Shown one piece after another: positions 1 to 64,000 of a stretch of 64,000 nt of DNA. Positions within the stretch are counted from its first letter, which is position 1. Each line of letters opens with the position of its first letter. The position numbers were made by a program, and so were the translations under genes. The DNA is taken from positions 79,590-143,589 of the forward strand of contig CAZWKA010000002.1 in NCBI GenBank assembly GCA_964634875.1. Reading direction: 5' to 3'. The notes below the pieces were generated by a model. That model searched no databases. It saw only the letters and a list, made by a program, of their open reading frames with translations, and had not been told where the DNA came from. This stretch comes from an uncultured Gammaproteobacteria bacterium. GTDB lineage: Bacteria; Patescibacteriota; Patescibacteriia; Magasanikbacterales; GWA2-37-8.

Positions 1-51
1 AATAAAAACTACTCGAATAGTATACCTTTAAAAACCGACTGTCAATTTTAA

Positions 52-1098
52 CTAATCTTTAACTGCAATAGTTTTTTGATCTTTAGAGCTTTCCTCGAGC
101 GCATACAACGTTCGCAGCACCTGCCTATCTTCATCAAACGAATATGGGTACGGTTGCTTGCCATCAATTGCATCCAAGAAATGCAACATTTCTTCCTGAT
201 ACATATCTTCGGTCGTAACGTAATTCTTTTCCTGCTCGCCCGGCTTCAAACTTATCGTTGTCCATTCTTTGGTACTAGCGCTATATATTTTAATAGTATA
301 ATTTTGCCATTCCCAATCCAAAACGCCATCCGTGCCCAGCAAACGAAGCGTACGGAATGGGGCGCGAGCAATGACATCAATCGATAACGTGCCAACGACA
401 CCGCTCTTAAACTCAACAACTGAAAGATAGCTATCATCAGCTGTCATGTCCAGATCGGAAAGCTTACCCGCAAACCCTGTAACCTTTTTAACGGTTGACC
501 CCAAGAGATCCGTTAACCAAATTAGTTCATAGCCATACATTTCACGGCATGCACCAGTTTCTTTTTGGGCAAAATATACTTGCCGATAATCCTCCCAAGG
601 GTGCCAGTCAGGCAGGTATTGGCCTAAATGATAGTGGAAGGAAAGTACTTTGCCGACTGATCCTGCGACTACTAATTCTTTTATTTTTTTAATCGCTGGG
701 AAATAGCGGAACGTACATGATGGCGCTGCCACGAACGAACTGTCGAGCAACGGCTTTAACTCATCGTACCCCGCATCGCTGGTGGTGACTTCCACAAAAA
801 AATGGCGTTTCTTTTTAGCGGCAGCTAAAAAATAGTCGTGATGCAGATTCGGTGGCGTGGAAATAATGACTACATCGGGGTCAGCTTCCTTTTCGGCCTC
901 ATCGTAGGAAGTAAAAGCACGTACCCCGTGTTTTTCGAGCACCTCCTGGCAACGCTCCGGTGAAAAATCAAAACCAATGATCTGTTCGGGCAAAACTCCG
1001 TGGAAGAGCAGGTTACGGATTCGACGCTTGCCCATGGAGCCAAGGCCGACTTGTAAAAAACGATGGTTAGCGTTTGGCATATTTTTTGAGCTGTTCAA
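52..1098 (-). CDS. Gfo/Idh/MocA-family NAD(P)-dependent sugar oxidoreductase
   Basis: 348-aa ORF with an N-terminal Rossmann dinucleotide-binding motif (VGLGSMGKRR). Length and architecture are typical of Gfo/Idh/MocA enzymes found in nucleotide-sugar pathways. It is translationally coupled to the next ORF. The true start is probably the internal Met at MPNANHRF. Confidence 0.55.
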   Translation of the reverse strand: MNSSKNMPNANHRFLQVGLGSMGKRRIRNLLFHGVLPEQIIGFDFSPERCQEVLEKHGVRAFTSYDEAEKEADPDVVIISTPPNLHHDYFLAAAKKKRHFFVEVTTSDAGYDELKPLLDSSFVAAPSCTFRYFPAIKKIKELVVAGSVGKVLSFHYHLGQYLPDWHPWEDYRQVYFAQKETGACREMYGYELIWLTDLLGSTVKKVTGFAGKLSDLDMTADDSYLSVVEFKSGVVGTLSIDVIARAPFRTLRLLGTDGVLDWEWQNYTIKIYSASTKEWTTISLKPGEQEKNYVTTEDMYQEEMLHFLDAIDGKQPYPYSFDEDRQVLRTLYALEESSKDQKTIAVKD

Positions 1099-2005
1099 TT
1101 AAAACAATGTCGCGGAAACCTTCAGCAAAATTAGAAAAATATTTTTTACGCTCCAGGGCAGCCAAGAAAAAAGCTACTTCGTCGCGGTACATGTCATTGC
1201 GTTCCACGGCTACAGCCTGCACTGTTGTTTTCTGGCCGCGGGTAATCGTGAGGTCAGAATTTTCCGAATCCCAGAGGATGCTCCCCTTTTCGCCAGCAAT
1301 CTCGAGCGAACGGCGGCCCGGACGGCGCACATAATCTTGGTGGACGCTAACCATAACACCTTTTTTAGTAGCGAGCACACTCTCGGCAAAATCTTCAGTC
1401 TCAATCTTGAGTGGAGATATTTTTTTAACGACACAAGCTTTTGCCTCCAATACTTCACCAAGAAGCCAGGACGGATAATTCAAGTCGTGCACTAAATCAA
1501 GCATCACTCCCCCACCACCTTTCGTTTTGGCAGAATAAGTCGTCCGGTAATCACGCTTACGCCATTCGGATAAATCTTGCCCTACAGCGGCGCGGATATA
1601 ATACACTTGGCCAATTTCTTTTTTAGCGAGCAGTTCTTTAATCCTTACAAAGGGAGCAAAAAATTGGAAGTTGTAGCCAACCCACGAACTTATCTTATTT
1701 TTCTCTAGTACTTTTTGGAGTGTTCGAAGCCCGGCTGACGTATGAGAAAGCGGTTTTTCAATAAAGAGGGCCCGAGGTTTAAGCTTAATACACTCCTTAA
1801 TTGTTTGAGCATGTTTACTAGTTTCGTTGGTAATAAAGAGAGCATCGTATGGGCCTTGAGCCACGAACGTTTTCCAGTTCTTTATCAAAGGCACTTCCGG
1901 ACAATCAGTGCGATTTGAAAAAATAGCAATGTCCTCAGTGTGCTTCTTAATATTTTCGTAGTGGCGTGAACCGATCGAACCAAACCCAACGATACCAATT
2001 TTCAT
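1067..2005 (-). CDS. Gfo/Idh/MocA-family oxidoreductase (possible UDP-sugar 3-dehydrogenase, WbpB/WlbA-like)
   Basis: MKIGIVGFGSIGSRH Rossmann motif at the N-terminus. An EKP motif (FIEKPLSHT) is characteristic of Gfo/Idh/MocA enzymes. 312 aa. Confidence 0.6.
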   Translation of the reverse strand: MKIGIVGFGSIGSRHYENIKKHTEDIAIFSNRTDCPEVPLIKNWKTFVAQGPYDALFITNETSKHAQTIKECIKLKPRALFIEKPLSHTSAGLRTLQKVLEKNKISSWVGYNFQFFAPFVRIKELLAKKEIGQVYYIRAAVGQDLSEWRKRDYRTTYSAKTKGGGGVMLDLVHDLNYPSWLLGEVLEAKACVVKKISPLKIETEDFAESVLATKKGVMVSVHQDYVRRPGRRSLEIAGEKGSILWDSENSDLTITRGQKTTVQAVAVERNDMYRDEVAFFLAALERKKYFSNFAEGFRDIVLIEQLKKYAKR

Positions 2006-2008
2006 AAG

Positions 2009-2737
2009 CTAACGTTTAAACTTTTTAAGGCGGGCGGCAATTGCTTTTTTATTTTTGAACAAAACTTCGGCCATGACCCATTCTTCCGGAGTATCAAGAT
2101 CAACCGAACGCCACTTATCGCAGACGACCGCTTTAGTTTTTTTGGTAATAATCACTTTTTCTCTAAGGAGGCTAGCCGTTTTGACAATATACACAAAACA
2201 GCCGTTCAAAAGGTACCCAGCGGGCCAGGCTTGCATATTGGTAGACATTTTTTCACTCCCGTTAACGAGTTTAATATCATTGTCTGGACTAAGATGATAC
2301 AATCGTGGGTGTGTTGGACAGACAGTCAGCACCGTTGTCGCATCGGTCGCCTGGATCATTTTCCAACAGGCGGTAATATCCTGGAGCTCACGGAGTGGCG
2401 AAGTTGTTTGTAAAATAACAATGTACTCAGGGCTGTAATCCTCAATTTGTTTAAGCTTGCTAAGCAGATGCAAAAAACTATCAACCACCTTAGACGTATC
2501 CTGCGCCAATTCAGTAGGGCGCAAAAAAGGCACTTCTGCCCCAGCTCGCTTAGCAATTTTGGCAATACGTGCTGAATCGGTATCAACAATGATACGGGTA
2601 ATAAACGGAGTTTTTTTGGCCTGTTCAATAGCGTACGTAATCAGTGGTTTACCAAAAAATAGCTTGATATTTTTACCCGGAATCCGCTTAGACCCTTCCC
2701 GGGCCGGTATAATACAGAGTACCTCTGGCTGAGCCAT
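2009..2737 (-). CDS. Acylneuraminate/nonulosonate cytidylyltransferase (CMP-sugar synthetase, NeuA/PseF/LegF family)
   Basis: Hallmark N-terminal motif CIIPAREGSKRIPGKNI of the CMP-NeuAc/CMP-Kdo synthetase family. 242 aa. Adjacent to the amidotransferase trio. Confidence 0.7.
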   Translation of the reverse strand: MAQPEVLCIIPAREGSKRIPGKNIKLFFGKPLITYAIEQAKKTPFITRIIVDTDSARIAKIAKRAGAEVPFLRPTELAQDTSKVVDSFLHLLSKLKQIEDYSPEYIVILQTTSPLRELQDITACWKMIQATDATTVLTVCPTHPRLYHLSPDNDIKLVNGSEKMSTNMQAWPAGYLLNGCFVYIVKTASLLREKVIITKKTKAVVCDKWRSVDLDTPEEWVMAEVLFKNKKAIAARLKKFKR

Positions 2738-2742
2738 ATAAT

Positions 2743-3936
2743 TTAGTTAACACGATATTTTAACTTCCATTCATCTCCTACTTTTTCCCACAAGTGCGGC
2801 GAGCGGTAGGAATCAATGACTTCCCAAAAACGCTGTTCAGAAATATTGAGGTACTCCAAAAAATCTTTAAAATACTTTTGAGGGAATTCACCGTCGTACC
2901 GTTTGACCAAAGCAACACCTTCTTCACGGGTTAGGTGGCCAGAGCGGATTTCCATCATCGCATCGCGCGTGGCACGACCCAAACCAAATTTAATGAAGCC
3001 AAGATACCAATGGAAACCATCGGTCTTATCGTCCAGGCTAGCATATTTCGAATAGGTGCCTTCAGAGCGCCCCGTCGCGTTGGTTTCAAAGCCAGTATGT
3101 TTTGAAGCGTAATAAAAATTTTCTTGCGGCACCCATTTTTTGTAATACGACATCCAGTGCATTTGGATCCCCACTTTCTCGATTGCATCGAGGCTAGGGG
3201 GACGATAGAGCTCAAAAGTTTTTTCTTCTACTTCGCCTGGTTCAAAAATGCCACGCTCGAGCCCGGCCTCAACGAGCTTATCAACGCCCGCACCTTTAAA
3301 ATACAAACGCTCCCAGTCTTTGACTGATTCATAGGGCTTGTTGGCGTTTTCCATTGAACCGCCGTATTCAGCTTCACCATTTTCACCGTAGAAAATAAGT
3401 GGGATATTAAATTTAAGGGCGATATGGAAGGCATAGGCCTTTTGACCAAAGGTAAAAGGCTCCCAGGCATCTCCCTTAAGCTCAAAAGCGACCCGGGCAA
3501 GCTTGCGGTGAAGGACACCGTTTTGGAAACAGGTCATCCCGGTAAACCCGGATTGGATGAAATTGTTATAATTCTTAAAACCAATATCTGTATACAAAAA
3601 AGGCGCCCAGGTAACCACCAATGGATGCATCCCATACTTAGTTTTCAGGATGTGGGCGGTATACCCACTATCCTTACCACCGCTCCCGGGCACTACAACG
3701 TCGAAACTACCATCTTTAGATCGGTGCTTATCAAGGAGGGCGACCAATTCGGTTTCACGCTTTTCCCAATCGATGCCATTGTTTTTATACTCAGCATACT
3801 GGCAGGCGGCACAAACACCCACCTCATTGAATGTGATGCGCGGACGCTGGTTTGAAACCACACATTTGGTACAATAAAAAACTTTTTCGGATTGCTCTTT
3901 GAGCTGCTGATCAAGATTAGTAGCCGAAACACTCAT
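2743..3936 (-). CDS. N-acetyl sugar amidotransferase (WbuX/PseA family, PP-loop ATPase)
   Basis: PP-loop motif VVPGSGGKDSGY and a Cys-rich N-terminus (CTKCVVSNQRP...CAAC). The 397-aa size is typical. It lies immediately upstream of HisH/HisF paralogs, as in WbuXYZ and acetamidino-nonulosonate clusters. Confidence 0.65.
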   Translation of the reverse strand: MSVSATNLDQQLKEQSEKVFYCTKCVVSNQRPRITFNEVGVCAACQYAEYKNNGIDWEKRETELVALLDKHRSKDGSFDVVVPGSGGKDSGYTAHILKTKYGMHPLVVTWAPFLYTDIGFKNYNNFIQSGFTGMTCFQNGVLHRKLARVAFELKGDAWEPFTFGQKAYAFHIALKFNIPLIFYGENGEAEYGGSMENANKPYESVKDWERLYFKGAGVDKLVEAGLERGIFEPGEVEEKTFELYRPPSLDAIEKVGIQMHWMSYYKKWVPQENFYYASKHTGFETNATGRSEGTYSKYASLDDKTDGFHWYLGFIKFGLGRATRDAMMEIRSGHLTREEGVALVKRYDGEFPQKYFKDFLEYLNISEQRFWEVIDSYRSPHLWEKVGDEWKLKYRVN

Positions 3937-3940
3937 ACAA

Positions 3941-4582
3941 TTAGAATTTAGAAACTAAGGTACTAAAATTTTTAATAATAGCCAGGCCATCGGTGGCACT
4001 TTTTTCCGGATGGAATTGCGCCCCATACATATTACCAAAACGCACGACTGCCGGGAATGTATAGCCCCCATAAGTTGTGGTTGCCAACACGTTTTTTTCT
4101 TCGGTCGGCTGCATGATATAGGAATGGACAAAATAAGCATACACGCCTGGCTCCAAACCTTCGAGCACTGTATCACTCCACGATACACCCGTCGGCTTAC
4201 TAACCATATTCCAGCCCATGTGGGGCACCTTTTCACTATTCTCAAGCAGCGGAAAGGCAACTACCTGACCAGAAATAAGACCCAGGCCAGGAAAAATTCC
4301 GAGCTCCCGACCTTCGCTAAACAAGAGCTGTGCACCGAGGCAAATACCAAGCACGGGCTTACCAGAAGCTCCAAAAGCCCTCACAACATCAACTAGGCCC
4401 CGGGTAGTAAGTCCGTGCATGCCAGCACCAAACGAACCAACGCCGGGCAACACCAAAGCATCGGCATTCGCAAGGACAGTGGGGTCATCAGAAATTACTG
4501 GAGCAACACCAACTTCCTCAAAAGCCCGTTTTAAGCTTTTAAGGTTGCCGACCCCATAGTCAATAATAACAATACTTTTCAC
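3941..4582 (-). CDS. HisH-like glutamine amidotransferase subunit (WbuY-like; glycan-pathway paralog of imidazole glycerol phosphate synthase)
   Basis: Class I GATase motifs (GICLGAQLL catalytic Cys; HSY...HPEKS). 213 aa. There is a 4-bp overlap with the HisF-like gene. No other his genes are nearby. Confidence 0.7.
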   Translation of the reverse strand: MKSIVIIDYGVGNLKSLKRAFEEVGVAPVISDDPTVLANADALVLPGVGSFGAGMHGLTTRGLVDVVRAFGASGKPVLGICLGAQLLFSEGRELGIFPGLGLISGQVVAFPLLENSEKVPHMGWNMVSKPTGVSWSDTVLEGLEPGVYAYFVHSYIMQPTEEKNVLATTTYGGYTFPAVVRFGNMYGAQFHPEKSATDGLAIIKNFSTLVSKF

Positions 4583-5346
4583 AGGATTCGTACGTTAAGC
4601 CCTTGTTCTTTAAGATACTTTTTAACATCCCCAATGGTATAGTCAGTATAATGGAAAATAGATGAAGCGGCTACCGCATCAACTGCGGCCCTGGAAACAG
4701 CTTCTACCATGGACTCGGGACCGCTCGCGCCACCATGGAGCACGACCGGAACTTGAGCAAAACCAGTGATCTGGCGGGCAAGCTCAAGATCATACCCACG
4801 ACGCGTGCCGTCAAAATCTATTGAAGTCAGAAGAATTTCACCGACCCCTAAGGCCAGACCTTGCTTGATCCACTCTACAACATTCCGCCCGCTCAGCTCA
4901 CGGCCTCCATCGGTATAGGCCTCCCAACCACCGTCGGGCTGGCGCATGGCTTCGACTGATAAGACTATACACTGCGAACCAAACTCAGCGACTGCTTCAC
5001 GCAAAAATTCCGGATGATGGATGGCGTGTGTATTTATAGCCACTTTATCTGCCCCTGCACGCAGGACATTGTTGATATCCTGGATAGTTCGTATACCGCC
5101 GCCGACAGTAATAGGAATAAAAATACCTTCAGTAACAGACGACAACTGGTCAAAATCAATATTGCGCTGGTACAGGCTCGCCACAATATCCATGTATATG
5201 ATTTCATCCGCGCCTTCGTGGTAATAACGCTGCATGAGTGTTTTAGGGTCGCCAACAATACGCAAAGCTTCGGTTTGCACCGGCTTAACGACATGAGGAC
5301 CCTTGATATCAAGACGAGGGATGATGCGGATGTTTTTCATTGGCAA
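4579..5346 (-). CDS. HisF-like cyclase subunit (WbuZ-like)
   Basis: (beta/alpha)8 HisF signatures ([10 protein letters not shown]; VGGGIRT; LHGGASG). 255 aa. It is coupled to the HisH-like gene. Confidence 0.7.
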
Positions 5347-5401
5347 AAGATAGTTACCCGAGGGATTATACTAAGAAACTAAAAAAATTCAAGGTTTTGC
5401 T

Positions 5402-6253
5402 TTATAAAGACCAGGTCAAGAGAATAATACCGCCAATTAAAATACTGGCGATACAAACCTTAAAAACCACATTTATTTCTTTGAAGTAAAATCGTCCTGT
5501 CGCTATTGACCAGAGCACTGCTGAGGAGCGCCGAGCAGCAATGATGACAGAAGCTGGCGCAAACACATACGCAAAGCTATCAACTACTCCAGTCACCCCC
5601 GACAAGAATGCTTGAAAAATAACTATTGGTTGCCGGAGCGAGTGCCACGGTCGCTCTTTAGCGCGGAGCAAACTACCCACAGTGAAATAACCGACTATAC
5701 AGATATAAACGAGCAACTGCTCGGCGACCACTGAATTATAATGGGCGATATCGTATTTAAACAAACTAATCGTTACCGCAGCTAAGACCGTGCTAAGGAC
5801 CGTTAAACCAACTCCTGCGCGTGTTATGGTTTGCCTTGAAAAAACCAACACCAGCGCAACTATAATCACACCGATACCTGCCAGATGATAGGTTGTAAGC
5901 TGGTAACCCAACATCCAGTCAATACCAAGCACAAGTGGAATCGTGCCCACACGAATAAAACTAAAAGTACTACGGTCCGCAATGGTTATGGCCGCCCGTG
6001 AAGTATGTGCCAGCACCATTTCCAAAAATACCCGCAGCGTAAAAAAAGGCAAAGAAGCCGAAGAGAACAAGAACGTTTCATGTTTGATAAGAGCGATAGC
6101 TAGAAAAAATACTGCTGCCGCGGATGATTGGATCCAGCCGAACGTATAAATACTATAGGCTTTTTTACTCACCCGATCTTTTCCAATAGCAGCACTGAGT
6201 TCTTCTAAAAATGTGCTAATTGCGGTTAAGAGAACTCCCCACATAGGTACCAT
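5402..6253 (-). CDS. EamA/DMT-superfamily membrane transporter
   Basis: About 10 predicted hydrophobic helices arranged as two repeated halves. 283 aa. No soluble domains. Confidence 0.5.
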   Translation of the reverse strand: MVPMWGVLLTAISTFLEELSAAIGKDRVSKKAYSIYTFGWIQSSAAAVFFLAIALIKHETFLFSSASLPFFTLRVFLEMVLAHTSRAAITIADRSTFSFIRVGTIPLVLGIDWMLGYQLTTYHLAGIGVIIVALVLVFSRQTITRAGVGLTVLSTVLAAVTISLFKYDIAHYNSVVAEQLLVYICIVGYFTVGSLLRAKERPWHSLRQPIVIFQAFLSGVTGVVDSFAYVFAPASVIIAARRSSAVLWSIATGRFYFKEINVVFKVCIASILIGGIILLTWSL

Positions 6254-6276
6254 GAGTAATTGGAAAAATCCTGACG

Positions 6277-7251
6277 CTAGGTATTCTTGGCCTGATATGC
6301 CGCTTCGAGTACCATTAATTTTTTGTAATTTTCCGGGCTGGCCAGGGTTTTTATCTCTGCAATTTTACTTTCCTTTGCTTTGGCCGACTCTGCATTAGGT
6401 AGTCGTTCACGTACCAAGATCTGGGCCATTTCAGCGGTGACCGGACGGTTTAAAAATTTCTGCAATTTTTTAACAAGCTGGTTAGGATTAGCTAGTATTT
6501 CTTCGTACCTAACCGAAAGCATTTTGGCTTTCTGGCTTGGTGATAATTTTTTGTAACTTGCGCGGCTACGCTCCATCAAGGTTGTAATCGACATAATCAC
6601 TCGGTCCATTTCACTGGCCTTGGCATAACGCTTGGTTTGGCCGGCTATATACCACGGGTACGGGCCGCTCGCGTCTTTAAAAGGAATGATAAATAATTTA
6701 GGGTCGTCCCCGAGGCGCTTAGCGAGCCCACGCTTATACCATGATGCAACGAGCTCTACCGGGCTACGTTCCAAACTAACGACTTTGATACCTGGAAATG
6801 TTTCTAAGTATACTTTAATATTTGGCATTAACTCATGCAAAATAAAAAAACTATACGCCTTACTTTTATAAAAACGTTTGAGCGCCTCGTCACCATCCGG
6901 CTCTTCACCGCGGTGCAAATATTTTTCAGGTTCCGGAACATTATAAATCGAAGATTTGTCACCCCGGCGATGGTTAAGGGTGCGGCCAATAGCCATTTCA
7001 TAACAATGTGTATCGATCTCACATCGTAAAAGCTCTTTCGCAACTTCTTTGGTTAAAAAACCACTTTCCAATAAAAAAGGGATGTGTTCTAAAAGGCCAT
7101 GATATTGAACAGGCTCAATCCCGGACAACCCATTTAAAATATTAGCTAACAAAAATTTTCCAGAGCGAGAAATTCCCTCAACGATAAGCAGGTCTTTTAC
7201 TAACGGAGTGCGTGATCCAAGTCTTAACGACACCTTTTTTTTTGCGGGCAT
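6277..7251 (-). CDS. PAPS-dependent sulfotransferase family protein
   Basis: P-loop-like 5'-PSB region (GISRSGKFLLANIL) and a 3'-PB-like motif (ERSPVELVASWY, resembling RxPxDxxxSxY). It is flanked by cysQ, cysC and sat. 324 aa. Confidence 0.5.
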   Translation of the reverse strand: MPAKKKVSLRLGSRTPLVKDLLIVEGISRSGKFLLANILNGLSGIEPVQYHGLLEHIPFLLESGFLTKEVAKELLRCEIDTHCYEMAIGRTLNHRRGDKSSIYNVPEPEKYLHRGEEPDGDEALKRFYKSKAYSFFILHELMPNIKVYLETFPGIKVVSLERSPVELVASWYKRGLAKRLGDDPKLFIIPFKDASGPYPWYIAGQTKRYAKASEMDRVIMSITTLMERSRASYKKLSPSQKAKMLSVRYEEILANPNQLVKKLQKFLNRPVTAEMAQILVRERLPNAESAKAKESKIAEIKTLASPENYKKLMVLEAAYQAKNT

Positions 7252-7256
7252 ACAAG

Positions 7257-8093
7257 TTAACTGCTTAAAGAATAAAAATGACGGATCGCTTCAATAAGCC
7301 GATTATGCAAAACACCATTAGTCACCACAATCCCCTCTGGATGTTTGACTACGGCCGTATTATACAACAAAGGTTGGCCGCGCGTATCGGTTATAGCACC
7401 ACCAGCTTCTGTAATCAAGCAATGTCCAGCGCTGGTATCCCACTGGCTAATATGACGCGTAAAAGAAAAATAAATATCAGCACTACCACGTGCTAATTCA
7501 GCTATTTTAAGTCCGCAGCTGCCGGTTTGTTTCTCACTTCCTAATCCCAATGTTCCTAAAAATTCTTTTTCTGCAGCGCTTAAGTGGTTCCGGCTTACCA
7601 ATGCCTCAGCTACATTAAAATCGTCGGTCTTACTTACCCCTATTTTACTTAGTTTATTATCTTGAACAAGAAAAGCGCCTCTTCCTTTTTCTGCTATAAA
7701 ATAACGTTCGCGGGCTGGCTGGTACACAATACCAATAGCGGGAATACCATTATCAACTAAACCAATAAGCACGGTAAATTCGTCATTATGGTCGATAAAA
7801 TCCTGCGTACCATCGATTGGGTCGACAATCCAGACCTTCTCAGCATTAAGACGATCTGCTGAGTCAGCCGTTTCTTCGGATAAAATTGGATAACCGGAAG
7901 TATTTAGAATTTCTGAAATTACCTGGTTACTTGCCACATCAGCTTCGGTTACCGGGCCTTCATTGTTTTCTTTTTCACGCACTGAAAAATCACGGGCGTA
8001 TATTTCCCGGATGCGGATGCCCGCAGCTTCCGCCGCAGTAAGAGCGAGCTGGCAATCCGGGCTGAATTGTCCTTTAAAAGCCTCAGAAATCAT
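7257..8093 (-). CDS. cysQ: 3'(2'),5'-bisphosphate nucleotidase CysQ (inositol monophosphatase family; PAP phosphatase)
   Basis: IMPase-family metal-binding motifs (EE...WIVDPIDGT; WD). 278 aa. There is a 4-bp overlap with cysC. Confidence 0.7.
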   Translation of the reverse strand: MISEAFKGQFSPDCQLALTAAEAAGIRIREIYARDFSVREKENNEGPVTEADVASNQVISEILNTSGYPILSEETADSADRLNAEKVWIVDPIDGTQDFIDHNDEFTVLIGLVDNGIPAIGIVYQPARERYFIAEKGRGAFLVQDNKLSKIGVSKTDDFNVAEALVSRNHLSAAEKEFLGTLGLGSEKQTGSCGLKIAELARGSADIYFSFTRHISQWDTSAGHCLITEAGGAITDTRGQPLLYNTAVVKHPEGIVVTNGVLHNRLIEAIRHFYSLSS

Positions 8094-8617
8094 AGGCGAC
8101 CACTGGCTTCCAAAAAAGCCAGTAATTTTTTAATACTTTCGTCCGGGCTTTCGCCCGTAGTTTTAATTTCAATTTCAGGATTGAGCGGTGCTTCATAAGG
8201 ATTACTAACACTTACTCCAATAAGATTTGTCAGTTCGCCTGACGCGGCTTTCGCGTACAGCCCTTTAGTGTCACGGGCAACGCATTCTTCGAGAGGGCAG
8301 TTAACATACACTTCAACAAAATCAGGGCCTATTTTTTGGCGGGCGGCTTGCCGGTCTTCGCGGTAGGGAGAAATAATGGGTGTAATAATAAAATCATATT
8401 CTACCACATGCCCAACAGCGAGCTCGGCAATCAGGCGGTTATTCTCACGGATATCTTCACGGGTGAAACCCAGGTGTTTATGAAGCGTGTCACGCACGGT
8501 GTCACCGTCAAAAAGAATTACTTTTTTCCCTATGGCCATTAATTTTTCTTTTAGGCCATTTGCAATCGTTGACTTGCCAGAACCGCTTAACCCTGTAAAC
8601 CAAAGTACTGTTGCCAT
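8090..8617 (-). CDS. cysC: Adenylyl-sulfate kinase (APS kinase)
   Basis: Walker A motif LWFTGLSGSGKST and an LDGDTVR-type motif (LFDGDTVRDTL). 175 aa, canonical CysC length. Confidence 0.85.
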   Translation of the reverse strand: MATVLWFTGLSGSGKSTIANGLKEKLMAIGKKVILFDGDTVRDTLHKHLGFTREDIRENNRLIAELAVGHVVEYDFIITPIISPYREDRQAARQKIGPDFVEVYVNCPLEECVARDTKGLYAKAASGELTNLIGVSVSNPYEAPLNPEIEIKTTGESPDESIKKLLAFLEASGRL

Positions 8618-8621
8618 ATAT

Positions 8622-9953
8622 TTATTTATTAGTATCTTGGACAGCCACTTGGTTGGTTTCCTCAGGATTGGTAGACAATAATGGCCAACCTTTGCTTAGA
8701 ACAAATCGGAGCCATAAGCCAGCCGCCTGCGAAGTTACTATGGCTGTAATTACCAGGGTCGTATAAAAAGCAGCACTAATTATGCCTGCTTCATAGGCAA
8801 CGCTAGCGAGCACGATACCAGGACCCCCTCGGGCATTAGTGGTAATGGCTAAGTTTAGAATATCCAATTTTTTGAATCCAGCCAGTCGAGCCGCAAACCC
8901 AACCGAGACGAGGGCAATCAACGATGAACCCAATAAAAAAACAACCAATAATCCAAAAGAAAAATCGCGGTCAAATACTAAACGATACCCTACCAGGGCA
9001 AAGTAAATAGGGATAAAAATAGCGAAAGAAAACTTACTGATGGCGTCCAAGGCATCGGCATAATGCTCCCGCTGTCCTCCAATAATACCACCCGATATCC
9101 CAAATCCAGCTAAGAAAGCTGCAAATACCAAATTGACTTCTAGATAGGCCGCGAGGCCGACATACGCAAATAAAATAAAAAGCACATAGGCCGGCACGGA
9201 AGCTTTATAGAGAATGTTCCAGCGTACGCTACGCAAACTTCTCATCAACCTAGGCATGAGAACCAACGCTGACGCCATGTAGATCGCTGTAATAATGATG
9301 TGAGCTGTGGTGGATCCAACCACACTACCTTCGACAAAGTCATTCGCCTTAGTCAGCGCAGCAGCCACTGCCAGCACGCCCCAAAGAGCAATATCTTCTA
9401 AAACCGCAGAACCTAGTATGAGGCTGGCAAAACGAGTGTGTAATATATTCAAATCGTGGAAAATGCGGGAAATAACTGGAATAGAAGTTACCGCTACCGC
9501 ACTCGCGAGAATTAATAAGGCAGCATTCTTAACTCCAGCTGCACCCACCAACGGATCAAGAGGAATTACAGAGAATAAACCCAGTGCCAAAACGAGAAAA
9601 AAGGGTAAGGGTGTACCAATACCAAGCAACCAAGCGGTTTCACGGCGATTCTCTTTAGAAAGCAATCGACGGACCTGGCTCCCTGAAATAAACATGAGAA
9701 GGAGCACACCGAGCCAGTAAATAAATCCAAGGACTATTGAAGTTTTCTGCCCGAGGGCAGGGTTTTGAAAGAGAAAGCTAAACACAGTTGGGGCAAAACG
9801 GCCGAGCACAAAAGGACCCAAGAGAATACCGGCGAGTATTTCTCCTACCAGACGAGGTTGGTGTAACCGTTCAAAGATATAACCCAGAACGTGCACTGCA
9901 GCCACAAATATACCGAGCGTCAGGACAAATAAACCAACTTCTACTTCAGACAT
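8622..9953 (-). CDS. Cation:proton antiporter (Na+/H+ exchanger, CPA family)
   Basis: 443-aa polytopic membrane protein. The N-terminus is typical of the Na_H_Exchanger family (GEILAGILLGP). It sits between cysC and sat on the same strand. Confidence 0.6.
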   Translation of the reverse strand: MSEVEVGLFVLTLGIFVAAVHVLGYIFERLHQPRLVGEILAGILLGPFVLGRFAPTVFSFLFQNPALGQKTSIVLGFIYWLGVLLLMFISGSQVRRLLSKENRRETAWLLGIGTPLPFFLVLALGLFSVIPLDPLVGAAGVKNAALLILASAVAVTSIPVISRIFHDLNILHTRFASLILGSAVLEDIALWGVLAVAAALTKANDFVEGSVVGSTTAHIIITAIYMASALVLMPRLMRSLRSVRWNILYKASVPAYVLFILFAYVGLAAYLEVNLVFAAFLAGFGISGGIIGGQREHYADALDAISKFSFAIFIPIYFALVGYRLVFDRDFSFGLLVVFLLGSSLIALVSVGFAARLAGFKKLDILNLAITTNARGGPGIVLASVAYEAGIISAAFYTTLVITAIVTSQAAGLWLRFVLSKGWPLLSTNPEETNQVAVQDTNK

Positions 9954-10000
9954 AAGGACTATTTATTAAACGAGTAAGCATACTGCTTTTACAGGTAAAG

Positions 10001-12256
10001 CTACTCGTCTTTTACAAAGACCTCTTCTCCTTGCTTTAGCGCATCAACGATCATCTGCGAAATTTCCGGACGCATAAACCATTCCGGAGGCAACTCACCT
10101 TTTTCAAGCATCTTGCGCGCTTCTGTTCCACTGATCTGCATCTTCTCTTCTTCAGAGTGCTCCTTGTCCCCCGCCTCATGGACGTGAGACTGTAATTTTT
10201 TGGAGTAAAAAATCTGGTTAAATCGGACCGGGACGATTCCTAAGTCAGGGAATTGGTCAAAAATCTCATGCGAAGCAGTTGGAGCATAGAAGGCACCAAC
10301 ACCCGTGTGGTCGCGGCCAATGATAAAATGGCTGCACCCAAAATTCTTACGACAAAGCGCCGTAAAAATAGCTTCCTTGGGTCCAGCATAGCGCGAGAAG
10401 GTGCTATACGCCGCAAAAACAGCTTTATTCTTCGGATAAAAATACTGAGACATCATTTCGTAAGCGCGGATTATATATGGTGCGTTAAAGTCCCCGGCTT
10501 TTTTCTTACCAATTACCGGATGGACGAATAAACCATCACACGCTTCCTGTTCTAGGGCTTTAAGCTGGATGAATTCATGGCTGCGATGGATGACGTTGCG
10601 GGTATGAAAACCAACCACCCGGCTCCAACCGCGCTCTTCAAACAAGCGGCGAACTTGGGCTGGGGTCAGCTCGTATTCCTGTGTAGGAGTTTTGCGGCGC
10701 TCAATAAGATCAATCTTCCCCGCTACAAATATTGGTTTCATGTTGCGAACTCGCCGAACTCCCGGATGGTCGGCGCTATTTGTCCCATACAGCTTGGTCG
10801 CAAAATTTTCTAAGTCAAAAGCATAGGTTTCGCTTACGCGAAGGAGTGCGCGATCGCTACCATCAACACCTTTCAAAAGCACTGTATCACCAATTGAAAT
10901 ATTTTTTGCTTCTTCTTCGGAAATATCCAGAACAATCGGAATCGGCCAAATTATACCGCTTGACAGGTGCATTGTGTCGAGGACGCTGGTGACATCGGCT
11001 TTGCCCATAAACCCTTCGAGTGGGCTGAAGGTACCAACTCCCAGCTGTTCAACATCCATATCCAGGTTTTCATCAAGCTGAATGGTGGTCATTTTTTCGA
11101 GCTCTTCTGCAACGGGTTTTTCACGTAACTGACGGTTCACGAGTTTTCCACCGTGCGGCAGTACCAACGACGACGACGACGTAAAGTCAGTGAGATACCC
11201 TTCTGGTACGAGCAGTGTTTCTACTTGTTCAAAAAGCTTCAACGATTTAGTATCTACTGTCTCGTCAACGTGACGGATAACCTTGTTCATCACATTTACT
11301 GTCTCCATAGGGAATTTCCCAATAGCCGTTTCAGCCGACAGAGCTAAGCCGCTCGCACCATCGAGTAACGTATTCACAATATCACAAATTTCCGCGCGGG
11401 TTGGTTTGGGTTTTTCCACCATTGTTTCAAGCAGGTTGGTAGCCACATACACGGGCTTACTCAGCTTGCGAGCTCGCTCCATGATAACTTTTTGCGTAAA
11501 AGGTATCCGTTCAATACGGATTTCTTTGCTCAGGTCTCCACGGTCGATGAGGATCGCGTCGCTGGCCGCAATAATCTCGTCTAGATTCTCTAGGGCATCA
11601 GTACATTCAATTTTGGAAATAATTTGCATCCGATTTTCCGAGGCCCGCGCAACCTCCTTGACTGAAGCCGCATTTCTCATAAATGAAGCGGCCACATGTC
11701 CAATCCCCTCTTTAAGACCAAGTGCAATCGATTGATAATCTTTTTCGGTGAGCGGAGGTAATTTAAAAACTTTGTTGGAACCGGAATCGATAACTACGCC
11801 TTTATTACGCCCGATCGAGCCGGCAGTGATTGCGGTAGCAGTAATATATCCTTCGGCACAGGTGGAGGTATCTGACACTTTTAAAACCAGCGTGCCAAAG
11901 TCTATATATACCAAATCCCCCGGACTTAACTGTTCAATGATCGAACCAGGTTTGAGGGTTAACACATCTTTGTTGCCCAGAATTTGGTCCGTAGTTAATT
12001 TAATCAAAGCATTTTCCTCTAAAAAAATTTCTTTCTCACCCAGGTCACCGGTACGGATCTGTGACCCTTCAGTATCGATAATAAAGGGAATACCGACTTT
12101 TTTTGCGAGTGCGATAAAGTAATGCAAGTCTTCCACGGTGGAATGCGACATATTGACGCGGACGAAAGCAACGCCCTTGGCCTTCAAAAAACGGAGGTCT
12201 TCTTCGGTGCGTGTCGCTGGACCAAGTGTGGCGATGATCTGAGTTTTTTGTTGCAT
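10001..12256 (-). CDS. sat: Fusion protein: pyruvate-kinase-like catalytic domain (N-terminal) fused to ATP sulfurylase / sulfate adenylyltransferase (C-terminal)
   Basis: Residues 1 to about 335 carry pyruvate kinase barrel and B-domain motifs (IIATLGPAT, RVNMSHS, DTEGSQIRTG, ISKIE, DRGDLS, ATNLLETM, PTRAE, SAETAIGKFP). The pyruvate kinase C-terminal allosteric domain is absent. From about residue 345 there is a full ATP sulfurylase (HTRNVIHRSHE, AGPKEAIFTALCRKNFGCSHFIIGRDHTGVG). Confidence 0.8.
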   Translation of the reverse strand: MQQKTQIIATLGPATRTEEDLRFLKAKGVAFVRVNMSHSTVEDLHYFIALAKKVGIPFIIDTEGSQIRTGDLGEKEIFLEENALIKLTTDQILGNKDVLTLKPGSIIEQLSPGDLVYIDFGTLVLKVSDTSTCAEGYITATAITAGSIGRNKGVVIDSGSNKVFKLPPLTEKDYQSIALGLKEGIGHVAASFMRNAASVKEVARASENRMQIISKIECTDALENLDEIIAASDAILIDRGDLSKEIRIERIPFTQKVIMERARKLSKPVYVATNLLETMVEKPKPTRAEICDIVNTLLDGASGLALSAETAIGKFPMETVNVMNKVIRHVDETVDTKSLKLFEQVETLLVPEGYLTDFTSSSSLVLPHGGKLVNRQLREKPVAEELEKMTTIQLDENLDMDVEQLGVGTFSPLEGFMGKADVTSVLDTMHLSSGIIWPIPIVLDISEEEAKNISIGDTVLLKGVDGSDRALLRVSETYAFDLENFATKLYGTNSADHPGVRRVRNMKPIFVAGKIDLIERRKTPTQEYELTPAQVRRLFEERGWSRVVGFHTRNVIHRSHEFIQLKALEQEACDGLFVHPVIGKKKAGDFNAPYIIRAYEMMSQYFYPKNKAVFAAYSTFSRYAGPKEAIFTALCRKNFGCSHFIIGRDHTGVGAFYAPTASHEIFDQFPDLGIVPVRFNQIFYSKKLQSHVHEAGDKEHSEEEKMQISGTEARKMLEKGELPPEWFMRPEISQMIVDALKQGEEVFVKDE

Positions 12257-12266
12257 AAAAAATGAA

Positions 12267-13799
12267 TTAGACTTGAGTCAAACCAACCTTTTTGGCCAGG
12301 AGGTCGACAATCGGGATAAGCTGGGATTTTTTTGCACCCAACACTTGCGAGCCGCCTTCAGTGTCCCAAATTAGACTAAGATCAAGGTCAACACTTTCGG
12401 CATATATCGCCGCGATGAAATTAACTAATTCATCATGATTATACTTAAAATTACGAAGCTGTTCTTTGACTAGGTCGGGCAAAAGATTGATGTCGCTACA
12501 TGTCTTAACCATGGACAGGCGATTATAAAAAACTTTACCAAACACAATGGATGGTTTTTTACACATGGCTGCTTCAAAACCAGCGGTGCCAGTTACAGCA
12601 AGCACCAGCTTGCTTTGAGCAATAATATCGAGGCTATTTTCGACCGAATTAAGCAAGCGGACGTTGGGTAATTTTTTGATTTTGGCGTAAAAATCGCGGG
12701 TGCGCTTACCCATCATCCGCGGATGGTCTTTAACATATAATTTATAGGTAGCAGGTAATGATTGCGAAGCCTGCTCTACAAGCCATGCTTGATCTCGATA
12801 AAAGGGCGCGAGGAGCATGGGCAGTGCTTCTGGTTCGCTGTGAAGTGAAAAATAGGCATACACATCACCAGCAGCAGGCTTATCATAAAAATCACTATAA
12901 CCACGCAGTACCCGGACTTTATTTTTTACCTTATCAATGACATGGTGCCAGGGCTTGATAGTGCTATAATCGCTCGAATGCGGATTCGTGAAATATTCAT
13001 AAAACAAATGGCCGAGCCAATAGACGGAATGAAAAATTTTACCCGGATTTAAAAAGGCAAAATGCTTGCGCCGCATAGCTACCGAATTGGCATACGTATT
13101 GGCCGCTGCAGAGGCAGTGCCGTAGTAAGTTGGCCGTTCTTGGAACGAGGTAAGATATTTAACCGACTGCTCATTAAAAGCCTGGTCGCTCGGCAAAAAC
13201 TGTCCCGATGAAAAACGTTGAAAAGCCGCTTCAAGGTCAGGGAATTCATCGTATTTTTCAGTGATACTGTACTTATTTTCCACTCGCGGACAGAAGAACA
13301 TGGTCGTTTTAATGCCCTTCTTTCTGGCAATATGGAACAAGAGCATACTGCTTAAATTGGAAACGACAGAAAAAAACACAAAATCGGGCTTTTCTTCATC
13401 GAGAAAACGGATAATTGCTTTGGCAGTCACCTGAACAATGCGCAACAAGTCCTCGTGCGAATACTGCGGGGTATCCGATGGAAAACCGCGGAGTAAAAGA
13501 CCGTAGCGTAAAATCCGGTCCATATTGATGTACGGCCAGAGTGTCGGCAAACCATATTCTTTTTCGAGCCAATCAATATAAGCCGTATCGAGTTTTTCAT
13601 TTTTATATTCAGCGTAAATATCCTCTTCTAGAATAAGCTTGGTGTAGGTAAAGTCTGTTTGGTTCTGTAAAAATTCAAAGCTGGAACGTAAATTAACCAG
13701 GCCACAAAAATCAGTAATGCCATAGTGCTCCCTTAAAATAAGCGCCATGGAATGACCGATAAGCGCAAAACGACGTTGCAAGAAAAAACACGCTTTCAT
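12267..13799 (-). CDS. Capsule-polysaccharide-biosynthesis family protein (KpsC/KpsS-like, putative glycosyl/Kdo-type transferase)
   Basis: 510-aa soluble protein with no TM segments. Its size and features resemble the Capsule_synth family. The assignment is tentative and made by resemblance only. Confidence 0.35.
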   Translation of the reverse strand: MKACFFLQRRFALIGHSMALILREHYGITDFCGLVNLRSSFEFLQNQTDFTYTKLILEEDIYAEYKNEKLDTAYIDWLEKEYGLPTLWPYINMDRILRYGLLLRGFPSDTPQYSHEDLLRIVQVTAKAIIRFLDEEKPDFVFFSVVSNLSSMLLFHIARKKGIKTTMFFCPRVENKYSITEKYDEFPDLEAAFQRFSSGQFLPSDQAFNEQSVKYLTSFQERPTYYGTASAAANTYANSVAMRRKHFAFLNPGKIFHSVYWLGHLFYEYFTNPHSSDYSTIKPWHHVIDKVKNKVRVLRGYSDFYDKPAAGDVYAYFSLHSEPEALPMLLAPFYRDQAWLVEQASQSLPATYKLYVKDHPRMMGKRTRDFYAKIKKLPNVRLLNSVENSLDIIAQSKLVLAVTGTAGFEAAMCKKPSIVFGKVFYNRLSMVKTCSDINLLPDLVKEQLRNFKYNHDELVNFIAAIYAESVDLDLSLIWDTEGGSQVLGAKKSQLIPIVDLLAKKVGLTQV

Positions 13800-13802
13800 A
13801 TC

Positions 13803-15839
13803 TTAAGGGTTAAGCTTACCTTTAAAGACAAAATAGTAGACCGACCTACCGTCACCACGGGGATACAGAAGGAGCGATTGGTAACCCAAGCGTTCGAAAA
13901 GCTGCCACAGTGCTGTTCCTTTGTCACCCGCATCGGTTGGATAAAATTCTAAAAGAATGCCTAGATTTGTAGCTGCAGCTAAAATAGCCTCAGCCGCCAA
14001 CAAACTTTCTGCTTCAGCACCACCAATATCAAACTTAAGTAGGCGCGGCGTTTGGCCATGTTCTACCACCCAGCCAGGGATAGTAACGGTCGGCACTTGG
14101 ATCGTGTCTGCCCCTTCCTCAATACGACCTGAAGTTGCTCCAGTGTGTTTGCGAAAACTGACAATCCCGGCCGCTCCCGCCATTGCAGCACCAACCACAC
14201 TTACATTTTTAAGATTGTTAAGCTTAATGTTTTCTTCAATAAGAGCAAGGTTCACTGGCTCTGGTTCGAAAATAACTACCTGGGCCAAAGGGTTGGCAAG
14301 CCCCGCCACCAGGCCATACATGCCGTTATAGCCACCCACGTCAAAAATGACGCCATTACCACTTTCAATTGCTTGTTTTTTCCAGAGCGACAAGAGAACG
14401 CGTTCGTGCTTGCCGGCAGCAACATGCTGGGCAAACAAATGGTGGTACGGATGACTGGAAGACAATTTGCAAACAAGTCCATCTACTATAAATTCGTAGT
14501 ACTGACGGCCCATTGCTCGGGCAAAGTAATAACTGCTTAAAAATGAAGCTTTTTTGCTGTAATGGCGATACGCCCAGCCCCAATTAATACCGGCCAGGAC
14601 CCGTGCTTTTTTAACGACGGAGCTCAGAGCATTTTTTTGAGGCTTCTCCTTTGAAACCAGTGCTTTCATTTTTTCATGGAGCTCGGTTATGCGATGCTGG
14701 TAGTTCATTTCGTCACTATTAATACGCGCGACGACGCCAGCGGATAAACGGCTGCGGAGTTCTGGGTCAGCACCAAGCTGTTCAATCTTTCTGGCTAAAT
14801 CATCCGTATCCCCCTCAGCAAAGTATAAGGCACCTCCTCCAGCGACCCACTCAAGACCCCCGCCACCCGGTAAAATATTGGGCAAACCAAACACCATCGC
14901 CGTTGAAAGCGCCATGGAGGTCATATCCCGTCGCCAGGCGGCCTGGATAAAAATATCAGCTTCCTTTAAGCGTTGGTGTAACTCTTCTTTAGTCATCCAG
15001 CCGGTAAATTGAACATACGGAGCCAAACCGAGATGCTCAACCAGGGCATGGATCGCTTCTTCTTCAGGGCCGCTTCCGCCCAATACTAATTTAAAATCAT
15101 TCTTATTTTTAATTTTTGAAAATGCCGTAACTAACAAATCAAAGCCTTTTCCCGGGGCCATGCGGCTCGAGTAAAACAAGGTCAACGGGCCGCTTTTTTT
15201 GTTACGGAGACGATAGGTATCTTCAGCAACACCAGTAGCCTGCATGAGGCCGTGGTAATCATACGGATCACCAAGCACAACACTCTTACTATCTGTAACC
15301 ATGCCAAAATCCCGATAGCTATCTCGGAGGACGGGATTAGTAAAAGCATGGAGGTCAATAGCATTAGCGACATGCATGAGACCATACTGCTCGATGGCCG
15401 CCCGGGTTTTCTTTTTTAACGCTTTCAGGAAACTATCTTCAGGCACCGCCGACAAAAGTGACGAAACATTTTCAGGCCAGGCAGTTAGTTCACGGTTATA
15501 CAAAGCAACTACCGGAACTTCACCGCACAGCAAACGGTAAAGGCCGGCACCGTACAAAAAAATATGCCCATCAACATGGAAGATATCCGCCTCTTTCGCA
15601 TATTTTTCTAAGAGAGAATATACTTTAGTCTGGATCGAAAGCTGGCGAGCAACATTTAAATTTTCTTCAATGACTTTATACGGTACAGGTTCCAGAAAAC
15701 AATTAAGGTTAGAAAAAGCCGTAACAATCGTAACCGTATTACCAAAACTCTGTAGCGTGCGGGCCAGGATATCTATTTCACCGGTCGAGCCGCCGCCAAG
15801 TTTAAAATTAAGCTTGCTCGTAATAAAAACAATCCTCAT
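13803..15839 (-). CDS. Bifunctional GT4 glycosyltransferase (N-terminal) / FkbM-family SAM methyltransferase (C-terminal)
   Basis: The N-terminal roughly 400 aa form a GT-B/GT4 fold (MRIVFITSKL...GGSG; EAxxxG-like region FIQAAWRRDMTSMALSTAMVFGLP). The C-terminal roughly 230 aa carry FkbM methyltransferase motifs (VIFDVGGYNGMYG; LLKFDIGGAE). Confidence 0.65.
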   Translation of the reverse strand: MRIVFITSKLNFKLGGGSTGEIDILARTLQSFGNTVTIVTAFSNLNCFLEPVPYKVIEENLNVARQLSIQTKVYSLLEKYAKEADIFHVDGHIFLYGAGLYRLLCGEVPVVALYNRELTAWPENVSSLLSAVPEDSFLKALKKKTRAAIEQYGLMHVANAIDLHAFTNPVLRDSYRDFGMVTDSKSVVLGDPYDYHGLMQATGVAEDTYRLRNKKSGPLTLFYSSRMAPGKGFDLLVTAFSKIKNKNDFKLVLGGSGPEEEAIHALVEHLGLAPYVQFTGWMTKEELHQRLKEADIFIQAAWRRDMTSMALSTAMVFGLPNILPGGGGLEWVAGGGALYFAEGDTDDLARKIEQLGADPELRSRLSAGVVARINSDEMNYQHRITELHEKMKALVSKEKPQKNALSSVVKKARVLAGINWGWAYRHYSKKASFLSSYYFARAMGRQYYEFIVDGLVCKLSSSHPYHHLFAQHVAAGKHERVLLSLWKKQAIESGNGVIFDVGGYNGMYGLVAGLANPLAQVVIFEPEPVNLALIEENIKLNNLKNVSVVGAAMAGAAGIVSFRKHTGATSGRIEEGADTIQVPTVTIPGWVVEHGQTPRLLKFDIGGAEAESLLAAEAILAAATNLGILLEFYPTDAGDKGTALWQLFERLGYQSLLLYPRGDGRSVYYFVFKGKLNP

Positions 15840-15910
15840 AACCTGAGCATTATATTATGGAGCGATAGTATCATAAAGAGTAAAAAAAGGCAATGAAGTA
15901 AGCCATTTTA

Positions 15911-15940
15911 TTGACAGCGGCTGGTTTTCCATAGTACCAT
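15911..15940 (+). promoter_or_regulatory. Sigma70-like promoter (TTGACA-N18-TACCAT) for the FdtA-like/DegT genes
   Basis: TTGACA at 15911-15916 and TACCAT at 15935-15940, in a divergent intergenic region. Confidence 0.4.
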
Positions 15941-15943
15941 AAT

Positions 15944-16336
15944 TTGGCTAGCTATTTTCTTATGGAAAAAATCAAACATATTTTTGAACGCAGAGATGAC
16001 CGGGGAGTATTTAAAGAATACCTCAACGGCCCCGAAGGCTGGAAGTCGATCAACGGGGGTACTATGGCCGCGGGTGCCATCCTCGGCAACCATTACCATA
16101 AGAATTGCCGGGCCGCTTTTTTTGTCCTCGCCGGGAAAGCTCAGATATGGTATAAAAATATCCAGGCCGCAGAGGCGGCCACGGAAGATTTTTGGCTCGA
16201 AGCCGGAGAAGGTTGTATTTTTGAGCCGTACGAAACACATGCAGTCCGTTTTGGCGAGGAAAGTTCTTTCCTTCTGTTAAAAAACGAAATTTTTAACTCT
16301 ACTGACCAGGATATTTATCCAGCCCCGCTTATCTAA
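15944..16336 (+). CDS. Cupin / WxcM-like domain protein, putative NDP-4-keto-6-deoxyhexose 3,4-ketoisomerase (FdtA/QdtA-like)
   Basis: The roughly 125-aa cupin has an HYHK His pair and lies directly upstream of a DegT aminotransferase, the classic FdtA-FdtB arrangement. The ORF-track start is a TTG; the likely real start is the ATG at 15962 (MEKIKHIF). Confidence 0.45.
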   Translation: MASYFLMEKIKHIFERRDDRGVFKEYLNGPEGWKSINGGTMAAGAILGNHYHKNCRAAFFVLAGKAQIWYKNIQAAEAATEDFWLEAGEGCIFEPYETHAVRFGEESSFLLLKNEIFNSTDQDIYPAPLI

Positions 16337-16357
16337 ACCTATTTTTAACCTAAACGT

Positions 16358-17461
16358 ATGTCGGACAAAAAAATACCGTGGTGGTCTCCGGAAATGGGAC
16401 AGGAAGAACAAAGGTTGGTTAAGGAAGTCCTGGACAGTAATTATGTTAATGAAGGTAAGTTAGCTTTAGAATTTGAACAAAAGATTGCTGATCGGGTTGG
16501 TGCCAAATACGGTATCGTAACCACGAGCTGTACAATTGCTATTTTTTTGGCCTTAAAAGGCCTGGGAGTTGGCAAAGGTGACGAAGTCATCGTCCCTGAC
16601 ATGACGTTCATTGCCACAGCCAATGCCGCTGAGTTAACCGGCGCCACACCAATATTGGTCGACGTCGACCCTGCTACACTTAACATGAGCCCAGAAGCTT
16701 TCCGTGCGGCCATCACCCCACGCACCAAAGCTGTTGTGCCAGTACATGTTACCGGACGAGCTGCTGACCTTAAACGTATTATGGAGATTGCTGCCGAGCA
16801 CAATATCCTGGTGGTTGAAGATGCAGCCGAAGCCCTAATGTCAAAACACGAAGGAAAATACTTAGGTACTTTTGGCAAAGCAGGCTGCTTTTCTTTTTCA
16901 CCGAATAAAACAATCACGACCGGACAAGGCGGTATCGTTGTTACCGATGACCCCGAACTCAATATCCGTATCCGCGAACTCAAGGATCAGGGTCGCCCGC
17001 AACGCGGCAGCGGTGGTAACGACCTCCATAATACCATCGGGTACAACTTTAAATTCAGCAACCTGCATTCGGCAGTTGGTTTAGGGCAACTTACCTACCT
17101 CGACCAACGCATCAAACGCCAACGCCGAATTTACGAGATCTACCGTGATAATCTTAAAGATGTTCCGGAAATAACCCTCTACCCCTGCGACCTGGAAGGC
17201 GGTGCCGTACCACAATGGACGGATATAGCGACTGATCGCCGCGACGAACTTGAAGCTTATCTTCAAACAAAAAATGTTGATACCCGGAAATACTGGTACC
17301 CCTTACATACCCAACTCGCTTACAAAGAAGGTGATGAACGCTTTCCCAACAGCACCAAGACATCTCCCCGATCACTCTGGCTTTCTTCGGCCTACAGCTT
17401 AAGCGATGAAGACGTGCTCATGGTCTGTGGACATATTAAAGATTTCTTCAGAACAACCTAA
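16358..17461 (+). CDS. DegT/DnrJ/EryC1/StrS-family PLP-dependent sugar aminotransferase
   Basis: The family is recognisable throughout (GDEVIVPDMTFIATANA; FSFSPNKTITTGQGG with the PLP lysine region; LHTQLAYK). 367 aa. Confidence 0.8.
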   Translation: MSDKKIPWWSPEMGQEEQRLVKEVLDSNYVNEGKLALEFEQKIADRVGAKYGIVTTSCTIAIFLALKGLGVGKGDEVIVPDMTFIATANAAELTGATPILVDVDPATLNMSPEAFRAAITPRTKAVVPVHVTGRAADLKRIMEIAAEHNILVVEDAAEALMSKHEGKYLGTFGKAGCFSFSPNKTITTGQGGIVVTDDPELNIRIRELKDQGRPQRGSGGNDLHNTIGYNFKFSNLHSAVGLGQLTYLDQRIKRQRRIYEIYRDNLKDVPEITLYPCDLEGGAVPQWTDIATDRRDELEAYLQTKNVDTRKYWYPLHTQLAYKEGDERFPNSTKTSPRSLWLSSAYSLSDEDVLMVCGHIKDFFRTT

Positions 17462-17583
17462 ACTCGTTAGGCGCGTGAGCTGCGCACCAAAACTGATTGG
17501 CTGCTGACGAAACATGGACCCAGACATTCATAAACCTGGCCAAGCAGCTAATTTTTTGTTAGCCAATTGGCGCCAGAATTTGT

Positions 17584-17612
17584 TTGACAATAAAGTAAAA
17601 ACTCACTATAAT
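17584..17612 (+). promoter_or_regulatory. Consensus sigma70 promoter (TTGACA-N17-TATAAT) upstream of the MBOAT/SGNH genes
   Basis: Perfect -35 TTGACA (17584-17589), a 17-nt spacer and a perfect -10 TATAAT (17607-17612), about 25 nt upstream of the MBOAT ATG. Confidence 0.6.
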
Positions 17613-17637
17613 TTGAGCGTTTGCTTTATAGTTTCGT

Positions 17638-19086
17638 ATGCTCTTCAACTCACTGCCGTTCTTTATCTTTTTTCCCACCGTTACTGCCCTCTACTTTGTT
17701 TTTCCCCACCGCTTCCGTTGGATCGTGCTCTTAACTGCCAGCGCGATTTTTTATATGGCCTTTATACCGGCCTATCTGCTTATTCTTCTTTTTACCATAG
17801 TTATTGATTACATAGCAGGTCTACTCATTGAAAACGCAACAGGTAAAAGAAGGCTTTTATACCTGATTATAAGCCTTGTCTCTAATATCGGCATCCTCAC
17901 TTTTTTTAAATACTTTAATTTTTTTTCAGCCAGCCTCACAAGCATTGCGCACCTTATCCATTGGAATTACAGTTTTCACCTCTTATCAATCATTCTTCCG
18001 GTGGGTCTTTCGTTCCACACCTTTCAAGCCTTAAGTTACACAATCGAGGTTTATCGCGGCCAACAAAAAGCCGAGCGCCATTTGGGAATTTATGCTTTAT
18101 ACGTCATGTTTTTTCCGCAGTTGGTAGCAGGCCCCATTGAACGTCCGCAGAATTTAATCCATCAATTTAAAATTCACCACTCATTTGATTGGCAACGCGT
18201 CGGTTCAGGCTTACGATTGATGCTCTGGGGCTTTTTTAAAAAGATCGTCATTGCTGATAATGCTGCAGCAATTATCAATCGTATTTTTGATTATCCTACC
18301 CAGTTTACCGGGTTGCCACTTATTATTGCAGCCATCTTGTTTACCTTTCAACTCTACTGTGATTTTTCAGGATATTCAGATATCGCAATCGGTTCAGCTC
18401 GAGTTCTCGGCTTTCGACTTATGAAAAATTTTGACCAACCTTTTGGCTCTAGAACATTGCCAGAATTTTGGAGAAAGTGGCATATTTCCCTATCGACCTG
18501 GTTTCGCGACTATCTCTATATTCCACTCGGAGGAAATAGAGTACCACCATTACGTCACTACTTAAATCTCCTCATTATTTTTACTATAAGCGGTTTATGG
18601 CACGGAGCAAATTGGACCTATGTAATCTGGGGCTGCTTGCACGGTTTTTTTATGATATTTTCAACCGCCACAGTGCGCATACGGCAAAAGCTTATACAGC
18701 TTTTCAAGCTCGAACGCTTTCCGCGTTTTCATCACATCTTACAAATGTGCACTACTTTTTCCCTCGTAGTAACTGCTTTTATTTTTTTCCGAGCTAACAC
18801 AACCAGCGATGCGTGGCACATAATTACACACCTCTTTGCAGATTTTAATTTTACATTTTCTAAGCTATTGAACGCACTAGGAACAAGTTCATTTAATTTT
18901 ATCCACCTCCTCACGGCGATAGCGTGTATGGAGATAATTACCTGGGCTGCACGACAAAGTCGTCTTAAAAGCGCTTTTATTAGCACTCCACTCTGGATGA
19001 AGATATCAGGTTATACAACCATAGTATTATGGATCATTTTCTTTGGTTACTTTGGTGAACGGCCTTTTATCTACTTCCAGTTTTAA
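17638..19086 (+). CDS. MBOAT-family membrane-bound O-acyltransferase (AlgI/DltB-like)
   Basis: 482-aa polytopic protein with the MBOAT signature (WRKWHISLSTWFRDYLYIPLGGNR) and the conserved His region (GLWHGANWTYVIWGCLHG). Confidence 0.8.
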   Translation: MLFNSLPFFIFFPTVTALYFVFPHRFRWIVLLTASAIFYMAFIPAYLLILLFTIVIDYIAGLLIENATGKRRLLYLIISLVSNIGILTFFKYFNFFSASLTSIAHLIHWNYSFHLLSIILPVGLSFHTFQALSYTIEVYRGQQKAERHLGIYALYVMFFPQLVAGPIERPQNLIHQFKIHHSFDWQRVGSGLRLMLWGFFKKIVIADNAAAIINRIFDYPTQFTGLPLIIAAILFTFQLYCDFSGYSDIAIGSARVLGFRLMKNFDQPFGSRTLPEFWRKWHISLSTWFRDYLYIPLGGNRVPPLRHYLNLLIIFTISGLWHGANWTYVIWGCLHGFFMIFSTATVRIRQKLIQLFKLERFPRFHHILQMCTTFSLVVTAFIFFRANTTSDAWHIITHLFADFNFTFSKLLNALGTSSFNFIHLLTAIACMEIITWAARQSRLKSAFISTPLWMKISGYTTIVLWIIFFGYFGERPFIYFQF

Positions 19087-19104
19087 ACTATTCTACGCTT
19101 TGGT

Positions 19105-20325
19105 ATGTCCAACTTTTTTTTACACTTCAAGTACGTACATCACATAGCCCTTAGTTTACTTTTCCTGAGTTTACTCCTTCTTGGTATCGAGGGTCTGCTG
19201 CGCCTTAAGGTCGGGACAGCACACATTGATGACATTGGATATATTAAAAAAAATGGGCTGGTTTTTCTAGAACCTAACGCCGATCGAGTGGTTACCGGTG
19301 GCAACTTTCAGCCTATCCACGTGGTAACGAACGAGGACGGATTCCCAACTCGAAACACAACACTTACGACACCAACAGGCACTATCCGTATCGCGTTTAT
19401 GGGCAACTCTTTTACAAAGGGTTTTGAAGTTGATTACACAAAAAAATTCACGAGTCGCGTCGAGCAACTCATGAACGAGGCTGGCGCCCCCAAGAGTCAA
19501 AAATATGAGGTACTCAATTTTGGTAATGGAGCCTACACTTTTGTCGAGCAATTGTTTATATATGAAACTTTTGTTAAAAAATACCAGCCCCACTATGTTT
19601 TCTTAATTACCTACCCTCCAACCGATCTGTATCGTAACGACCTTTTTAAAAATCACAAGGATTATATACTCAAGACTCCTATTGCCGCGCTGACACCAGA
19701 AAAAGTATCACTAATAAGCACCTCCACTTCTACAACACCAACTTCTACCTGGGAATTAACTCGTTTTAAACGCAGGATTTTATCGGGTATTTCAGAAAGA
19801 ATTAATCGTTTTGAAAACAACTCAAATTCTTTTATAAAAAAGATGCTTTACCCTGCAAATAATCTACTTACCCGCCTGGGTAACATCGATAACGCTACAA
19901 ATCAAAAGGATGGGCAGTTTATCGACCTGACGTTTACCTACATGGATCCTCGCTCACAAGAGGCTGAGGAAGCCATCCTTTTTTCTTCCAAGCTAGCGCT
20001 CAAACTGGGTCAGGCAGTCAAAAAGGATGGAACTCATTTTGGTTTTATAATTATCCCGAACTACTGGCAAGTAGATCCTAAATACAGCGAGAAACTTGCC
20101 GTTGAACAGCCAACCCTTGAACCGGGGCGTTGGAATCGCATGTTTAATGAAACTATTGGCAAAATTTATCCAATTTTAGATTTGTATGAGCTATGTCGAC
20201 GCTCGATTGCCGAAGACCATATACAAATGTTTATTCGAGACACCGGACATTTTACACCAACCGGCCACGAAATAGTTGCTCGTGAAATTCAATCTTTTAT
20301 TACTCAGACATTTAAAACACCTTAG
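19105..20325 (+). CDS. SGNH-hydrolase-like O-acyltransferase partner protein (AlgJ/AlgX/DltD-like)
   Basis: N-terminal TM anchor. A GNSF block (IAFMGNSFTKGFE) matches SGNH block I. 406 aa. It is immediately downstream of the MBOAT gene, the conserved two-component O-acylation arrangement. Confidence 0.5.
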   Translation: MSNFFLHFKYVHHIALSLLFLSLLLLGIEGLLRLKVGTAHIDDIGYIKKNGLVFLEPNADRVVTGGNFQPIHVVTNEDGFPTRNTTLTTPTGTIRIAFMGNSFTKGFEVDYTKKFTSRVEQLMNEAGAPKSQKYEVLNFGNGAYTFVEQLFIYETFVKKYQPHYVFLITYPPTDLYRNDLFKNHKDYILKTPIAALTPEKVSLISTSTSTTPTSTWELTRFKRRILSGISERINRFENNSNSFIKKMLYPANNLLTRLGNIDNATNQKDGQFIDLTFTYMDPRSQEAEEAILFSSKLALKLGQAVKKDGTHFGFIIIPNYWQVDPKYSEKLAVEQPTLEPGRWNRMFNETIGKIYPILDLYELCRRSIAEDHIQMFIRDTGHFTPTGHEIVAREIQSFITQTFKTP

Positions 20326-20369
20326 TATTTTTTATACTTTCCTTGTCAGCGTGACTGGTTTTTGATACG

Positions 20370-21128
20370 ATGTCGCTATCTTGTTTATCTATTTCAACTA
20401 TGGAATCTAGCCGGCCCGACATCTCCATTGTGATCCTCTGTTACCGCTCCGAAGACTTTGCACCGATTTTTATTCAGGAGGTCGAGAACAGCCTTTCCAA
20501 GACCAACCTTACGTACGAGCTCGTGTTAGTTGCTAATTTTTTTCTCAATCCAGAAAAAATTGATCGAACCGCCAAAATTGTTACGGAACTAGCCAAGGAT
20601 AACCCCAGACTCATTGTAGTGGCCAAAGAAAAACAGGGAATGATGGGGTGGGACATGAGAACAGGTCTGGATGCTGCAAACGGCAATACCATTGCCGTAA
20701 TAGATGGGGACGGACAAATGCCTCCGGAAGATATTATTAAAGTTTATCGCGCACTTAACAGCGGGCAATTTGCAGTCGCAAAAACTTATCGCGACCAACG
20801 TTTTGATGGTGCCAAACGCCGCATTATTTCAAAAGTCTACAACCTTTTGCTCAAATCATTGTTCCCTAAAGTTACAGTATGCGACGTTAATTCTAAACCA
20901 AAAATCTTTACACGTGAGGCGCTCCAGAAACTCAACCTTACCTCAGACGACTGGTTTATTGATGCCGAAATTATAATCCGTGCCAGCTATCTCAACCTAC
21001 CAATTAATGAGATCGCTACCCAGTTTCACCCCAATAAGCATCGAAAATCTTTTATTCGCCCATCAGCTATACTAGAATTTTTAAAAAACTTAGTCCGCTA
21101 TCGATTGAAGATGAGCTTTAGTAAATAA
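20370..21128 (+). CDS. GT2 glycosyltransferase, polyprenyl-phosphate sugar synthase-like (GtrB/DPM1-like)
   Basis: GT-A fold with ISIVILCY and DGDGQ (DXD) motifs. The small 252-aa size is typical of GtrB-type enzymes. Confidence 0.65.
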   Translation: MSLSCLSISTMESSRPDISIVILCYRSEDFAPIFIQEVENSLSKTNLTYELVLVANFFLNPEKIDRTAKIVTELAKDNPRLIVVAKEKQGMMGWDMRTGLDAANGNTIAVIDGDGQMPPEDIIKVYRALNSGQFAVAKTYRDQRFDGAKRRIISKVYNLLLKSLFPKVTVCDVNSKPKIFTREALQKLNLTSDDWFIDAEIIIRASYLNLPINEIATQFHPNKHRKSFIRPSAILEFLKNLVRYRLKMSFSK

Positions 21129-22899
21129 TTTGATACAAAAACAAATTATTATGAGTGTAGATTAACTTCTTATTTGCAATGAAGGAAAGATCCCATTCTG
21201 GATGGGCGGCACGATCCCAAACAATATAGTTTGTACCATATTTCTTTAAAATACTTATAATCCCCTCCGGATTATTTATTTTTTTGTACTTTTCAACTAA
21301 ATCTCCTAAAATCACCTTACGTCGCTCTAAAAGCTCGGGATCATTTATGGCTATCCGTCGCAAATAATCATAATAGTCAAAACCAGAACGATACCCCTCG
21401 ATCTGTTTGTATTGAGTTTTATAATATGATCCTTCAATTTTACCAACCATATACTTGTGTACTGATTCCTCTATATTATCTCTAAAGTTCTTATTTAAAT
21501 AATGAAAAACGAAAAAACCTTCTTCAAAGCGCTCTAAAGGCGTGTTGGTAAGAGCCGAGTCGCTATGCCAGAATAAATCATGATTAGTATAAATGGTTAT
21601 GAGATACCCGCTGTAATTATCATTTGCCAAGACAACACTTTGCTCGGGCACTGTGTTTAAAATATCAAGAATAGGCCGATACTCTTGAATATCCTGTGTC
21701 GGACCAATTGATGGCAGAAATGAACGGTACTGACCAACAGCAGTATTTAAAAAAACTACCAGTGTAACCCCAGCAAGCAGCAGCTCTCGCGCCCGCTCTT
21801 TAGCCACAAACTGCCAAAGTAAATAAAAATTAACGATAATACCAAGGGGAACGATAAAATACCAATAATAATGACCGATTTGGAGCGATTTACCTGTAAT
21901 AACCTGCTGGTTAAGCGCAACCCATCCAGTGAGAATTATCCCCAAAAGTAACCACTGGTGTTTATTTACCTTCTTGAGAATGATAAAAATAAAAAACCAG
22001 AGCGCTAAAGACACCGCTCCTATCTTACTAAAGATTGGCTGCCGAGTATGACTTGACCAATGGTAGTAGTCCGCCTGCTCTCCAGCGGGAGAAAGAAAAA
22101 ATTTACTCATGGTAAAAAGTTGGTAAGAACCCAATAGAAGCCCTACGCCTGTAATAAGAACGATATGCTTAACAAATTGCCAATCGCGCCGATATAAACA
22201 AATAAGGAATAAAATTCCGTTAAGCGCCAAGGCAAAAGTCCACGCAAAAAAATAAATATAAAATATGATTCCAAAAGTAATGGCGGCAAACAAAATAGCT
22301 ATGCGCTTTCTGGTTATGAAACTCCGGACCAAAGCGTTAAGATAAATAAAAAAGAAGAAAAAACTGGTAAACGGTATCATGGTTCGACCGTACATATTAT
22401 AGTCACTGTAAAAAAGGGTTTTATTATAGACGATATGATACCCGCCCACTATAAATAAAGCAGTCAGGGCAGAGAGTCGTCGGTCGCCTGACAATTGGTA
22501 AACTACTGCATACATGAGAATAATAATCGCCCAGACAATAAAAAAGGTGTAGATGTGTATAAGCAGTACGACATCGATATTTTGACTGATTCCGAGTATT
22601 GTAAACGGCGCTAGCAAAATTTTTTCTCCATACATGAAATAAAGATCTTCCTTGTCTTTACCCTCACGCAATAACGTATTACCCAACGGTTTTTTTTCAG
22701 CAACTTCTTTAACGCGCACCATGTAAATCTGGGCGTCCGAAGGAAAACGAGCTAGATTAATTTTTTGATACGTATCCTTGGTTGCGAGCGGAAAAATAAT
22801 TACTGGAAAAATAATCAAAAATGCCAAAAAAGCACCTGTGACACCAATAAACCAATGTTCTACAAATAAATTTTTAATACGAGCAAAAAATAGTAGCAT
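21118..22899 (-). CDS. Large polytopic membrane protein, putative GT-C-type glycosyltransferase
   Basis: 593 aa with about 12 hydrophobic helices in the N-terminal two thirds, then a roughly 200-aa soluble C-terminal domain. It is adjacent to a GtrB-like GT2. Confidence 0.4.
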   Translation of the reverse strand: MLLFFARIKNLFVEHWFIGVTGAFLAFLIIFPVIIFPLATKDTYQKINLARFPSDAQIYMVRVKEVAEKKPLGNTLLREGKDKEDLYFMYGEKILLAPFTILGISQNIDVVLLIHIYTFFIVWAIIILMYAVVYQLSGDRRLSALTALFIVGGYHIVYNKTLFYSDYNMYGRTMIPFTSFFFFFIYLNALVRSFITRKRIAILFAAITFGIIFYIYFFAWTFALALNGILFLICLYRRDWQFVKHIVLITGVGLLLGSYQLFTMSKFFLSPAGEQADYYHWSSHTRQPIFSKIGAVSLALWFFIFIILKKVNKHQWLLLGIILTGWVALNQQVITGKSLQIGHYYWYFIVPLGIIVNFYLLWQFVAKERARELLLAGVTLVVFLNTAVGQYRSFLPSIGPTQDIQEYRPILDILNTVPEQSVVLANDNYSGYLITIYTNHDLFWHSDSALTNTPLERFEEGFFVFHYLNKNFRDNIEESVHKYMVGKIEGSYYKTQYKQIEGYRSGFDYYDYLRRIAINDPELLERRKVILGDLVEKYKKINNPEGIISILKKYGTNYIVWDRAAHPEWDLSFIANKKLIYTHNNLFLYQIIY

Positions 22900-22904
22900 A
22901 TATC

Positions 22905-23585
22905 TTATTTGTCATGTTTTTGTACCAGCAGATGAAACGTATTAAAGTAGAGCGAGCGGACAAATACTTTATACACTGGGCGAAGCAGCCAGTGTAACCT
23001 CGGAAAAAGTTGTCGGAGCTTTGCTTCTCGTATATCCGCGACACTAAAACCGCATTTTTTCAGGAGCTCACACGCTCTGGTATATGTAAAATAATGCATA
23101 CCTCCGAGCGTTTGACGTCCAGCAACGCCGTCTTCTTTGCTTTTACCAAGAAGAATCAACAAACCATCAGCCCACCGACGAGGCAGCCAGTTAATGCCCC
23201 ACATATGGTAATGGTAATCATACACGCCAAATCGATTGTGAAAACTAATATACGCATATCCCCCCACTTTTAGCACACGAAACATTTCACGCAGAACTTC
23301 TGAAGGGTTTTCCACATGCTCAGTAACCTCGGAGCAATTCAAGAAGTCAAAGGAGTCGTTCTCAAACGGCAGTCTTTCAGCAACACCTTCTTGAAGATGC
23401 GCAGCGACTTTTTCTAAATGCGCTCGCTCTTGAGCCTCCCGGACATATTCTGGGTTAATTTCAATACCAAAAACATCATATCCCAGCGCTGCCATAGCAC
23501 AGACAAATTTTCCCTTGCCAGAACCGACATCTAAAACCTTTCCTGAAGGGGGAATAAATTGAGCACAATAACGGGGATGGCTCAT
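22905..23585 (-). CDS. Class I SAM-dependent methyltransferase
   Basis: Motif I VLDVGSGKG and post-I acidic residues. 226 aa. Confidence 0.7.
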   Translation of the reverse strand: MSHPRYCAQFIPPSGKVLDVGSGKGKFVCAMAALGYDVFGIEINPEYVREAQERAHLEKVAAHLQEGVAERLPFENDSFDFLNCSEVTEHVENPSEVLREMFRVLKVGGYAYISFHNRFGVYDYHYHMWGINWLPRRWADGLLILLGKSKEDGVAGRQTLGGMHYFTYTRACELLKKCGFSVADIREAKLRQLFPRLHWLLRPVYKVFVRSLYFNTFHLLVQKHDK

Positions 23586-23594
23586 AGCTATAAA

Positions 23595-24317
23595 CTAAGT
23601 ATATAGTCCTTTCCAATAATTAAGTTTCATTTCCCAAAGCTCCTTCAAAGAAGAAAAAACTGCTTGGAAAACCTTTACTCGCGAGTCGGTGTCGTGGCGC
23701 CAAGAAACTGCCATCTGTCGAATTGTAATACCATTAAGGTGGGCAATGTACAAAAGTTCTGTATCAAAACCCCAGCGATTAATCTGAGCCTTAGAAAATA
23801 TAACTTTTGCTGCCGCGCTAGAAAAGCATTTAAAACCACAGGTAAAGTCAGTTACCCCGGGAACAAGTAGGTTTGAAAGAAGAGTAAAACCTTGTCCTAA
23901 AAAAACTCGTATATGCGATTCGCTTTTCGTTATCTCTGAATCTTGTAAACGACGGCTCCCAATTACCACCTGATCTTTTGGCTTTAAAAAAGTAACTAAA
24001 TAATTAAATTCAATCAGAGGTGTCGCAAGGTCTATGTCAAAAAAAACAATCCATTTTCCTTGTGCTGCTTTCGTGCCCTGCCTAATAGCATACCCCTTAC
24101 CTTGGTTGTCGGGATAACTTACAATTTGAAACGAATAGGTGTTTTGATACTTTTTAAGCAACTCCTCGGTAGCGTCAGTTGAACCGTCATTTACAAAAAT
24201 AATCTCAATTTTTTGTTGTGCCTGACTAAAAAACCCGAAGATTTCAGCAATATTCTCATTAATTCGCTTGACTTCATTAAAGACTGGAATAACGATAGAA
24301 AACACAACTGTTTCCAT
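23595..24317 (-). CDS. GT2 glycosyltransferase (polyprenyl-phosphate sugar synthase-like)
   Basis: FSIVIPVFNE ... FVNDGSTDAT ... DIDLATP motifs of the GT-A/GT2 family. 240 aa. Confidence 0.75.
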   Translation of the reverse strand: METVVFSIVIPVFNEVKRINENIAEIFGFFSQAQQKIEIIFVNDGSTDATEELLKKYQNTYSFQIVSYPDNQGKGYAIRQGTKAAQGKWIVFFDIDLATPLIEFNYLVTFLKPKDQVVIGSRRLQDSEITKSESHIRVFLGQGFTLLSNLLVPGVTDFTCGFKCFSSAAAKVIFSKAQINRWGFDTELLYIAHLNGITIRQMAVSWRHDTDSRVKVFQAVFSSLKELWEMKLNYWKGLYT

Positions 24318-24329
24318 AAAAGTTCCTAG

Positions 24330-25055
24330 TTATTTTTTTTGATAAACCCCCATCAGGGAGACGCCGAAAGGCAGGTTTATATATGGGAGCAGAAAAACTT
24401 CTGTATTGAAAATATAATAAAAAGGAGCATTGAAGGCAGGCATTCTTTCAAAAGAATCCTTGTCCGGTAGACCCAAGTATCGAATAGCTAGGCGCATGAG
24501 TGCGACCAACGGAAAAAGGATGATATTAAAATAACTCACTTTTAGCTCATTCCAACCGCCTTCAAATAAGCCTCTCAGCATTTTTTGATTATACCGTCTT
24601 TGGTGCAGAAGATACTCATCGTGCTTTGACCATAAGAACGAAAAGGCGGGCACAAAAGCGATAAAGACACCACCCTTTTTGAGAACCCGCTGTATTTCAA
24701 CGACAGCGCCCTGATCGTCTTTAAGATGCTCGAGAACATCAAGCGCGATAACGAGATCAAAAGTAGCATCAGCAAAAGGGAGGTGGTTTGCATCACCCAA
24801 ACGCAAATCAGTAAGACCTTTTTCCTTACAAAAGGAAATAGCATGGGGAGAATTGTCAAGCGAAGTAACCGTGCCAAATTTTTCTAACGTCCGAGAGTTG
24901 AGACCGGTGCCACAACCAATATCTAAAATTTTTAGATCACCTTGTTTAAAGGGAAAAAATTTTTTGACCAGCATAACCAGTAATTTGGTTCTCACACGAA
25001 ACCACCAATGTTTTTTTTCTACTTTATAAATTACCTGATAGGCTTCTTGTTGCAT
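24330..25055 (-). CDS. Class I SAM-dependent methyltransferase
   Basis: ILDIGCGTG motif I; DVLEHL. 241 aa. Confidence 0.7.
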   Translation of the reverse strand: MQQEAYQVIYKVEKKHWWFRVRTKLLVMLVKKFFPFKQGDLKILDIGCGTGLNSRTLEKFGTVTSLDNSPHAISFCKEKGLTDLRLGDANHLPFADATFDLVIALDVLEHLKDDQGAVVEIQRVLKKGGVFIAFVPAFSFLWSKHDEYLLHQRRYNQKMLRGLFEGGWNELKVSYFNIILFPLVALMRLAIRYLGLPDKDSFERMPAFNAPFYYIFNTEVFLLPYINLPFGVSLMGVYQKK

Positions 25056-25061
25056 ATACTG

Positions 25062-26552
25062 TTACCAAAAAGTATAAAAAGCGACCTGGACTGTCATTAT
25101 CTGCAAGAACAATAACATTAGGATGGCAGAAAAGGATTGTTCGTCTTCACCTTCTAGCAAGCTACTACCAAAATGGATAAAGAAGGGTGCGATGAAAAGC
25201 CAAATTCGACCCACTTCGCCCTGAAATATACCAATAATAAGGAAAAAAAACAAGCTTATTGCTCCACAAGTAAACCACTTACTACGTCGTATAAAACTTT
25301 GGGGTAAACTCGTTACAAAAATGTACACGAGCGGTATCCCGAGATAGAAAAGAAACTCTAAAACATTCATTAAAAAATATGAGCTATACGTTATGACTGA
25401 GGCAAAATTACTCTCCACAATCTCGTTATTATGTCCATAAGCAATAAAAAAATTATGGACTATTGAATACCCACTCCCCTTCCAGAGCGCAACAAAAAAA
25501 AGCACGAACACAAAAACTGTACAAACTACCCGAATTAAAAAAATCTTTCTGGCAGGTTTTTCTGCATCGGAATAAAGGCAATAGAGCAAATATACAAAAC
25601 AGGGAGCTAACAGAGCGAACAAAAAATTAGAAAAAAATGAGTACGCTACGAAGCACCCACCCAGCAGAGCCAAGGGTAGATTATTTTTCCAACCCCAATA
25701 GCACGCCCCGAGTGACAGCCAGACCAGACCGACAAATAGCCCCTCCATTGAAGTGGCAGAAAAAAGGACCAGGCTCGGTAAAAAAATAAGAACCATCGCA
25801 ATCCTTTTTGCGCGAGCCACACCTGCCTCAGCCTTAACCAGAAAATAAGTGACTAGGGGCACAATTCCAGCCGTCATGACTAGTAAAATGGCTAAGCCAA
25901 GATTGCCCACATGAAAGAGTTCTTGCCAAAAATATAATGCTAAAGGATATCCGGGTGGATGTATTCTGACGTGGACAGGTAAAACAGGCAGCAATGAAAT
26001 AAAATCGTGTAAAAAACTAAATGTTCCCTTAATAAAGGGGAGTGCGCCAGTATACTCCCAATATGTCCTGGTAAGAGAGTCCACGATGCTCAACAACCCA
26101 TCCCTAACCCCGGCCACACTTAACGCTAGTGCAACAAAAACAAACCAAATAACAAACAAAAACATACGCTCTGAGAGCGCTTCTATCTTGGAACGAAAAT
26201 AGAAAAAAGCCGAAAAGATTCCAATGGGCAGTAGAAACCATCCAAACCCCTTAATGCGCGGCGAGGGAAGACCGTAAAAAAACCAACGATCGCCCAGATA
26301 ATCCTTATAAAAATGGTGTACACCAAGTTTAGCAAGAATAAAAACCCCAAGAATCACTACTGTGGCTAAAAATAAATGGCGCAATCTCTTATCGCTTCCA
26401 AAGGACTTCCAGTACCACATACCAAAAAATATCCAGAGTACTACGAGGCCGATGAGCCCACCTAGAATAAAAGGTATTTTATCGGACCAAGCCGGGTCAT
26501 ATCCTTGACCTGAAACTTTTTCGATTAAGCGGATGAGAAAAGCATTGTTCAT
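25062..26552 (-). CDS. Polytopic membrane protein, putative GT-C glycosyltransferase or polymerase-like
   Basis: 496 aa, mostly hydrophobic helices (about 12 or more). It lies in a glycosyltransferase cluster next to GT2, GT4 and methyltransferase genes. Confidence 0.35.
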   Translation of the reverse strand: MNNAFLIRLIEKVSGQGYDPAWSDKIPFILGGLIGLVVLWIFFGMWYWKSFGSDKRLRHLFLATVVILGVFILAKLGVHHFYKDYLGDRWFFYGLPSPRIKGFGWFLLPIGIFSAFFYFRSKIEALSERMFLFVIWFVFVALALSVAGVRDGLLSIVDSLTRTYWEYTGALPFIKGTFSFLHDFISLLPVLPVHVRIHPPGYPLALYFWQELFHVGNLGLAILLVMTAGIVPLVTYFLVKAEAGVARAKRIAMVLIFLPSLVLFSATSMEGLFVGLVWLSLGACYWGWKNNLPLALLGGCFVAYSFFSNFLFALLAPCFVYLLYCLYSDAEKPARKIFLIRVVCTVFVFVLFFVALWKGSGYSIVHNFFIAYGHNNEIVESNFASVITYSSYFLMNVLEFLFYLGIPLVYIFVTSLPQSFIRRSKWFTCGAISLFFFLIIGIFQGEVGRIWLFIAPFFIHFGSSLLEGEDEQSFSAILMLLFLQIMTVQVAFYTFW

Positions 26553-27688
26553 AGACTATTTAAAATAAATTCTTTAATCGTTCCCGCACGCATTGGCCAG
26601 GTGTGTGCCGCAAGCGTTGACTTTGCCGCTAATGCCGCGGAAGCAAGCGCAGCGGAGTACTTAGCTGGTTCCAACGTGTCTTCAATAGCCCTAGCTAAAG
26701 CCGCAGGATCATCAGGTGCGCAGAACACCACTTCTTCCACTGAGACAACTTCACGCAGGGCTGGCAGGTCGCTCGCAATAAGTGGCGTACCCGAAGCCAA
26801 GTACTCAAACAACTTCATGGGCGAAGTGTACAGGCGGCTAATTGCCAAACGTGCAGAATTGGGCAAAACTAAAAGATCAGCGGCAGCGTGCCACAGAGGT
26901 ATCCGGGCATGATCTTGCCAGCCCACAATATGTAAGTTAGATCCGGTATATTGCTTTTTAAATCGCGCGATGTCTTGGGCAGTTCCACCAACTAAGTAAA
27001 CCTGATTTTCAGAGGAAATTAGCTGAGCTGCTTGAGCCAGCACGTCAGCTCCTTTCCAGTCGTACAAATGCCCCGTATAGATAATTATTTTTAAATCCTC
27101 AGGCAAACCCAACATCGACCGACAGTCCTTTTTATCTAATTGCTTACCATAATCAGTCAGATCAATAGCATCCCGCGCGACTAAAATTTTCTTAGCCGAA
27201 ACTCCTTCTGCCACCAGCTTCGTTTTAATTCCATTACTAATGACTACTAAACCAGCAGCACGGCTCCACGCCGCCCGGTGTAACCAGGTAATTTTTTCGG
27301 GAATTGTATGGAGTTCGTAAAAAACTTTTGCCCCAGTTTTCGCCAACCACCAAGCACCTACCAGGTCACGCGTAAATACAGCAGCTGTTGTATGGGGTAA
27401 AATTAATTTTTTGGCACGAAAATAAAAACTAAACGTCTGTATCCAAAAACCAAAGGACTTAAAGACTGGCCACGCCAAACCGTCGATACAACCTATTTTG
27501 GTAATACTAAAATTGTTCTTGACTTTATAGAAATCAAAAGGTTCAGAGGTGAGGTGGTTTCTTCGGATCGGTACAACAAGTTCTACTCCTACTCCCGCTT
27601 CTGCGAGCGCCTCACAGGTCTTCATGATCTGAAGGCCGTGCGCTTTTTCGGTAGGCAGACGGATGTTGGCAAAATATATTATTTTCAT
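26549..27688 (-). CDS. GT4 (GT-B fold) glycosyltransferase
   Basis: MKIIYFANIRLPTEKAHG N-terminus and a C-terminal EX7E-like region (FEYLASGTPLIASD). 379 aa. Confidence 0.7.
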   Translation of the reverse strand: MKIIYFANIRLPTEKAHGLQIMKTCEALAEAGVGVELVVPIRRNHLTSEPFDFYKVKNNFSITKIGCIDGLAWPVFKSFGFWIQTFSFYFRAKKLILPHTTAAVFTRDLVGAWWLAKTGAKVFYELHTIPEKITWLHRAAWSRAAGLVVISNGIKTKLVAEGVSAKKILVARDAIDLTDYGKQLDKKDCRSMLGLPEDLKIIIYTGHLYDWKGADVLAQAAQLISSENQVYLVGGTAQDIARFKKQYTGSNLHIVGWQDHARIPLWHAAADLLVLPNSARLAISRLYTSPMKLFEYLASGTPLIASDLPALREVVSVEEVVFCAPDDPAALARAIEDTLEPAKYSAALASAALAAKSTLAAHTWPMRAGTIKEFILNSL

Positions 27689-27701
27689 ATTTTCAGCATA
27701 T

Positions 27702-28367
27702 TTATTTGGTGGCTGAAAAAAAATAGCCTAAAGGAAACTTGTCTTTGTTCATGTTGGGACGAATATACTTCACAAGCCTATCCCCTGCCAGGACAAGCGG
27801 GAAAATAACGATCTTCAAAAATTTCGGCACCATCTGTTCACAATGCGACCAGGCCGCAACGCAGGGGCCTGACCCAAAGGAAATAACCTTAACATCACCA
27901 AAACCTGCAGCGCCGATGATTCGCAACAAAGTCTCCTTGGTATACCGCCAATAGTCGCGAGGATCGGGATGGTAATTGACCAAAAATGGTACCACACCCA
28001 AAAGCCTTCCACCTGGTTTTAAGACCCGTCTGCTTTCAGCTATAACCTGATTGTAATTAAAAATATGCTCGAGAACATTAAACAGCAAAACACCATCAAT
28101 ACTATTCTCCTCATACGGAAGCGCATCTTTTTCAAGATCAACAGACAGTTTTTCGTCATCAATCCCAAGCGCAAAACTTAAATCCAAAAAGTGCAGGTCT
28201 GTACTTGGGGCTTTTTGTAAAAAACGATGATAGCTGGCTAGGTTATAACCACTACCGATATCGAGCACTTTTCCAAAGACGCGGTGGTTAGCACATTCTG
28301 CATTCATAAATAAACGGTAAGTATCTTTGCCGCGCCACAGTTCTTTGAGCTGGGTAAAAAAATCCAT
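27702..28367 (-). CDS. Class I SAM-dependent methyltransferase
   Basis: VLDIGSG motif I; LKPGGRLL motif. 221 aa. Confidence 0.65.
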   Translation of the reverse strand: MDFFTQLKELWRGKDTYRLFMNAECANHRVFGKVLDIGSGYNLASYHRFLQKAPSTDLHFLDLSFALGIDDEKLSVDLEKDALPYEENSIDGVLLFNVLEHIFNYNQVIAESRRVLKPGGRLLGVVPFLVNYHPDPRDYWRYTKETLLRIIGAAGFGDVKVISFGSGPCVAAWSHCEQMVPKFLKIVIFPLVLAGDRLVKYIRPNMNKDKFPLGYFFSATK

Positions 28368-28375
28368 AGAGATAA

Positions 28376-30232
28376 TTAATCCTTAAAAAATTCCTGCTGC
28401 CATAGTTGCCACATGACTATCGCCCAAATACTGTTTAAATTATACCGTTTACCACTGAGATGGTCAGCCCACATTTTTTGGACGCCTTGGCGATTAAAAA
28501 ATGCTTCATCGAGGTTTCCAGGAGCAATAATTTCGGCCACAGTATTTTTGAGGTCACCCCGGAGCCATTTAGCCATAGGTGTAAACCACCCTCGCTTCTC
28601 TTGGTTAAGGATATGCGGAGGAATATAGGGCAAAATCGCTTCGCGCCAAATTGATTTACCTTGAAAATTTTTGGGGCGATTGTTCAAAAGCGAAATTTTC
28701 CACTTTGTTGGGATACGGTAACTAAGTTCGACGAGGCGTCGATCAAGAATAGGTACCCGCTCTTCCAAACCAAAAGCCATCGTCATTTTGTCAGTACGTA
28801 AAAGCGACTCGTCGACCAGCCAGCTTTGGCGATCAATATTCATTGACTGCTTCTCAACATCTGACTGTATCCCAGCTGCAAAAAACTGTTGGTTAAAATA
28901 ATCTTCCATAACTGACCGGTCACCAAACTCAGGATTAAACACCTCGCGCACATGTGCCTCGGACTGGGCTAGAAAGGCCAGAATACGCCTACTACCTGGG
29001 GGCAGGCCGAGCTTAGTAGCCAAGGTGCCTTTCCCCAAGGCTCCCAGAGCACCTTCAGCGGCTCTACGCAGCGTTTTTGGCGACTTTTGGTACTGGGTAA
29101 GAAGATAGCTGTAATAATAGCGTGGATAGCCCCCGAAGAGCTCGTCTGCCCCGTCCCCACCTAAGACAACCGCGACTTGTTTTTTGGCCTCACGGCTCAA
29201 CAGAAAAATTGCGGCGGCGGTCGGGTTAAAGTTGGGCTCGTCTAGATGCCATGCGATCTTGGGCAAATTATCGCGCACATCCTTAGCTGAAATACGGAGT
29301 TCGTGGTGGTCAGTGCCGTACCAACGCGCTGTTTTCCGAGCAAGCTCAAAATCAGCGTTGAATTTTCCATTCTCCGGACCAACATCAAAACCAACAGAAA
29401 AAGTAGCTATTTTGCTGGAAAGATATTTTTTGGCAGCACCGAGCACTGCTGTTGAATCAAGCCCACCACTTAAGAAGATGCCAACCGGACGATCGGAAAT
29501 AAGTTGGCGCCTGACGGCATCATCAAAAAGTGTCTTTACCGAGTCGGTTGCAGTAGTACGCGAAGTGAGATTGGAAAAATCGCTGACCTGCCAATAGCGT
29601 TCGAGTGTCAATGTTCCATTTTTAAATATACCCCGATGCGCTGCTGGAAGTTTATAAATACCGTCAAATAAAGTTAAGGGCTCGGGAACATAGAGGAGGT
29701 TAAAGAAAAAATGGGCAGCGCGGTGACTGACCTTACGTTCAATGCCATGAGCTAAAAGCCCTTTTATTTCCGAAGAAAAAATCAGCTGCCCGCGGTGCTC
29801 GACATAATAAAAAGGCTTAATTCCCAGCTGATCACGGGCAATAAATAATTCTTGCCCTGCTGCATCCCAGATCGCAAAGGCAAAAATACCATTTAATTTT
29901 TCAACACACGCCGAACCATATTCTTGATAGGCATACAAAATGACTTCGGTATCACTTTCCGAAAAAAAAGTATATTTTTTTTCAAGCTCCTTTTTTAATT
30001 CCTGAAAATTATAAATTTCACCATTAAACACGATTGAATAGCGTCCGGAGCGGTCGTGCATGGGTTGCGCTGCATGCTCGGACAGGTCAATAATAGCAAG
30101 ACGGTTATGGCCAAATGAAATATTTTCGCCGCACCAAAAATCCGTGGCATCAGGGCCGCGGTGGCGAGTAACTTGGTTCATTTTCTTAACCAAATCCGGA
30201 TTGTGGAAAGTAAAACCGTTAATGCCGCACAT
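28376..30232 (-). CDS. asnB: Asparagine synthase (glutamine-hydrolysing)-family amidotransferase (AsnB/WbpS-like)
   Basis: N-terminal MCGI Ntn-GATase start and an SGGLDS PP-loop. The 618-aa size is typical. Confidence 0.8.
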   Translation of the reverse strand: MCGINGFTFHNPDLVKKMNQVTRHRGPDATDFWCGENISFGHNRLAIIDLSEHAAQPMHDRSGRYSIVFNGEIYNFQELKKELEKKYTFFSESDTEVILYAYQEYGSACVEKLNGIFAFAIWDAAGQELFIARDQLGIKPFYYVEHRGQLIFSSEIKGLLAHGIERKVSHRAAHFFFNLLYVPEPLTLFDGIYKLPAAHRGIFKNGTLTLERYWQVSDFSNLTSRTTATDSVKTLFDDAVRRQLISDRPVGIFLSGGLDSTAVLGAAKKYLSSKIATFSVGFDVGPENGKFNADFELARKTARWYGTDHHELRISAKDVRDNLPKIAWHLDEPNFNPTAAAIFLLSREAKKQVAVVLGGDGADELFGGYPRYYYSYLLTQYQKSPKTLRRAAEGALGALGKGTLATKLGLPPGSRRILAFLAQSEAHVREVFNPEFGDRSVMEDYFNQQFFAAGIQSDVEKQSMNIDRQSWLVDESLLRTDKMTMAFGLEERVPILDRRLVELSYRIPTKWKISLLNNRPKNFQGKSIWREAILPYIPPHILNQEKRGWFTPMAKWLRGDLKNTVAEIIAPGNLDEAFFNRQGVQKMWADHLSGKRYNLNSIWAIVMWQLWQQEFFKD

Positions 30233-30950
30233 AAAAATTTTGCCAAATCTTTAGCCGTATTTTAAGTATATCGACGAGCATCAAAAACGTATCCGTAACG
30301 ATGCGCACACTACTCTCTTTACGATGGTTTAGTACAACCGGAAAATCGCGCAAGGCTAGCTTATTCTGCCGAGCGATTACGAAAAGCTCAATATCAAAAG
30401 CGAAGCGGTCGATAGTTGAATACTTAAGAACCAACTCTACTAAAGGACGAGTGAGGAACTTGATACCGCATTGTGTGTCTTTAATCCCTCCCACCACAGC
30501 TTGCCGGACAACGGTTGAAAAAAAAGATCGGCCAAACTGTCGCAAAAGGCCATAACCGTGCTCAGCAAAAGATTTTGGATTGGTTCGGGAGCCATAGAAG
30601 CAGGAAACTATTGGATCAGCCTTTGAAGCAGCAAGCAGCTCGCCAAAAATAGCTACACCATACGGCAGGTCAGCATCGGTAAATATAACTGCATCGCCGG
30701 TGCTTGCCCGCAGCCCTTCGCGTATTGCGGCTCCTTTGCCTTGATTGGCTTCAAAGTTGATCACGCGGCACAGTGCTTGCTCCTGCCAGACGAGCAAATG
30801 TTCTCGCGTAGCATCAGTACTACCATCATTAACCACAACAACTTCCACAGCTACGGAGGCCTGCTTAACCCAATCAAAAATGCGTCCCAAAGATTGGTCG
30901 ATGAAAGCGGCTCCGTTGAAAATAGGGATAATGATAGAAAGCTCAGCCAT
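30219..30950 (-). CDS. GT2 glycosyltransferase (polyprenyl-phosphate sugar synthase-like)
   Basis: LSIIIPIFN ... VVVNDGSTDAT ... FTDADL motifs. 243 aa. Confidence 0.75.
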   Translation of the reverse strand: MAELSIIIPIFNGAAFIDQSLGRIFDWVKQASVAVEVVVVNDGSTDATREHLLVWQEQALCRVINFEANQGKGAAIREGLRASTGDAVIFTDADLPYGVAIFGELLAASKADPIVSCFYGSRTNPKSFAEHGYGLLRQFGRSFFSTVVRQAVVGGIKDTQCGIKFLTRPLVELVLKYSTIDRFAFDIELFVIARQNKLALRDFPVVLNHRKESSVRIVTDTFLMLVDILKIRLKIWQNFYVRH

Positions 30951-30952
30951 AC

Positions 30953-32407
30953 TTATTTTTTCTTGAACAAACTATACGCATCTTCTCCAGCGATTTTCAC
31001 ATACTGCTGAGCTAAGACAGTTTCGATATTTTCAAGAGCAGTATCTGCTGTCGAGCCGCTGGTAATTATAAAATCATACGCTAGTCCACGGTTATCTTCA
31101 AGCTGAGCGCGTCCAAAAAACAAGGCCGGATTAATTTGTAGAAATTGGTAAACAGGTCGGTCGCTTAGTAGAAAACTTATGCTAGGAGTATTGATTGTTA
31201 AAATAGTTGCGTTTTCGGGTACTTGTGCTTCAACCAGGTGTGCAAAGCTGGTAGGTGCAGGGGCATAGTATAAAGGATCATCTACTTTAGTTGCCGCATG
31301 TCCAGCCTGAACCACAATAAGGCTACTAAGAAAAATAAAGGCCATTGTCCTAAAACGAGCCTGTATTAGAGCAGCTGGAACGACTAAAAATAAAAGCACG
31401 TGAGCCGGAAAAAAATAACGATACCACCCTGGAGTCTTCAGATACCACCCGAGCGTTACGACAATAAAAAAGATGATAGCCAATTCAATTTCGGTACCTC
31501 TTTTTTGAATAAGTCGTTGGTAAATAAAAACACTGGCTACCAAAAATAAAATCAAAAAATGTACTGGCGTTGATTCAGTAATAAAACGTAAGGCGTTTGA
31601 GGCGACTTGAGCAAGCGGGTTTGGCGCAGCATAGGAGTTAGCATAAAAACCAACAGTTGTACGCAAAGAGCCTAAGGAAAACGACTGTAGAATTGAATAC
31701 AACCACCCTACGAACGGCGGTGCTAAGCCTAGTGCGATAAACAGAACCCGAAAAAACAAAACTTTTTTTTCCTTCCAAAAAAACACTATTTCACTGAGGC
31801 CAACCGCCCCAAGAGCAACCAGATAAAAAGGCTTGGTAGCAACCGACAACCCAAGCAACAGTCCAACCAAAAAAAGTCGGCGGGGTTTTGCTGTTTGGGG
31901 CAAGACAAGTAGGGCAGCAAGAAAAAATACTAACCCTGGCACTTCACCCAAGACAGCTTTGCCATTAGCGTAGAATGGTGCAAAAGTAACGATGAGCGCG
32001 ACCGTGCCAAGGGCGGCCCATTTATTCTGATAAACCTTTTTAACCAACGTAAAAGCAAGAAGGCTAAAAAGGCCTAAATAGATGATTTGAGGCAATCGCG
32101 CCACAGCTAAACTGGCACCACCTAATTTAATAAACAGGGCAACCGGTAAAAGAACCGGATAGTTGGTGGTGATAAGAAATGAACGCTGCTCCACATGTTG
32201 ACCCGGTGCAACTGGCAAGCTATACACCCTCTCGGTCACTAAGCTTTTGGCAATTCCCATATTAATCCCTTCGTCGAACCAGGTTGCCGGGCTTGCAGCG
32301 ATCTTCCAAAAAGAAACAAGTAAAAAAATACAAACAACAAGAATGGCCGAACCCTTAAAAATAGTTTGTTCACGGCGTAAAAAAAATTGTTGTATCTTTT
32401 CAAACAT
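30953..32407 (-). CDS. GT-C membrane glycosyltransferase, PMT/ArnT family (GT39/GT83-like)
   Basis: 484-aa polytopic protein with an Asp-Glu motif in the first extracytoplasmic loop (WFDEGINMGIAKSL), typical of the PMT_2/ArnT fold. Confidence 0.6.
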   Translation of the reverse strand: MFEKIQQFFLRREQTIFKGSAILVVCIFLLVSFWKIAASPATWFDEGINMGIAKSLVTERVYSLPVAPGQHVEQRSFLITTNYPVLLPVALFIKLGGASLAVARLPQIIYLGLFSLLAFTLVKKVYQNKWAALGTVALIVTFAPFYANGKAVLGEVPGLVFFLAALLVLPQTAKPRRLFLVGLLLGLSVATKPFYLVALGAVGLSEIVFFWKEKKVLFFRVLFIALGLAPPFVGWLYSILQSFSLGSLRTTVGFYANSYAAPNPLAQVASNALRFITESTPVHFLILFLVASVFIYQRLIQKRGTEIELAIIFFIVVTLGWYLKTPGWYRYFFPAHVLLFLVVPAALIQARFRTMAFIFLSSLIVVQAGHAATKVDDPLYYAPAPTSFAHLVEAQVPENATILTINTPSISFLLSDRPVYQFLQINPALFFGRAQLEDNRGLAYDFIITSGSTADTALENIETVLAQQYVKIAGEDAYSLFKKK

Positions 32408-32409
32408 AC

Positions 32410-33762
32410 TTAGAGACCCAATACCTTTAAATGACTAACAATTACTGACCAAAAAGCAAAAACATCTATGATAGATACAACTGTCAAGAAACCACTAACT
32501 ACGAGCACGATTCGGCGCTGTTCTGACCAGATTTTTTTCCTGTTAACAACTATATAAGCCGCAAAAATGGCGAGCAAGGGATAAATTTGGAAACGATAGC
32601 GTGACTGTACCACCGTTGGTAATAGTACAATAATCGAACTGAACGCCATGACGGCAAGGTAGCGATGTTGCCGAGTACCCACTCGCCATAGTACAGGCAA
32701 GCCGATAAAACCGAACATAAACAGAAAGGCAATCGCGACACCAGACAGTGCCACAAAAATAGCTTGTGATAGGCCTTGCTGATAGAACCAAAAGCCCATA
32801 GGCCGTATCAGGCTGAAATAACGTATTGTACGGATAAGGCTGAGCTTAATAAACGAAAGCGGATGTTCGAGTAAAAAACTTTTAAATTCCTGGTTTGCTT
32901 TTTGCTTAAAATTGAGGAAACCATTGGCTTCGCTATAGGTGGTTACCGGATTAAAACCACCAGAAATTTGGCCACCATTACTTTGAAGCGTGTTACCAAT
33001 CCAAATATTGTATCCTCCTACCAAAGTTGTCGGAATAAAGGTTTTAAAATGATGGTAATTTCGGAGCGTCCACGGAGCAAGCACTGCTCCGAGTACGCAA
33101 ATAAAAACAGCTGCAGAAAAAAAGTTTTTTCTGAGCGCGTAGGCAACCAGAATAATAGGGACAAATAAAAATACCGGCGGACGGCTTAAGATCGCCAAAC
33201 CCGCAACAAACCCCAGCCCCCCTGCCCATCGCCAACTACCCGGCAGCTCATAGGCACGCACAAAAAACCAAATAGTCAGCGTCGTCAAAAAAAGATACAG
33301 CGTTTCTGTAAGAAGCATGGCCGAAGCTTCGATAAGATCTGGATGAAAACCAATACTAGCCGCAGCAACCAGGCCAATTACTATTCCTCCCTCAGAAAAA
33401 AGACGTCGGCCAATTAAAAAAACTAAACCCGCTGTGGCAGCATGCAGGATCGCTTGCACAACCCACACCGCAGCATACGAATGTCCAAAAAGAGCGTACA
33501 CACCGGCTAAAAAAAATTCGTACCCCGGACCTGCGCGGATGATGGCTGTATCAAAGACAAAACTTTGCTCACACACCTCCTTAAAACCACACCCACTGAG
33601 CAGGTTCAGCGCAATAGCATCATAGGCCTGAGCATCAACCAAAGGTTGGATACGGTAGATAAAAGCGTAGGCTAAAGTAGCGACCAAGGAGCAAAAAATA
33701 ATACCCCAGAGTACTCGTTCAGGCACCTGGTTAACGACTTTTTTTAAGCTGCTCAAATTCAT
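32410..33762 (-). CDS. GT-C membrane glycosyltransferase, PMT/ArnT family
   Basis: 450-aa polytopic protein with an acidic first loop (DAQAYDAIALNLLSG). There is a 32-nt overlap with the downstream Rmd-like gene. Confidence 0.55.
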   Translation of the reverse strand: MNLSSLKKVVNQVPERVLWGIIFCSLVATLAYAFIYRIQPLVDAQAYDAIALNLLSGCGFKEVCEQSFVFDTAIIRAGPGYEFFLAGVYALFGHSYAAVWVVQAILHAATAGLVFLIGRRLFSEGGIVIGLVAAASIGFHPDLIEASAMLLTETLYLFLTTLTIWFFVRAYELPGSWRWAGGLGFVAGLAILSRPPVFLFVPIILVAYALRKNFFSAAVFICVLGAVLAPWTLRNYHHFKTFIPTTLVGGYNIWIGNTLQSNGGQISGGFNPVTTYSEANGFLNFKQKANQEFKSFLLEHPLSFIKLSLIRTIRYFSLIRPMGFWFYQQGLSQAIFVALSGVAIAFLFMFGFIGLPVLWRVGTRQHRYLAVMAFSSIIVLLPTVVQSRYRFQIYPLLAIFAAYIVVNRKKIWSEQRRIVLVVSGFLTVVSIIDVFAFWSVIVSHLKVLGL

Positions 33763-34708
33763 AGGTAATCATCATCTCAACGAGTTCCTTAAACGAAGTA
33801 CGCGGCATCCAGCCCATTTTTTTAATTGCTTGGTTTGAACCTTTCATTTCTTTGATCTCGTCTTTTCTGATAAATTCCTTCTTTTGGATTATTCTATTTT
33901 TCCACACTTTTACACCAGCAACTCGAAAGGCTTCAGCGGCGAAATCCGCAAGTGAGCGGGTGATGCCGGTGCAGATAACTGCGTCCGTTGGTTTTTGCTG
34001 CTGGAGCATCAACCACATTGCTTCAACATAATCGCCAGCAAAACCCCAGTCCCGCCGTACCGACAAATCCCCCACTTCGATTCTGGCTGCCTCACCCATG
34101 GCAATAGCTACGACCCCCTGGCAAATTTTTTTAGTAACAAAATTCGCCTGACGCAGCGGCGATTCATGGTTGAATAAAATACCATTTACTGCATACGTCC
34201 CATAGTGTTCGCGAGCAATATGCACACCCCAATGCGCTGCGGCTTTAGACAGGGCATAGGGGTTGGGCGGCTCAAAACGATACGAACGCTCGGTAATACT
34301 TTTTTCACTATTACCATACATTTGGGCGCTTGAAGGATTGAAAAAGCGGGTTGCCGGACTTAATAGTCGAATATTTTCCAAAATAGCCATCGTGGCATTG
34401 AAATTAGTCGTCAGTGTCTCGGCGGGTGCTTCCCACGACTGAGTAACGCTTGATTGTCCGGCAAAATTGTACCATTCCCGGGGCTGGTATGTACGTAAAA
34501 TTTTAGCAATTTTTTTCTGGTCATCAATCGAACCCTTTACCAGAATCACATCCGATAAAACATCCAGGTACAGCAGGCGCTCTAAACTTTTTTTGGTGGT
34601 GGAACGAGCCAAACCAACAACCGAATACCCTTTTGCAACCAAAAAACGAGCAAGATACGCCCCATCTTGTCCGTCAATACCGGTGATAACGGCAACATTT
34701 TTGGCCAT
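33731..34708 (-). CDS. GDP-mannose 4,6-dehydratase paralog; likely GDP-4-keto-6-deoxy-D-mannose reductase (Rmd-like) or a second Gmd
   Basis: Short-chain dehydrogenase/reductase (SDR) fold (VITGIDGQDGAYLA; YALSK catalytic pair). It is homologous to the adjacent canonical Gmd but diverged. Confidence 0.6.
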   Translation of the reverse strand: MAKNVAVITGIDGQDGAYLARFLVAKGYSVVGLARSTTKKSLERLLYLDVLSDVILVKGSIDDQKKIAKILRTYQPREWYNFAGQSSVTQSWEAPAETLTTNFNATMAILENIRLLSPATRFFNPSSAQMYGNSEKSITERSYRFEPPNPYALSKAAAHWGVHIAREHYGTYAVNGILFNHESPLRQANFVTKKICQGVVAIAMGEAARIEVGDLSVRRDWGFAGDYVEAMWLMLQQQKPTDAVICTGITRSLADFAAEAFRVAGVKVWKNRIIQKKEFIRKDEIKEMKGSNQAIKKMGWMPRTSFKELVEMMITYEFEQLKKSR

Positions 34709-34731
34709 AGATACTTGCGAAATCTTATAAC

Positions 34732-35724
34732 TTAAAGGGTGATACCCACCTCAGCACAGTCATTTATTACCATAATTTTTACTAATTCTTTAAAGCTCGT
34801 TGTAGGTTGCCAGCCTAATTTTTGGCGGGCTTTAGTAGCGTCACCGAGCAGGCGGTCAACTTCCGTTGGACGGAAATATTTTGCGTCTACGACAACATGG
34901 TCTTCCCAGTTCAGTCCTGCAATTGCAAATGCTTCACGACAGAATTCACGGACAGTATGCGTTTCACCCGTGGCGATAACATAGTCATCCGGGGCCGACT
35001 GCTGGAGCATGAGCCACATTGCTTCAACATAATCTTTAGCGTAACCCCAGTCACGCTCAGCATCTAGATTTCCTAAGTAGAGCTTGTCAGTTTTTTTAAC
35101 CAGGATATCGGCAATGCCTTTGGTAATTTTACGGGTAACAAAGTTTTCCCCGCGGCGAGGCGATTCGTGGTTGAACAAAATACCATTGCAGGCAAAGAGG
35201 CCATAGCTTTCACGGTAATTTACCGTAGAATAGTGGGCAAAAACTTTGGCGGTTGCATAGGGGCTGCGCGGATAGAACGGGGTTGTTTCACGCTGCGGTG
35301 TTTCGAGGACTTTGCCGAACATTTCGCTACTTGAGGCCTGGTAAAATTTAGTCTTTGCCCCATGGTCCCGAAGCCATTCTAAGATACGCACCGCACCAAC
35401 ACCAGCAACGTCAGCGGTATATTCTGGGACGTCAAAACTAATTTTGACGTGGCTTTGGGCAGCCAGGTTGTAAATTTCATCAGGCTGAATCTTGCTGAGC
35501 AAGCGCGCAAGACTGCTGCCATCGGTCATATCGCTGTAATGCAAAAACAAATCACGATCACGGTGTTCGGCGTAGACGTGCTCCAAACGCTCACGGAAAA
35601 CGTTGCTTGAGCGGCGCACAAGACCATGCACTTCGTAGCCTTTAGAAAGCAGTAATTCAGTAAGATAACTCCCATCCTGGCCAGTGATACCCGTAATTAA
35701 AGCCTTTTTCTTCGGTTCGGTCAT
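34732..35724 (-). CDS. gmd: GDP-mannose 4,6-dehydratase
   Basis: [24 protein letters not shown] catalytic motif, NHESPRRG. 330 aa; textbook Gmd. Confidence 0.85.
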
Positions 35725-35725
35725 A

Positions 35726-36424
35726 TTAGTCTAAAACATTAAATTTAAAGATAGACCAGATCGCGCTGACGCCATCTTTCCACCCAATTTTCTTACCCTC
35801 AGCATACGTACGGCCATAGTAGGAAATTCCTACCTCATACAAACGTAATTTAGCTTGGGCGACCCGGGCCGCAATTTCCGGTTCAATATTAAAACGGTTG
35901 GCAGTAAGTTTGGGTAAAATTTGTGCCAAAGCAGCTTTGGTGAACATTTTATAACAAGTTTCCATGTCCGTGAGGTTGAGGTCAGTAAAGACATTGGAGA
36001 AAAAGGTCAATATTCTATTGCCGATCGAATGCCAAAAAAATAAAATGCGGTGAGGGTTGCCACCCATGAAACGCGAACCAAAGACAACATCAGCCCGGCC
36101 CGTTACCAGCGGCGCCAAGAGCAGGCGGTATTCTTCCGGGTCATACTCAAGATCAGCGTCCTGGATAACGATATAGTCCCCAGTTGCCAAGGCCATGCCT
36201 TGGCGGATCGCCGCGCCCTTGCCTTTGTTTTCAGGTTGTAAATGAATTTTATAATCTAACCTCGTGAATGTCGCCAAAAGGTCGCGGGTTCCGTCTTTTG
36301 ACCCATCATCAACGATCACAATCTCTTTTTCGCAGTTAGGGAGAGTAACCCGATCGATTGCTTCCAAAATTTCGTGGATGGTTTTTACTTCGTTGTACAC
36401 GGGCATGACGATAGACAGCTTCAT
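35726..36424 (-). CDS. GT2 glycosyltransferase (DPM1/GtrB-like polyprenyl-phosphate sugar synthase)
   Basis: [10 protein letters not shown] ... VDDGSKDGT ... QDADLEYDP motifs. 232 aa. Confidence 0.75.
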
Positions 36425-37524
36425 ATACTTGTCGCAGCTATAAAGTAAGTAACAATACGGTCAATTAATACCGTTAAATTGTGGTTTTTAATTACATACT
36501 CCCGTCCTTTTTGGTTTGGGGTAAGTATACCAGAGTGGCAGATTTTTTCAATAACTTCAGCCAAGTTCGACGATTCCCCTTCCTGAAACGTCATAACAAT
36601 CCCTTCGTTTGTCAGCGGAAGAAAAGCCTCGTTTGAGGTAACTACGGGTAGACGGGCAGCGAGCGCTTCGAGCACTGCTTTATCGACACTCCCTGTCCGA
36701 CTAGCATTAATGAAGACACTTTGCTGCGCAAGCACTTCGCGAAGGTCGGTATTAGTCATTTTACCGGTAAAGATAACGTTTGTACCGAGATCTAATTCTT
36801 GCACAAGCGTCTGTATTTTTTGAAAGTACAGCTGGTCGTCAGATCGTATCGGCTCCCCAACAACAGTGAGCAGTATTTCGCTTTCAGGCAACAAAACTTT
36901 TAGCCGCACAACTGAACGGATAATTGTTTCCAAATCTTTTGATTCGGTAATCCTTCCGGTAGTTATAAGTTTTAAAGGATTACATGACAGTTTCGGTACC
37001 GCGGTAAAAAGCTCAACCGGGATTCCATGACCCACATATTCAACTTTATGACTCGGCAAACGAAAACTCTCTGGTGATGTGGTGAAAATATTGTTTACCA
37101 GCTTCTCGGCCAACCTAAGGGTGGCGCTGACAGACCGGTGCACATACCAAAGTAGAATTGGTTTTTTCCACGATTTCCAAAAAAGCGCGCCCAAAATTAC
37201 ATATATTTGATTCATATGTACCCACACTCCATCATACTGCCCGCGACGAGAAATAATATAACGATAAAAATTAACGATATACTTACTACGGGACGCACCG
37301 ACCTCTTTACCAAGTGATAAAACCTCCACATTTGCAGGCAAATCACACGACCCCTTCTCTAAACAAATGACAGTTAATTTCTTAACTTGTAATGATAAAC
37401 GAAGCAACCATTCGTGAAATGATCCGAGATTACTATCGTTTCGGTCAACTTTTTGAGTGATGACCAGCAAGGAAAGTGTTGGGTCAATCATAGGAGTACG
37501 TGTTAAACGATATTCGAGAAACAA
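36421..37524 (-). CDS. GT4 glycosyltransferase
   Basis: GT-B C-terminal region (EALAARLPVVTSN). 367 aa. Confidence 0.6.
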   Translation of the reverse strand: MFLEYRLTRTPMIDPTLSLLVITQKVDRNDSNLGSFHEWLLRLSLQVKKLTVICLEKGSCDLPANVEVLSLGKEVGASRSKYIVNFYRYIISRRGQYDGVWVHMNQIYVILGALFWKSWKKPILLWYVHRSVSATLRLAEKLVNNIFTTSPESFRLPSHKVEYVGHGIPVELFTAVPKLSCNPLKLITTGRITESKDLETIIRSVVRLKVLLPESEILLTVVGEPIRSDDQLYFQKIQTLVQELDLGTNVIFTGKMTNTDLREVLAQQSVFINASRTGSVDKAVLEALAARLPVVTSNEAFLPLTNEGIVMTFQEGESSNLAEVIEKICHSGILTPNQKGREYVIKNHNLTVLIDRIVTYFIAATSI

Positions 37525-38753
37525 TTCCGAAGCACCCGGTCAATAACGTCTTGACCAAAAAATAACCCGCTCTTACGCTGAGCATTCTGCGACAGCTGAA
37601 GGCGACACGCCGGATCAATTAAAGTTCCTAAGGCATCAACATACTCGGCTGCAGTGCCCCCCACCAGAACATCTTCGCCGGGCACAAAAGCATACCCTGC
37701 CAAACCTCGCAGGTTCGTAACTGTTGGAAAGCCACGGGCAAGCGGTTCAAAGATCTTTTGTTGCATGCCTGAACCAAAAAAAGAAGGTGCAATAGCAATA
37801 TCCATTTCCTGCATAGCACTATCGAGATCATCAACAAAACCGCGTTTAATTACATTTGCAGGAATACTTTTTTCAAGATCAAGCGGAAATTTGCTGCCAA
37901 AAATATGAATTTTAAATTTCCCAGGAAACTGTTTTTCCAAAAGCGGCGCTAGTTCGAGCACAAACTCCAGCGCTCGACGATTGTGAGCCACCGTAAACGT
38001 AGAACCGGTAAAAAAAATATTGAGCGGCGCTGAGTGTTCACGCACGGCGTGCGTGCCCAGTTTTTTGTAGAGCGACCGGAGCGGTAAGGTTTGTACTTTT
38101 TTAGCGTGCACAGCACGGTATTGATCTTCTTCGGCCGGAGTAATCGAAAACAACACATCTGCTTTGCGGGCAGTAACATGTTCAGTCAAAAATTTGGGTA
38201 ACGACCGCAAGTATGTGCTTAGGGAGCGCCCATCTTCATCAAGAAAATGTCTGGCCTCAAAATTAATCGAGCGGACGAGGATGGGAATATGTTTTTCTTT
38301 GGCCAAATGATAGAGCGGCCAAAGATAGGTGTAATCAAACCACACTGCCGCCGGGTTGAGCTCGAAGATTTTACTCCGGACTGCATTTTGTATTTCCGGA
38401 TCATTAAATTCCCCAGCGGCACCATCCCAGGAACGGGGTGAAACAAGCCGTCTCAAAAATTCACCCATAGTATGCGGGTGCTTTTTGTATGGGATAAGCA
38501 TGACATCGACACCTTCTTTAGCCCAAGCAGTCTTAATTTCGACAGCGGACTGCCAATCAAAATACTTGGCAACCACGCTTACCTGGTACCCGAGGCGCTG
38601 CAGTTGGCGGATGCCGTCAGCCCGATCTTGTTCACAAGCTCCGGCTTCAGGATACGGAAAACGCGGCGTAACGACAAGGATATTTTTTGATTGTTCTTTA
38701 AGCTCAATCATAACTTTAAATAGCGAGCATGGCTTTTTTAAAGCCATCAACAT
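37503..38753 (-). CDS. GT4 glycosyltransferase
   Basis: NILVVTPRFPYP N-terminus and EPLARGFPTVT C-terminal motif. 416 aa. Confidence 0.65.
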   Translation of the reverse strand: MLMALKKPCSLFKVMIELKEQSKNILVVTPRFPYPEAGACEQDRADGIRQLQRLGYQVSVVAKYFDWQSAVEIKTAWAKEGVDVMLIPYKKHPHTMGEFLRRLVSPRSWDGAAGEFNDPEIQNAVRSKIFELNPAAVWFDYTYLWPLYHLAKEKHIPILVRSINFEARHFLDEDGRSLSTYLRSLPKFLTEHVTARKADVLFSITPAEEDQYRAVHAKKVQTLPLRSLYKKLGTHAVREHSAPLNIFFTGSTFTVAHNRRALEFVLELAPLLEKQFPGKFKIHIFGSKFPLDLEKSIPANVIKRGFVDDLDSAMQEMDIAIAPSFFGSGMQQKIFEPLARGFPTVTNLRGLAGYAFVPGEDVLVGGTAAEYVDALGTLIDPACRLQLSQNAQRKSGLFFGQDVIDRVLRNCFSNIV

Positions 38754-39708
38754 CGTTCACCGGCAGAATAGTTACTTTTTCACTTGGTTGCAGCTCATAA
38801 TTAGCGACGCCAACATCGGACATAATTACCGGCGTACCAAGTGCAGCAGCTTCCATCGGAACCAGGCCATAGCCTTCACTCAAGCTAGGGAATACTACAG
38901 CATCGGCCGTTTTAAGATACTGAGCTGGATTAGCTATAAACGGCTCCATAAAAACATTTTTTTGAAGTTGAAGCCGACTAATGTCGGCAAGTAGGCGTTT
39001 TTTTTGGGGACCATCACCAACAATCACAAGCGCAGCTTTCGGCTGTGATTCTAGAACTTGTTTAAAAACTACAAGCAACCAGGGAATATTTTTAACCGGA
39101 TCAAGACGGTTAAGTGCTAAAAATATTTTTTCAAAACCCGGGTATCGTTCTTGTAAACCACCAGTCATACCGTCTCTAGTAAGACGTTCGACATCAAGCG
39201 CAACAGGACGGATAACAATTTTTTCTTCTGGAACTCCCAATGGTATTAAACTCTTTTTAATTCGCTGACCCACAACACGGATTCGATCCGCCCGGCGTAC
39301 AATGTACTTTCCCAAATAATACTGCAAACGATTTTTTAGTCCGTTGGTACGATAATATTTGCTACCATAAAAATCCCCGTGCATTTGAATTTCGAGCCGC
39401 AATTTGAATTGTTTTTTAAGCCCTAAACCAACCAGACCAATAAAAAATGGATCCTGGGCGCTGATAATATCTACCTTATACTCTTTGAGCGTCTGCTCAC
39501 CAACTCCATACAAACGCCAGAGCTGACTGATTTTATTACTCCCCCCCGAACCCTTGATTGTAACCGTCGGACTCAAACTAATAATTTCCTTTTTAAAATA
39601 AGGGGCAATAATATATAAAACTTTTTTTTCACCATACTGAATCATCCGGCGCGCCACAGCAGACGACGGATTGAAAATTTTATTGTCGAGACTGATCATT
39701 AATTGCAT
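38716..39708 (-). CDS. GT4 glycosyltransferase
   Basis: PMEAAALGTPVIMSD motif. The likely start is the internal Met (MIQYGEKKVLYII). Confidence 0.6.
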   Translation of the reverse strand: MQLMISLDNKIFNPSSAVARRMIQYGEKKVLYIIAPYFKKEIISLSPTVTIKGSGGSNKISQLWRLYGVGEQTLKEYKVDIISAQDPFFIGLVGLGLKKQFKLRLEIQMHGDFYGSKYYRTNGLKNRLQYYLGKYIVRRADRIRVVGQRIKKSLIPLGVPEEKIVIRPVALDVERLTRDGMTGGLQERYPGFEKIFLALNRLDPVKNIPWLLVVFKQVLESQPKAALVIVGDGPQKKRLLADISRLQLQKNVFMEPFIANPAQYLKTADAVVFPSLSEGYGLVPMEAAALGTPVIMSDVGVANYELQPSEKVTILPVNDVDGFKKAMLAI

Positions 39709-40847
39709 ACTTTTTCTAATAATTCTCTTGTTTCTGAAATCATAGTCTGAACTGTAAATTGTTTAAAAAATCTAATCCTTTCGTTACTCCTTAGTAGATT
39801 ATTTGATATTTTTACTGAACCATCTAAAAATTGTTTAATTTTATCTTCTATACCTTTACTATCATTAAAATCAAACAATAAACCTGTTTCATTCTTAATA
39901 ATTATCTCAGAATTGCCTCCACAATTACTTGCAAGAATTGGCCTATTAAAACTAAGCGCTTCGAGTAAAAAATGAGATAGACCTTCGTAACCGCTATTGA
40001 GCAGGATTAGATCTGCTCCATGAATATAAGACAGTGTTTCAATTCGATTTTTATTACCAACTAATTCTACTCTACTAGCAATATTACCCTCAATAACTTG
40101 TTTCTTTAAGCTATCCATTTGCGGGCCATCTCCAATTATTTTTAATCTAACATCGTTATATTTATCAATCTTAGACAATCGGGTCATTACTCCAATAAGC
40201 GCATCCATTCCTTTCCAAGGTAACAAACGGCTAACACTCACCAACCAACGTTCGCCCTTATGAACTTTAGGCTCCATATCCTTAAATTCAACGGCATTAT
40301 ACACAACTGTAATTTTTTGCTCTTTAACCCCCCAACCCATCACCATTTTCTTTAAATAATGAGCTGGAGTAATTACCTGGTCAGCATATCTAACCACCCA
40401 AGCCTCAATCCGTCGTAAAAGCCCAACAAAGTTAAAACCTTTCTTTTGTTTCTGGAATTCATCAATTGAAGTAGTAACCCCAAAACGAACGGCACCTTGC
40501 TCCCAGGCATAATCCCCTACTACTTTAACAACAAATTTCTTGCGGCGCAGACGGCTTGCTTTGAGCGCAGGAAGCCCGGCATTAACCGGACCCATGGCAT
40601 ACACTACGTCGACATCCTTGGCATGTTTAAACAGAAGCCAAAAATATTCGGCATATCGAAGTAGTTTATTTTTGTAGTGGACCGAAAATACTGGACACGT
40701 AACAACCGACACGTCTGAATTAGGATTCAGCGAAACAATCTTTACTTCCACGCCAAGTTTTGTAAGCTCGTTAGCTAGGGTTACAGAGTACGTTGCAGGT
40801 CCACCGGACTCCGGCGGGAAAATGTCGGCCGCAATTAATAATTTCAT
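39699..40847 (-). CDS. GT4 glycosyltransferase (AT-rich gene)
   Basis: MKLLIAADIFPPESGGPATY N-terminus and FLLEALSFNRPILAS C-terminal motif. It is noticeably more AT-rich than its neighbours. Confidence 0.7.
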   Translation of the reverse strand: MKLLIAADIFPPESGGPATYSVTLANELTKLGVEVKIVSLNPNSDVSVVTCPVFSVHYKNKLLRYAEYFWLLFKHAKDVDVVYAMGPVNAGLPALKASRLRRKKFVVKVVGDYAWEQGAVRFGVTTSIDEFQKQKKGFNFVGLLRRIEAWVVRYADQVITPAHYLKKMVMGWGVKEQKITVVYNAVEFKDMEPKVHKGERWLVSVSRLLPWKGMDALIGVMTRLSKIDKYNDVRLKIIGDGPQMDSLKKQVIEGNIASRVELVGNKNRIETLSYIHGADLILLNSGYEGLSHFLLEALSFNRPILASNCGGNSEIIIKNETGLLFDFNDSKGIEDKIKQFLDGSVKISNNLLRSNERIRFFKQFTVQTMISETRELLEKVCN

Positions 40848-40849
40848 AC

Positions 40850-41992
40850 TTACAGTGTTTCAAAAATTTTACGCATTTCGGCCGCAACAGTTTCCCAAGT
40901 ATATTTTTCGTTTATTAACTTGCGTGCATTTTCGGCCACGTGGTCAACTTTTGCTTTGTTTTCTTCGCGCAGTAAAAAAAGAACTTTTTCCGCAATACTG
41001 GTAGGACTTTTTACTTTACAAAACCAACCCGTTACCCCATCAATTAAAAAATCTGGAATGCCGCCTACCGGAGTCGCAATAACCGGCGTGCCTGCGGCCA
41101 TAGCTTCAAGAAACGAATTACCAAGACCCTCTGATAGGCTGGGACGACAAAAGACATTACTGGCCCACAGATACCGCGGCACTTCGTCGTGCGATTTGGA
41201 ACCCAAAAAGTGAACGCGCTCGGTGACTTTATTTATAACAGCCAACCGGCGCAATTCACTTTCTAGTTCGCCACTACCCGCGATAACTAGGCAAACAGAG
41301 TTCGGCAAATGGTATAAACTTCTAATAATGTCCCCTACTCCGTTTTTGGGCACTAATCGAGAAACGGTAAAAATTATTTTGCTATCAAGCGGAATACCGA
41401 GCTCGCTTCTAACGCTGGTCACCGCTTTTTCACGAACAGCGGAATCAGTTTGCTGAAAACGCTCGATCATAACACCGTTTGGTATGACGCTGACAAAATT
41501 CTTCGCACCCAACTTTACCGCCCAATTTTTGAGCGTGCTGCTGATAGCTTGGATACGGTTAGCAGCCGTAAAAATCTGTTTGAAATACCACCAGCACCAC
41601 CAAACATGCTTATAAATGTGCCACTTACTATCACCTTCCTGCAGCGTAAGGAGGAGTGGCACGGTAGGATGTTGTTTTTTATATCGGAGGGCAGCAAAAC
41701 CACCATAGCTCGCCATAATTGCCCAGGTCGCATCAAAACCACCTAATTTTGCTGCTGCCTTAGGACCACTTAGGATTAAACGGAATTTATCAAAGGCAGT
41801 ACCCCGCCCGATACGATGGACGAGGACTGACCCTATTTTTTCTTCAACCGGGAGCTGAGGGTCAAGACGGGCAGTGATCATTTCAAAGGTAAAATCCGCC
41901 CCAAGCCGGTCGGTGATTTCTTTGACTGCCACTTCAGCACCACCTACAGCTGGAAAATATGCCGGGGAAAAAATAAGGATGCGTTTTGCCAT
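40850..41992 (-). CDS. GT4 glycosyltransferase
   Basis: RILIFSPAYFPAVGGAE N-terminus; FLEAMAAGTPVIATPVGG motif. Confidence 0.75.
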   Translation of the reverse strand: MAKRILIFSPAYFPAVGGAEVAVKEITDRLGADFTFEMITARLDPQLPVEEKIGSVLVHRIGRGTAFDKFRLILSGPKAAAKLGGFDATWAIMASYGGFAALRYKKQHPTVPLLLTLQEGDSKWHIYKHVWWCWWYFKQIFTAANRIQAISSTLKNWAVKLGAKNFVSVIPNGVMIERFQQTDSAVREKAVTSVRSELGIPLDSKIIFTVSRLVPKNGVGDIIRSLYHLPNSVCLVIAGSGELESELRRLAVINKVTERVHFLGSKSHDEVPRYLWASNVFCRPSLSEGLGNSFLEAMAAGTPVIATPVGGIPDFLIDGVTGWFCKVKSPTSIAEKVLFLLREENKAKVDHVAENARKLINEKYTWETVAAEMRKIFETL

Positions 41993-42004
41993 ATCTAGTA
42001 GAGT

Positions 42005-43690
42005 TTAGGGGGTTTGAGTAACATGATACACCTTAAAAGCCACCTCTCCATCGTCACGGTAAATAACTACAGGCATAATATTAAGATCAATAATTTTTTT
42101 CTCCATATCCGCTGCGAGAGTTGAGGCGGCTGTTACGGAATCTAGTGGGGCACCATCTTCTGCCTTGATAAAATAAAAACTGCGGATCCCGAGCTGGTTT
42201 AACAGGTAATCTTCGCTTATCGAAATAACCGGTAGATTATTATAGAAACGGCGGCGTTCAAACAACCATACGCGCGAAAACCAGTTAATGCGGTCGTCAA
42301 AAATAATAACTGTAGCCTGTTTAAGGTTCTTAGCCATTATTTCTAAGGTAGTTTCCAAGAGGTACGGTTCTAAATTTTTTTGTTTGATTTTGATATCGCC
42401 ATACGGATCAAACCGGGTCAGCTCAGGGTCAGCTTCGACAAGCTTGTCTAAATACGCATCAAGTTGCGCAACACCAAAATTTTGAGAAGCAGCGGCACTT
42501 TTAGCCAAACCAACCGAACCATAGTGGCGAGGCATTACGTGACTATTTAAAGTAAAAAATCCTAAGTATATCCCAAAAATAATTGAGGAAGCTAAAAATA
42601 TATTTTTTCCTCGTACTGCGTGCCAGGCAATCAACCGCTCTCGGACATCAACTGCGGCCAGAGCAATAAGCGGTGCAAACAAAACCGCATACATTGAAAG
42701 GACATACCCCTGCTGCCCAATAAAAAATTGTTGGATTGTAAAAAAGAGGATTAATGACAAATACAAAGTAAGGCGGCGCTTACTCCAGAGTGTAAAAATA
42801 ATTGCGGCCAGCGCTAACGCTAAAAAGGGCCACGAAATAAAATGAGCTAGATTGATGAAAATCTGGACAAAACCAAAAGGTGAAAAGCCGGAGACCCCGG
42901 CCAAATGCCAGGGGCTATCTTGACCGAAAAGACGTGCGAACTGGAGAGAAAAATGTCCAGTTGCTTCGAACATCAGAAGGTTATAAAAAATTACCGGCAA
43001 GAGAACAACAACACTTAACCCAAGAGCTGCATACAGTTTAGCTTCGCGAAGCAGCTGACGATTATTACAAGCGACATAGAGCAGAAGACCTGGAATTAAA
43101 AAGAGGGTAGTAAATTTAACCGAAAGAGCCAAACCAAAAGCAAATCCAAACTTCCACCAGCTGGCTCGGTTTGTTTCAAACTGGGTAAAATAATACAAGC
43201 AGAGCGCGATACAGAACATGACTCCGCTTTCGAGGTACGCTACCCGTCCAGCCCAAATAAAATGCGCATTGAGGACCAAAAAGAGCGTGGCACCAAGGGC
43301 AGCCCGAGGTTCTTGACGCTTCACCACATGGTAAAGAACAAAAATAGTTCCCAGAGCAAACAAAACAGAAGGAAGCTTGGCGAAGAAACCATTGGCATTT
43401 ATTGACAAAAACAGATGCTGGACTAAAAATAGTGGCTTTGGATGGTCGTGGAATGAAAGCCCAGCCCACCGTGGTACAATATCAAACCACTGGATCGGCG
43501 TCGACTGAAACTGACCATCGCCAAACATAAAATCGACGGGCCCAATGGCTCGCACACTGTAATGAGCGTCGTCGCCCACCATATCGACATGGGTCACGCG
43601 AAACAAAAGTACAGCGGCTACCACCAGGATAATCGCGAGGAGCGGACGAGGCAGCTTTTCGACGGAAGAAGAAAGCTTGCGGCCTGACAT
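42005..43690 (-). CDS. GT-C membrane glycosyltransferase, PMT/ArnT family
   Basis: 561 aa with a polytopic N-terminal half and an acidic first loop (VGDDAHYSVRAIG), then a roughly 190-aa soluble C-terminal domain. Confidence 0.55.
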   Translation of the reverse strand: MSGRKLSSSVEKLPRPLLAIILVVAAVLLFRVTHVDMVGDDAHYSVRAIGPVDFMFGDGQFQSTPIQWFDIVPRWAGLSFHDHPKPLFLVQHLFLSINANGFFAKLPSVLFALGTIFVLYHVVKRQEPRAALGATLFLVLNAHFIWAGRVAYLESGVMFCIALCLYYFTQFETNRASWWKFGFAFGLALSVKFTTLFLIPGLLLYVACNNRQLLREAKLYAALGLSVVVLLPVIFYNLLMFEATGHFSLQFARLFGQDSPWHLAGVSGFSPFGFVQIFINLAHFISWPFLALALAAIIFTLWSKRRLTLYLSLILFFTIQQFFIGQQGYVLSMYAVLFAPLIALAAVDVRERLIAWHAVRGKNIFLASSIIFGIYLGFFTLNSHVMPRHYGSVGLAKSAAASQNFGVAQLDAYLDKLVEADPELTRFDPYGDIKIKQKNLEPYLLETTLEIMAKNLKQATVIIFDDRINWFSRVWLFERRRFYNNLPVISISEDYLLNQLGIRSFYFIKAEDGAPLDSVTAASTLAADMEKKIIDLNIMPVVIYRDDGEVAFKVYHVTQTP

Positions 43691-43699
43691 ATTAAAAAA

Positions 43700-44650
43700 C
43701 TACTTAAGTGCAGCGAGCCGCGCTGCAAAATCGGCTATGGTCTTTTCAAGGCCTGTTTTTAGATCAATCGTTGGCTGCCAAGCGAGCAATTGCTTCGCAA
43801 GAGTTATATCTGGGCAACGCTGCATCGGGTCGTCAACTCGAAATTGACCGCTATACACAAGCTTGCTCGAGCTGCCGGTGAGCGCCAAAATCCGCTCGGC
43901 AAATTCCCGAATAGTTAATTCAACTGGATTACCCAAATTAATCGGCCCCCGCACTTCACTTGGTGTGGCCATCATTTTTAAAATACCATCGATAAGATCA
44001 TCAACATAACAAAAACTGCGCGTTTGTGAGCCGTCACCATCAACTGTCAGGTCCCTACCCTCTAAAGCTTGTACAATAAAATTTGAAACAACTCGCCCAT
44101 CATTAAAGGCCATCCGCGGTCCATAGACATTAAAAAGACGGACCACTTTAATGTCCAGACCATGCATCCGGTGATAATCAAAAAAAAGTGTTTCTGCGCA
44201 ACGTTTACCCTCGTCATAGCAGGCCCTCGGGCCAATAGGGTTAACATTCCCCCAATAGGTTTCTTTCTGCGGGTGAACAGAGGGATCACCGTAAATTTCT
44301 GAGGTGGAAGTTTCCAGGATGCGGGCGCCATGCTTACGCGCCAAACCGAGCATATTGATAACTCCAATAGTATTGGCCTTAATCGTGTGCACTGGATTAT
44401 ATTGGTACTGCACCGGTGAAGCGGGACAAGCGAGATTATAAATCTGATCTATTTTTTCTTCGGTGAAAAAAGGCTCGACAATGTCGTGTTCAATAAACGT
44501 AAAATTCTTGTTTGGCAGCAAATGAGCTATGGTGTCTTTGGAACCAGTAAATAAACTATCAAGACAGACCACTGCATGACCCAAAGTAAGCAACCGTTCA
44601 CAAAGGTGTGAACCAATAAAACCAGCGCCTCCCGTTACCAAAATGCGCAT
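43700..44650 (-). CDS. UDP-glucuronate decarboxylase (UDP-xylose synthase, UXS) / NDP-sugar 4,6-dehydratase family SDR
   Basis: [21 protein letters not shown]; YDEGKR catalytic motif. The 316-aa size is UXS-like. Confidence 0.75.
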
Positions 44651-44664
44651 ATTTAATGTAGATA

Positions 44665-45897
44665 TTGCTTAAAATTTATAAAGATAGTATGCTTTATTTA
44701 GCCCAAAAAGTCAATATGAGCAAAAAAATAAAAATACTCTACGTTATTACCCAAGGCGCATGGGGAGGTGCCCAGCGCTACGTCTTTGATCTGGCCACAA
44801 ATCTTGGGCAGGATTTTGATATTTATATTGCTGTCGGCGAAGATACAGGACCGCATGATTTGCAAAAAAAACTAGAAGATTGGCAAGCGGAACATGCGCA
44901 GACAACTTTTACTATACTTTCGCTTAAGCACCTCTACCGCTCAATTAAGCCAACAGAAGACCTGCTCGCCGTCCTTGAACTTGCCAGAGCCTACCACCGC
45001 ATTAAACCTGACATCGTCCATTTAAACAGCACCAAGGCAGGCATCGTGGGATCCTTGGCAAAATGGGGGCGGTTTTTACGAAAAATGTCTGTAGTATATA
45101 CAGTTCACGGCTGGGTATTCAACGAACCGCTTAATCCTAAGGTTCGTTGGTTCTATGTTTGGCTTGAAAGATTGACTGCCAGTTTTAAGGAAAAAATTAT
45201 TGTTCTTTCTGAACCAGACCACCTCGACGGCCAAAAAGTCTTAGAAATTCCTCCAAACCGCTTTGCCACCATTCCCCTCGGTATTGACCCGCCAGAACCA
45301 GCGTGGAGCCCAATAAAGGCCCGAGAAGTCCTCGGTGCCTATCTCAGCATATCATCCCAAACACCACGACGATGGATCGGTACTATCGCTAACTTTTACC
45401 ACACCAAAGGGCTGGATATTTTGGTAGAAGCGGTTGCCAAAATCAAAGACCGTTTACCACCAATTTTATTTACATTTATTGGTGAAGGTCCTGGCCAACT
45501 ACTTTTGGAAACATTGATTAAAAAACATGAATTAACGGATACTATTTACCTCTCCGGTAGCTTAGAAAATGCCGCCAGTCTTATTCCGGCTTTCGACCTT
45601 TTTATAGTACCGTCCCGCAAAGAGGGCTTACCTTATGTTATCTTAGAAGCAATGGCTGTAGGTTGTCCGGTCATAGCTACGAAAGTGGGCGGTATTCCCA
45701 CCCTTATTGAGCATAAAAAAACCGGCCTCCTCGTTGACACACCAGAAGCCAGTTTGCTAGGGGAACAAATACTGTACGCCATTGCGCACATGGATGAAAT
45801 GGAAAGTTTTGCCAATCAAGCCAAAGAAAAAAGACAGTACTACACGCTTCCAACAATGACAGAAGGCACTAAGGCTATCTATTACTCCCTGACGTAG
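44665..45897 (+). CDS. GT4 glycosyltransferase
   Basis: Probable start at [10 protein letters not shown] (about 44716). [10 protein letters not shown]-terminal motif; [17 protein letters not shown]-terminal motif. Confidence 0.7.
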
Positions 45898-47926
45898 ACG
45901 ATACCACGAGCGCTTCAACCTGGCGCGCCTGGTCGTTAAATACTAATCCCCGTTCACGGGCGAGCGCCAAAATTTGGCGCGCTTTTTCGTTTTGACCCAT
46001 TAATTGATAGAGATAAGCAAAACGCCAATAGGTTTCTAAAATTTTCGGGTTGTCGTCAAGGGCTTGTTCCATGAGTTTGATGGCTTCGTCGTTTTTACCC
46101 AGCTGCAGTTTGAAATTAGCAAGCGTGTAGAGGAATTGCTGGCGGCGTGGCGAATAACTAAGACCAATCGTCATAAAACGTTCGGCATCCGTTATAAAGC
46201 TTGGATTATTGGTAACAGCAAAGCCAATCTGGCCAAGCTGCGAAAGAAGCAGGTACGTGCGTACGTCTGCGGGGTGGAGCCTCACGTTCTCTTGTAGGGC
46301 GCTATAAGCGGTATCAAGCAACGCAGTACTGTCAGCTTTAGGCAGTTTTTGGTAATTGTCACCAAGAATATCGGTCACTGTACGAGCAATATCACCACGG
46401 ATATCATCAACATGTGGCGAATTGAAAGCAATTGCTTCCTTGGCGGCAGCAAGACCTGTGGCTGGATTACGCGAGAGTTGCTGTAGGGCAAAAAGGGTTT
46501 TTTGGTTTGCCCTGGCTGGTTGAATATTAAATACAAAAATAAGCAACATACCAGCGCCGCCGACAATAGCCACAGACACAAATCCGACATTTCGGTCAGC
46601 ATTTTTGGAGACTCGCTCGCCTGTTTCTTCTAGCTCTTCCGCATAGAGCGGGCTACCCAAACGATTAACCATGGCCAGCCAAAAAACAAAATACAAATAG
46701 GACGTTGGATTTTCAAAAACCGTAATATTCTGGACAAGATGAGCGACCAGAAAACCAGTTCCCCAGGCAATCAAGTGGATACGCTTACCCCTGCTTTCCG
46801 GCCGTTGCCAAAGGGTTACGACAGCTAAAATAAAAATTCCCAGATATGCCAGCACCCCAAAAATACCTTGTACAGTAAGAGTATTCACTACTATATTATG
46901 GGCGTTATCAAACCATGTTTCTCCGTAACCGTATTCCAGCGAACGTGGGTTATAGTATTTGTTGAAAGCATAAAAAAAGTTATTTGGCCCCCAGCCAAAA
47001 ACCGGACGTTCCTTCCAACTATCCACACCGATTTTCCAAGCAATAAAACGCGTATCACCTGTCCCGCTCTTCAAAGAAGTACCAAGAAGACGTCCGATAG
47101 CCGGCAGGTTTTGGACAAAGGGTACGTGACGGAAAGCAAAGAGCACACCTACGAGCAGGACGCCTCCACCCATAACGCCATAAATAGTTAGTCGTAATTT
47201 TTTATTTTCTTTAAGTAAAAAGCTATAGCTTACAAAAACAACAAAGAGACCTGCCAGTAAACCTAAAACCGAGCCGCGGGTGCCACTGAAGAGCAACCCC
47301 AAGAGACTAAGAAGACCAAGGGCTGCATAGAGTGCCCGCAGAGCATTGGCTTTTTCTTTGAAGAAAAGAAGCATAGCCACAAAAAAGAGGAACAACCCAT
47401 AACCACCGACATAAATGGCGTTACCGAGCGTGCTAGCAACACGATCACTGCCCTGGTTTAAAAGAAGTTCGGGATTAATTTTTTGCATTACTCCAATTAC
47501 CATTACCAAGGAACCAGCAACTAAAAACACTTTAAGCGCCTGCTTCCAATCAGACCAATTTTTAAAAACACTTGTACAAACAAAGTAGTAGATAACGTAA
47601 TGGACGATCGTAAACAAGCCCAACATGCGTTCGTGGTTATCCCAAAAACTGTGATACGTATCAACACCCGTAAACGTTGAAAGCGCAAAACTTAAAAGAA
47701 ATGTGCCTAGCGCTAAACTGACAGCTGTAAATCGTGGACGATACACTTCATAGTTCGCCAACAGCAAAAGTACATATCCGCCAAGCATTGCGATAACAAG
47801 CGATCGGAACAAAAGCACCTTAGGGACAATAAACGGAAAAATAAAAGAACTTGGCGCAATAATTAAAGGAATGAAAAAAGTGGCATAGATAAGTAATTTT
47901 ACGACCCGCTCAATGGTTAATCTCAT
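45875..47926 (-). CDS. O-antigen ligase-like (Wzy_C) polytopic membrane domain fused to C-terminal TPR repeats
   Basis: About 12 TM helices, including the Wzy_C-like region (FSGTRGSVLGLLAG), followed by roughly 250 aa of TPR-like repeats. 683 aa. Confidence 0.6.
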   Translation of the reverse strand: MRLTIERVVKLLIYATFFIPLIIAPSSFIFPFIVPKVLLFRSLVIAMLGGYVLLLLANYEVYRPRFTAVSLALGTFLLSFALSTFTGVDTYHSFWDNHERMLGLFTIVHYVIYYFVCTSVFKNWSDWKQALKVFLVAGSLVMVIGVMQKINPELLLNQGSDRVASTLGNAIYVGGYGLFLFFVAMLLFFKEKANALRALYAALGLLSLLGLLFSGTRGSVLGLLAGLFVVFVSYSFLLKENKKLRLTIYGVMGGGVLLVGVLFAFRHVPFVQNLPAIGRLLGTSLKSGTGDTRFIAWKIGVDSWKERPVFGWGPNNFFYAFNKYYNPRSLEYGYGETWFDNAHNIVVNTLTVQGIFGVLAYLGIFILAVVTLWQRPESRGKRIHLIAWGTGFLVAHLVQNITVFENPTSYLYFVFWLAMVNRLGSPLYAEELEETGERVSKNADRNVGFVSVAIVGGAGMLLIFVFNIQPARANQKTLFALQQLSRNPATGLAAAKEAIAFNSPHVDDIRGDIARTVTDILGDNYQKLPKADSTALLDTAYSALQENVRLHPADVRTYLLLSQLGQIGFAVTNNPSFITDAERFMTIGLSYSPRRQQFLYTLANFKLQLGKNDEAIKLMEQALDDNPKILETYWRFAYLYQLMGQNEKARQILALARERGLVFNDQARQVEALVVSSTSGSNR

Positions 47927-48037
47927 AGCCGATAAAGATAAAAATATACCTATAGTTTATCGATTAAACGACGGAAAGTCAAAAGCACTTTCATAAACAG
48001 ACTTGCTATACGATTGACAAAATGAGCCTTATGCGAT

Positions 48038-48523
48038 ATGAAAATAGTAGCTGTGGAGGCACCCGTGGAAAAAAACCAAGCTTACTGCACCGTCTTTCCG
48101 CCCGTTTCTCAATTCTGGTTCACGCTGTCATGGGGATTGCGCGGCTGTAAGGACGCGATTATGCGCGAACTCGCCATACTAGTGAAAACCCATCGCCGAC
48201 TCCTCGAAGAGTCCTTTCGGCGCACTTTCGATGAGCGCGACCCGGCGAAGCGAGATGTTTGCAAACAGTACCTGGCGCGACTAGAAGAATCATACGACAA
48301 AACCCAACGTGCCTATGATGATATTGCCAGCTGGAGAGCACGAGGCCCCACAGGAGCGAAACTGCTCGTTACAAAGCAGGCTCAAGATGAGCAGCAGGTC
48401 AGAATATCTTTTTCTTATAGCGATGAACGAGGCAGTTGGCTTGTAGCCTTGCGCTGGCCGAAACCGCGCATTACTTCAATTAAGCCGGCCTTCAGCATCA
48501 GCTTCGAACCCCCTCCTGCCTAA
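48038..48523 (+). CDS. Hypothetical protein (GC-elevated small ORF)
   Basis: The ORF has no recognisable motifs. The probable start is the ATG at 48161 (MRELAIL), preceded by an AAGGA ribosome-binding site. Composition is visibly richer in GC than the flanks. Confidence 0.35.
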   Translation: MKIVAVEAPVEKNQAYCTVFPPVSQFWFTLSWGLRGCKDAIMRELAILVKTHRRLLEESFRRTFDERDPAKRDVCKQYLARLEESYDKTQRAYDDIASWRARGPTGAKLLVTKQAQDEQQVRISFSYSDERGSWLVALRWPKPRITSIKPAFSISFEPPPA

Positions 48524-48530
48524 GCCCTTC

Positions 48531-48600
48531 TCCTCAGGTCCCCTATAAGGCTGCACCTGAGGAGCTAAGCAAAAAAGTTCTCAGCTGAGAACTTTTTTGC
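48531..48600. terminator. Tandem hairpins; the second is a perfect bidirectional rho-independent terminator between convergent genes
   Basis: Hairpin 1: tcctcaggt-N15-acctgagga (48531-48563). Hairpin 2: gcaaaaaagttctcagc|tgagaacttttttgc, a perfect palindrome with A and T runs (48569-48600). Confidence 0.6.
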
Positions 48601-49005
48601 TTACCACTCAAACGTATGTCGTAATTTTTTGACCAAAGAAGTGCGGCGCTTATTTTCGCCACGCCTTATCGCAGAAGCCTTAGTCGGCATGGTTTTTTGC
48701 CGGGTTTTCGGTTTTTTAAGCGCCTCGGCAACCAACTGGTTAAGCCGCTTAATGGCGGCTTCTCGGTTTTTAGACTGCGAACGGGTTTGTTCGGAGGCAA
48801 TCACCAATTCATCTCGACTGTTAAGGCGATTAGCAAGCTTATGACGGATACGCTCTTTCTGCTCAAGAGAAAAGGCCTGAGAGGTGCCGACCTGCCAATG
48901 AACAACGACTTTGGTAGCTGTTTTATTAACATTTTGCCCGCCAGGACCTGAAGCACGGGCGAAATTAATGGTAATTTCAAAAAGTGGAACGGGATGAATT
49001 GACAT
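48601..49005 (-). CDS. arfB: Alternative ribosome-rescue factor ArfB (peptidyl-tRNA hydrolase, RF-1 domain)
   Basis: GGQ motif (ASGPGGQNVNKT) and a basic C-terminal tail. 134 aa. Confidence 0.8.
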   Translation of the reverse strand: MSIHPVPLFEITINFARASGPGGQNVNKTATKVVVHWQVGTSQAFSLEQKERIRHKLANRLNSRDELVIASEQTRSQSKNREAAIKRLNQLVAEALKKPKTRQKTMPTKASAIRRGENKRRTSLVKKLRHTFEW

Positions 49006-49066
49006 GGAAAGAAAACTAAATACCTTCTCTTTTTAAAGAAGCATTTATAAAGGCGGTGTTAAAATT

Positions 49067-49090
49067 AAAAACAACCTTTCGGTTGTTTTT
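49067..49090. terminator. Rho-independent terminator (aaaaacaacc-tttc-ggttgttttt)
   Basis: 7-bp GC-containing stem flanked by A and T runs. It lies downstream of the TPR gene on the minus strand. Confidence 0.55.
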
Positions 49091-49161
49091 CCCCCTCCGC
49101 TTTCAATAGTATAAGTATAGCAAAAGAACCAACCAAAGGTAAGTAAAAATGTGGATAACTT

Positions 49162-49860
49162 TTAAGATTCGGCAGCAATTTTTTCTTTTAACTCCTCAAC
49201 GATTTTTTGGTACCCATTGCTCGGTAAATTTTCAACTAATACCTCGTAGTCTTTAAGTGCCGCCCGGTTATCACCAACACGTCGCAAATAAGAGCCACGA
49301 GCCGCAACAAGAGCTATGGGATTAAATAATTTTTCAATACCTTGTTTAAAGACAGCGAGAATTTCCTCCTTGCTCTTATGCATTTTGTAATCGTACAAAG
49401 TTGCCAGACTAATATACCCACTTTCATCCCCGGGTGAAATAGCGATTACCTGACGGTAATCTTGTTCGGCTCGGGCATAATCCTCGACAATTTCAGCAAC
49501 CTTGCCGTGATTTAAATAGAACAAAATGTTCTTAGAACCAAACCGCTCAATGCCTTCGTTGTATATTTTTAACGACTGCTCGTAAAAATCCCTTTGCCGA
49601 CGCGGAGCGAGCTCACCCAGACTCTTCCAGTTTAAACCGAGCGCCAAGTAAGCCGAAACTTTTTCGGGGTCTTCTTTAATTACCTGCTCATCTTTTTTAA
49701 TCTGGTCAGTGATAGCTACCAGGTCAGGGCGATCTTTAACAGCGGCCATAAGGCCGTGTTTGCTTTGTCCAAATATACCTTGATACCAAAGCCCAAAAAT
49801 AACCACCCCTGCCACCACGACACCAAGTATTCCGAGAAAATAAAATTTTTTGTTATTCAT
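49162..49860 (-). CDS. TPR-repeat protein with N-terminal TM anchor
   Basis: N-terminal hydrophobic helix followed by TPR-like helical repeats. 232 aa. Confidence 0.5.
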   Translation of the reverse strand: MNNKKFYFLGILGVVVAGVVIFGLWYQGIFGQSKHGLMAAVKDRPDLVAITDQIKKDEQVIKEDPEKVSAYLALGLNWKSLGELAPRRQRDFYEQSLKIYNEGIERFGSKNILFYLNHGKVAEIVEDYARAEQDYRQVIAISPGDESGYISLATLYDYKMHKSKEEILAVFKQGIEKLFNPIALVAARGSYLRRVGDNRAALKDYEVLVENLPSNGYQKIVEELKEKIAAES

Positions 49861-49869
49861 AAAAAAGTA

Positions 49870-52137
49870 TTAACGCAAATTATTTTCTTTAATAAAGTCA
49901 TCGGCTTCTTCGCGCAGGCTCGGTTCAATGGCGACAGCCCGCTCGGCGTATTCAAGGGCTCCTTTTTTATTGCCCGCCAAGGCATAGAGAGCGGCTAAAC
50001 GTACATACCAATTTGGATTTTCAGGTTCGGCAGCAATGAATTCCTGATAGAGCTCTGCCGCAGCAGAGTACTCCTTGGCAACAGTGAAGATGTCAATGAC
50101 GTACATTTTTTGGTCAGGGGGCAAGTAAAGCCCTAACCTGCGGGCTTCTTGTATTTCTACAATAGCTTCAGCGTGCTTGTCGGCCGCCTGATAGGTAAGA
50201 CCCAAAAACCAATGGCTGGTTGGATTGCTGGGGTCAGCCGCAAGCGCTGCCTGCTGGACCTTGATTGCCTGGGCGAAATCTTTTTTCAAAAGATATAAAC
50301 GTCCCAGAAGGAATAAAATATCTTGTTTGCGCGGCGAAATTTCAACTGCCCGTTTGAGCTCGGTTTCGGCCTGGTCCAAATACTCAACTTTCCCCTCTGT
50401 ACCCAGCACCGAATATATCTGCCCAGCCCAAGCTGGGTAGGCGATCGTCAACGGGTGCGCCACTCCTTCATCATGAAGGACATTGGCCACGGCCACAGCA
50501 TCGTCTTCAGCCGCTTGGGCAATAGGAACTCCACTTTTATCCAAAAGAACAAAACGCTCCGCTAAAAACACCCCTGTTTCAGCACGAAAAGCTACGGGTA
50601 CAGCAAGTGCTGCCCGACTTTCACGCGCCCATTCGCTAGGCGTAAAAGTTTTTTGAGCGTTCTTGAGGTGATATGATGCCTTAAGGGGCAAAAGACTACC
50701 CTTGTAGAGCACAGAAACAAGCACCAATACGCCAAAACCTGCTGCTATTTTTTGGTACCACAGACCACGGGGCACCACAACACCTTCCCCTACCCTATTG
50801 CCGTCGACACCGCTGCTGATGGCTGCTAATAAAAAGAAAAATAAGAGGAGTGAGTTATTCGTTTCAAATAGAAATATTTGCTGCACACCATACGCCACCA
50901 ACACGCCTGTAAAAATGATCGAAGCAGCACGTGTCTGAATGCTTTTTTCTGAATCAGTAGCATCGCTAAAAATGAAGGATGGTTTTTTTAGTACATACCA
51001 AAGCGCAGCAGCGTAAATTCCAAGATACGCAGCCAAACCTACAATACCAGCACTACCCGCAATCTCCAAAAACCAGTTATGCGGTTTATCCCATACAGTT
51101 TCGCTGAAAGAGTGCTTTAAAAAACCTGGATTATAATACTTGCTAAACACGGCTTCGTAACTACCAATCCCCGACCCAAGTAGCGGATGCTCCTTAATAC
51201 CTTGCAAGGCTATCTGCCAAGCCCATAAACGTGTTTCACCTGTACCGGCAGTAAAATTACTAACATTAAAAAAATGACTAATCGATGGCAAATTAATAAT
51301 CATCCACGGCGTACGGGCAACTACTACAAGTACTGCACCCATAATAATTATACCCGAAAGACTCAATCCGGCAATTATTTTTGTTTTCTTTTTCGCCGCT
51401 AGCAACAGCGCCGCCACAACTGCCGCTATGATCCCAAATCCAAAACCAATTACTGACCCACGGGATTGGGTAAAGACAAGCGTTATACAGAGTGCTACCA
51501 CCCCCATTCCACACAGTGCGATTTTCCAAAAATTGGTCGCCTTGCCTTTCCAAGCAGTTACCCCGGCCAGGAGCGGGAGCGCGATGGCAGGCACAAGATA
51601 CATAGACAGGAAGTTAGGATTACCCAAAATTCCTTGTAAACGCTTTTCACCACCAAGACCCCAACCCGCAGGTAAACTCTTTTGAAAAAAAGCAGTCAAG
51701 ATAATTAAAAACAATACGACAATACTAATTAGTAATGCCCGTTTCCATTCTAAACTGGTCCATGTTTTTTTTAATAGAAAATACCATATTCCAAAATGAA
51801 TCCACGTTAAGGCTCCATTCGCGCGAGCCTGGTCACCCCAAAAACTGAGTGCAGGATTATTTCCTAAAAGTGAAGTTACTACCAGAAGTCCTATAAAAAG
51901 CACCACAGCCACATCGAGCTTGTTGTGCCACCATGGCATTTTTTTTAAGGATGTTTTATTTTCATCAATGAGTACTCCAACTAACACCAACGCCAAACAC
52001 AAACCAACCAAAATCTGAAAAATCATTGTTTTGCCAAAATGGGGGGCAAAGGCTGTAAAAGGAGTATAGAGGAGTGGTATCAAGAGTGTCAGGTACAGCA
52101 AATTTTTTCGTAGAAAATACAAATACTTCATAGTCAC
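49870..52137 (-). CDS. O-antigen ligase-like (Wzy_C) membrane domain fused to C-terminal TPR repeats
   Basis: 755 aa with a polytopic N-terminal region (FTQSRGSVIGFGFG) and C-terminal TPR repeats. It is a paralog-like copy of the 45875-47926 architecture. Confidence 0.6.
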   Translation of the reverse strand: MTMKYLYFLRKNLLYLTLLIPLLYTPFTAFAPHFGKTMIFQILVGLCLALVLVGVLIDENKTSLKKMPWWHNKLDVAVVLFIGLLVVTSLLGNNPALSFWGDQARANGALTWIHFGIWYFLLKKTWTSLEWKRALLISIVVLFLIILTAFFQKSLPAGWGLGGEKRLQGILGNPNFLSMYLVPAIALPLLAGVTAWKGKATNFWKIALCGMGVVALCITLVFTQSRGSVIGFGFGIIAAVVAALLLAAKKKTKIIAGLSLSGIIIMGAVLVVVARTPWMIINLPSISHFFNVSNFTAGTGETRLWAWQIALQGIKEHPLLGSGIGSYEAVFSKYYNPGFLKHSFSETVWDKPHNWFLEIAGSAGIVGLAAYLGIYAAALWYVLKKPSFIFSDATDSEKSIQTRAASIIFTGVLVAYGVQQIFLFETNNSLLLFFFLLAAISSGVDGNRVGEGVVVPRGLWYQKIAAGFGVLVLVSVLYKGSLLPLKASYHLKNAQKTFTPSEWARESRAALAVPVAFRAETGVFLAERFVLLDKSGVPIAQAAEDDAVAVANVLHDEGVAHPLTIAYPAWAGQIYSVLGTEGKVEYLDQAETELKRAVEISPRKQDILFLLGRLYLLKKDFAQAIKVQQAALAADPSNPTSHWFLGLTYQAADKHAEAIVEIQEARRLGLYLPPDQKMYVIDIFTVAKEYSAAAELYQEFIAAEPENPNWYVRLAALYALAGNKKGALEYAERAVAIEPSLREEADDFIKENNLR

Positions 52138-52186
52138 TCACGTATTATTTTACTTATATATCTTGCTTATTGTAACAATCTCAGTA

Positions 52187-52230
52187 TAAAAAAACAACCC
52201 CCCGAACAAGTTCGAGGGGTGTGTTTTTTG
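52187..52230 (-). terminator. Rho-independent terminator downstream of the giant surface protein gene
   Basis: A-run, an imperfect GC stem (cccccgaac/gttcgagggg) and a T-run (gtgttttttg) between 52187 and 52230. Confidence 0.5.
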
Positions 52231-52266
52231 GGTTATGAGCTACCCTAAAACTAAATCCTAAAGGCT

Positions 52267-55200
52267 TTAGTAGGTGAAGGTCTTGTATTGCAATGGCAAG
52301 TCAAGGCCCATAGCTGTTAAGCCAGTAGAGACGCCATCCGACCATACGATACCGCCGTTAGGAATGCGGATCGAAAGGGACTTGGATTGAGCAGCGTCGC
52401 TGGTGTCTAAGGTCACGAAGAAAGTCTTCGAGGAACCAGACGAGATGCTGACATCAGTGAAGTTAGCATCGACGATAGTTGTAGCGCCGCTGATGGTTGG
52501 CATACCAGAACCATTGCTGTTGAAGTTTGTCGTAGCCAAGGCAGTCGTGTTAAGAGAGTCTTTGTAGACAGTCAAAGCACGGGCAGTGTTAAGACCGCCA
52601 GCCTGTGAAATGGTAGAGGACAATTCAAAGTTAATATGGCTAATGGTAGCTGTGTAGTTCCCAGCGTTTGCTAAGTTCGTAACAACAAACTTGCCAATCG
52701 TTTGGGCTGCAGCAGGAGAACCGGCTCCGTTAGGGGAATCGGAAGACCAGGCAGTTGTCAACTTAGCGCGGTACAAGGTAGTTGTAGCAGCGTAAGCAAC
52801 GCGGTTGGTGTTGAACGAGCCAGTGTTAACCTGGAAGATCTTAGTGCCAGAGTCAATGACGTCTGGGGTAATGACCGTACCAGATGAACCACCTGTAGAA
52901 GTAATTGAGAGGCTGTCGCCACTGTAATACTTCGCGAGGGCAAGGTTAACAACCTGGCCGGTGGTGGTAAGACCACTGTCATCGTACGTAACGATATCAG
53001 CTACAACCTGGAGAACTTTGGAAGCGCCTTTCGGTACTTGGAAAGTAAGATTGCTGAAGGTAGCGTGTACGAGGGTGGAGGTAGCACTACTGCTGTCAAA
53101 GGAAGGTACTGTTGTACCAATCTGTTGACCATTGTCATTGTCGATAAGTTTGATGTTGCGGAGTGTACCGGTAGCACCAGAACTTACGCGATTGCTGACA
53201 ACTAACTGAGTGATGTTGATCGGCTCAGTTGAAGAAGCAGTGACATTAAATTTACCAAGTAACTGACCAGTAGCACCCATCAAGTAGTTGGTGGTAACTG
53301 GAGTATCGGAATCGATAGCTACAGTGTAAGCACCAGCTGTTGAGACGTAGTTGTTCTGGAGAGAAACGGTAGGAGTTGTGTAGCTGGCGCTGCTGCCGGT
53401 TTTAACACCAGTTGCAGTTACAGCACTAACCTTGATCAAGTTTGAGCCACCAGTGTAGGCAGCCTTGAGGTCAGCGTAGATACCAACAGCGTACTGAGAA
53501 CCGTTAACAACGCGGATAGCCGGGGAGATGTTAAAGGTGTAGGTGTTGGCAGGATTACAGGAAGTAGCCTGTGGATTTGGGTAGGTTTGACCAAGTTGTT
53601 TGCCAGCGGCATCCTTCAAGGTCAAATTTTGCATCGTAGCACCGATACAGACAGTAGCGGTCTCAGTCAAAGTGACTTGAGAAACGTCAACGTCTTCTCC
53701 AGCTCCAGCGGTAATGATGAAAGAACCAACTTTAGCTTGAGTAGCGTTTACTGTTCCGTTCGGGTTGGTAGATGATTTGTCACCAAAGGAAGTGTCCTTG
53801 GTAACACTAACCGTACCAGATTTTACCGTTACAGTGTTGGCATTCTGTTCAACAGTCGAAAGCGAGCTGAGGGAAATAACGCCCTGAGCATTGCTCGATC
53901 CATCGTCCAAACCAACAGTGATAGTGTCGTTAGCTGCAATCGTAGCGTCTGTGGTGTCTGCAGTTACAGTAACGGTCGCAGTGGTGCCAGCTTTAATGAT
54001 AAAGCTACTACCAAAGGTACCGAAACCAGTGTTGGCAACGCCATTACCAGTCAAGCTAGTGATAGTCGTACCAACCTGAGATCCGTCAACTAACAAACGA
54101 ACGTTTGATAATTTATCGGTGTTTACAGCGGTAATAGTAGAAGAAACGCTGAGGCTTGATACCTTAACATCTTCACCATTGGCTTTCCAAAGCCACTTAC
54201 CGAGGGTTACGTTAGTAGCCGCGTCAGCAATGTTGCCAGTTGGAGAGTCGGAAGCGAGAGTCTGAGTGAGCGATCCAGTGTTAACACTGTAGTTCACTGC
54301 AGTTCCTGCTGAGTTTGGTTCAATGATATTGAAGCTGTCAGTACCATTGGCTTTCAAGAAGACATTGTATCCACGGTCGTAGACAACGATGTCAGAAGAG
54401 TTCTGCAAGGTAGCGCGGAATTGGCGGTTAGTACCGGCAACAACGTCAGCCTTGAGGCTCAAAATCTTGGTTTGTCCTTTGGTAATAACATATGGAGCTG
54501 CTGACCAGTCGAACCAGACAGTTTTGTCTGAGCTCATGTCAGCAACGGTTGAACCGATCTGGGTTGCACCGTCCCAAAGAGAGAAATTCTTGAGGTCACC
54601 AACGTTGACTGAGCCAACGATCGTGAAGTTCAATTTGCGAATTTCAGTATCCTGAGCAGTGTTTTGAACCTGGATTCTCCAGATTTCGTATCCAGTTGTA
54701 CCAGGATCTACCGTTGCGTTAGCAGATGGAGCAGAGCTGGTGAAAGCAAGTTTACCAAGATCCGTTACCGAAGCTGTAGTAAACATGTTGCTGGACAATG
54801 GGAAGCTTCCACTTACAGTACCAGAGGTAGTGATAATGGAAGAAGCAGCCTGGACAGAGAATCCAATCGTCTTACCAGAGGTAACGGCGGTTTTGAGATC
54901 CATCTTGACCCATACTGGCTTAACAGTTCCGCGGCTTACGGTGAAAAGACCGGAAGAGTTGGAGAAAGTTACTAAACCATTGGAAATGCTTGGATTTGAT
55001 CCAACTTTAACACCCATGTCATCGTAGAGGTACAAGTTGCTGATATCGGTATCAGCAGAAATACCTGTTCTCTTCAATTGAACAGAGGTAACTTTTACAT
55101 CTCCATCGTTACCGGCGGAGAAGTTCAATTTTAAGACTGGGATTTGTCCCTGAGCACCATTGGTGGTATCAGAAACGATCGTGGTAGCAAAAGGGTTGTC

Positions 55201-55992
55201 ACTCGCAAGTGAAACACTAAGGCTTCCATTTTGAGTTGGGCTTGGGTTGCCAACTACACCACCGCTCTGAGTCTTGTCCGTGAGGGCTTTGACTTCAGCA
55301 GTGATAGCTACGTCGGTCATCAAACCAGCAACCGCACTGTCTGAGACAGCGTGGACAAACTTAGTCTGGAAACCGTTAGCTGTCATACCAGTGGAAGTTA
55401 CTTCTTGCAACTTACCATCTTTGTTGACATACCAAGTTTTGCCGCCGTTTGAGACGAGCATACCTGGGTGTACTTTAGCTTCAGTTACGTCTGCACCGCG
55501 CTGGGTGTAATGTGGCCAGAAAGCATCGTCAACGACCATAACTTTGTAGTTAGTGCCGTAGAGAGCTTTGGCTGCATCAGCCGTAATTTTTGACAAGGTG
55601 TTGCCCGGTAATACAACGTAGAGTTGGTCGGAAGAAGGGCGCTTCACGACATAGGAACCTGGTTGGTAGTTAACTGCACCAGGGTAGGTACTAGGTACCG
55701 ACAAAGAGTCGAAACAAGCCTGATCGATAGAAACATATCCACCGTAGGTTGGTCTCCAGCTCTTGAAAACGTCACCATTTGGGAAGTAAAGGACTTTGAG
55801 GTCGTTGTTAACAGCGTAAATAGCTGGTTTGCCAGTTACTTTAAGCATGTCGCCAGCGTTCAATGTAGGACATACAGCTGCCTGAGCGGCGAGCGGTAAA
55901 AGCGCAGCATTGAGACCGGAGAAGACTACGGTAACAGCAACGGAAACGACGACGTTCACAATCTTTCTTCCGAGTTTTTTTACATCGTTCAT
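52267..55992 (-). CDS. Giant secreted/surface protein, Ser/Thr/Gly/Asn/Val-rich with repeated beta-rich (Ig-like) modules
   Basis: 1241 aa. N-terminal signal or anchor sequence (VVVSVAVTVVFSGLNAALLPLAAQAAV). The remainder is low-complexity Ser/Thr-rich repeats of about 100-130 aa. No enzymatic motifs. Confidence 0.6.
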   Translation of the reverse strand: MNDVKKLGRKIVNVVVSVAVTVVFSGLNAALLPLAAQAAVCPTLNAGDMLKVTGKPAIYAVNNDLKVLYFPNGDVFKSWRPTYGGYVSIDQACFDSLSVPSTYPGAVNYQPGSYVVKRPSSDQLYVVLPGNTLSKITADAAKALYGTNYKVMVVDDAFWPHYTQRGADVTEAKVHPGMLVSNGGKTWYVNKDGKLQEVTSTGMTANGFQTKFVHAVSDSAVAGLMTDVAITAEVKALTDKTQSGGVVGNPSPTQNGSLSVSLASDNPFATTIVSDTTNGAQGQIPVLKLNFSAGNDGDVKVTSVQLKRTGISADTDISNLYLYDDMGVKVGSNPSISNGLVTFSNSSGLFTVSRGTVKPVWVKMDLKTAVTSGKTIGFSVQAASSIITTSGTVSGSFPLSSNMFTTASVTDLGKLAFTSSAPSANATVDPGTTGYEIWRIQVQNTAQDTEIRKLNFTIVGSVNVGDLKNFSLWDGATQIGSTVADMSSDKTVWFDWSAAPYVITKGQTKILSLKADVVAGTNRQFRATLQNSSDIVVYDRGYNVFLKANGTDSFNIIEPNSAGTAVNYSVNTGSLTQTLASDSPTGNIADAATNVTLGKWLWKANGEDVKVSSLSVSSTITAVNTDKLSNVRLLVDGSQVGTTITSLTGNGVANTGFGTFGSSFIIKAGTTATVTVTADTTDATIAANDTITVGLDDGSSNAQGVISLSSLSTVEQNANTVTVKSGTVSVTKDTSFGDKSSTNPNGTVNATQAKVGSFIITAGAGEDVDVSQVTLTETATVCIGATMQNLTLKDAAGKQLGQTYPNPQATSCNPANTYTFNISPAIRVVNGSQYAVGIYADLKAAYTGGSNLIKVSAVTATGVKTGSSASYTTPTVSLQNNYVSTAGAYTVAIDSDTPVTTNYLMGATGQLLGKFNVTASSTEPINITQLVVSNRVSSGATGTLRNIKLIDNDNGQQIGTTVPSFDSSSATSTLVHATFSNLTFQVPKGASKVLQVVADIVTYDDSGLTTTGQVVNLALAKYYSGDSLSITSTGGSSGTVITPDVIDSGTKIFQVNTGSFNTNRVAYAATTTLYRAKLTTAWSSDSPNGAGSPAAAQTIGKFVVTNLANAGNYTATISHINFELSSTISQAGGLNTARALTVYKDSLNTTALATTNFNSNGSGMPTISGATTIVDANFTDVSISSGSSKTFFVTLDTSDAAQSKSLSIRIPNGGIVWSDGVSTGLTAMGLDLPLQYKTFTY

Positions 55993-56021
55993 AATAAATA
56001 ATTTAATTCCTTACCCACCTG

Positions 56022-56047
56022 CGCCCCGCCTAAACGGAGTCAGATGA
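56022..56047 (-). promoter_or_regulatory. Possible ECF-type promoter (GAAC-N17-CGTT) upstream of the giant surface protein gene
   Basis: The minus-strand sense reads GAGAACC-ttagttcatctgactc-CGTTTA, about 30-55 nt upstream of the ATG at 55992. It resembles AAC/CGT ECF consensus elements. Confidence 0.25.
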
Positions 56048-56159
56048 ACTAAGGTTCTCCCGATACACACACCACTGCGGTGAACATAGAGCGGGATACA
56101 ATGATCAGGCAAGCCCGTATGGGCTTTCGACCTAGGCACTGACCTTTTTCAAAACTAAT

Positions 56160-56214
56160 TCTCTCCCCCATTCTTTTTACCAAAGCGTATCTTGGTAAAA
56201 AGTAGGGAGAGAGT
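56160..56214 (-). terminator. Long imperfect hairpin directly after the anti-sigma stop codon (putative terminator or attenuator)
   Basis: Outer stem tctctccc/gggagaga and inner stem ctttttaccaa/ttggtaaaaag (11 bp) with an 8-nt loop. It separates the sigma/anti-sigma operon from the surface protein gene. Confidence 0.45.
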
Positions 56215-56219
56215 AATTT

Positions 56220-57563
56220 TTATTTTAACGAACTTGAGCTTGCTGTACTGGTTATCACTGCAGCCGTCCCTGAAACCATTACGACAATTGGTTTTTGATC
56301 CGGGGTTGTTGTTACAACTACCATCACTGTTCCGGTTGAGGCAGAGAGTGATGCGTCGTTTTGATCCTTAATGACCTGAACTATTGGTAACACTGTTTTT
56401 ACTTTAGCTAGTGTTGTGTCGGAAATTTTTTCTGCTGCTTTGCTAGCTTCAGTCACCTGTTTTATAGCTTCTACCGCTCGAGTAAGGTCGCCGGTTGCAA
56501 TCAGGGCTTTCGCTTCGGTAATTGTCTTGTCTACCTGGAGGGAAACAGCATCGGTCTTAAACGCTGCGTCTTTTGTTTCAGCAGCGACACTAGAGATGGT
56601 TTCATTAAAGCCTTTGGTAGAGGTGGCCAGAGCTCCGGCTGTTTTACTGTTAACGCCAGTGGTTAAATCTTTCACTTCATTCTTTACTACTTCGACAATA
56701 TTCTTTACACCATCGACATGACCTTTAGAGCCACCAATATCGCTGGCAGCAGTATCAAGTGCACTCGTTATAATACCGTTAACCGCTTCTTTAGAGATGC
56801 TGTGATCATCGGCCAAATGTTTGGCAATAACTACTTCAATCGTTTTTACTCCAGTATCTTTGGCGAGATCCTTAGCAACACTTACTTCTTTTGACAGGTC
56901 ACTGTCAGCAGTTGTCGCGCTCGTCTGCAAATTATCTTTTACTTCCTGGAGGGCGACTTTGATGTTGTCAGTATTTTCTTGGATCGTAGTAACCACTTGT
57001 GGCAAGAGCGTTTGAGTGGAAGAGTTTTTGATGCTTTCTAAATTCTTATTAACATTTTCAAGTTCATTTTTAAGGTCGGAGACTGTTTCAGCAATATGAA
57101 ATTTCTTGTCTGGATTGTTAACAATCTGCTTGGCTTCCTCTGCGCGGCGACCTGCCAATTCAAGACTAAATTTTGCTTGGTCATTGGAAGTGCCGACCAA
57201 GGCAACGCGTGTTTTTTCTACCGCCTCAAAAGCACGCTTGACCGGATAGAGCACCTGGTCCCCAGGAAGCGCGTCGTTTGAAGCGTTGGCGCTAAAGGCA
57301 TAACTGCTGGTCGCGAGCACTGCCACCATAACAACCCCCACTACCGGACGGACAAAGTTATAAACAAAGGCACGGGGGAAAAAAATAGACAAAGCCGACC
57401 ATACCCGTTCAAGCCTGACAGCCGCAGTGGTTTCCCCGGAGTTCGATACGGTATTTTTTACCTGAGACAAAAGAAGCGCGCGGTTATTCTTTACCCATTC
57501 CTCGCGCGGATTGATATCGGCATGCCGGATCTTTTTAAGTTGTCGGATCAATTCAGTTTCCAT
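56220..57563 (-). CDS. Putative anti-sigma factor (single-pass; cytoplasmic N-domain, extracytoplasmic coiled-coil domain)
   Basis: Immediately downstream of, and 6 bp from, an ECF sigma gene. It has one TM helix (VVGVVMVAVLATSSYAF) and a long Lys/Glu/Ala/Thr-rich extracytoplasmic region. Confidence 0.5.
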   Translation of the reverse strand: METELIRQLKKIRHADINPREEWVKNNRALLLSQVKNTVSNSGETTAAVRLERVWSALSIFFPRAFVYNFVRPVVGVVMVAVLATSSYAFSANASNDALPGDQVLYPVKRAFEAVEKTRVALVGTSNDQAKFSLELAGRRAEEAKQIVNNPDKKFHIAETVSDLKNELENVNKNLESIKNSSTQTLLPQVVTTIQENTDNIKVALQEVKDNLQTSATTADSDLSKEVSVAKDLAKDTGVKTIEVVIAKHLADDHSISKEAVNGIITSALDTAASDIGGSKGHVDGVKNIVEVVKNEVKDLTTGVNSKTAGALATSTKGFNETISSVAAETKDAAFKTDAVSLQVDKTITEAKALIATGDLTRAVEAIKQVTEASKAAEKISDTTLAKVKTVLPIVQVIKDQNDASLSASTGTVMVVVTTTPDQKPIVVMVSGTAAVITSTASSSSLK

Positions 57564-57569
57564 ACCTTA

Positions 57570-58151
57570 TTATTGTTTGGCAATTTCTTTTAATTTTTTG
57601 AGGGCGCGGTGAAGCGTTACACGGACGGCGATCGCACCTTTGCCGGTGATCTCTCCAATTTCATCCATTTCAAGTTCATCAACAAACCGCAGTATTATTA
57701 TTTCTTGATATTCTTGTTTCAATTTTTTAAGTGCCTGGACCAGTTTTTCATTTTCAATCTTAATCTCTAATTTTTCGTGCCACGCCCCCCTATCACCAAC
57801 TTCCGTTTCTTCGTTGAGGAGCAAGGGTTCTTTGGCCCGGCTGCGATACAAGTCTATAATTGATGTCCGGGCAACGCGGTACAAAAGTCCGCTAAAACTT
57901 TTTACTTCCTTATTTTCGCGGAGATAATTCCAGGTTTTAAGGAACACATCAGCGGTAACATCTTCGGCTTCTTCTCTTGAGCTAACTTTAAAATAAACAA
58001 AACGGTAGATTTGTTTAACATAAACATCGTACAACTGGCCAAAAGCTTCTGGGTCTTGTTTGGCCTGGATACGATACAGTAGCAGCTTTTCAGAGATCTT
58101 GTTCATTAATGAAGACGCCAAAAATAAAAAAATGTTACACTTCAGAAACAT
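57570..58151 (-). CDS. RNA polymerase sigma-70 family ECF sigma factor
   Basis: Region 2 (VTADVFLKTWNYL) and region 4 HTH (ILRFVDELEMDEIGEITGKGAIAVRVTLHRALKKL). Real start probably at MNKISEKL. Confidence 0.8.
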   Translation of the reverse strand: MFLKCNIFLFLASSLMNKISEKLLLYRIQAKQDPEAFGQLYDVYVKQIYRFVYFKVSSREEAEDVTADVFLKTWNYLRENKEVKSFSGLLYRVARTSIIDLYRSRAKEPLLLNEETEVGDRGAWHEKLEIKIENEKLVQALKKLKQEYQEIIILRFVDELEMDEIGEITGKGAIAVRVTLHRALKKLKEIAKQ

Positions 58152-58352
58152 TCTCTCACGAACTTCTATATTCTATAGCTGTAATAAGCATTTTTGAACT
58201 TCCTTAAGCACCTCTGGGGCTTCTTAAACTACTCCTTAAAATACCAAAAAAACGCCTTAACGTCAAATAATACCCCCCTTTTTAAAACCCTCAAGATCAT
58301 TGCTTCTGTAACGCGCTTCTTAGGACGCCGGTCAAGAAAGCTTTTCTTTTTA

Positions 58353-58382
58353 TTATTTGTATATACTATCCTATACAAATAA
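58353..58382. promoter_or_regulatory. Operator-like inverted repeat TTATTTGTATA-N8-TATACAAATAA
   Basis: Perfect 11-bp arms (58353-58363 and 58372-58382). It lies in the divergent region between the ECF sigma gene and the Xis-HTH gene. Confidence 0.5.
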
Positions 58383-58426
58383 TAATTTTTGAACGTAGGG
58401 CTAAAATAAGGTCATTTTTTGATTAT

Positions 58427-58448
58427 TTGTATACACAAGTGTATACAA
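58427..58448. promoter_or_regulatory. Second operator-like inverted repeat TTGTATACA-CAAG-TGTATACAA sharing the TTTGTATA half-site
   Basis: Perfect 9-bp arms with a 4-bp spacer. The upstream direct repeat TTATTTGTATA is shared with the first palindrome. Confidence 0.5.
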
Positions 58449-58485
58449 TCATAACAAAATACAGCACTCTTTTTAGGCCTAAGTA

Positions 58486-58514
58486 TTGACAAAACAATCA
58501 AAATATGGTACCAT
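58486..58514 (+). promoter_or_regulatory. Sigma70-like promoter (TTGACA-N17-TACCAT) for the Xis-family HTH gene
   Basis: TTGACA at 58486-58491 and TACCAT at 58509-58514. A third TATACAAA half-site lies in the leader at about 58529-58536. Confidence 0.45.
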
Positions 58515-58919
58515 TTGTCTAGACTACTTTATACAAACATTATGAATCCTCCGGCCAAGTCCGTGGAATCAAAAGAAATGATACGTGTTTCGATCTCAGA
58601 GGCGGCCCGACTTTTTGGGGTTAACACCCAAACAATTCGCAGAGCCATTAAAGCCCAAGAAATTACCTACGTCATAGTAGGCGGGCGCTACAAGCTTAAC
58701 TTTGAAAATCTTGTTAAATGGTCCCAACGCCACATTACGATTCAGAACAAGCTGGCAAAAAAAGGTATCGGGCAATTTGTAGATAAATGGAAAATTAAAA
58801 ACCCTCTTTTTTCCCCCAATCCCAAATCAATCAGCAAGCCAGGGAGCGAACCTAAAGAAGAGGCACCACTCCTCACCCCTCCTTCAGCTATCACCCCAAG
58901 CTCTTCAAAAAATCCCTAA
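58515..58919 (+). CDS. Excisionase/Xis-family helix-turn-helix DNA-binding protein
   Basis: ISEAARLFGVNTQTIRRAIKAQEITYVIVGGRYKLNFENLVKW matches the excisionase-family HTH (MerR-like). The ORF-track start is a TTG; the probable real start is the ATG at 58541. It has a Pro/Ser-rich C-terminal tail. Confidence 0.6.
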   Translation: MSRLLYTNIMNPPAKSVESKEMIRVSISEAARLFGVNTQTIRRAIKAQEITYVIVGGRYKLNFENLVKWSQRHITIQNKLAKKGIGQFVDKWKIKNPLFSPNPKSISKPGSEPKEEAPLLTPPSAITPSSSKNP

Positions 58920-59025
58920 TGCAAGGGATTTTTTGTTTGACAAAATGGGGTTTTAAGGACTATACTGGAAACAACAAAATCAAAATGTAAGCTTGCCGAC
59001 CTTGTGATTTGAAATTTTAAAAAGT

Positions 59026-60774
59026 ATGTTTAAACGCATCCACGCTTTTTTTCACACCCACTACCACAGACATTATCATGGCATTTATAAAAACCCAAAA
59101 AAACTTTTTATCTTTGACCTCTTCCTTTTGGGCACCTCGCTCATTATGCTGGGCAGCAGTTTATTCTTTTTTTTCTGGAAACCCGGCACCACCGATCTCG
59201 TTGACCTGAAAATAAGCCTTGGTGACACCCGTATCAAAAGCGGTGAAGCGGTTAAAGTCAGTGTCAATTTTACCAACCGAAATAAGTTTGAACTCACCCG
59301 CCCGACACTCGCCATTCATTTGCCTGACGGTTTTATAGTTGATCGAAGCAAAACTCCGGAAAGTGTTTTTTCGAACAACTCCATCGTTGCACTCGACACG
59401 ATCGAGCCGGGAGCAAAAGGACAGGCTGAGGTCTACGGACATCTTTTTGCAGAACCTAAAACTGACGAGCGTATACTTGCCTCACTCTCGTACCAAGCAG
59501 GTCCCGATCGAGCAGTTGAACAAAAACTGGCTTCATACTTTATCACGCTCCCCGAGAGCATTCTCCAAGATACTCTAGCCATTGCCAGCTCTAGTTTTGG
59601 CAAGCAGTCCGTGCCGTTTACGTATACTCTTAAAAATACAGGTAGTACGCCCGTAAATAACTTGGGGCTTGAGGACACCTGGAATGAACCGCTCGTTCCT
59701 GAAAATAAACGCAAAGATCTGACTTTGGCACCTGGCGAAACAATTGAGCTCAAAGGCACACTCACAGCACCTACTCAAGCCGGAGAGTATACAGTGGTTA
59801 TCCGTTCATATGTCGTTGCCAACAACCAAAAAATCACCCAATCAACCCAGCAAAAAAAATTGACCGTCATCGTTCCTGAGTTACGCTCGGAAATTAAACT
59901 TACCAAACCTGTCGCTTTTGTTGAACCTCGCCAAGAGCTTCCACTGGAAATAAGCTGGAAAAACACCAACGCATTTGCGCTCAAAAATGTACGGCTGAAG
60001 ATCACTCCTACTGCCGGACTTGTTGACCTCGCCAAAACAGGGCGTGAAAATCAGTTGAAGGTTGAAAACGGCGCGCTCGTTATCGATAGCAGCCGACGGA
60101 CAGTGCTAGGACGCGCAGAGCCTGGAGCTACAGATACGCTCGAGATCACCCTATACTTACTCCCTTCGTTCCAAGGCTCAAATAACGCCCCACGCCTGAC
60201 TATCACTCCCACACTCGAAGGCAGCACCGAGCTTATCGAGGGACAGGTTTTTAACGAGAGTAGCGCGCCGCTTATTCTCGCACTTTCAACTGACTTGGCA
60301 CTCAACGCGGAAGTACGCTACTTTACTGCCGAAGGAGACCAACTCGGCCGCGGTCCCTTGCCACCGGAAGTTGGTAATAGCACCAAATACTGGGTCTTCC
60401 TCGAACTCTTTAACACCATTAACCCCACCGAAGAAAATGCTTTAACCATCTCTTTGGCGCCGGGCGTTACCTTTACTGGCAAACAAAGTGTCACCCTGGG
60501 CAAGCCGCTCGGCACCTCTGGCGACGGACGTACACTTTCCTGGCAACACCCCGAAATTCCACCCGCCACAAAAACCGGCTGGTATTTTGAACTAGAAAGC
60601 ACTCCGACCGAAGCGAATATCGGAAAAAACCTAAGCTTAGTGCAGGGCATAACGTTTACTGCCAAAGACAGCGTGGTCAGTAAGGCATTTAGATTGCAAC
60701 CTGGAAGCCTGACAAACGTGCTCAAAGCCAATGACCGCGGTTCACGATCCGCTTCAAAAGTAATTGCACCGTAA
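59026..60774 (+). CDS. Membrane-anchored extracytoplasmic repeat protein (DUF11/CARDB-like beta-sandwich repeats?), His-rich N-terminus
   Basis: N-terminal HTHYHRHYHG segment, then a TM helix (LFIFDLFLLGTSLIMLGSSLFFFFW), then about 500 aa of Thr/Leu/Pro-rich beta-type repeats. No catalytic motifs. Confidence 0.4.
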   Translation: MFKRIHAFFHTHYHRHYHGIYKNPKKLFIFDLFLLGTSLIMLGSSLFFFFWKPGTTDLVDLKISLGDTRIKSGEAVKVSVNFTNRNKFELTRPTLAIHLPDGFIVDRSKTPESVFSNNSIVALDTIEPGAKGQAEVYGHLFAEPKTDERILASLSYQAGPDRAVEQKLASYFITLPESILQDTLAIASSSFGKQSVPFTYTLKNTGSTPVNNLGLEDTWNEPLVPENKRKDLTLAPGETIELKGTLTAPTQAGEYTVVIRSYVVANNQKITQSTQQKKLTVIVPELRSEIKLTKPVAFVEPRQELPLEISWKNTNAFALKNVRLKITPTAGLVDLAKTGRENQLKVENGALVIDSSRRTVLGRAEPGATDTLEITLYLLPSFQGSNNAPRLTITPTLEGSTELIEGQVFNESSAPLILALSTDLALNAEVRYFTAEGDQLGRGPLPPEVGNSTKYWVFLELFNTINPTEENALTISLAPGVTFTGKQSVTLGKPLGTSGDGRTLSWQHPEIPPATKTGWYFELESTPTEANIGKNLSLVQGITFTAKDSVVSKAFRLQPGSLTNVLKANDRGSRSASKVIAP

Positions 60775-60782
60775 TAAAAAAT

Positions 60783-60830
60783 AAAAAAGAACGAAAGGAA
60801 AACTTTCGTTCTTTTTTATTTTTTGTTTTT
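60783..60830. terminator. Bidirectional rho-independent terminator (aagaacgaaag-gaaaa-ctttcgttctt flanked by A and T runs)
   Basis: 11-bp stem and T-run after the repeat-protein gene. The symmetric A-run means it can also terminate minus-strand transcripts from the GC-rich island. Confidence 0.65.
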
Positions 60831-60883
60831 CCAGTAGAAGTTTCTAGCACCTAAGTAAGGTACTAAAAGCTTGGATCTACTGG
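60831..60883. repeat. Structured repeat element copy A (53 nt; terminal inverted repeat CCAGTAGA...TCTACTGG)
   Basis: It lies in the 3' UTR of GC-island gene 1, between its stop codon and the terminator. It is about 88% identical to copy B. Confidence 0.6.
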
Positions 60884-60929
60884 AAAGGAGGAAGAGACGA
60901 CCCAGCCGAACACAGGTTAGACCTGCGTT

Positions 60930-61613
60930 CTAGAACGGGGGCGGCGGGACGGGACGGCGGGGCTTCTTTTTGACCACCTTCTTCTTGGGCGGGACAACGA
61001 CCTTCTTCTTCGCACAATCCTTGGCGAGCACATCGCGATCGAGCTCGAGATCCTTGATGCGACGCTCCGCCGCGCGCTGCACGAGGGCGGCTGAGGTGCG
61101 GTAGAAAAAGTAGGTACCAGAACAGACAAGCAAGCCGACGACAGCAGCCAGCAGACAGGCCGACTTGAACAGCCTGCTGTCATCCTTGGCAGCTACAAGA
61201 GCCTGCTGCGCTTGCAACTTTTCGGCAGCCTCGGCTCGGAACAACTGATCCTTCTGATCGAGACTGGCGGCAGCGGCCTTGCGTGTGGCCTCGAGACGAG
61301 CCTCCAGCTGCTGGGCACGCTCGAGGGCGTCCTTTTCAGCACGAGTTGCCGTGCAGGCCTGCTGCTCCAGCTTATTAGCCCGAAGCGCTTCTTGGTCGGC
61401 CACCTCTTCAGCGGCCGCGGTCACGCGGCAGAGCGCAACCAGAGCGTTACACTCGAAGGGGTGAGCCTGGACCAAGTCGGCCCAGTTCATAGACACGAGC
61501 TTTGCAGGCACAGGAATCGTCTTTTTGGACATGAAACCCTCCAGTAAAAAGTTTACATACCTCTTTGAGGCATGCTTCCTTAAATACTCTATAGCTGATA
61601 GAGAACTTAACAA
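60930..61613 (-). CDS. Coiled-coil single-pass membrane protein (GC-rich island gene 1)
   Basis: Probable start at the ATG at 61532 (MSKKTIPV), preceded by a GGAGGG ribosome-binding site. Ala/Glu/Arg/Gln-rich coiled coil, a TM helix (ACLLAAVVGLLVCSGTYFFY) and a Lys/Pro-rich C-terminal tail. GC-rich codon usage unlike the neighbouring genes. Confidence 0.45.
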   Translation of the reverse strand: MLSSLSAIEYLRKHASKRYVNFLLEGFMSKKTIPVPAKLVSMNWADLVQAHPFECNALVALCRVTAAAEEVADQEALRANKLEQQACTATRAEKDALERAQQLEARLEATRKAAAASLDQKDQLFRAEAAEKLQAQQALVAAKDDSRLFKSACLLAAVVGLLVCSGTYFFYRTSAALVQRAAERRIKDLELDRDVLAKDCAKKKVVVPPKKKVVKKKPRRPVPPPPF

Positions 61614-61645
61614 AACATGCCTTATTTTTAAGGAACTAACGCCTA

Positions 61646-61674
61646 ACTATAGCACATTTTTACCCTTTTGTCAA
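61646..61674 (-). promoter_or_regulatory. Sigma70-like promoter (TTGACA-N17-TATAGT) for GC-island gene 1
   Basis: The minus-strand sense reads cTTGACAaaagggtaaaaatgtgcTATAGT, about 110 nt upstream of the ATG at 61532. Confidence 0.55.
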
Positions 61675-61680
61675 GGTTGT

Positions 61681-61718
61681 CGGCCAAAACAAAAACAACC
61701 GTTTTGTGCGGTTGTTTT
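61681..61718 (-). terminator. Rho-independent terminator (minus strand) after GC-island gene 2 and repeat B
   Basis: Stem aaaacaaccg/cggttgtttt with a ttttgtg loop. The minus-strand RNA then has a U-rich tail (uuuguuuugg). Confidence 0.5.
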
Positions 61719-61733
61719 GGCTTGAGAAACCCT

Positions 61734-61787
61734 CCAGTAGAAGTTCCTACCACCTTGGTAAAGGTAGTAAAAGCTTGGATCTACTGG
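61734..61787. repeat. Structured repeat element copy B (54 nt)
   Basis: Same position relative to GC-island gene 2 (3' UTR, before the terminator). Same outer 8-bp stem, with an inner 7-bp stem carrying a compensatory G-C to C-G change relative to copy A. Confidence 0.6.
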
Positions 61788-61868
61788 AGTGAGTATAAAG
61801 TGATGACCCTTGCCGAAAACGAGTTTTCACTCATTCTCTAGACAGCTCGGGCCACGGAACCTCTCTGG

Positions 61869-62654
61869 CTAGCTGCCCTCGGCCTTCAGACGCTGGGCGC
61901 GCAGATGGGCCTTGCGGGCAGCCTTCTTGAGGGCACGCCGCTCGTCGGCCTGGCGAGCCTCGTTGACCTGGCGCTGCAGGGCCTTCTGGCCCTGTTCGGC
62001 CTCGATCAGCTCGCGATCGCGGGCGTCCACGGCCTTCTCCAACGTACGGGCGTTCGCCTCACTGCTCGTGGCCGCAAAGCGCGCCTCGGCGATGGCACGA
62101 TCCTTCTGGATGAGTCTCTTTGCGTACTCGTTGTACTGGTAGAGACTGAAGGCCGAACAGAAGGCCGTGAACACCATGAAGACGAGGACGAAGCGGCGGC
62201 TGCGTCTCTTGGTTTTCGCTCGGTGGCTCTTGGCGAGGCTGGTGCGAACATCGGCCACAGCGTCGCGCTGATCGATGATGGTCGCGGCGAGCGCTTGCAC
62301 GAGAGCAAGGTGCGCTGCGGCCTGGTTCTTCAGCTCACGGTGGAAGTAGAGGGCAACCGCGACTCTCGCCTTTTCCGCGAGGCGAAGCTCCTCCAGGTGA
62401 CTCTGGCGCGTTTCCCGGCGCTCGGTGATGAGCTCCTGGATACGAATGGAGCGACCCACGAGATCAACCAGCAGCTGCTGGATGATGCGGCGGCTCTGTG
62501 CCAGATCGTCCTGGAGGGTGAGCATACGGAGGCCATGGCTCACCAGGGTGCTGGCGTCCGGCGTCGGATCCGCCTGGACGAGGCGGAGCGGCGGGAACTG
62601 GGGCAGCGTGGCCGAAGAGCCGGGCTTGGCATGCGAAGCGACAATATCATCCAT
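61869..62654 (-). CDS. Coiled-coil single-pass membrane protein (GC-rich island gene 2; architecture paralogous to gene 1)
   Basis: GGGAGG ribosome-binding site 5 nt upstream of the ATG. Coiled-coil regions flank a TM helix (FVLVFMVFTAFCSAFSLYQY). It has the same promoter, gene, 3' repeat and terminator layout as gene 1. Confidence 0.45.
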   Translation of the reverse strand: MDDIVASHAKPGSSATLPQFPPLRLVQADPTPDASTLVSHGLRMLTLQDDLAQSRRIIQQLLVDLVGRSIRIQELITERRETRQSHLEELRLAEKARVAVALYFHRELKNQAAAHLALVQALAATIIDQRDAVADVRTSLAKSHRAKTKRRSRRFVLVFMVFTAFCSAFSLYQYNEYAKRLIQKDRAIAEARFAATSSEANARTLEKAVDARDRELIEAEQGQKALQRQVNEARQADERRALKKAARKAHLRAQRLKAEGS

Positions 62655-62774
62655 GATGGTGTCCTCCCAAAAACAGGTTATACATCCGCACCTAGGGTTA
62701 AGGTGCGTTCCCGCAAAAGCTCAGTAAAAGCTTTTAAGGAAAAACACCTTATATTTCAAAGACCACGACAAACC

Positions 62775-62803
62775 AGCCTAGTACATTTTAGCCGTTTTGT
62801 CAA
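62775..62803 (-). promoter_or_regulatory. Sigma70-like promoter (TTGACA-N17-TAGGCT) for GC-island gene 2, homologous to the gene 1 promoter
   Basis: The minus-strand sense reads TTGACAaaacggctaaaatgtacTAGGCT. It can be aligned to the gene 1 promoter block (TTGACAAAAGGGTAAAAATGTGCTA...). Confidence 0.45.
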
Positions 62804-62835
62804 GATATGCTCAGCATTAAACCTTAATTTTAGCT

Positions 62836-62872
62836 AAAAAAAGAAAGCCCTGGCTAGGTGTACTAGCCAGGA
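62836..62872 (-). terminator. Rho-independent terminator (minus strand) after the Pro-rich lipoprotein gene
   Basis: 9-bp stem cctggctag/ctagccagg with a gtgta loop, followed on the minus strand by a U-run (from the plus-strand aaaaaaagaaag). Confidence 0.55.
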
Positions 62873-62908
62873 CTTGAAGAAGGACTCCCTAGAAGAACAA
62901 CGTGCCGC

Positions 62909-63310
62909 CTACTCAGCCAACACGCAGATCAGCTGCCACTCCTGTTGAGTAGCCGGAGCCGGAGGGGGCGGTGGAGGAGGGGCCGGTGGAAGTGGCGGGT
63001 TTGGAGGGGGCGGATCAAGCCGACCGAGTTGGACAGTGAAACCGTCTTGCCCCGGGGGATTACAGAGCACGGTATCACCACTTCGAACGCACTCCAGCAC
63101 TGTCCTTGCGCGTTCACCGGTAGTGATAGTACATCGGCTTGGCGCTCGCGGGATCACTGCCAAAATATCGGGGGCGACAGGAATGAACTCTACGTCCGAC
63201 TCATGACTGACGGTCGACCCAAAGCCTCCACCAACACCATAGGCAACCAAGGCCGGACAACCTGGTAACAGCACAAGCACACACGGCAAAAAACACGTCG
63301 TGAGCTTCAT
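62909..63310 (-). CDS. Putative lipoprotein with poly-proline C-terminal region
   Basis: Signal peptide with a lipobox-like LLPGC and a C-terminal PPPPNPPLPPAPPPPPPPAP stretch. GC-rich. Followed by a rho-independent terminator. Confidence 0.4.
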   Translation of the reverse strand: MKLTTCFLPCVLVLLPGCPALVAYGVGGGFGSTVSHESDVEFIPVAPDILAVIPRAPSRCTITTGERARTVLECVRSGDTVLCNPPGQDGFTVQLGRLDPPPPNPPLPPAPPPPPPPAPATQQEWQLICVLAE

Positions 63311-63389
63311 GGCTGACTCCTTTCGTGAACCAAAAGATCAGAACTACATCGTAAGATAAACATTTTTTTGCCGTAACGTCAATACAGAT

Positions 63390-63998
63390 TTAGTGCTTAC
63401 CCGAGAAAGCAGACGCCAATTTTTGAAGCCGCTGTACCTGGTCAACTTTTTCCCAAGAAAATCCCTCTTTTCCAAAATGTCCGTAGCTCGCTGTAGCTCG
63501 GTACATCGGCCGAAGCAACTGCAGCTGTTCAATAATTTTACCCGGACGAAAATCAAAAACACGTGCAATTATTTTTACCAGATCCGCGTCAGCGATCGCA
63601 CTGGTACCAAAGGTATTTACATTAATGCTCGTTGGCTCTGCTTTACCGATGCAATAAGCCACTTGGACTTCACACCGTTCGGCCAAACCGGCAGCGACCA
63701 TGTTTTTGGCCACATAGCGAGCCATGTATGCGCCCGAACGATCTACCTTTGATGCGTCTTTGCCTGAAAAGCAGCCCCCGCCATGCCGACCCATGCCGCC
63801 GTAGGTATCGACAATAATTTTGCGCCCCGTCAGCCCCGCATCACCATGTGGGCCACCGACCACAAAGCGGCCAGTCATATTAATATGGAACTCAGTTTTC
63901 TTGTCGAGGTAGCGGGCGCACACAGGATTAATAACGTGCTTAATGATATCGGCGCGTAATTTTGTGAGCGACACTTTTTCATCATGCTGGGCTGACAC
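63390..63998 (-). CDS. metK: S-adenosylmethionine synthetase (methionine adenosyltransferase), C-terminal part; gene continues beyond the window end
   Basis: [21 protein letters not shown] and [26 protein letters not shown] motifs of MetK. The ORF is open at the window edge. Confidence 0.85.
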
Positions 63999-64000
63999 CA

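Follow-up and report, generated by a model that had tools for sequence, protein, structure and literature searches.

This locus appears to encode a dedicated, probably PEP-driven PAPS supply for the putative sulfation, in the cytoplasm, of an acetamidino sugar (possibly a nonulosonate) that would become part of a surface glycan, a reading to which we assign a probability of about 0.7. Within the window (the whole 64-kb stretch of DNA analyzed), the minus strand carries, from 12256 to 6277, genes for Sat, a CPA2-family membrane protein, CysC, a CysQ-like enzyme, and a sulfotransferase, in that order (Table 1). Profile matches recovered all four genes named in the original prediction, Sat, CysC, CysQ, and the sulfotransferase. 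They had been described as consecutive and translationally coupled. They do form a same-strand module, but an unmentioned CPA2 gene splits Sat from CysC, and whereas cysC and cysQ truly overlap through the predicted ATGA (junction sequence ggtcgcctATGAtttct), the other junctions are gaps of 4, 5, and 47 nt. The module belongs to a longer operon structure that runs from 15839 to 52, in which some genes overlap by ATGA and intergenic gaps do not exceed 55 nt.

Table 1. Features of the sulfation cassette and its neighbors, with window coordinates
Feature	Coordinates	Strand	Profile match
PK A+B barrel domain of the 751-aa fusion (residues 1-340)	11237..12256	-	PF00224 257 bits
PUA-like + ATP-sulfurylase (Sat) part of the 751-aa fusion (residues ~363-751)	10001..11170	-	PF14306 (PUA_2) 152 bits; PF01747 259 bits
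CPA2/Na_H_Exchanger-family membrane protein, 443 aa	8622..9953	-	PF00999 130.7 bits
APS kinase CysC, 175 aa	8090..8617	-	PF01583 169 bits; TIGR00455 183.6 bits
CysQ-like 3'(2'),5'-bisphosphate nucleotidase, 278 aa	7257..8093	-	PF00459 185 bits; TIGR01331 190.2 bits
PAPS-type sulfotransferase, cytoplasmic, 324 aa	6277..7251	-	PF00685 33.6 bits
Multi-pass membrane protein, 283 aa	5402..6253	-	no family match
WbuZ/HisF-like (5346..4579), HisH (4582..3941), WbuX (3936..2743)	2743..5346	-	TIGR03572; TIGR01855; TIGR03573
KpsC-like (ulosonic-acid transferase-like) protein, 510 aa	12267..13799	-	PF05159 34.5 bits; NF046086 BFO_1060 GT
PseF-like CMP-ulosonic-acid cytidylyltransferase	2009..2737	-	PF02348 91.6 bits

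The Sat had been predicted to be fused. The fusion is real, but its partner is the barrel of a pyruvate kinase (PK), not CysC or a pyrophosphatase. The Sat half of this protein (12256 to 10001) exceeds the cut-offs of both NF003166 sulfate adenylyltransferase (436 versus 387 bits) and TIGR00339 (357 versus 323 bits), and its best relative in the PDB is the M. thermolithotrophicus ATP sulfurylase (8a8d; E = 6e-101). The motifs HTRNVIHRSHE and GRDHTG do not vary across the fusions, nor do H557/H560 and G647-R-D-H650. PK residues 1 to 336 align with G. stearothermophilus PK (2e28, 200 bits); a Pfam search of the whole fusion finds only the A and B domains of PK (PF00224), with no PK_C domain. Because this C domain is missing, the full-length model TIGR01064 falls short of its cut-off (297.9 versus 306.4 bits); NF004491 is also missed (306 versus 432 bits). 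Residue conservation was computed over 120 fusions. R33, N35, S37, D61, T62, K215, E217, D241, T273, and E309 are invariant in 119 to 120 of them, and the catalytic Lys, the Mg ligands Glu and Asp, the proton-donor Thr, and the PEP/K+ site (Arg-Asn-Ser and Asp-Thr) are all retained. Conservation of the PK domain is on a par with that of the Sat domain (0.74 versus 0.77). The motif DTEGSQIR stands where canonical PK has DTKGPEIR, and the cation dependence or the substrate could therefore differ from those of canonical PK. The structure model of the fusion has a pLDDT of 91.2 and a pTM of 0.89. More than 120 close full-length relatives share the PK-Sat architecture in CPR bacteria and DPANN archaea, and three fusion topologies (PK-Sat, PK-Sat-CysC, and Sat with PK-CysC) tie PK to PAPS synthesis.

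CysC clears the TIGR00455 equivalog cut-off of 138.7 bits. The CysQ-like protein belongs to the IMPase family; CysQ (TIGR01331) is its best model, with a score below the cut-off of 228.8 bits, and HisN is the second-best NCBIfam model at 132.7 bits. The ATP sulfurylase equilibrium is very unfavorable, and APS kinase forms a dead-end E-ADP-APS complex. In the pathway that we propose, the Sat half, with its intact motifs, would by homology convert ATP and sulfate to APS, and CysC would convert APS to PAPS with release of ADP. The PK half would then use PEP to turn this ADP back into ATP, thereby clearing the inhibitory ADP and pulling the unfavorable Sat and CysC steps forward, for a net reaction of ATP + PEP + sulfate -> PAPS + PPi + pyruvate. 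After sulfo transfer, the CysQ-like enzyme would convert PAP to AMP and Pi, as suggested by homology and operon position.

The sulfotransferase exceeds the PF00685 cut-off of 22 bits, does not reach that of PF13469 (25.6 versus 27 bits), and matches no NCBIfam model. Of its 111 homologues, most have precomputed matches to PF00685 and/or PF13469, and the family comprises about 520 clusters. The AlphaFold model (pLDDT 93.7) has a sulfotransferase fold, in which the 5'-PSB motif SRSGKF follows a strand at residues 21 to 26 as a loop (S28-R29-S30-G31-K32) leading into a helix at 32 to 39. Across an alignment of 38 family sequences, G26, R29, G31, K32, and F33 of the 5'-PSB and R162, P164, and S170 of the 3'-PB (RsPveLvaSW) are invariant, and HMMER aligns the 3'-PB segment qrsPvdLvysWy with ARNPKDCLVSYY of SULT1C3. 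The assignment thus passes the profile and structure check proposed with the original prediction. No transmembrane segments were found in the protein. The family is uncharacterized, and its predicted activity is PAPS-dependent sulfo transfer to a putative sugar acceptor.

This context is rich in sugar-modification genes. All three components of a WbuX/HisH/WbuZ trio lie together near the sulfotransferase; WbuX (TIGR03573, 342 versus a cut-off of 203 bits) and HisH (TIGR01855, 213 versus 105 bits) are clear matches, and WbuZ scores 262 bits against TIGR03572 (cut-off, 299.7) and lies near the HisF model at 283 bits. The predicted nonulosonate genes are present in part: the window encodes a PseF-like cytidylyltransferase (TIGR03584 PseF, 160.5 versus a cut-off of 205.7 bits), a LegC/PseC-type aminotransferase, and a KpsC-like transferase, but no NeuB-type synthase was found in its 64 kb. 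The KpsC-like gene, whose product matches KpsC (6mgb; E = 4e-8) in a profile comparison, is directly upstream of PK-Sat and is kept beside the cassette in five other loci. Dozens of glycosyltransferases had been claimed; our count for the window is about 16 glycosyltransferase-type genes. GT-C enzymes and Wzy_C-type proteins are also present. The 283-aa membrane protein, with about six to eight hydrophobic segments and no Pfam or NCBIfam match, shares the operon here; no homologue was found in 28 related loci, and it is not conserved with the cassette.

The association of sulfotransferase and sugar genes extends well beyond this genome, which the names of its best matches place closest to the Patescibacteria (CPR). 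Our sample of the sulfotransferase family comprises 28 species-level genomes and spans at least six phyla (Patescibacteria, DPANN, Gemmatimonadota, Elusimicrobiota, Omnitrophota, and Bdellovibrionota/Oligoflexia). PK and Sat are encoded no more than 10 kb from the sulfotransferase gene in 20 of the 28 and WbuX in 19, and in about 11 of the 28 loci the WbuX/HisH/WbuZ trio directly abuts it. Co-occurrence in related genomes, suggested earlier as a check, is thus borne out: genes for Sat/CysC and for sugar modification accompany the family. PK-Sat loci picked independently of this sulfotransferase contain CysC, other sulfotransferase families, CysQ-like genes, NeuB, and glycan genes, and cysH or cysI was never found alongside. 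A SemiSWEET-like domain is fused to CysC in other loci. A sulfated surface glycan had been called unusual in such organisms, which holds for the literature searched but not for the genomes, since CPR/DPANN metagenomes commonly contain the cassette.

A non-glycan acceptor (a tyrosine of a secreted or surface protein, as for RaxST/TPST, a lipid, or a small metabolite) would make the position in a glycan locus incidental. We consider this unlikely, although the leading alternative. Identity to TPSTs is 13 to 16% with a Foldseek TM-score of about 0.5, and the sulfotransferase fold therefore does not fix the acceptor; but the sulfotransferase gene abuts the trio across phyla and lies inside sugar operons, and no candidate peptide-substrate gene is conserved beside it in the 28 loci. 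In the reading that we favor, the sulfotransferase would use PAPS to sulfate a sugar precursor in the cytoplasm, most probably the acetamidino sugar made by the adjoining WbuX/HisH/WbuZ, possibly a CMP-activated nonulosonate. One residue of the product would then bear both an amidinium (positive) and a sulfate (negative), and the glycosyltransferases, GT-C enzymes, and Wzy_C-type proteins would then assemble and export the glycan.

Genes that make PAPS and clear PAP for one purpose would suit stable and transient sulfation alike. The sulfate could serve as a leaving group for elimination, substitution, or rearrangement, as in CurM/OLS and LGS1, so that the mature glycan is sulfate-free. This seems improbable: no elimination partner (thioesterase-like or lyase) is conserved beside the sulfotransferase in the 28 loci, and WbuX-type PP-loop enzymes carry out their own ATP-dependent activation of the acetamido group.

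As predicted, the locus lacks genes for assimilatory sulfate reduction. We found no cysH/I/J/D/N among window open reading frames of at least 150 aa or in the approximately 3 kb past the left window edge, no cysH, cysI/J, or sir in the called genes of nine sampled loci, and no cysH/I/J in about 40 related loci examined. Ordinary assimilation, with the PAPS used by a PAPS reductase and a sulfite reductase from elsewhere in the genome and the PK fusion a housekeeping glycolytic enzyme, is very improbable. The PAPS-dependent route does start with the Sat and CysC steps, surveys of CPR/DPANN count sat among sulfur-cycle genes (PMC12153355), and our search covered 64 kb plus 3 kb of a contig that is 183 kb or longer, but the operon also encodes a sulfotransferase and a PAP phosphatase, the reduction genes are missing from the loci examined, and every neighborhood contains glycan biosynthesis. 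Sulfotransferase motifs, missing reduction genes, and the 28-genome co-occurrence all support the originally favored sulfation of a glycan or glycoconjugate.

The cassette contains neither a pyrophosphatase nor a recognized sulfate permease. Its CPA2 protein has about 12 to 13 transmembrane segments and exceeds the PF00999 cut-off of 26.2 bits, with 99 bits against the subfamily model TIGR00932 (cut-off, 238). Its best PDB match is NapA (5bz2; E = 8e-13), and its LED aligns with IDD of NapA, keeping the acidic pair as E-D where NapA has D-D, a pattern that fits cation transport. CPA2 homologues adjoin PK-Sat in at least five other loci, and three of four sampled close homologues have unrelated neighbors. 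Judged by sequence, it is a candidate transporter of the sulfation module that may bring in sulfate or balance ions.

More tentatively, and at somewhat below even odds, PK-Sat(-CysC) proteins may form a so far undescribed group of PAPS synthases driven by PEP, and the sulfotransferase family paired with WbuXYZ would then make a previously unknown zwitterionic sulfated amidinium sugar, possibly a nonulosonate, on an episymbiont surface. The recurrent CPA2 gene and the SemiSWEET-like domain on CysC might be the missing sulfate importers. If so, PK-Sat(-CysC) would let low-energy, small-genome organisms (CPR, DPANN, and some others) afford sulfate activation.

Each part of the system has known counterparts. 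The A and B domains align end to end with pyruvate kinases of the PykF/PykA type, with catalytic residues and metal ligands kept, but PUA-Sat replaces the C-terminal allosteric/tetramerization domain. Bifunctional PAPS synthases (metazoan PAPSS1/2, the Aquifex enzyme 2gks, and fungal Sat with an APS-kinase-like domain) likewise join Sat to a second enzyme from its own pathway; 2gks is clearly related in sequence (E = 8e-69), and PK-Sat-CysC variants contain the full Sat-APS kinase unit. No PK module was found in solved or described Sat fusions (PDB and literature), and the extra module here would regenerate ATP rather than catalyze a pathway step. In mycobacteria, Stf0/Stf1/Stf9 and CysQ serve sulfolipid and glycolipid sulfation; these sulfotransferases are 12 to 14% identical to ours, and the genes do not form one cassette and lack the PK fusion.

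A functional parallel is found in Sinorhizobium meliloti, where NodPQ with NodH (and LpsS) sulfates Nod factor and LPS: there too, dedicated sulfate-activation genes cluster with a carbohydrate sulfotransferase, and PAPS serves glycoconjugate sulfation, as proposed here, rather than assimilation. However, NodPQ is a GTPase-coupled CysDN-type sulfurylase fused to APS kinase, whereas here a homo-oligomeric-type Sat is fused to a PK barrel, the sulfotransferase belongs to a different family from NodH, CysQ and CPA2 genes lie within the operon, and the host is CPR-like. The amidotransferase trio is the same three-gene set as in WbuX/WbuY/WbuZ, AglX/Y/Z, and PseA-type systems (O-antigens, archaeal N-glycans, and Pse/Leg nonulosonates), and like those acetamidino-sugar systems it adjoins a cytidylyltransferase and a LegC/PseC-type aminotransferase. 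To our knowledge, no described system pairs such a trio with a sulfotransferase, whereas the combination seen here is conserved across six phyla or more.

The cassette lies in a single co-directional run of minus-strand genes (15839 to 52) in which no gap exceeds ~55 nt. The original prediction held that 6277 to 12256 encodes a self-contained PAPS sulfation and recycling module of consecutive genes. We confirm this gene set with corrections: ATP sulfurylase (Sat), CysC, CysQ-like, and sulfotransferase genes are all found and the cysC stop and cysQ start share an ATGA, as predicted, but a CPA2 membrane protein gene sits between Sat and CysC.

Genes of the minus-strand run that contains the sulfation cassette (window positions)
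Product	Position	Strand	Profile or structural match
GT4 glycosyltransferase fused to FkbM methyltransferase	15839..13803	-	
510-aa KpsC-like transferase	13799..12267	-	PF05159, NF046086 BFO_1060 family; profile match to KpsC 6mgb, E 4e-8
751-aa pyruvate kinase-Sat fusion (PK-Sat)	12256..10001	-	
443-aa Na_H_Exchanger/CPA2 membrane protein	9953..8622	-	
CysC	8617..8090	-	TIGR00455 183.6, exceeding the 138.7 cutoff
IMPase-family protein (CysQ-like)	8093..7257	-	Best model CysQ TIGR01331, 190 bits, below the 228.8 cutoff
324-aa sulfotransferase	7251..6277	-	PF00685 33.6, above 22
283-aa multi-pass membrane protein	6253..5402	-	No family match
WbuZ/HisF-like, HisH, WbuX	5346..2743	-	
PseF-like cytidylyltransferase	2737..2009	-	
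Two GFO/MocA oxidoreductases	2005..52	-	

Outside this run, the window continues as a glycan locus, with a LegC/PseC-type aminotransferase, an MBOAT protein, several SAM methyltransferases, an AsnB-type amidotransferase, GDP-mannose dehydratase-type enzymes, two Wzy_C+TPR proteins, and ~16 glycosyltransferase-type genes (GT2, GT4, and PMT_2/GT-C) rather than the "dozens" first reported. The Wzy_C/O-antigen-ligase proteins, with C-terminal TPR repeats, are a paralogous pair (45875-47926 and 49870-52137, minus strand). The gene for the MBOAT acyltransferase (17638-19086, plus strand) precedes one whose product weakly matches AlgX-like SGNH proteins (19105-20325, plus strand; E = 1e-3), and together they resemble a pair for glycan O-acetylation. 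An ECF-type sigma-70 factor (57570-58151, minus strand) followed by a DUF5667 protein (56220-57563) likely forms a sigma/anti-sigma pair, indicating that the window is bacterial; taxonomic placement draws on this sigma-70 gene and on how the best database matches are named. A 1,241-aa open reading frame (ORF) without a Pfam family (52267-55992, minus strand) may encode a large surface protein; GC skew is positive there and nowhere else in the window. GC content rises abruptly from 0.41 at 58 to 60 kb to 0.53-0.55 at 60001-64000, a segment that may represent either a foreign island or a join made in assembly; its sole Pfam match is a truncated S-adenosylmethionine synthetase (63390-63998), and its ORFs at 60930-61613 and 61869-62654 (the latter overlapping a 310-aa ORF on the opposite strand) have no Pfam family. 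We see no sign that the cassette itself is an assembly chimera, as GC content over 4 to 16 kb (0.42-0.48) resembles that of its surroundings. Neither Rfam nor tRNA scanning gave a match in the window. A promoter and terminator scan of 2500-17500 was uninformative, finding fewer sites than in shuffled sequence; it placed one -35/-10-like site ahead of wbuZ (5392..5365).

No transmembrane segment was found in the 324-aa sulfotransferase, and its structure model is confident (pLDDT 93.7). The top Foldseek matches in the PDB are exclusively PAPS sulfotransferases (TPST2, E = 5e-8, then the CurM sulfotransferase, Stf1, and Stf9). In a 38-sequence alignment of the family, residues G26, R29, G31, K32, and F33 are invariant and, in the model, occupy the loop that joins strand 21-26 to helix 32-39, the geometry of a 5'-PSB motif. 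R162, P164, S170, and W171 are likewise invariant and are aligned by HMMER with the SULT 3'-PB sequence RNPKDCLVSYY, while invariant H139 and E140 provide a candidate catalytic base. The predicted sulfotransferase thus passes profile and structure checks, with a PF00685 score above cutoff, PAPS-sulfotransferase fold matches, and both motifs. A word-indexed search recovered 111 cluster representatives, which, where named, are called "sulfotransferase domain-containing protein" and come from Patescibacteria, Minisyncoccia, and Collierbacteria; an exhaustive search (E ≤ 1e-30) recovered 520. The family has no NCBIfam model and is sizeable and uncharacterized.

Scanning one genome per GTDB species yielded 28 sulfotransferase loci from Patescibacteria (Yanofsky-, Falkowbacteria, and others), DPANN archaea (Woesearchaeota, Micrarchaeota), Gemmatimonadota, Elusimicrobiota, Omnitrophota, and Bdellovibrionota/Oligoflexia. 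Six-frame ORFs of these loci were searched with the window proteins, using a 10-kb limit. PK and Sat lie within this distance of the sulfotransferase in 20 of the 28 loci, mostly directly upstream, and WbuX does so in 19; several loci lacking either are short contigs. The acetamidino-sugar amidotransferase trio (WbuX/HisH/WbuZ) abuts or overlaps the sulfotransferase gene in ~11/28 (e.g., L002, L004-L006, L008, L016, L018, L020, L024, and L025). Less constant are the CysQ-like (L002, L017, L022, and L026) and KpsC-like (five CPR loci) genes. Locus L002 reproduces the window gene for gene (GT-MT, KpsC-like, PK-Sat, CPA2, CysC, CysQ, ST, WbuZ, HisH, WbuX), minus the 283-aa membrane protein. We rejected the latter as a conserved component, such as a DMT-type PAPS/sugar transporter: it matches no family, has no internal repeat, and is missing from every related locus, being unique to the window. 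In an Elusimicrobia locus (L019, 6098-10954), two sulfotransferase paralogues flank an oppositely oriented trio.

A second sample comprised PK-Sat loci chosen independently of this sulfotransferase family. CysC is adjacent or fused in all of them, often together with sulfotransferases from different families (395 aa in Parcubacteria GW2011, L033; 285 aa in L035) and sometimes by CysQ-like, NeuB, AsnB, PMT_2, and GT2 genes. A metagenome scan with PK-Sat returned only 7 fusion loci, the other matches being ordinary pyruvate kinases. PK-Sat is a marker of sulfation cassettes in general; the 324-aa family associates specifically with the acetamidino trio, since the PK-Sat loci L030-L035 lack WbuXYZ. 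The cassette is common in genomes and is therefore no oddity of the window's genome alone. On a Woesearchaeota contig (L030, 8748-13714) and a CPR contig (L031, 8701-13773), PK-Sat is immediately preceded by a Sulfatase-family (PF00884) gene, and a 278/304-aa protein with no sulfotransferase match (weak HAD, or nothing) is encoded between PK-Sat and CysC; this protein may be either an unrecognized sulfotransferase or another kind of acceptor-modifying enzyme.

Taken together, these data support and extend the earlier interpretation that the cassette serves sulfation of a glycan or glycan precursor, to which we assign a probability of roughly 0.7. All functional claims made here are bioinformatic. 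Protein-tyrosine or other non-glycan sulfation has one point in its favor, that tyrosylprotein sulfotransferases (TPSTs) are the nearest solved folds, but identity to these is 13 to 16% with a Foldseek TM of ~0.5, and gene neighborhood evidence outweighs the resemblance. Transient sulfation to create a leaving group, as in CurM/OLS-like systems, is a less likely alternative; the loci show no conserved partner enzyme. Plain sulfate assimilation is unlikely because of the operon content and because reduction genes are absent from every locus examined: the window contains no cysH or cysI, as predicted, and no cysJ, cysD/N, or recognized sulfate permease, the ~3 kb past its left edge (L072) adds none of these, and no independently sampled PK-Sat locus has cysH/I.

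PK-Sat, the "fused Sat" of the original prediction, joins a pyruvate kinase to a sulfurylase. Residues 1 to 340 form a complete pyruvate kinase A+B barrel (PF00224, 257 bits) that aligns end to end with Geobacillus stearothermophilus PK (2e28). The PK C-terminal domain is missing, and in its place, after a ~25-residue linker, are PUA_2 and ATP-sulfurylase domains (NF003166, 436 bits, above 387). Among solved structures, the Sat half is closest to Methanothermococcus ATP sulfurylase (8a8d, E = 6e-101), and no solved chain that it matches also carries a PK module. More than 120 full-length relatives (57 to 84% identity) are found in the protein database, from sources including Patescibacteria/Parcubacteria/Paceibacterota and Nanoarchaeota/Woesearchaeota, annotated simply as "pyruvate kinase" or "sulfate adenylyltransferase." The PK catalytic and ligand residues R33, N35, S37, D61, T62, K215, E217, D241, T273, and E309 and the Sat motifs HxxH and GRDHxG are kept in 119 to 120 of 120 aligned fusions, whose two halves are equally conserved (0.74 for PK and 0.77 for Sat); a family-specific DTEGSQIR replaces canonical DTKGPEIR. 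The AlphaFold model of the whole protein (pLDDT 91.2, pTM 0.89; only the linker is low, at ~69) suggests a defined inter-domain arrangement.

PK is linked to PAPS synthesis in three topologies: PK-Sat, as in the window; PK-Sat-CysC (L004, L005, L007, L009, L018, and many database entries); and Sat on its own with a PK-APS kinase (PK-CysC) fusion after it, Pfam-confirmed in L019 (Elusimicrobia) and L022 (Oligoflexia). Independent fusions to two enzymes are a classic sign of a functional link, and the fusion of PK to both Sat and CysC points to such a link with PAPS synthesis. One 1,019-aa relative (P0117) has an additional sugar nucleotidyltransferase domain (PF00483/PF12804) besides PK, PUA_2, and ATP-sulfurylase, a further fusion connecting PK-Sat to sugar activation.

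By homology, Sat would form APS and PPi, CysC would form PAPS and ADP, the sulfotransferase would use PAPS as its donor, and the CysQ-like enzyme would remove PAP. The PK module would convert the ADP released by CysC to ATP using PEP. Because the Sat equilibrium lies far on the side of ATP and sulfate and APS kinase is trapped as a dead-end E-ADP-APS complex, local ADP removal and ATP resupply by PK would pull the pathway forward. PK-CysC fusions fit this ADP-recycling idea especially well, and such coupling would be advantageous to fermentative CPR/DPANN cells of low energy charge. We give even odds to PK being an ATP-regenerating partner. As for the acceptor, we propose a cytoplasmic sugar precursor bearing, or soon to bear, an acetamidino group; that it is an acetamidino sugar we put at slightly below an even chance. 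A Pse/Leg-type nonulosonate is possible, as the window encodes a PseF-like cytidylyltransferase, a LegC/PseC-type aminotransferase, and a KpsC-like transferase of the CMP-ulosonate-using kind. The product would unite a permanently positive amidinium with sulfate.

The best solved relative of the CPA2 protein is the Na+/H+ antiporter NapA (E = 8e-13), with an acidic E-D pair at the NapA D-D position. Its closest database relatives (P0233-P0351; Planctomycetes/Planctomycetaceae, Rhodopirellula, Anaerolineales, Deltaproteobacteria, and metagenomes) are 62 to 76% identical, a cross-phylum identity so far above that of the other cassette proteins that it points to either very strong constraint or horizontal transfer in the recent past. 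CPA2 homologues adjoin PK-Sat in L002, L015, L022 (483 bits), L031/L032, and L035. We rejected a sulfation-specific CPA2 subfamily, as only one of four sampled close homologues lies beside PK-Sat and three have unrelated neighbors; the association is recurrent, not exclusive. Sulfate import, an attractive role because the cassette has no known permease, is in our estimate unlikely. Elsewhere (L033, 12258-13058, and L034, 4137-4937; Parcubacteria GW2011_GWC2_45_7), an APS kinase has a PQ-loop/MtN3 (SemiSWEET-like) membrane domain at its N terminus and may act as a transporter linked to PAPS production. In L033 its gene directly follows PK-Sat and precedes that of the 395-aa sulfotransferase, and the fusion hints at transport coupled to sulfate activation.

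The locus offers a conserved sulfotransferase family whose likely class of acceptor can be named, candidate sulfate transporters, and a natural fusion that mirrors the ATP regeneration of in vitro PAPS-generating systems, to which pyruvate kinase and PEP are added. Host attachment by ultrasmall episymbionts depends centrally on surface chemistry, and a charged sulfate/amidinium sugar on such surfaces would matter biologically; enzymatic sulfation, too, could profit from a self-recharging PAPS synthase. Sulfated glycoconjugates have been detected chemically in environmental consortia, and the bacterial sulfotransferases responsible are mostly unidentified (PMC10483923). Surveys of CPR/DPANN enter "sat" merely as a sulfur-cycle gene (PMC12153355); our findings suggest that the Sat of these lineages is often devoted to sulfating surface glycans instead. 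Our literature searches, which also covered sulfated nonulosonates, found no description of glycan sulfation in CPR/DPANN, the PK-Sat(-CysC) architecture, or the sulfotransferase family and its conserved WbuXYZ pairing. Fused PAPS synthases are already known from PAPSS and Aquifex (2gks). Rhizobial NodPQ/NodH likewise places dedicated PAPS synthesis beside a carbohydrate sulfotransferase, and the mycobacterial Stf enzymes with CysQ are a similar precedent for pairing carbohydrate sulfotransferases with the PAPS pathway.

Follow-up and report, generated by a model that had tools for sequence, protein, structure and literature searches.

A pyruvate kinase core fused to a complete ATP sulfurylase, found in glycan-sulfation gene clusters: a probable PAPS-supply enzyme with PEP-driven ATP recycling

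A single gene in the window (the whole 64-kb stretch of DNA that was analyzed) encodes a 751-aa protein in which the core of a pyruvate kinase (PK) is joined to a complete ATP sulfurylase (ATPS). The protein is probably bifunctional and part of a self-contained module that supplies PAPS for surface-glycan sulfation; its PK half would regenerate ATP from ADP by using PEP. The PK activity, the role of ADP as its acceptor and the kinetic benefit of the arrangement are predicted from architecture, residue conservation, gene context and distribution. The features of the gene and of its surroundings are reported in Table 1.

Table 1. Features of the fusion gene and of the neighbouring genes in the window (aa: residues of the fusion protein).
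Feature	Position	Strand	Evidence
PK core + PUA-like + ATP sulfurylase fusion gene, 751 aa	10001..12256	-	Single ATG-to-stop ORF; Pfam and NCBIfam matches; AF2 model
PK (beta/alpha)8 barrel with inserted lid (B) domain, aa 3-320	11297..12250	-	PF00224, whole profile (positions 2-328 of 328), E 2.7e-76; about 40% identity to solved PKs
PK lid (B) domain, approximate, aa ~70-166, R68 and K152 at its edges	11759..12049	-	Alignment with the Geobacillus PK 2e28 B domain
Junction, aa 321-366: last barrel helix (its end), an additional helix, linker	11159..11296	-	No PK_C; pLDDT dip
PUA-like N-terminal domain of ATP sulfurylase, aa 367-520	10697..11158	-	PUA_2 (PF14306), E 9.8e-45
ATP-sulfurylase catalytic domain, aa 527-738	10043..10678	-	PF01747, E 3.8e-77; identity to 8a8d; fold match
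CPA2 / Na+-H+ exchanger-family membrane protein, between fusion and APS kinase	8622..9953	-	PF00999, E 8e-38
APS kinase (CysC), ADP-producing step	8090..8617	-	PF01583, E 7.5e-50; TIGR00455, 183.6 (cut-off 138.7)
CysQ-like 3'(2'),5'-bisphosphate nucleotidase, PAP removal	7257..8093	-	PF00459, E 1.9e-54
Sulfotransferase, PAPS consumer	6277..7251	-	Sulfotransfer_1, E 3.5e-8
Capsule-polysaccharide-synthesis-like protein, directly upstream, same operon-like run	12267..13799	-	PF05159, E 2e-8

The reading frame is unbroken from start to stop in the program-made ORF list, as claimed by the first-pass annotation, and the profile-HMM scan which that annotation had proposed detected all three expected domains: the PK barrel, the PUA-like domain and the ATP sulfurylase. 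The motifs on which the original assignment was based (IIATLGPAT, RVNMSHS, DTEGSQIRTG, ISKIE, DRGDLS, ATNLLETM, PTRAE and SAETAIGKFP for the PK half, HTRNVIHRSHE and GRDHTGVG for the sulfurylase half) are all found in the translation. The C-terminal allosteric domain of PK had been described as missing and, in agreement with this, Pfam returned no match to PK_C (PF02887) within the 751 aa; the junction occupies its place. When compared with TIGR01064, the equivalog of full-length PK, the first half scores 297.9, against a cut-off of 306.4, over profile positions 2-342 of 476, a slight deficit expected because the C domain is absent. The sulfurylase, by contrast with the truncated PK, had been called complete: both its domains match and the curated NCBIfam cut-offs are exceeded (NF003166, 436.1 against 387; TIGR00339, 357 against 322.95). 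It shares 42% identity with the M. thermolithotrophicus enzyme 8a8d (E 8e-101), and its fold is matched in the PDB with a TM score of 0.94. The whole chain is confidently modelled by AF2 (pLDDT 90.9, pTM 0.90), with the lid domain predicted as beta strands; pLDDT drops to 67-71 at the junction, where neither a stop nor a change of frame is present. Searching the PDB with this model recovered the two separate folds and nothing beyond them.

The same order of domains, for which a database search had been suggested, recurs widely: the protein clusters that show it number more than 120, and of the 80 genome loci fetched 73 carry it. The hosts include Patescibacteria, DPANN archaea, Chloroflexota and Planctomycetes, as well as Rhodopirellula and cultured Mesorhizobium, Ensifer and Salsipaludibacter; among the isolates are two strains of Mesorhizobium amorphae and Salsipaludibacter albus, while complete replicons carrying the fusion, from PLSDB, belong to Ensifer adhaerens and Sinorhizobium chiapasense. 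That the ORF could be a product of chimeric assembly, or two genes merged by a frameshift, was an a priori possibility alone; an uninterrupted architecture in so many independent assemblies, 72 of the loci being single ORFs, in isolate genomes and in complete replicons, together with a model confident along the entire chain, makes this extremely improbable, and the explanation was rejected.

Conservation was evaluated separately for the two halves. The PK half aligns with 2e28, PykF and PKM2 across aa 1-338, and the catalytic and ligand residues of PK are found at R33, N35, S37, D61, T62, R68, K152, K215, E217, D241, T273 and E309, corresponding to R73, N75, S77, D113, T114, R120, K207, K270, E272, D296, T328 and E364 in PKM numbering. 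Little or no variation is seen at these positions in 120 homologues (58-84% identity), in the alignment A1 and in 72 fusions from many phyla (38-60% identity). The first reading of the sequence had pointed to the catalytic Lys, Glu, Asp and Thr: these (K215, E217, D241 and T273) align with solved PKs and are invariant in both the 120 close and the 72 distant members. The mean pairwise identity is 0.466 for the PK halves and 0.470 for the sulfurylase halves, hence equal divergence, and the pairwise identities of the two are correlated (r = 0.69); both halves are therefore comparably constrained and inherited as a unit.

These data bear on a further reading, by analogy with the APS-kinase-like domain of fungal ATPS, in which the PK half would be a non-catalytic regulator or scaffold, sensing PEP or ADP or mediating oligomerisation. 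A degenerate fused domain does regulate the fungal enzyme (PMC3728988), and the allosteric C domain of PK has been lost from the fusion. A pure binding module would, however, be expected to lose some catalytic residues, whereas here strict conservation, across identities of 32-84%, extends to the mobile lid domain and to all the catalytic and metal-binding residues, and the PK half evolves no faster than the sulfurylase half. We consider a purely regulatory role improbable.

In the sulfurylase half, the active-site motifs are located at aa 551-560 (HTRN-x2-H-x2-H) and aa 647-652 (GRDHTG); RN, HxxH and GRDH-G are invariant across the fusions. The Q of the QxRN motif is replaced by H (HTRN) in 71 of 71 fusions, and the A of GRDHAG by T (GRDHTG) in most of them; relatives consisting of ATPS only have either Q or H at the first position of QxRN. 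The H-for-Q change sits in the sulfate pocket.

The genes around the fusion have the content of a PAPS-sulfation cluster: an APS kinase, a CysQ-like gene and a sulfotransferase lie on its strand, within 6 kb. The APS kinase gene was found 1.4 kb downstream, where it had been reported at first, and Pfam detects no APS kinase domain in the fusion protein itself. For the CysQ-like gene, TIGR01331 is the best NCBIfam match, yet below its cut-off. Homologues of the sulfotransferase adjoin the fusion in loci L008, L014, L017, L019 and L032, and homologues of the capsule-polysaccharide-synthesis-like protein are close to it in L008, L017, L019 and L028. The CPA2-family membrane protein, whose close homologues adjoin the fusion in 8 loci from unrelated phyla, is a candidate sulfate importer. 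Genes for a DUF5667 protein, an ECF sigma factor and TPR/Wzy_C proteins are also present, a hint of a patescibacterial host; neither the Rfam scan nor the tRNA scan gave a match in the window.

A comparable context was observed elsewhere. Across 38 loci the commonest neighbour family is that of the sulfotransferases, followed by APS kinase, methyltransferases, flippases and glycosyltransferases. PAPS/APS reductase and sulfite reductase are absent from the top 25 neighbour families of the fusion loci, and a context of assimilatory sulfate reduction was rejected, the reductase genes not being prominent among the neighbours. A dissimilatory, or reverse, reading of the sulfurylase was rejected as well, the neighbouring genes being wrong for it. 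According to that reading, the sulfurylase half would form ATP (APS + PPi -> ATP + sulfate), the direction used in dissimilatory sulfur oxidation, and the fusion would be a double substrate-level phosphorylation enzyme. The equilibrium of the reaction does lie strongly toward ATP, with a forward Keq of about 1e-7 to 1e-9 (PMC3728988), but AprAB, Dsr and Qmo are not prominent in the neighbourhoods, where APS kinase, CysQ and sulfotransferases recur; an ATP-forming role is very unlikely.

The relationship with APS kinase was analyzed in the 73 loci. The kinase is fused to the C-terminus in 14, encoded directly downstream in 20 and located elsewhere in the flank in 9, while none is present within the fetched flanks in the other 30. 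The order PK-PUA-ATPS-APSK of the triple fusion was confirmed in the protein P0059. A different protein, P0203, is a PK–APS-kinase fusion that has no sulfurylase and carries the same PK signature as the fusion family; it was recovered from two independent contigs, where its neighbours include sulfotransferase and glycosyltransferase genes. This protein links the PK domain specifically to the step in which ADP is produced. A rarer relative, P0133, retains PK_C.

The PK half might also be a housekeeping glycolytic enzyme merely fused to Sat, with no functional coupling. This would fit with the name 'pyruvate kinase' given by JGI to many members, with the lack of another PK in the window and with the reduced genomes of many of the CPR or DPANN hosts. 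The gene lies, however, within horizontally mobile glycan-sulfation clusters and not among glycolysis genes, it lacks the allosteric domain that regulates glycolytic flux, and a PK domain fused to APS kinase alone also exists. The fusion is found, moreover, in Mesorhizobium, Ensifer, Rhodopirellula and others, which are expected to have a separate PK of their own. An uncoupled glycolytic role is thus decidedly improbable.

In the favoured interpretation, PAPS supply with ATP recycling, the C-terminal half would act as a conventional ATP sulfurylase of the homo-oligomeric type (ATP + sulfate -> APS + PPi). The ADP would come from the APS kinase step (APS + ATP -> PAPS + ADP), and the N-terminal half, a predicted competent PK core without its allosteric C domain, would use PEP to rephosphorylate it to ATP. 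By removal of ADP, APS kinase would avoid a dead-end enzyme-ADP-APS complex, and ATP would stay available; APS would therefore be drained quickly, and its fast drainage would pull the very unfavourable sulfurylase step. The predicted net reaction is ATP + PEP + sulfate -> PAPS + pyruvate + PPi, the three activities being used 1:1:1; the sulfotransferase would then consume PAPS, and CysQ would clear PAP. When PAPSS1 makes PAPS in vitro, hardly any product forms unless PK and PEP are supplied to regenerate ATP, since APS kinase is otherwise caught with ADP and APS in a dead-end complex (PMC9885120), and the standard forward assay of the sulfurylase couples ATPS, APS kinase and PK (PMC3728988). 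The idea that a tethered PEP-dependent kinase could regenerate ATP or remove ADP locally, already put forward in the first-pass annotation, gains support from this in vitro requirement for PK/PEP, from the PK–APS-kinase fusion and from the 34 of 73 loci in which APS kinase is fused or immediately adjacent.

PK cannot pull the sulfurylase equilibrium by itself, because it removes neither APS nor PPi; its coupling to the sulfurylase runs via APS kinase, and any pull is indirect. Since ATP and ADP diffuse freely, tethering would bring little kinetic gain in the absence of channelling, and the benefit of the fusion may be just co-expression, fixed stoichiometry and portability in horizontal transfer. 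Further points against PAPS supply with ATP recycling are the 30 loci with no APS kinase nearby and the presence of invariant substitutions by the PK active site.

These substitutions change DTKGPEIR to DTEGSQIR, ATQML to ATNLL and ARGDLG to DRGDLS throughout the family, and are located beside the K+/nucleotide site and the proton-donor Thr. In rabbit numbering, the derived residues near the active site are E114, S/A116, Q117, D292, S297 and N328. K+-dependent PKs have T113/K114/E117/T120 at the K+ site, and K+-independent ones L113/Q114/K117/LIV120 (PMC8835810, PMC4374775); the fusion family, with T113/E114/Q117/T120 (DTEGSQIRTG), matches neither class, Q117 being found in 120 of 120 and 67 of 67 sequences. 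The derived signature (DTEGSQIR, ATNLL) leaves room for a changed specificity. The PK half could keep PEP as donor while its acceptor (GDP, AMP, a PAP-derived nucleotide or even APS) or its cation dependence has changed. The invariant derived residues adjoining the active site, a K+-site signature outside both classes and the loci with no APS kinase in reach would agree with such a change. On the other side, the residues contacting PEP, Mg2+ and the nucleotide phosphates (R73, R120, K207, K270, E272, D296 and T328) are all unchanged, and the PK domain is both accompanied by and fused with APS kinase, as would be expected if the two had complementary and not redundant roles. A changed acceptor or cation is, on balance, unlikely.

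A bolder proposal, and an improbable one too, would make the PK half a phosphotransferase that depends on PEP and takes part in sulfate activation through a new acceptor or a new chemistry; the strictly conserved E114, Q117, N328, D292 and S297 (rabbit numbering) and the H-for-Q change of the sulfurylase would then mark this new specificity. Examples would be the direct phosphorylation of APS or of another adenylate, or a channelled complex in which PEP replaces the second ATP in PAPS formation. A literature search on sulfoenolpyruvate, as a possible alternative chemistry of PK, gave nothing relevant.

The fusion may be compared with several known systems. In the bifunctional PAPS synthases (human PAPSS1/2, 2gks of Aquifex aeolicus, fungal ATPS with its APS-kinase-like domain) a partner enzyme likewise helps to drain or regulate the unfavourable first step, and the PUA-like and catalytic sulfurylase folds are shared, 2gks being matched by both fold and sequence. 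Many relatives of the fusion also carry a C-terminal APS kinase, as P0059 does, whereas the window protein relies on the separate downstream gene; the partner here is an N-terminal PK core, which would supply ATP and remove ADP instead of consuming APS. Sulfate activation is likewise tied physically to a reaction that releases energy in those ATP sulfurylases of diatoms and microalgae that are fused to a pyrophosphatase, and in the GTPase-coupled CysD/CysN sulfurylase (PMC3728988). Both intervene at the sulfurylase step, the former by removing PPi and the latter by hydrolysing GTP, while PK would act on the adenylate pool and on the product of APS kinase; the fold of CysD/CysN is unrelated to that of the sulfurylase of the fusion. 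With canonical PKs (PykF, PykA, PKM; Pfam PK and PK_C) the fusion shares about 40% identity over the A and B domains and all the catalytic and ligand residues, but it differs by the lack of the C-terminal allosteric/tetramerisation domain, by the derived signature (DTEGSQIR, SKIEC, DRGDLSKE, ATNLLE) and by a location in a glycan-sulfation cluster, not in central metabolism. The same three activities are chained in PAPS cascades and coupled assays in vitro, where PK and PEP remove ADP and regenerate ATP (PMC9885120, PMC3728988); there, separate commercial enzymes are mixed, whereas here the activities are contained in one polypeptide or operon.

None of the papers retrieved in literature searches for the fusion describes it, and the matches on Patescibacteria and Nitrospinota mention PK and Sat separately, never as a fusion. 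That the architecture had not been recognised as a described one agrees with the literature searched; in databases, on the other hand, the family is common under the automatic names 'sulfate adenylyltransferase' or 'pyruvate kinase'. It is undescribed rather than unseen.

Because of these names, the fusion proteins may mislead the metabolic reconstruction of reduced genomes, where they could be miscounted as signs of ATP production by glycolysis, or of sulfate reduction or oxidation. With an active PK half, the fusion would amount to a portable natural source of PAPS that regenerates its own ATP, and to a fourth energetic aid to sulfate activation, beside APS-kinase fusion, pyrophosphatase fusion and GTPase coupling; it could also find direct use in biocatalytic sulfation cascades, for which separate enzymes are now mixed. 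The fusion also suggests that sulfated surface glycans are widespread among Patescibacteria and DPANN archaea, organisms whose cell surfaces are little known.

The gene encoding the fusion is a single ATG-to-stop reading frame without interruption, and all the motif blocks cited by the first-pass annotation were found in its translation. Pfam assigns to it a pyruvate kinase (PK) barrel, a PUA-like domain and an ATP-sulfurylase catalytic domain (see table), and finds no PK C-terminal domain in the 751-aa protein, bearing out the proposed truncated PK joined to a full sulfurylase. By NCBIfam, the C-terminal half exceeds the curated sulfate adenylyltransferase cut-offs, and the N-terminal half falls slightly below the full-length PK equivalog cut-off, since its match covers only profile positions 2-342 of 476. 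Each half belongs to a textbook enzyme family and is an ordinary member of it. Within the 64-kb window no second PK or second sulfurylase was found. The AlphaFold2 model of the whole chain is confident (pLDDT 90.9, pTM 0.90); the two folds occur together in one chain in no solved structure.

Searching about 5.8 billion clustered proteins yielded more than 120 full-length homologues (58-84% identity) in which all three Pfam domains recur, and about 80 full-length fusions, with identity as low as about 32%, were present among 50%-identity cluster representatives. One genome per prokaryotic species was also scanned: at least 600 stretches matched, 597 of 600 were confirmed as relatives, and 80 loci were kept, 73 with PK and sulfurylase and 7 with sulfurylase only. 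The domain order, which the first-pass annotation had suggested looking for elsewhere, is thus a recurrent one. It lies in a single reading frame in 72 of the 73 loci; in the other, on a Woesearchaeota contig (L071), the two parts are overlapping frames, and this split is either genuine or due to a frameshift or sequencing error. An assembly chimera can be dismissed almost with certainty, since the architecture recurs elsewhere.

Hosts among the matches listed are Patescibacteria, DPANN archaea (Woese-, Pace- and Nanoarchaeia), Chloroflexota, Latescibacterota, Bdellovibrionota, Elusimicrobia, Omnitrophota, Verrucomicrobia, Planctomycetes, Nitrospinota, Gemmatimonadota, Actinobacteria and Alphaproteobacteria. 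Mesorhizobium amorphae (two strains) and Salsipaludibacter albus are among the cultured carriers, and the fusion is found on complete replicons of Ensifer adhaerens and Sinorhizobium chiapasense. Archaeal, Chloroflexota and proteobacterial MAG copies are all about 59% identical to the window protein, a pattern that points to horizontal spread.

The PK half (aa 1-338) is about 40% identical to the solved PKs of Geobacillus, E. coli and human. Alignment to these, the check proposed for the catalytic residues, located all those binding PEP, Mg2+, K+ and nucleotide phosphates, and all those for phosphoryl and proton transfer. They are invariant in 120 close homologues and in a 62-sequence alignment (A1), and very nearly so in 72 distant fusions; the PK lid domain is also kept. 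Mean pairwise identity is equal in the two halves (0.466 vs 0.470) and their divergences correlate (r = 0.69), so the PK half is not decaying. A purely regulatory or scaffolding PK half is unlikely, given the strict conservation of all catalytic residues.

Beside the PK active site, fixed substitutions distinguish the family: DTKGPEIR reads DTEGSQIR, SKIEN reads SKIE(C/S/T), ARGDLG reads DRGDLS and ATQML reads ATNLL, with Q117 invariant. The PK half carries every catalytic residue, lacks the C domain and fits neither described K+-site class, its T/E/Q/T differing from both the K+-dependent T/K/E/T and the K+-independent L/Q/K/LIV signatures (PMC8835810, PMC4374775). In the sulfurylase, the QxRN motif is HTRN in 71 of 71 fusions, sulfurylase-only relatives having Q or H at the first position, and GRDHTG mostly takes the place of GRDHAG. 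Being both derived and shared, these characters speak for a single origin of the family. They would also be compatible with some shift in cation or substrate preference, and an altered PK specificity, to which the derived active-site signature would be suited, is given a small chance.

Features of the window, the fusion protein and related loci
Feature	Position	Details
Fusion gene	window 10001-12256 (-)	751 aa
PK barrel	aa 3-320	Pfam, entire profile (2-328/328), E 2.7e-76
PUA-like domain	aa 367-520	Pfam
ATP-sulfurylase catalytic domain	aa 527-738	Pfam
K+-site signature, DTEGSQIRTG	window 12053-12076, aa 61-68	T113/E114/Q117/T120, rabbit numbering
HTRN	window 10592-10603, aa 551-554	sulfate-pocket motif
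GRDHTG	window 10301-10318, aa 647-652	
PK residues	R33, N35, S37	PKM R73, N75, S77
PK residues	D61, T62	PKM D113, T114
PK residues	R68, K152	PKM R120, K207
PK residues	K215, E217	PKM K270, E272
PK residues	D241, T273, E309	PKM D296, T328, E364
Split fusion	L071 6331-8563	
P0059		930 aa, PK-PUA-sulfurylase-APS kinase
P0006		sugar-nucleotidyltransferase ahead of PK-sulfurylase
P0133		859 aa, PK with C domain kept, sulfurylase
P0157		nucleotide pyrophosphatase/phosphodiesterase ahead of PK and sulfurylase; G-to-F change in RGD motif
P0203	L081 3070-4671, L082 1805-3406	533 aa, PK–APS-kinase, no sulfurylase
CPA2 / Na+-H+ exchanger-family protein	window 8622-9953 (-)	directly adjoins fusion
CPA2-family neighbours	L013 12232-13698; L054 12208-13581; L074 12149-13504; L044/L068 12808-14256; L080 12796-14082	
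Last operon gene	window 5402-6253 (-)	283-aa multi-pass membrane protein, no Pfam match up to E = 5
Rest of island, nonulosonic/amino-sugar-type functions	window 52-5346, 16358-21128	two GFO/IDH/MocA oxidoreductases, CMP-sugar cytidylyltransferase, HisH/HisF-like amidotransferase pair, DegT aminotransferase, MBOAT acyltransferase with weak AlgX-like partner, GT2
1241-aa ORF	window 52267-55992 (-)	no Pfam family
Two Wzy_C + TPR proteins	window 45875-47926, 49870-52137	adjoin 1241-aa ORF
ECF sigma factor with DUF5667 protein	window 56220-58151	adjoins 1241-aa ORF
High-GC end	window 60001-64000	GC 0.53-0.55 vs ~0.44 elsewhere
ORFs without Pfam match	window 60930-62654	truncated SAM synthetase at window edge

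Variant architectures among the homologous proteins (P numbers) strengthen the functional link. P0133 is a plausible evolutionary intermediate. P0203 is the most telling: it is found on two independent contigs beside sulfotransferase and glycosyltransferase genes, and its PK half shares 55% identity and the same signature with that of the window, so the PK domain accompanies the ADP-producing kinase even where the sulfurylase is absent. In P0203, and in the short PK-only P0205 and P0246, PTRAE has I, L or V in place of its Arg.

Downstream, on the same strand, the fusion is followed by the CPA2-family membrane protein, APS kinase, a CysQ-like PAP phosphatase, a sulfotransferase and a membrane protein; capsule-synthesis-like and glycosyltransferase/methyltransferase genes lie upstream, and the window from 0 to 48 kb is surface-glycan island throughout. 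Its boundary may lie in the high-GC end. The CPA2-family protein also adjoins the fusion in unrelated phyla, with great similarity across loci (phmmer E as low as 1e-171). It may be a candidate sulfate importer; we know of no link between this family and sulfate transport.

In the 73 loci, APS kinase is C-terminally fused in 14, directly downstream in 20, elsewhere in the flank in 9 and not seen in 30. Pfam families were counted over three genes on each side of the fusion in 38 loci: sulfotransferases rank first, followed by APS kinase, methyltransferases, Wzx-type flippases, glycosyltransferases and sugar-nucleotide enzymes, and neither PAPS/APS reductase nor sulfite reductase is among the top 25. 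Loci without a nearby APS kinase show the same pattern. The fusion thus serves PAPS-dependent sulfation rather than the assimilation or dissimilation of sulfur. A sulfurylase running in reverse, to form ATP, is contradicted by these neighbours and very improbable. It is also decidedly unlikely that the fusion simply carries a housekeeping PK: the gene sits in mobile sulfation clusters, a PK–APS-kinase variant exists, and some carrier bacteria presumably have a PK of their own.

Sulfate activation is very unfavourable (Keq ~1e-7 to 1e-9) and relies on downstream enzymes draining APS (PMC3728988), and APS kinase tends to a dead-end enzyme-ADP-APS complex (PMC9885120). PAPS synthase forms almost no PAPS in vitro unless PK and PEP remove ADP and regenerate ATP (PMC9885120), and the classical forward sulfurylase assay is a chain of ATP sulfurylase, APS kinase and PK (PMC3728988). 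By analogy, the fused PK core would play in vivo the role of the PK added to these reactions, and probably removes ADP and regenerates ATP for PAPS synthesis. Overall this would amount to ATP + PEP + sulfate -> PAPS + pyruvate + PPi, with the activities of the module at matched stoichiometry. Architecture, conservation, context and distribution are the observed basis of this proposal; we infer PK turnover, ADP as acceptor and a kinetic benefit. PK is unable to pull the sulfurylase directly, because it removes neither APS nor PPi, and free nucleotide diffusion restricts what tethering can offer. What is gained may be co-expression and a self-sufficient module, working in any host after horizontal transfer.

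Known aids to sulfate activation by fusion or coupling involve APS kinase (PAPS synthases), pyrophosphatase (diatoms, microalgae) and the CysN GTPase (PMC3728988); PK is not one of these partners. A full-text literature search found no description of a PK-sulfurylase fusion, in agreement with the first-pass annotation, which had not recognised the architecture as a described one. The fusion is real, widespread and mechanistically sensible, yet made of familiar parts. Fusion proteins are named 'sulfate adenylyltransferase' or 'pyruvate kinase' in databases. One study, for example, deduces ATP generation in Patescibacteria from KEGG PK hits (PMC12361377), which may or may not include fusions; reconstructions of the metabolism of reduced genomes could be led astray by such names.

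Follow-up and report, generated by a model that had tools for sequence, protein, structure and literature searches.

The 64-kb window, which is the whole stretch of Patescibacteria (CPR) DNA that was analysed, has four small genes of the GT2 class and five genes for polytopic membrane proteins at positions 20370–43690. This interval probably represents the extracytoplasmic decoration part of an approximately 50-kb surface-glycoconjugate locus. The reading frames listed by the initial annotation at 20370, 23595, 30219 and 35726 (here GT2_1 to GT2_4) and at 21118, 25062, 30953, 32410 and 42005 (M1, M2, M3, M4 and M5) are all present. Sequence comparisons support a multiplied extracytoplasmic glycosylation system of the three-component type, with activities that are predicted. 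On the cytoplasmic side of the membrane, the four peripheral GT2 enzymes, which are of the type of DPM1, GtrB and ArnC, would each load polyprenyl phosphate with one sugar taken from a nucleotide sugar. The lipid-linked sugar would cross the membrane by a flippase encoded outside the 64-kb window, and on the outer side an acceptor would be glycosylated from such lipid-linked sugars by M1–M5, GT-C-fold enzymes that are mutually dissimilar. The acceptor glycan backbone is probably a cytoplasmic product of eight GT4 enzymes and would then be handled by two Wzy_C-TPR proteins. The proposed mechanism fits the three-component paradigm (PMC11127046, PMC8035078). Lipid-sugar loading followed by transfer outside the cell is a known mechanism that is unusually multiplied here, and the locus also includes a large GT-C family, that of M1, without Pfam or NCBIfam annotation. 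Catalytic activities, loop orientation, donor sugars and acceptor are predicted from the observed domains, folds, first-loop acidic residues, gene fusions and synteny.

GT2_1 (20370–21128, plus strand) is a 252 aa DPM1/ArnC-like protein with the motif DGD at residues 112–114. The other three genes are on the minus strand: GT2_2 (23595–24317; 240 aa, DPM1/GtrB-like, DID at 94–96), GT2_3 (30219–30950; 243 aa, GtrB/ArnC-like, DAD at 92–94) and GT2_4 (35726–36424; 232 aa, AglJ/PpgS/DPM1-like, DAD at 89–91). Scores to Pfam Glycos_transf_2 are 54, 94, 74 and 114 bits, respectively, all above the gathering threshold. All four have a DxD motif within 232–252 aa, no transmembrane (TM) segment and no processive-synthase architecture. 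A family profile of 240 positions, consisting of these four sequences and 14 related Patescibacteria GT2s, was compared with solved GT2s in the PDB. It matches PfDPMS at 8e-40 (positions 3–232 of 240), GtrB at 5e-33 (positions 3–183) and ArnC at 9e-33 (positions 3–230). Every other solved GT2 aligns to profile position ~176 at most, the majority to ~100–150. By this sequence comparison, the solved polyprenyl-phosphate glycosyltransferases are the best match of the profile, and no other solved GT2 covers as much of its length. Individually, GT2_1 has PfDPMS, ArnC and GtrB as seven of its eight PDB sequence matches, with PfDPMS aligned over residues 17–243. The best matches of GT2_2 are PfDPMS (4e-12) and GtrB (1e-11), and those of GT2_3 are GtrB (2.7e-11) and ArnC (1.9e-8), with PfDPMS aligned over residues 3–216; GT2_4 matches PfDPMS best (1.3e-15). 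GT2_4 also matches the NCBIfam models AglJ (115 bits, residues 3–228) and PpgS (residues 5–219), both below cutoff. All four are predicted to be polyprenyl-phosphate sugar synthases, in agreement with the DPM1/GtrB type first proposed for them. Their length, the lack of TM segments and of a processive architecture, and the profile match to PfDPMS, ArnC and GtrB speak against processive synthases.

A different reading is that these are ordinary GT2s that extend a polyprenyl-diphosphate-linked repeat, and that the polytopic proteins either have no catalytic role or are oligosaccharyltransferases or ligases that draw on diphosphate-linked oligosaccharide donors. The absence of TM helices from the four proteins is in its favor, as GtrB and ArnC have C-terminal TM helices, and none of the four reaches the NCBIfam equivalog cutoff of characterised polyprenyl-phosphate synthases. 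The best and longest profile match, to solved polyprenyl-phosphate glycosyltransferases, is evidence to the contrary, and this reading is improbable.

The membrane proteins all have 9–10 hydrophobic segments. M3 (30953–32407, minus strand) is a 484 aa GT-C protein of the PMT_2 type in which TM1 is closely followed by the motif W-F-D45-E46-G; it has nine hydrophobic segments, a net positive N-terminus and a C-terminal soluble domain. It passes Pfam PMT_2 marginally (27.9 bits, cutoff 26.1), and its DE pair is invariant across six aligned homologues. M4 (32410–33762, minus strand) is a 450 aa PMT_2-type GT-C protein (56 bits) with the motif V-D43-A-x-A-Y47, and D43 is invariant in four homologues. 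M5 (42005–43690, minus strand) is 561 aa and of the PMT/GT39 type; its motif is G-D40-D41-x2-Y44-x2-R47, and the C-terminal domain is soluble. It scores 38.7 bits to Pfam PMT (cutoff 22.7); PMT and/or PMT_2 are found in 22 of 22 homologues, among which D40 and R47 are invariant. As single sequences, M3, M4 and M5 show no PDB match.

M1 (21118–22899, minus strand) is 593 aa and has no Pfam or NCBIfam match. Its AlphaFold (AF2) model (pLDDT 92.4) displays a GT-C fold of about 11 helices and a C-terminal alpha/beta domain. The Foldseek matches in the PDB at ranks 1–29 are all GT-C enzymes, with E down to 5e-7 and moderate TM values of 0.45–0.54 for the best twenty. The best are the C-mannosyltransferase DPY19 and oligosaccharyltransferases. 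Among the nearest folds are STT3, PglB and AglB, whose donors are diphosphate-linked oligosaccharides, a point for such donors here, but the M1 sequence has no WWDxG-type oligosaccharyltransferase motif at the start of the soluble domain. Loop 1 has the motif D55-x3-Y59-x2-R62 as well as D85 and E92. Among 42 family sequences, position 55 is Asp in 37, D85 is conserved in 38 and position 92 is acidic in all 42. An hhalign comparison of M1 with the M5/PMT family gives 81% probability. Based on the model, M1 is probably a GT-C-fold glycosyltransferase.

M2 (25062–26552, minus strand) is 496 aa and also has no Pfam or NCBIfam match, and 5 of 20 members of its family match PMT_2 (best 2e-8). Its AF2 model (pLDDT 89.1) is an all-helical GT-C fold of a divergent PMT_2 relative with an extra N-terminal helix. 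Foldseek ranks 1–25 in the PDB are all GT-C, with AftA first at 5.6e-4 and moderate TM values of 0.3–0.43. The GT-C enzymes matched first by the M1 and M2 models are DPY19, STT3/PglB, AftA, ArnT, Emb, ALG3/6/9 and Pmt. M2 has D88 after TM2 (Asp in 18 and Glu in 2 of 20 sequences) and an invariant HPPGY at 198–202. A conserved Asp or Glu thus lies shortly after the first outward-going helix in each of the M1–M5 families, where the initial annotation had counted three proteins with an acidic first loop. Such a residue constitutes the defining GT-C motif (PMC6801728). The GT-C assignment is borne out by HMM scores above Pfam PMT_2/PMT gathering for M3, M4 and M5 and by the models that match GT-C first for M1 and M2. 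These same results rule out Wzy- or YfhO-like proteins, and the Wzy_C genes are separate (45875 and 49870).

GT2_1–GT2_4 are beside M1–M4 or in tight strings with them, as was originally noted; M5, at the head of a series of five GT4 genes, has no GT2 next to it. One string consists of M2, a methyltransferase gene (MT_b), GT2_2, a second methyltransferase gene (MT_a) and M1; the 3' end of M1 overlaps the convergent GT2_1 by 11 bp. The other string is GT2_4, Gmd, a Gmd paralogue, M4, M3 and, directly downstream of M3, GT2_3. The likely pairs would be GT2_1 and/or GT2_2 with M1 and perhaps M2, GT2_3 with M3, and GT2_4 with M4. GT2_1 is the predicted partner of M1, and GT2_4 the likely partner of M4. 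Gmd and its paralogue separate GT2_4 from M4 here; an M4 homologue directly adjoins a GT2_4-like gene in loci L063, L023, L038 and L022, and the Gmd pair is absent from the syntenic L063. The M1 family has ~2,200 cluster representatives, and relatives found in genomes are almost all from Patescibacteria MAGs. A survey of 59 genome loci with 68 M1-family ORFs shows a small GT2 within 3 kb of 36 of these ORFs. The order GT2_4, M3, GT2_3, M2, MT_b, GT2_2, M1 is found again in Giovannonibacteria contig L020, and the cassette recurs in the same order in other Patescibacteria genomes (L020, L002 and L063), which indicates that the arrangement is not due to chance. The locus can be termed unusually elaborate in comparison with most bacteria, but the cassette recurs within Patescibacteria.

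M1 homologues are also found as fusion proteins. An N-terminal GT2 is present in P0024, P0037, P0045, P0055, P0110, P0111, P0176, P0210 and P0240. The GT2 domain of P0037 is 61% identical to GT2_1 over 238 aa, and those of P0024 (L007) and P0045 (L019) are of the GT2_2 type. P0196 has a GtrA_DPMS_TM domain (PF04138) at the N-terminus of an M1 homologue, and P0136 has a SAM methyltransferase in that position. MT_b-like domains are fused to an M1-like protein in L048 (8725–11364) and to a GtrA-like protein in L018 (7910–9181), the latter beside GT2_1-like and M1-like genes. These fusions independently tie together synthase, flippase and GT-C enzyme, and a cytoplasmic N-terminal partner would place loop 1 of the M1 family outside the membrane. 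Twelve of the 59 loci have GtrA-like ORFs no further than 10 kb away (two of the 12 overlap on one contig). The 64-kb window itself encodes no flippase or exporter of the GtrA/SMR, MATE/Wzx or ABC types, so that an essential step is not accounted for locally. The lack of a GtrA-type flippase in the window favors ordinary GT2s, whose proximity to GT-C genes would be mere co-membership of a glycan locus. The GtrA::M1 fusion and GT2::M1 fusions in several lineages make this improbable, as such fusions would make little sense if synthase, flippase and GT-C did not share one lipid-monophosphate sugar. MT_a (22905–23585) and MT_b (24330–25055), both on the minus strand, are SAM-dependent methyltransferases (Pfam Methyltransf_11, 89 and 88 bits), and MT_a-like genes directly adjoin M1 homologues in many loci. 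This conserved partner suggests that the lipid-linked sugar may be methylated.

The preferred reading, decoration by lipid-linked sugars, leaves the acceptor to be considered. Direct modification of protein by some of the GT-Cs, above all M5 and M1, from polyprenyl-phosphate sugars is a sub-variant that differs solely in the acceptor. It would resemble actinobacterial Pmt, eukaryotic PMT/DPY19 and streptococcal Pgf, unlike polysaccharide decoration. The obvious candidate, possibly an S-layer or surface glycoprotein, is a secreted protein of 1241 aa (52267–55992, minus strand) with a signal anchor at residues 7–25 and no Pfam or NCBIfam match. It is 13.1% Thr, 11.2% Ser (24% Ser+Thr) and 6.8% Asn. 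It had been placed 4 kb downstream; its distance is 4.3 kb from the Wzy_C-TPR gene at 45875–47926 and 8.6 kb from where the interval ends. The match of M5 to PMT, with a homologue named GT39 by NCBI, and the closeness in fold of M1 to DPY19 and STT3/PglB are consistent with a protein acceptor. Protein-acting GT-Cs carry C-terminal soluble domains, as M1, M3 and M5 do, and each GT2 has PgfS among its three best NCBIfam matches. By proximity alone, the GT-Cs may be linked to the 1241 aa protein, the C-terminal 646 aa of which are 76% identical to a protein at the equivalent position in L063. However, conservation of gene order in L063 counts for little because the two genomes are rather closely related, and no homologue is present within 10 kb in any of the 59 M1-family loci. 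Pfam finds no MIR or PMT_4TMC domain, and the presence of eight GT4s in the cytoplasm and of two Wzy_C proteins favors a lipid-linked oligo- or polysaccharide as the GT-C target. Protein as the acceptor is rather unlikely.

Alternatively, the GT-Cs add side-chain sugars after export to a wall polysaccharide, a teichoic-acid-like polymer or a lipoglycan, a reading that is tentative but quite possible. This resembles Gtr O-antigen glucosylation, teichoic-acid modification by CsbB/YfhO or GtlA/GtlB, and the rhamnan side chains of lactococci and streptococci. Eight GT4-type genes are present, where about nine had been counted; the ninth is a Capsule_synth-like GT. The Wzy_C-TPR genes (45875–47926 and 49870–52137, minus strand; Wzy_C 72 and 75 bits, plus TPR) probably encode a ligase, polymerase or O-oligosaccharyltransferase for the backbone glycan. 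Genes for a TPR protein and an RF-1-domain protein are between them. In eight loci an M1 homologue has Wzy_C-TPR genes within 10 kb, and the arrangement in L063 is the same. The gene classes for methylation, O-acylation, amidation and sulfation are all present by family match, as first annotated: an MBOAT and an AlgX-like protein (O-acylation), AsnB-like and WbuX (amidation), and ATP sulfurylase, APS kinase, a CysQ-like protein and a sulfotransferase (sulfation). Genes for O-acylation, sulfation and amidation are typical of polysaccharide loci. Gmd (34732–35724, minus strand) is an NCBIfam gmd equivalog (536 bits, cutoff 415), and its paralogue (33731–34708, minus strand; 270 bits, below the cutoff of 415) is possibly Rmd. 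The two probably supply a GDP-6-deoxyhexose, where GDP-Rha supply had been proposed. The proposed UDP-Xyl supply corresponds to an ambiguous SDR gene at 43700–44650.

The GC content drops in the segment from GT2_1 to M2 (0.39–0.40 vs 0.44–0.46). The M1 homologues found are at most 48% identical, in comparison with 59% for the best M5 homologue, from the L063 genome; together with the low GC this fits a mobile decoration cassette. M1 paralogues are in tandem in L011, L013, L014 and L020. Against a polymer acceptor, neither a polymer exporter nor a priming phosphoglycosyltransferase is encoded in the 64-kb window, and a chemically characterised wall polymer from these organisms was not found in the literature searched. 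Side-chain glycosylation of this kind has precedent in monoderm bacteria (PMC8035078). If exported glycopolymers are decorated in this way, the multiple cassettes would provide for surface variation.

The segment at 20370-43690 has 21 tightly packed ORFs, all on the minus strand except the first, and from 20370 to 47926 there is no intergenic gap of more than 40 bp. Four small GT2 glycosyltransferase genes and five genes for polytopic membrane proteins, reported here in the initial annotation, are present exactly where it placed them, as determined from ORFs, Pfam matches and hydrophobic segments. The GT2 genes are GT2_1 (20370-21128, plus strand, 252 aa), GT2_2 (23595-24317, 240 aa), GT2_3 (30219-30950, 243 aa) and GT2_4 (35726-36424, 232 aa), the last three on the minus strand. 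The membrane proteins, all encoded on the minus strand and each with 9-10 hydrophobic segments, are M1 (21118-22899, 593 aa), M2 (25062-26552, 496 aa), M3 (30953-32407, 484 aa), M4 (32410-33762, 450 aa) and M5 (42005-43690, 561 aa). The minus-strand order begins with M5, five GT4 genes, GT2_4, the GDP-sugar dehydratase gene Gmd (34732-35724), its paralogue (33731-34708), M4, M3 and GT2_3. It continues with an AsnB-like amidotransferase, a methyltransferase, a GT4, M2, the SAM-dependent methyltransferase gene MT_b (24330-25055), GT2_2, a second such gene, MT_a (22905-23585), and M1. GT2_1 is the last gene of a separate plus-strand string, after a cupin, a DegT aminotransferase, an MBOAT and an AlgX-like protein gene, and its end is convergent with that of M1, with an 11 bp overlap.

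Elsewhere in the window are sulfate activation genes and a sulfotransferase gene, WbuX/HisH/HisF-type amidotransferase genes and a PseF-like cytidylyltransferase gene. Two membrane proteins carry Wzy_C and TPR domains (45875-47926 and 49870-52137), and a secreted 1241-aa Thr/Ser-rich protein (52267-55992, minus strand; Ser+Thr 24%) is a candidate surface glycoprotein. The cytoplasmic GT4 genes reported initially as about nine are present, but their count is eight; the SDR gene behind the reported UDP-Xyl supply exists (43700-44650), but the UDP-Xyl assignment is ambiguous.

Other ORFs in the window show unusual features. A 751-aa ORF (10001-12256, minus strand) is an unusual fusion of a pyruvate kinase barrel (residues 3-320), PUA_2 and ATP sulfurylase (527-738); its neighbours encode an APS kinase, a CysQ-like phosphatase, an Na/H-exchanger-family transporter and a sulfotransferase. 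The 678-aa product of 13803-15839 (minus strand) is a fusion of a GT4 (residues 213-366) and an FkbM-type methyltransferase domain (500-654). The 130-aa ORF at 15944-16336 (plus strand) matches Cupin_2 and, at 39 bits and above gathering, Polysacc_synt_C; the latter looks spurious, in that it is a membrane-domain model and the ORF has no hydrophobic segments. The product is probably a cupin-type sugar isomerase adjoining the DegT aminotransferase, and a similar cupin gene is found in locus L001 of a relative. A 134-aa RF-1-domain (ArfB-like) gene (48601-49005, minus strand) lies between the two Wzy_C-TPR genes beside the gene of a 232-aa TPR protein, an arrangement kept in the related locus L063 (RF-1-domain gene at 5192-5596 there). 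Two minus-strand genes directly upstream of the 1241-aa protein gene encode an ECF-type sigma factor (57570-58151) and a single-pass membrane protein with DUF5667 (56220-57563). The DUF5667 protein is possibly an anti-sigma factor, and the pair could regulate the surface-protein gene. At 60001-64000 the GC content rises from about 0.44 to 0.53-0.55, and ORFs in this region have no family match except an edge-truncated S-adenosylmethionine synthetase (63390-63998).

All four GT2s score above Pfam gathering for PF00535 (Glycos_transf_2), with 54, 94, 74 and 114 bits for GT2_1 to GT2_4, and each has a DxD motif (DGD112, DID94, DAD92 and DAD89, respectively). Pairwise identities between GT2_2, GT2_3 and GT2_4 are 32-34%, and GT2_1 is further off. 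Single-sequence PDB searches give PfDPMS (5mlz), GtrB (5ekp) and ArnC as the closest solved relatives; seven of the eight GT2_1 matches are one of these three. A profile (A4, 240 positions) was made from the four GT2s and 14 related small GT2s from Patescibacteria loci. It matches PfDPMS at 8e-40 over positions 3-232, ArnC at 9e-33 over 3-230 and GtrB at 5e-33 over 3-183. Other solved GT2s (chondroitin synthase, SpsA, GpgS, PglI etc.) stop by about position 176, and mostly at about 100-150. With A4, the similarity to solved polyprenyl-phosphate glycosyltransferases reaches beyond the generic N-terminal nucleotide-binding half.

No hydrophobic segment is present in any of the four GT2s that could represent the C-terminal TM helices of GtrB, ArnC and PfDPMS, and a hydrophobic-moment scan for C-terminal interface helices was uninformative, its top windows being in the Rossmann core. 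The TM-less state matches the subtype of human DPM1, PpgS and Ppm1 D2, which needs a membrane partner. None of the four reaches the NCBIfam equivalog cutoffs for ArnC, PgfS, AglJ, PpgS or the Halo dolichyl-phosphate hexose transferase, and therefore none is an ortholog of a characterised enzyme. The top NCBIfam score is that of GT2_4 with AglJ, 115 bits (cutoff 325) over nearly the full length of GT2_4; PpgS, PgfS and ArnC are also among the matches, far below their cutoffs. Processive synthases are ruled out, as the proteins are short and have no membrane domain. The A4 matches, the lengths of 232-252 aa and the lack of a membrane domain bear out the initial reading of the GT2s, which are predicted to be of the polyprenyl-phosphate sugar synthase kind.

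M1-M5 show no similarity to each other in pairwise BLAST comparisons, and their TM helix counts lie within the 8-13 typical of GT-C proteins; for M1 and M2, helix maps of AF2 models agree with the hydrophobic-segment counts. M3, M4 and M5 were assigned to GT-C by Pfam PMT_2 or PMT matches above gathering, and M1 and M2 by predicted structures. M4 matches PMT_2 with 56 bits and M5 matches PMT (PF02366) with 38.7 bits (cutoff 22.7). M3 passes PMT_2 gathering marginally (27.9 bits) and has a sub-threshold PMT score of 17.4 bits; M4, M1 and M2 have no PMT match. PMT and/or PMT_2 is found in 22/22 M5 homologues, one of which is named GT39 by NCBI. Single-sequence PDB searches with M3, M4 and M5 found nothing.

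M1 has no match in Pfam or NCBIfam, and the M1- and M2-family profiles gave nothing significant against PDB sequences. The AlphaFold model of M1 has a pLDDT of 92.4 and a pTM of 0.91. When it is compared with the PDB by Foldseek, ranks 1-29 are all GT-C proteins (DPY19, STT3/PglB/AglB, AftA, ArnT, Emb, ALG3 and Pmt1), with E down to 5e-7 and TM-scores of 0.45-0.54 for the top twenty. Profile-profile comparison also gives a match, with 81% probability, between residues 84-259 of M1 and the PMT core of the M5 family. An N-oligosaccharyltransferase was rejected as the main reading of M1: a conserved W-D lies at the extreme C-terminus, near residue 562, and not at the WWDxG position, and the gene fusions found in M1 homologues also argue for monophosphate-sugar donors. 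M2 itself has no Pfam or NCBIfam match, but 5/20 members of its family match PMT_2 (best 2e-8), and the family is a distant PMT_2 relative. The M2 model has a pLDDT of 89.1, and Foldseek ranks 1-25 in the PDB are all GT-C, with AftA at 5.6e-4 followed by STT3, ArnT, ALG9, ALG3, Pmt4 and ALG6. No MIR or PMT_4TMC domain is found by Pfam in M1-M5 at E <= 0.01. There is likewise no Pfam match to Wzy_C or YfhO in M1-M5, and Wzy_C is seen only in the genes at 45875-47926 and 49870-52137. The Pfam matches of M3-M5 and the Foldseek results for M1 and M2 thus agree with the initial assignment to GT-C rather than to Wzy or YfhO, and M1-M5 are GT-C enzymes of five different families.

GT-C enzymes are marked by an acidic motif of DxD, DD or DE type in their first outward loop, a short way past TM1 (PMC6801728). 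The acidic loop-1 motif noted initially is found in a conserved form in all five M families, in alignments of 4-42 sequences. The M1 motif is D55-x3-Y59-x2-R62, where D55 is Asp in 37/42 sequences, with D85 and E92 in addition. In M2 the residue is D88, acidic in 20/20 sequences, with an invariant HPPGY at 198-202. M3 has W-F-D45-E46-G (D45-E46 kept in 6/6), M4 has V-D43-A-x-A-Y47 (D43 kept in 4/4), and M5 has G-D40-D41-x2-Y44-x2-R47, with D40 and R47 invariant in 20 sequences. M2 has an extra N-terminal helix, and D88 comes after TM2; the TM1-TM2 loop is strongly positive (+4/-1 from the sequence), so that D88 would follow an outward-going second helix. In M3, M4 and M5 the N-terminus carries a net positive charge. 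In M1 homologues, N-terminal cytoplasmic GT2 or methyltransferase domains imply an N-in orientation with loop 1 outside. The acidic loops of M1-M5 are accordingly predicted to face the outside of the membrane.

The gene fusions are the strongest new evidence tying the components together. A HMMER search with the M1 profile finds 2,226 cluster representatives at E <= 1e-3, 1,530 at <= 1e-10 and 568 at <= 1e-30. Four M1 homologues of 727-853 aa (P0024, P0037, P0045 and P0055) have an N-terminal GT2 domain. GT2_1 is 61% identical to that of P0037 over 238 aa, and the fused domains of P0024 (locus L007) and P0045 (L019) are of the GT2_2 type. Among the best 150 of the 2,226, N-terminal GT2 extensions are present in P0055, P0110, P0111, P0176, P0210 and P0240. 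The same 150 include one fusion of a SAM methyltransferase to M1 (P0136) and one of GtrA_DPMS_TM (PF04138) to M1 (P0196), each the only one of its kind there. A synthase and a flippase of the classical three-component kind are thus each found in covalent linkage with GT-Cs of the M1 family. Such fusions of comparable GT2 domains, and of a GtrA domain, are indirect support for the formation of polyprenyl-monophosphate sugars.

Related fusions occur in other loci. At 7050-9203 of L046, a GT2_1-type domain is fused to a different, PMT_2-like domain of eight TM helices. L006 (4366-6132, on the same Giovannonibacteria contig as L020, 18731-20497) joins an RmlB-like 4,6-dehydratase/epimerase to a DPM1-like GT2 (residues 351-566), which suggests that the lipid carrier receives a 6-deoxy or keto sugar. 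This fusion parallels the adjoining GT2_4 and Gmd genes of the window.

SAM methyltransferases are linked to the M1 family as tightly as the GT2s are. A small GT2 is within 3 kb of 36/68 M1-family ORFs and within 300 bp of 17/68, and a SAM methyltransferase is within 3 kb of 35/68 and within 300 bp of 21/68; these counts, from 59 loci, are lower bounds, as many contigs end early. The methyltransferase is fused to the N-terminus of the GT-C in some genomes and to a GtrA-like domain in others. An MT_b-like domain is joined to an M1-like GT-C at 8725-11364 of L048, and to a GtrA-like domain at 7910-9181 of L018, directly upstream of GT2_1-like and M1-like genes. The adjacency to M1 and the fusions to GT-C or GtrA-like domains are hard to reconcile with action on a soluble nucleotide sugar. 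A four-component route may be put forward tentatively, as a possibility rather than an expectation, in which the GT2 product would be O-methylated by MT_a and/or MT_b while lipid-linked at the cytoplasmic face, exported by a GtrA-type protein and then transferred by M1 to a surface protein or polymer. Enzymes that modify lipid-linked sugars include ArnD, NaxD/LgmC and DprE1/E2.

The M1 relatives are found predominantly in one group of bacteria: 52/59 loci are from MAGs whose names place them in Patescibacteria/CPR lineages (Giovannoni-, Magasanik-, Falkow-, Kaiser-, Doudna-, Nealson-, Peregrini- and 'Saccharibacteria'), 5/59 from third-party assemblies that carry the label 'uncultured Gammaproteobacteria' and 2/59 from ones called just 'bacterium'. 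A GtrA-like ORF is within 10 kb in 12/59 loci, two of which overlap on one contig. In L020 the order is GT2_4, M3, GT2_3, M2, MT_b, GT2_2, M1, M1, and in L002 it is GT2, M3, GT2_3, M2, MT_a, MT_b, M1, GT2_1 and then Wzx. Of the loci found, L063 is the nearest syntenic relative. Its genes comprise one for a 1231-aa surface protein, two Wzy_C-TPR genes that flank TPR-protein and RF-1-domain genes, M5, four GT4s, GT2_4 directly beside M4, AsnB and a methyltransferase; Gmd, the Gmd paralogue, M3 and GT2_3 are absent. These cassette orders, together with tandem M1 paralogues in several genomes, show that the multi-pair arrangement is recurrent and variable in the lineage and not a peculiarity of one genome. 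The best M5 homologue, from the L063 genome, is 59% identical, and no M1 homologue found is more than 48% identical. The GC content of the GT2_1-to-M2 segment (window positions 20001-26000) is 0.39-0.40, compared with 0.44-0.46 in the flanks. This segment could be a laterally exchanged decoration cassette.

The core mechanism is quite probably extracytoplasmic glycosylation of the three-component type, known from the Gtr, Arn, CsbB/YfhO and GT136 systems (PMC11127046, PMC8035078). Each GT2 would load one sugar onto polyprenyl phosphate at the inner membrane face, the lipid-linked sugar would be flipped across the membrane, and the cognate GT-C would transfer it on the outside. What the analysis shows directly is the folds and families of the proteins, their conserved motifs, the fused domains and the gene neighbourhoods; charging, flipping and transfer are inferred. 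GT2_4 is the likely partner of M4, since the two are adjacent in four other genomes. In the window the two are separated by Gmd and its paralogue, a hint that the donor may be a GDP-derived hexose or 6-deoxyhexose. GT2_3 likely pairs with M3, and GT2_1 and/or GT2_2 likely with M1 and possibly also with M2.

The eight GT4s would assemble a lipid-linked backbone, which the Wzy_C-TPR proteins would presumably polymerise or ligate, and this GT4-built glycan is a plausible acceptor of the GT-Cs, at somewhat under even chances. Alternatively, M5 or M1 at least may glycosylate a protein, for which the 1241-aa Thr/Ser-rich secreted protein is a candidate, although we hold this to be rather unlikely. 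The C-terminal half of the 1241-aa protein is 76% identical to the L063 counterpart, where proximity to the locus is also kept, but no homologue is found near any of the 59 M1-family loci.

No dedicated flippase (GtrA/GtcA, SMR or MATE) is found in the 64-kb window by a small multi-TM ORF scan, jackhmmer with GtrA, or Pfam, and no Polysacc_synt/MATE/Wzx protein, ABC exporter or priming transferase is found there either. The flippase and priming functions must be elsewhere in the genome or be carried by unrecognised proteins. The window's only membrane protein without a family assignment is a 283-aa protein with six hydrophobic segments (5402-6253, minus strand), encoded between the sulfotransferase and a HisF-like gene; it has no match in Pfam or NCBIfam even at E = 1. 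That it is the missing transporter or flippase would be a speculative guess.

The system is best filed with the Gtr/Arn/PMT-type multi-component transmembrane glycosylation pathways. As a set, the genes of the locus are not orthologous to those of any characterised system, in view of the unreached equivalog cutoffs, TM-less synthases, lack of a local flippase and lack of MIR/4TMC domains. As in the three-component systems, i.e., GtrA/GtrB/Gtr* O-antigen glucosylation, CsbB/GtcA/YfhO and GtlA/GtlB teichoic-acid glycosylation and GT136 pentofuranose transfer (PMC11127046, PMC8035078), a small synthase-like GT2 adjoins a polytopic GT-C with an acidic loop-1 motif, and in relatives of the locus a GtrA domain is beside or fused to the GT-C. 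Unlike those systems, four synthases and five unrelated GT-Cs are present in one locus, the GT2s do not have the two C-terminal TM helices of GtrB, there is no flippase in the 64-kb window, SAM methyltransferases are conserved and sometimes fused extra partners, and M1 and M2 are without a Pfam/NCBIfam match, the M1 family having no model.

Resemblance to the ArnC/ArnD/ArnT pathway of lipid A aminoarabinose addition consists of ArnC among the best solved matches of the GT2s and ArnT among the fold matches of M1 and M2. The D-x3-Y-x2-R following TM1 in M1, M4 and M5 is, we assume, also similar to the ArnT loop-1 motif. LgmA/LgmC/LgmB and FlmF/NaxD/FlmK are related to Arn, and these pathways alter the sugar on the lipid by deformylation or deacetylation, a precedent for a modifier acting between synthase and GT-C. 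Here the candidate modifier is instead a methyltransferase, and the GT2s score 44-50 bits against an NCBIfam ArnC cutoff of 529. Patescibacteria are generally held to be monoderm; if this organism is, lipid A cannot be the acceptor, unlike in Arn.

Likeness to the PMT/GT39 system (actinobacterial Ppm1 and Pmt) is seen in the Pfam matches above gathering, to PMT for M5 and to PMT_2 for M3 and M4, and in the DE pair of M3, which resembles the PMT loop-1 DE motif. Among the NCBIfam matches of the GT2s, PgfS of the Streptococcus mutans Pgf system (PgfS/PgfM1/PgfE/PgfM2) recurs, and a Ser/Thr-rich secreted protein is close by as candidate acceptor. On the side of differences, no MIR or PMT_4TMC is found, and scores are far under equivalog cutoffs. 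In Haloferax S-layer glycosylation, AglJ and AglD are dolichyl-phosphate hexose synthases, AglR is a flippase, AglP is a methyltransferase acting on the lipid-linked glycan, and AglS and AglB are GT-C. The locus similarly combines lipid-phosphate sugar synthases, a SAM methyltransferase, GT-Cs and a large surface protein, and AglJ is the top NCBIfam match of GT2_4. It differs in its bacterial lineage, in an AglJ score well under cutoff and in that no AglB-type oligosaccharyltransferase motif was identified. PpgS (Rv3631, with Rv3779) and human DPM1 are synthases without TM helices of their own that depend on a membrane partner. The four GT2s are likewise TM-less and about 230-250 aa, and the need for a membrane partner fits the GT2::GT-C fusions of relatives. 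GT2_4 aligns to positions 4-213 of 226 of the PpgS model, but with a score of 57 against a cutoff of 370, and, in place of a small anchor protein, the GT-C itself seems to serve as partner here.

New here are the multiplicity (four synthases with five unrelated GT-Cs), the placing of the large M1 family, found almost only in Patescibacteria, in the GT-C fold, the connection of the M2 family with PMT_2, and the conserved methyltransferase partner. GT-C can now serve as the annotation of the M1 family (about 2,200 cluster representatives at E <= 1e-3, with no Pfam/NCBIfam model), and the GT2, GtrA and methyltransferase domains fused to its members provide a ready-made functional assignment. Methylation of a lipid-linked sugar, if true, would be a new kind of modification in a textbook pathway. 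A large part of bacterial diversity belongs to the Patescibacteria, organisms with genomes of about 1 Mb that spend their lives attached to other cells. To our knowledge almost nothing is known of their surface chemistry, and a literature search on Patescibacteria/CPR with GT-C, S-layer glycosylation or mannosyltransferase found nothing relevant. Here a single glycoconjugate, involving four or five extracytoplasmic glycosylation steps, takes up roughly 50 kb. This investment suggests that a decorated surface is central to the biology of the organism, e.g., in host attachment or phage evasion.
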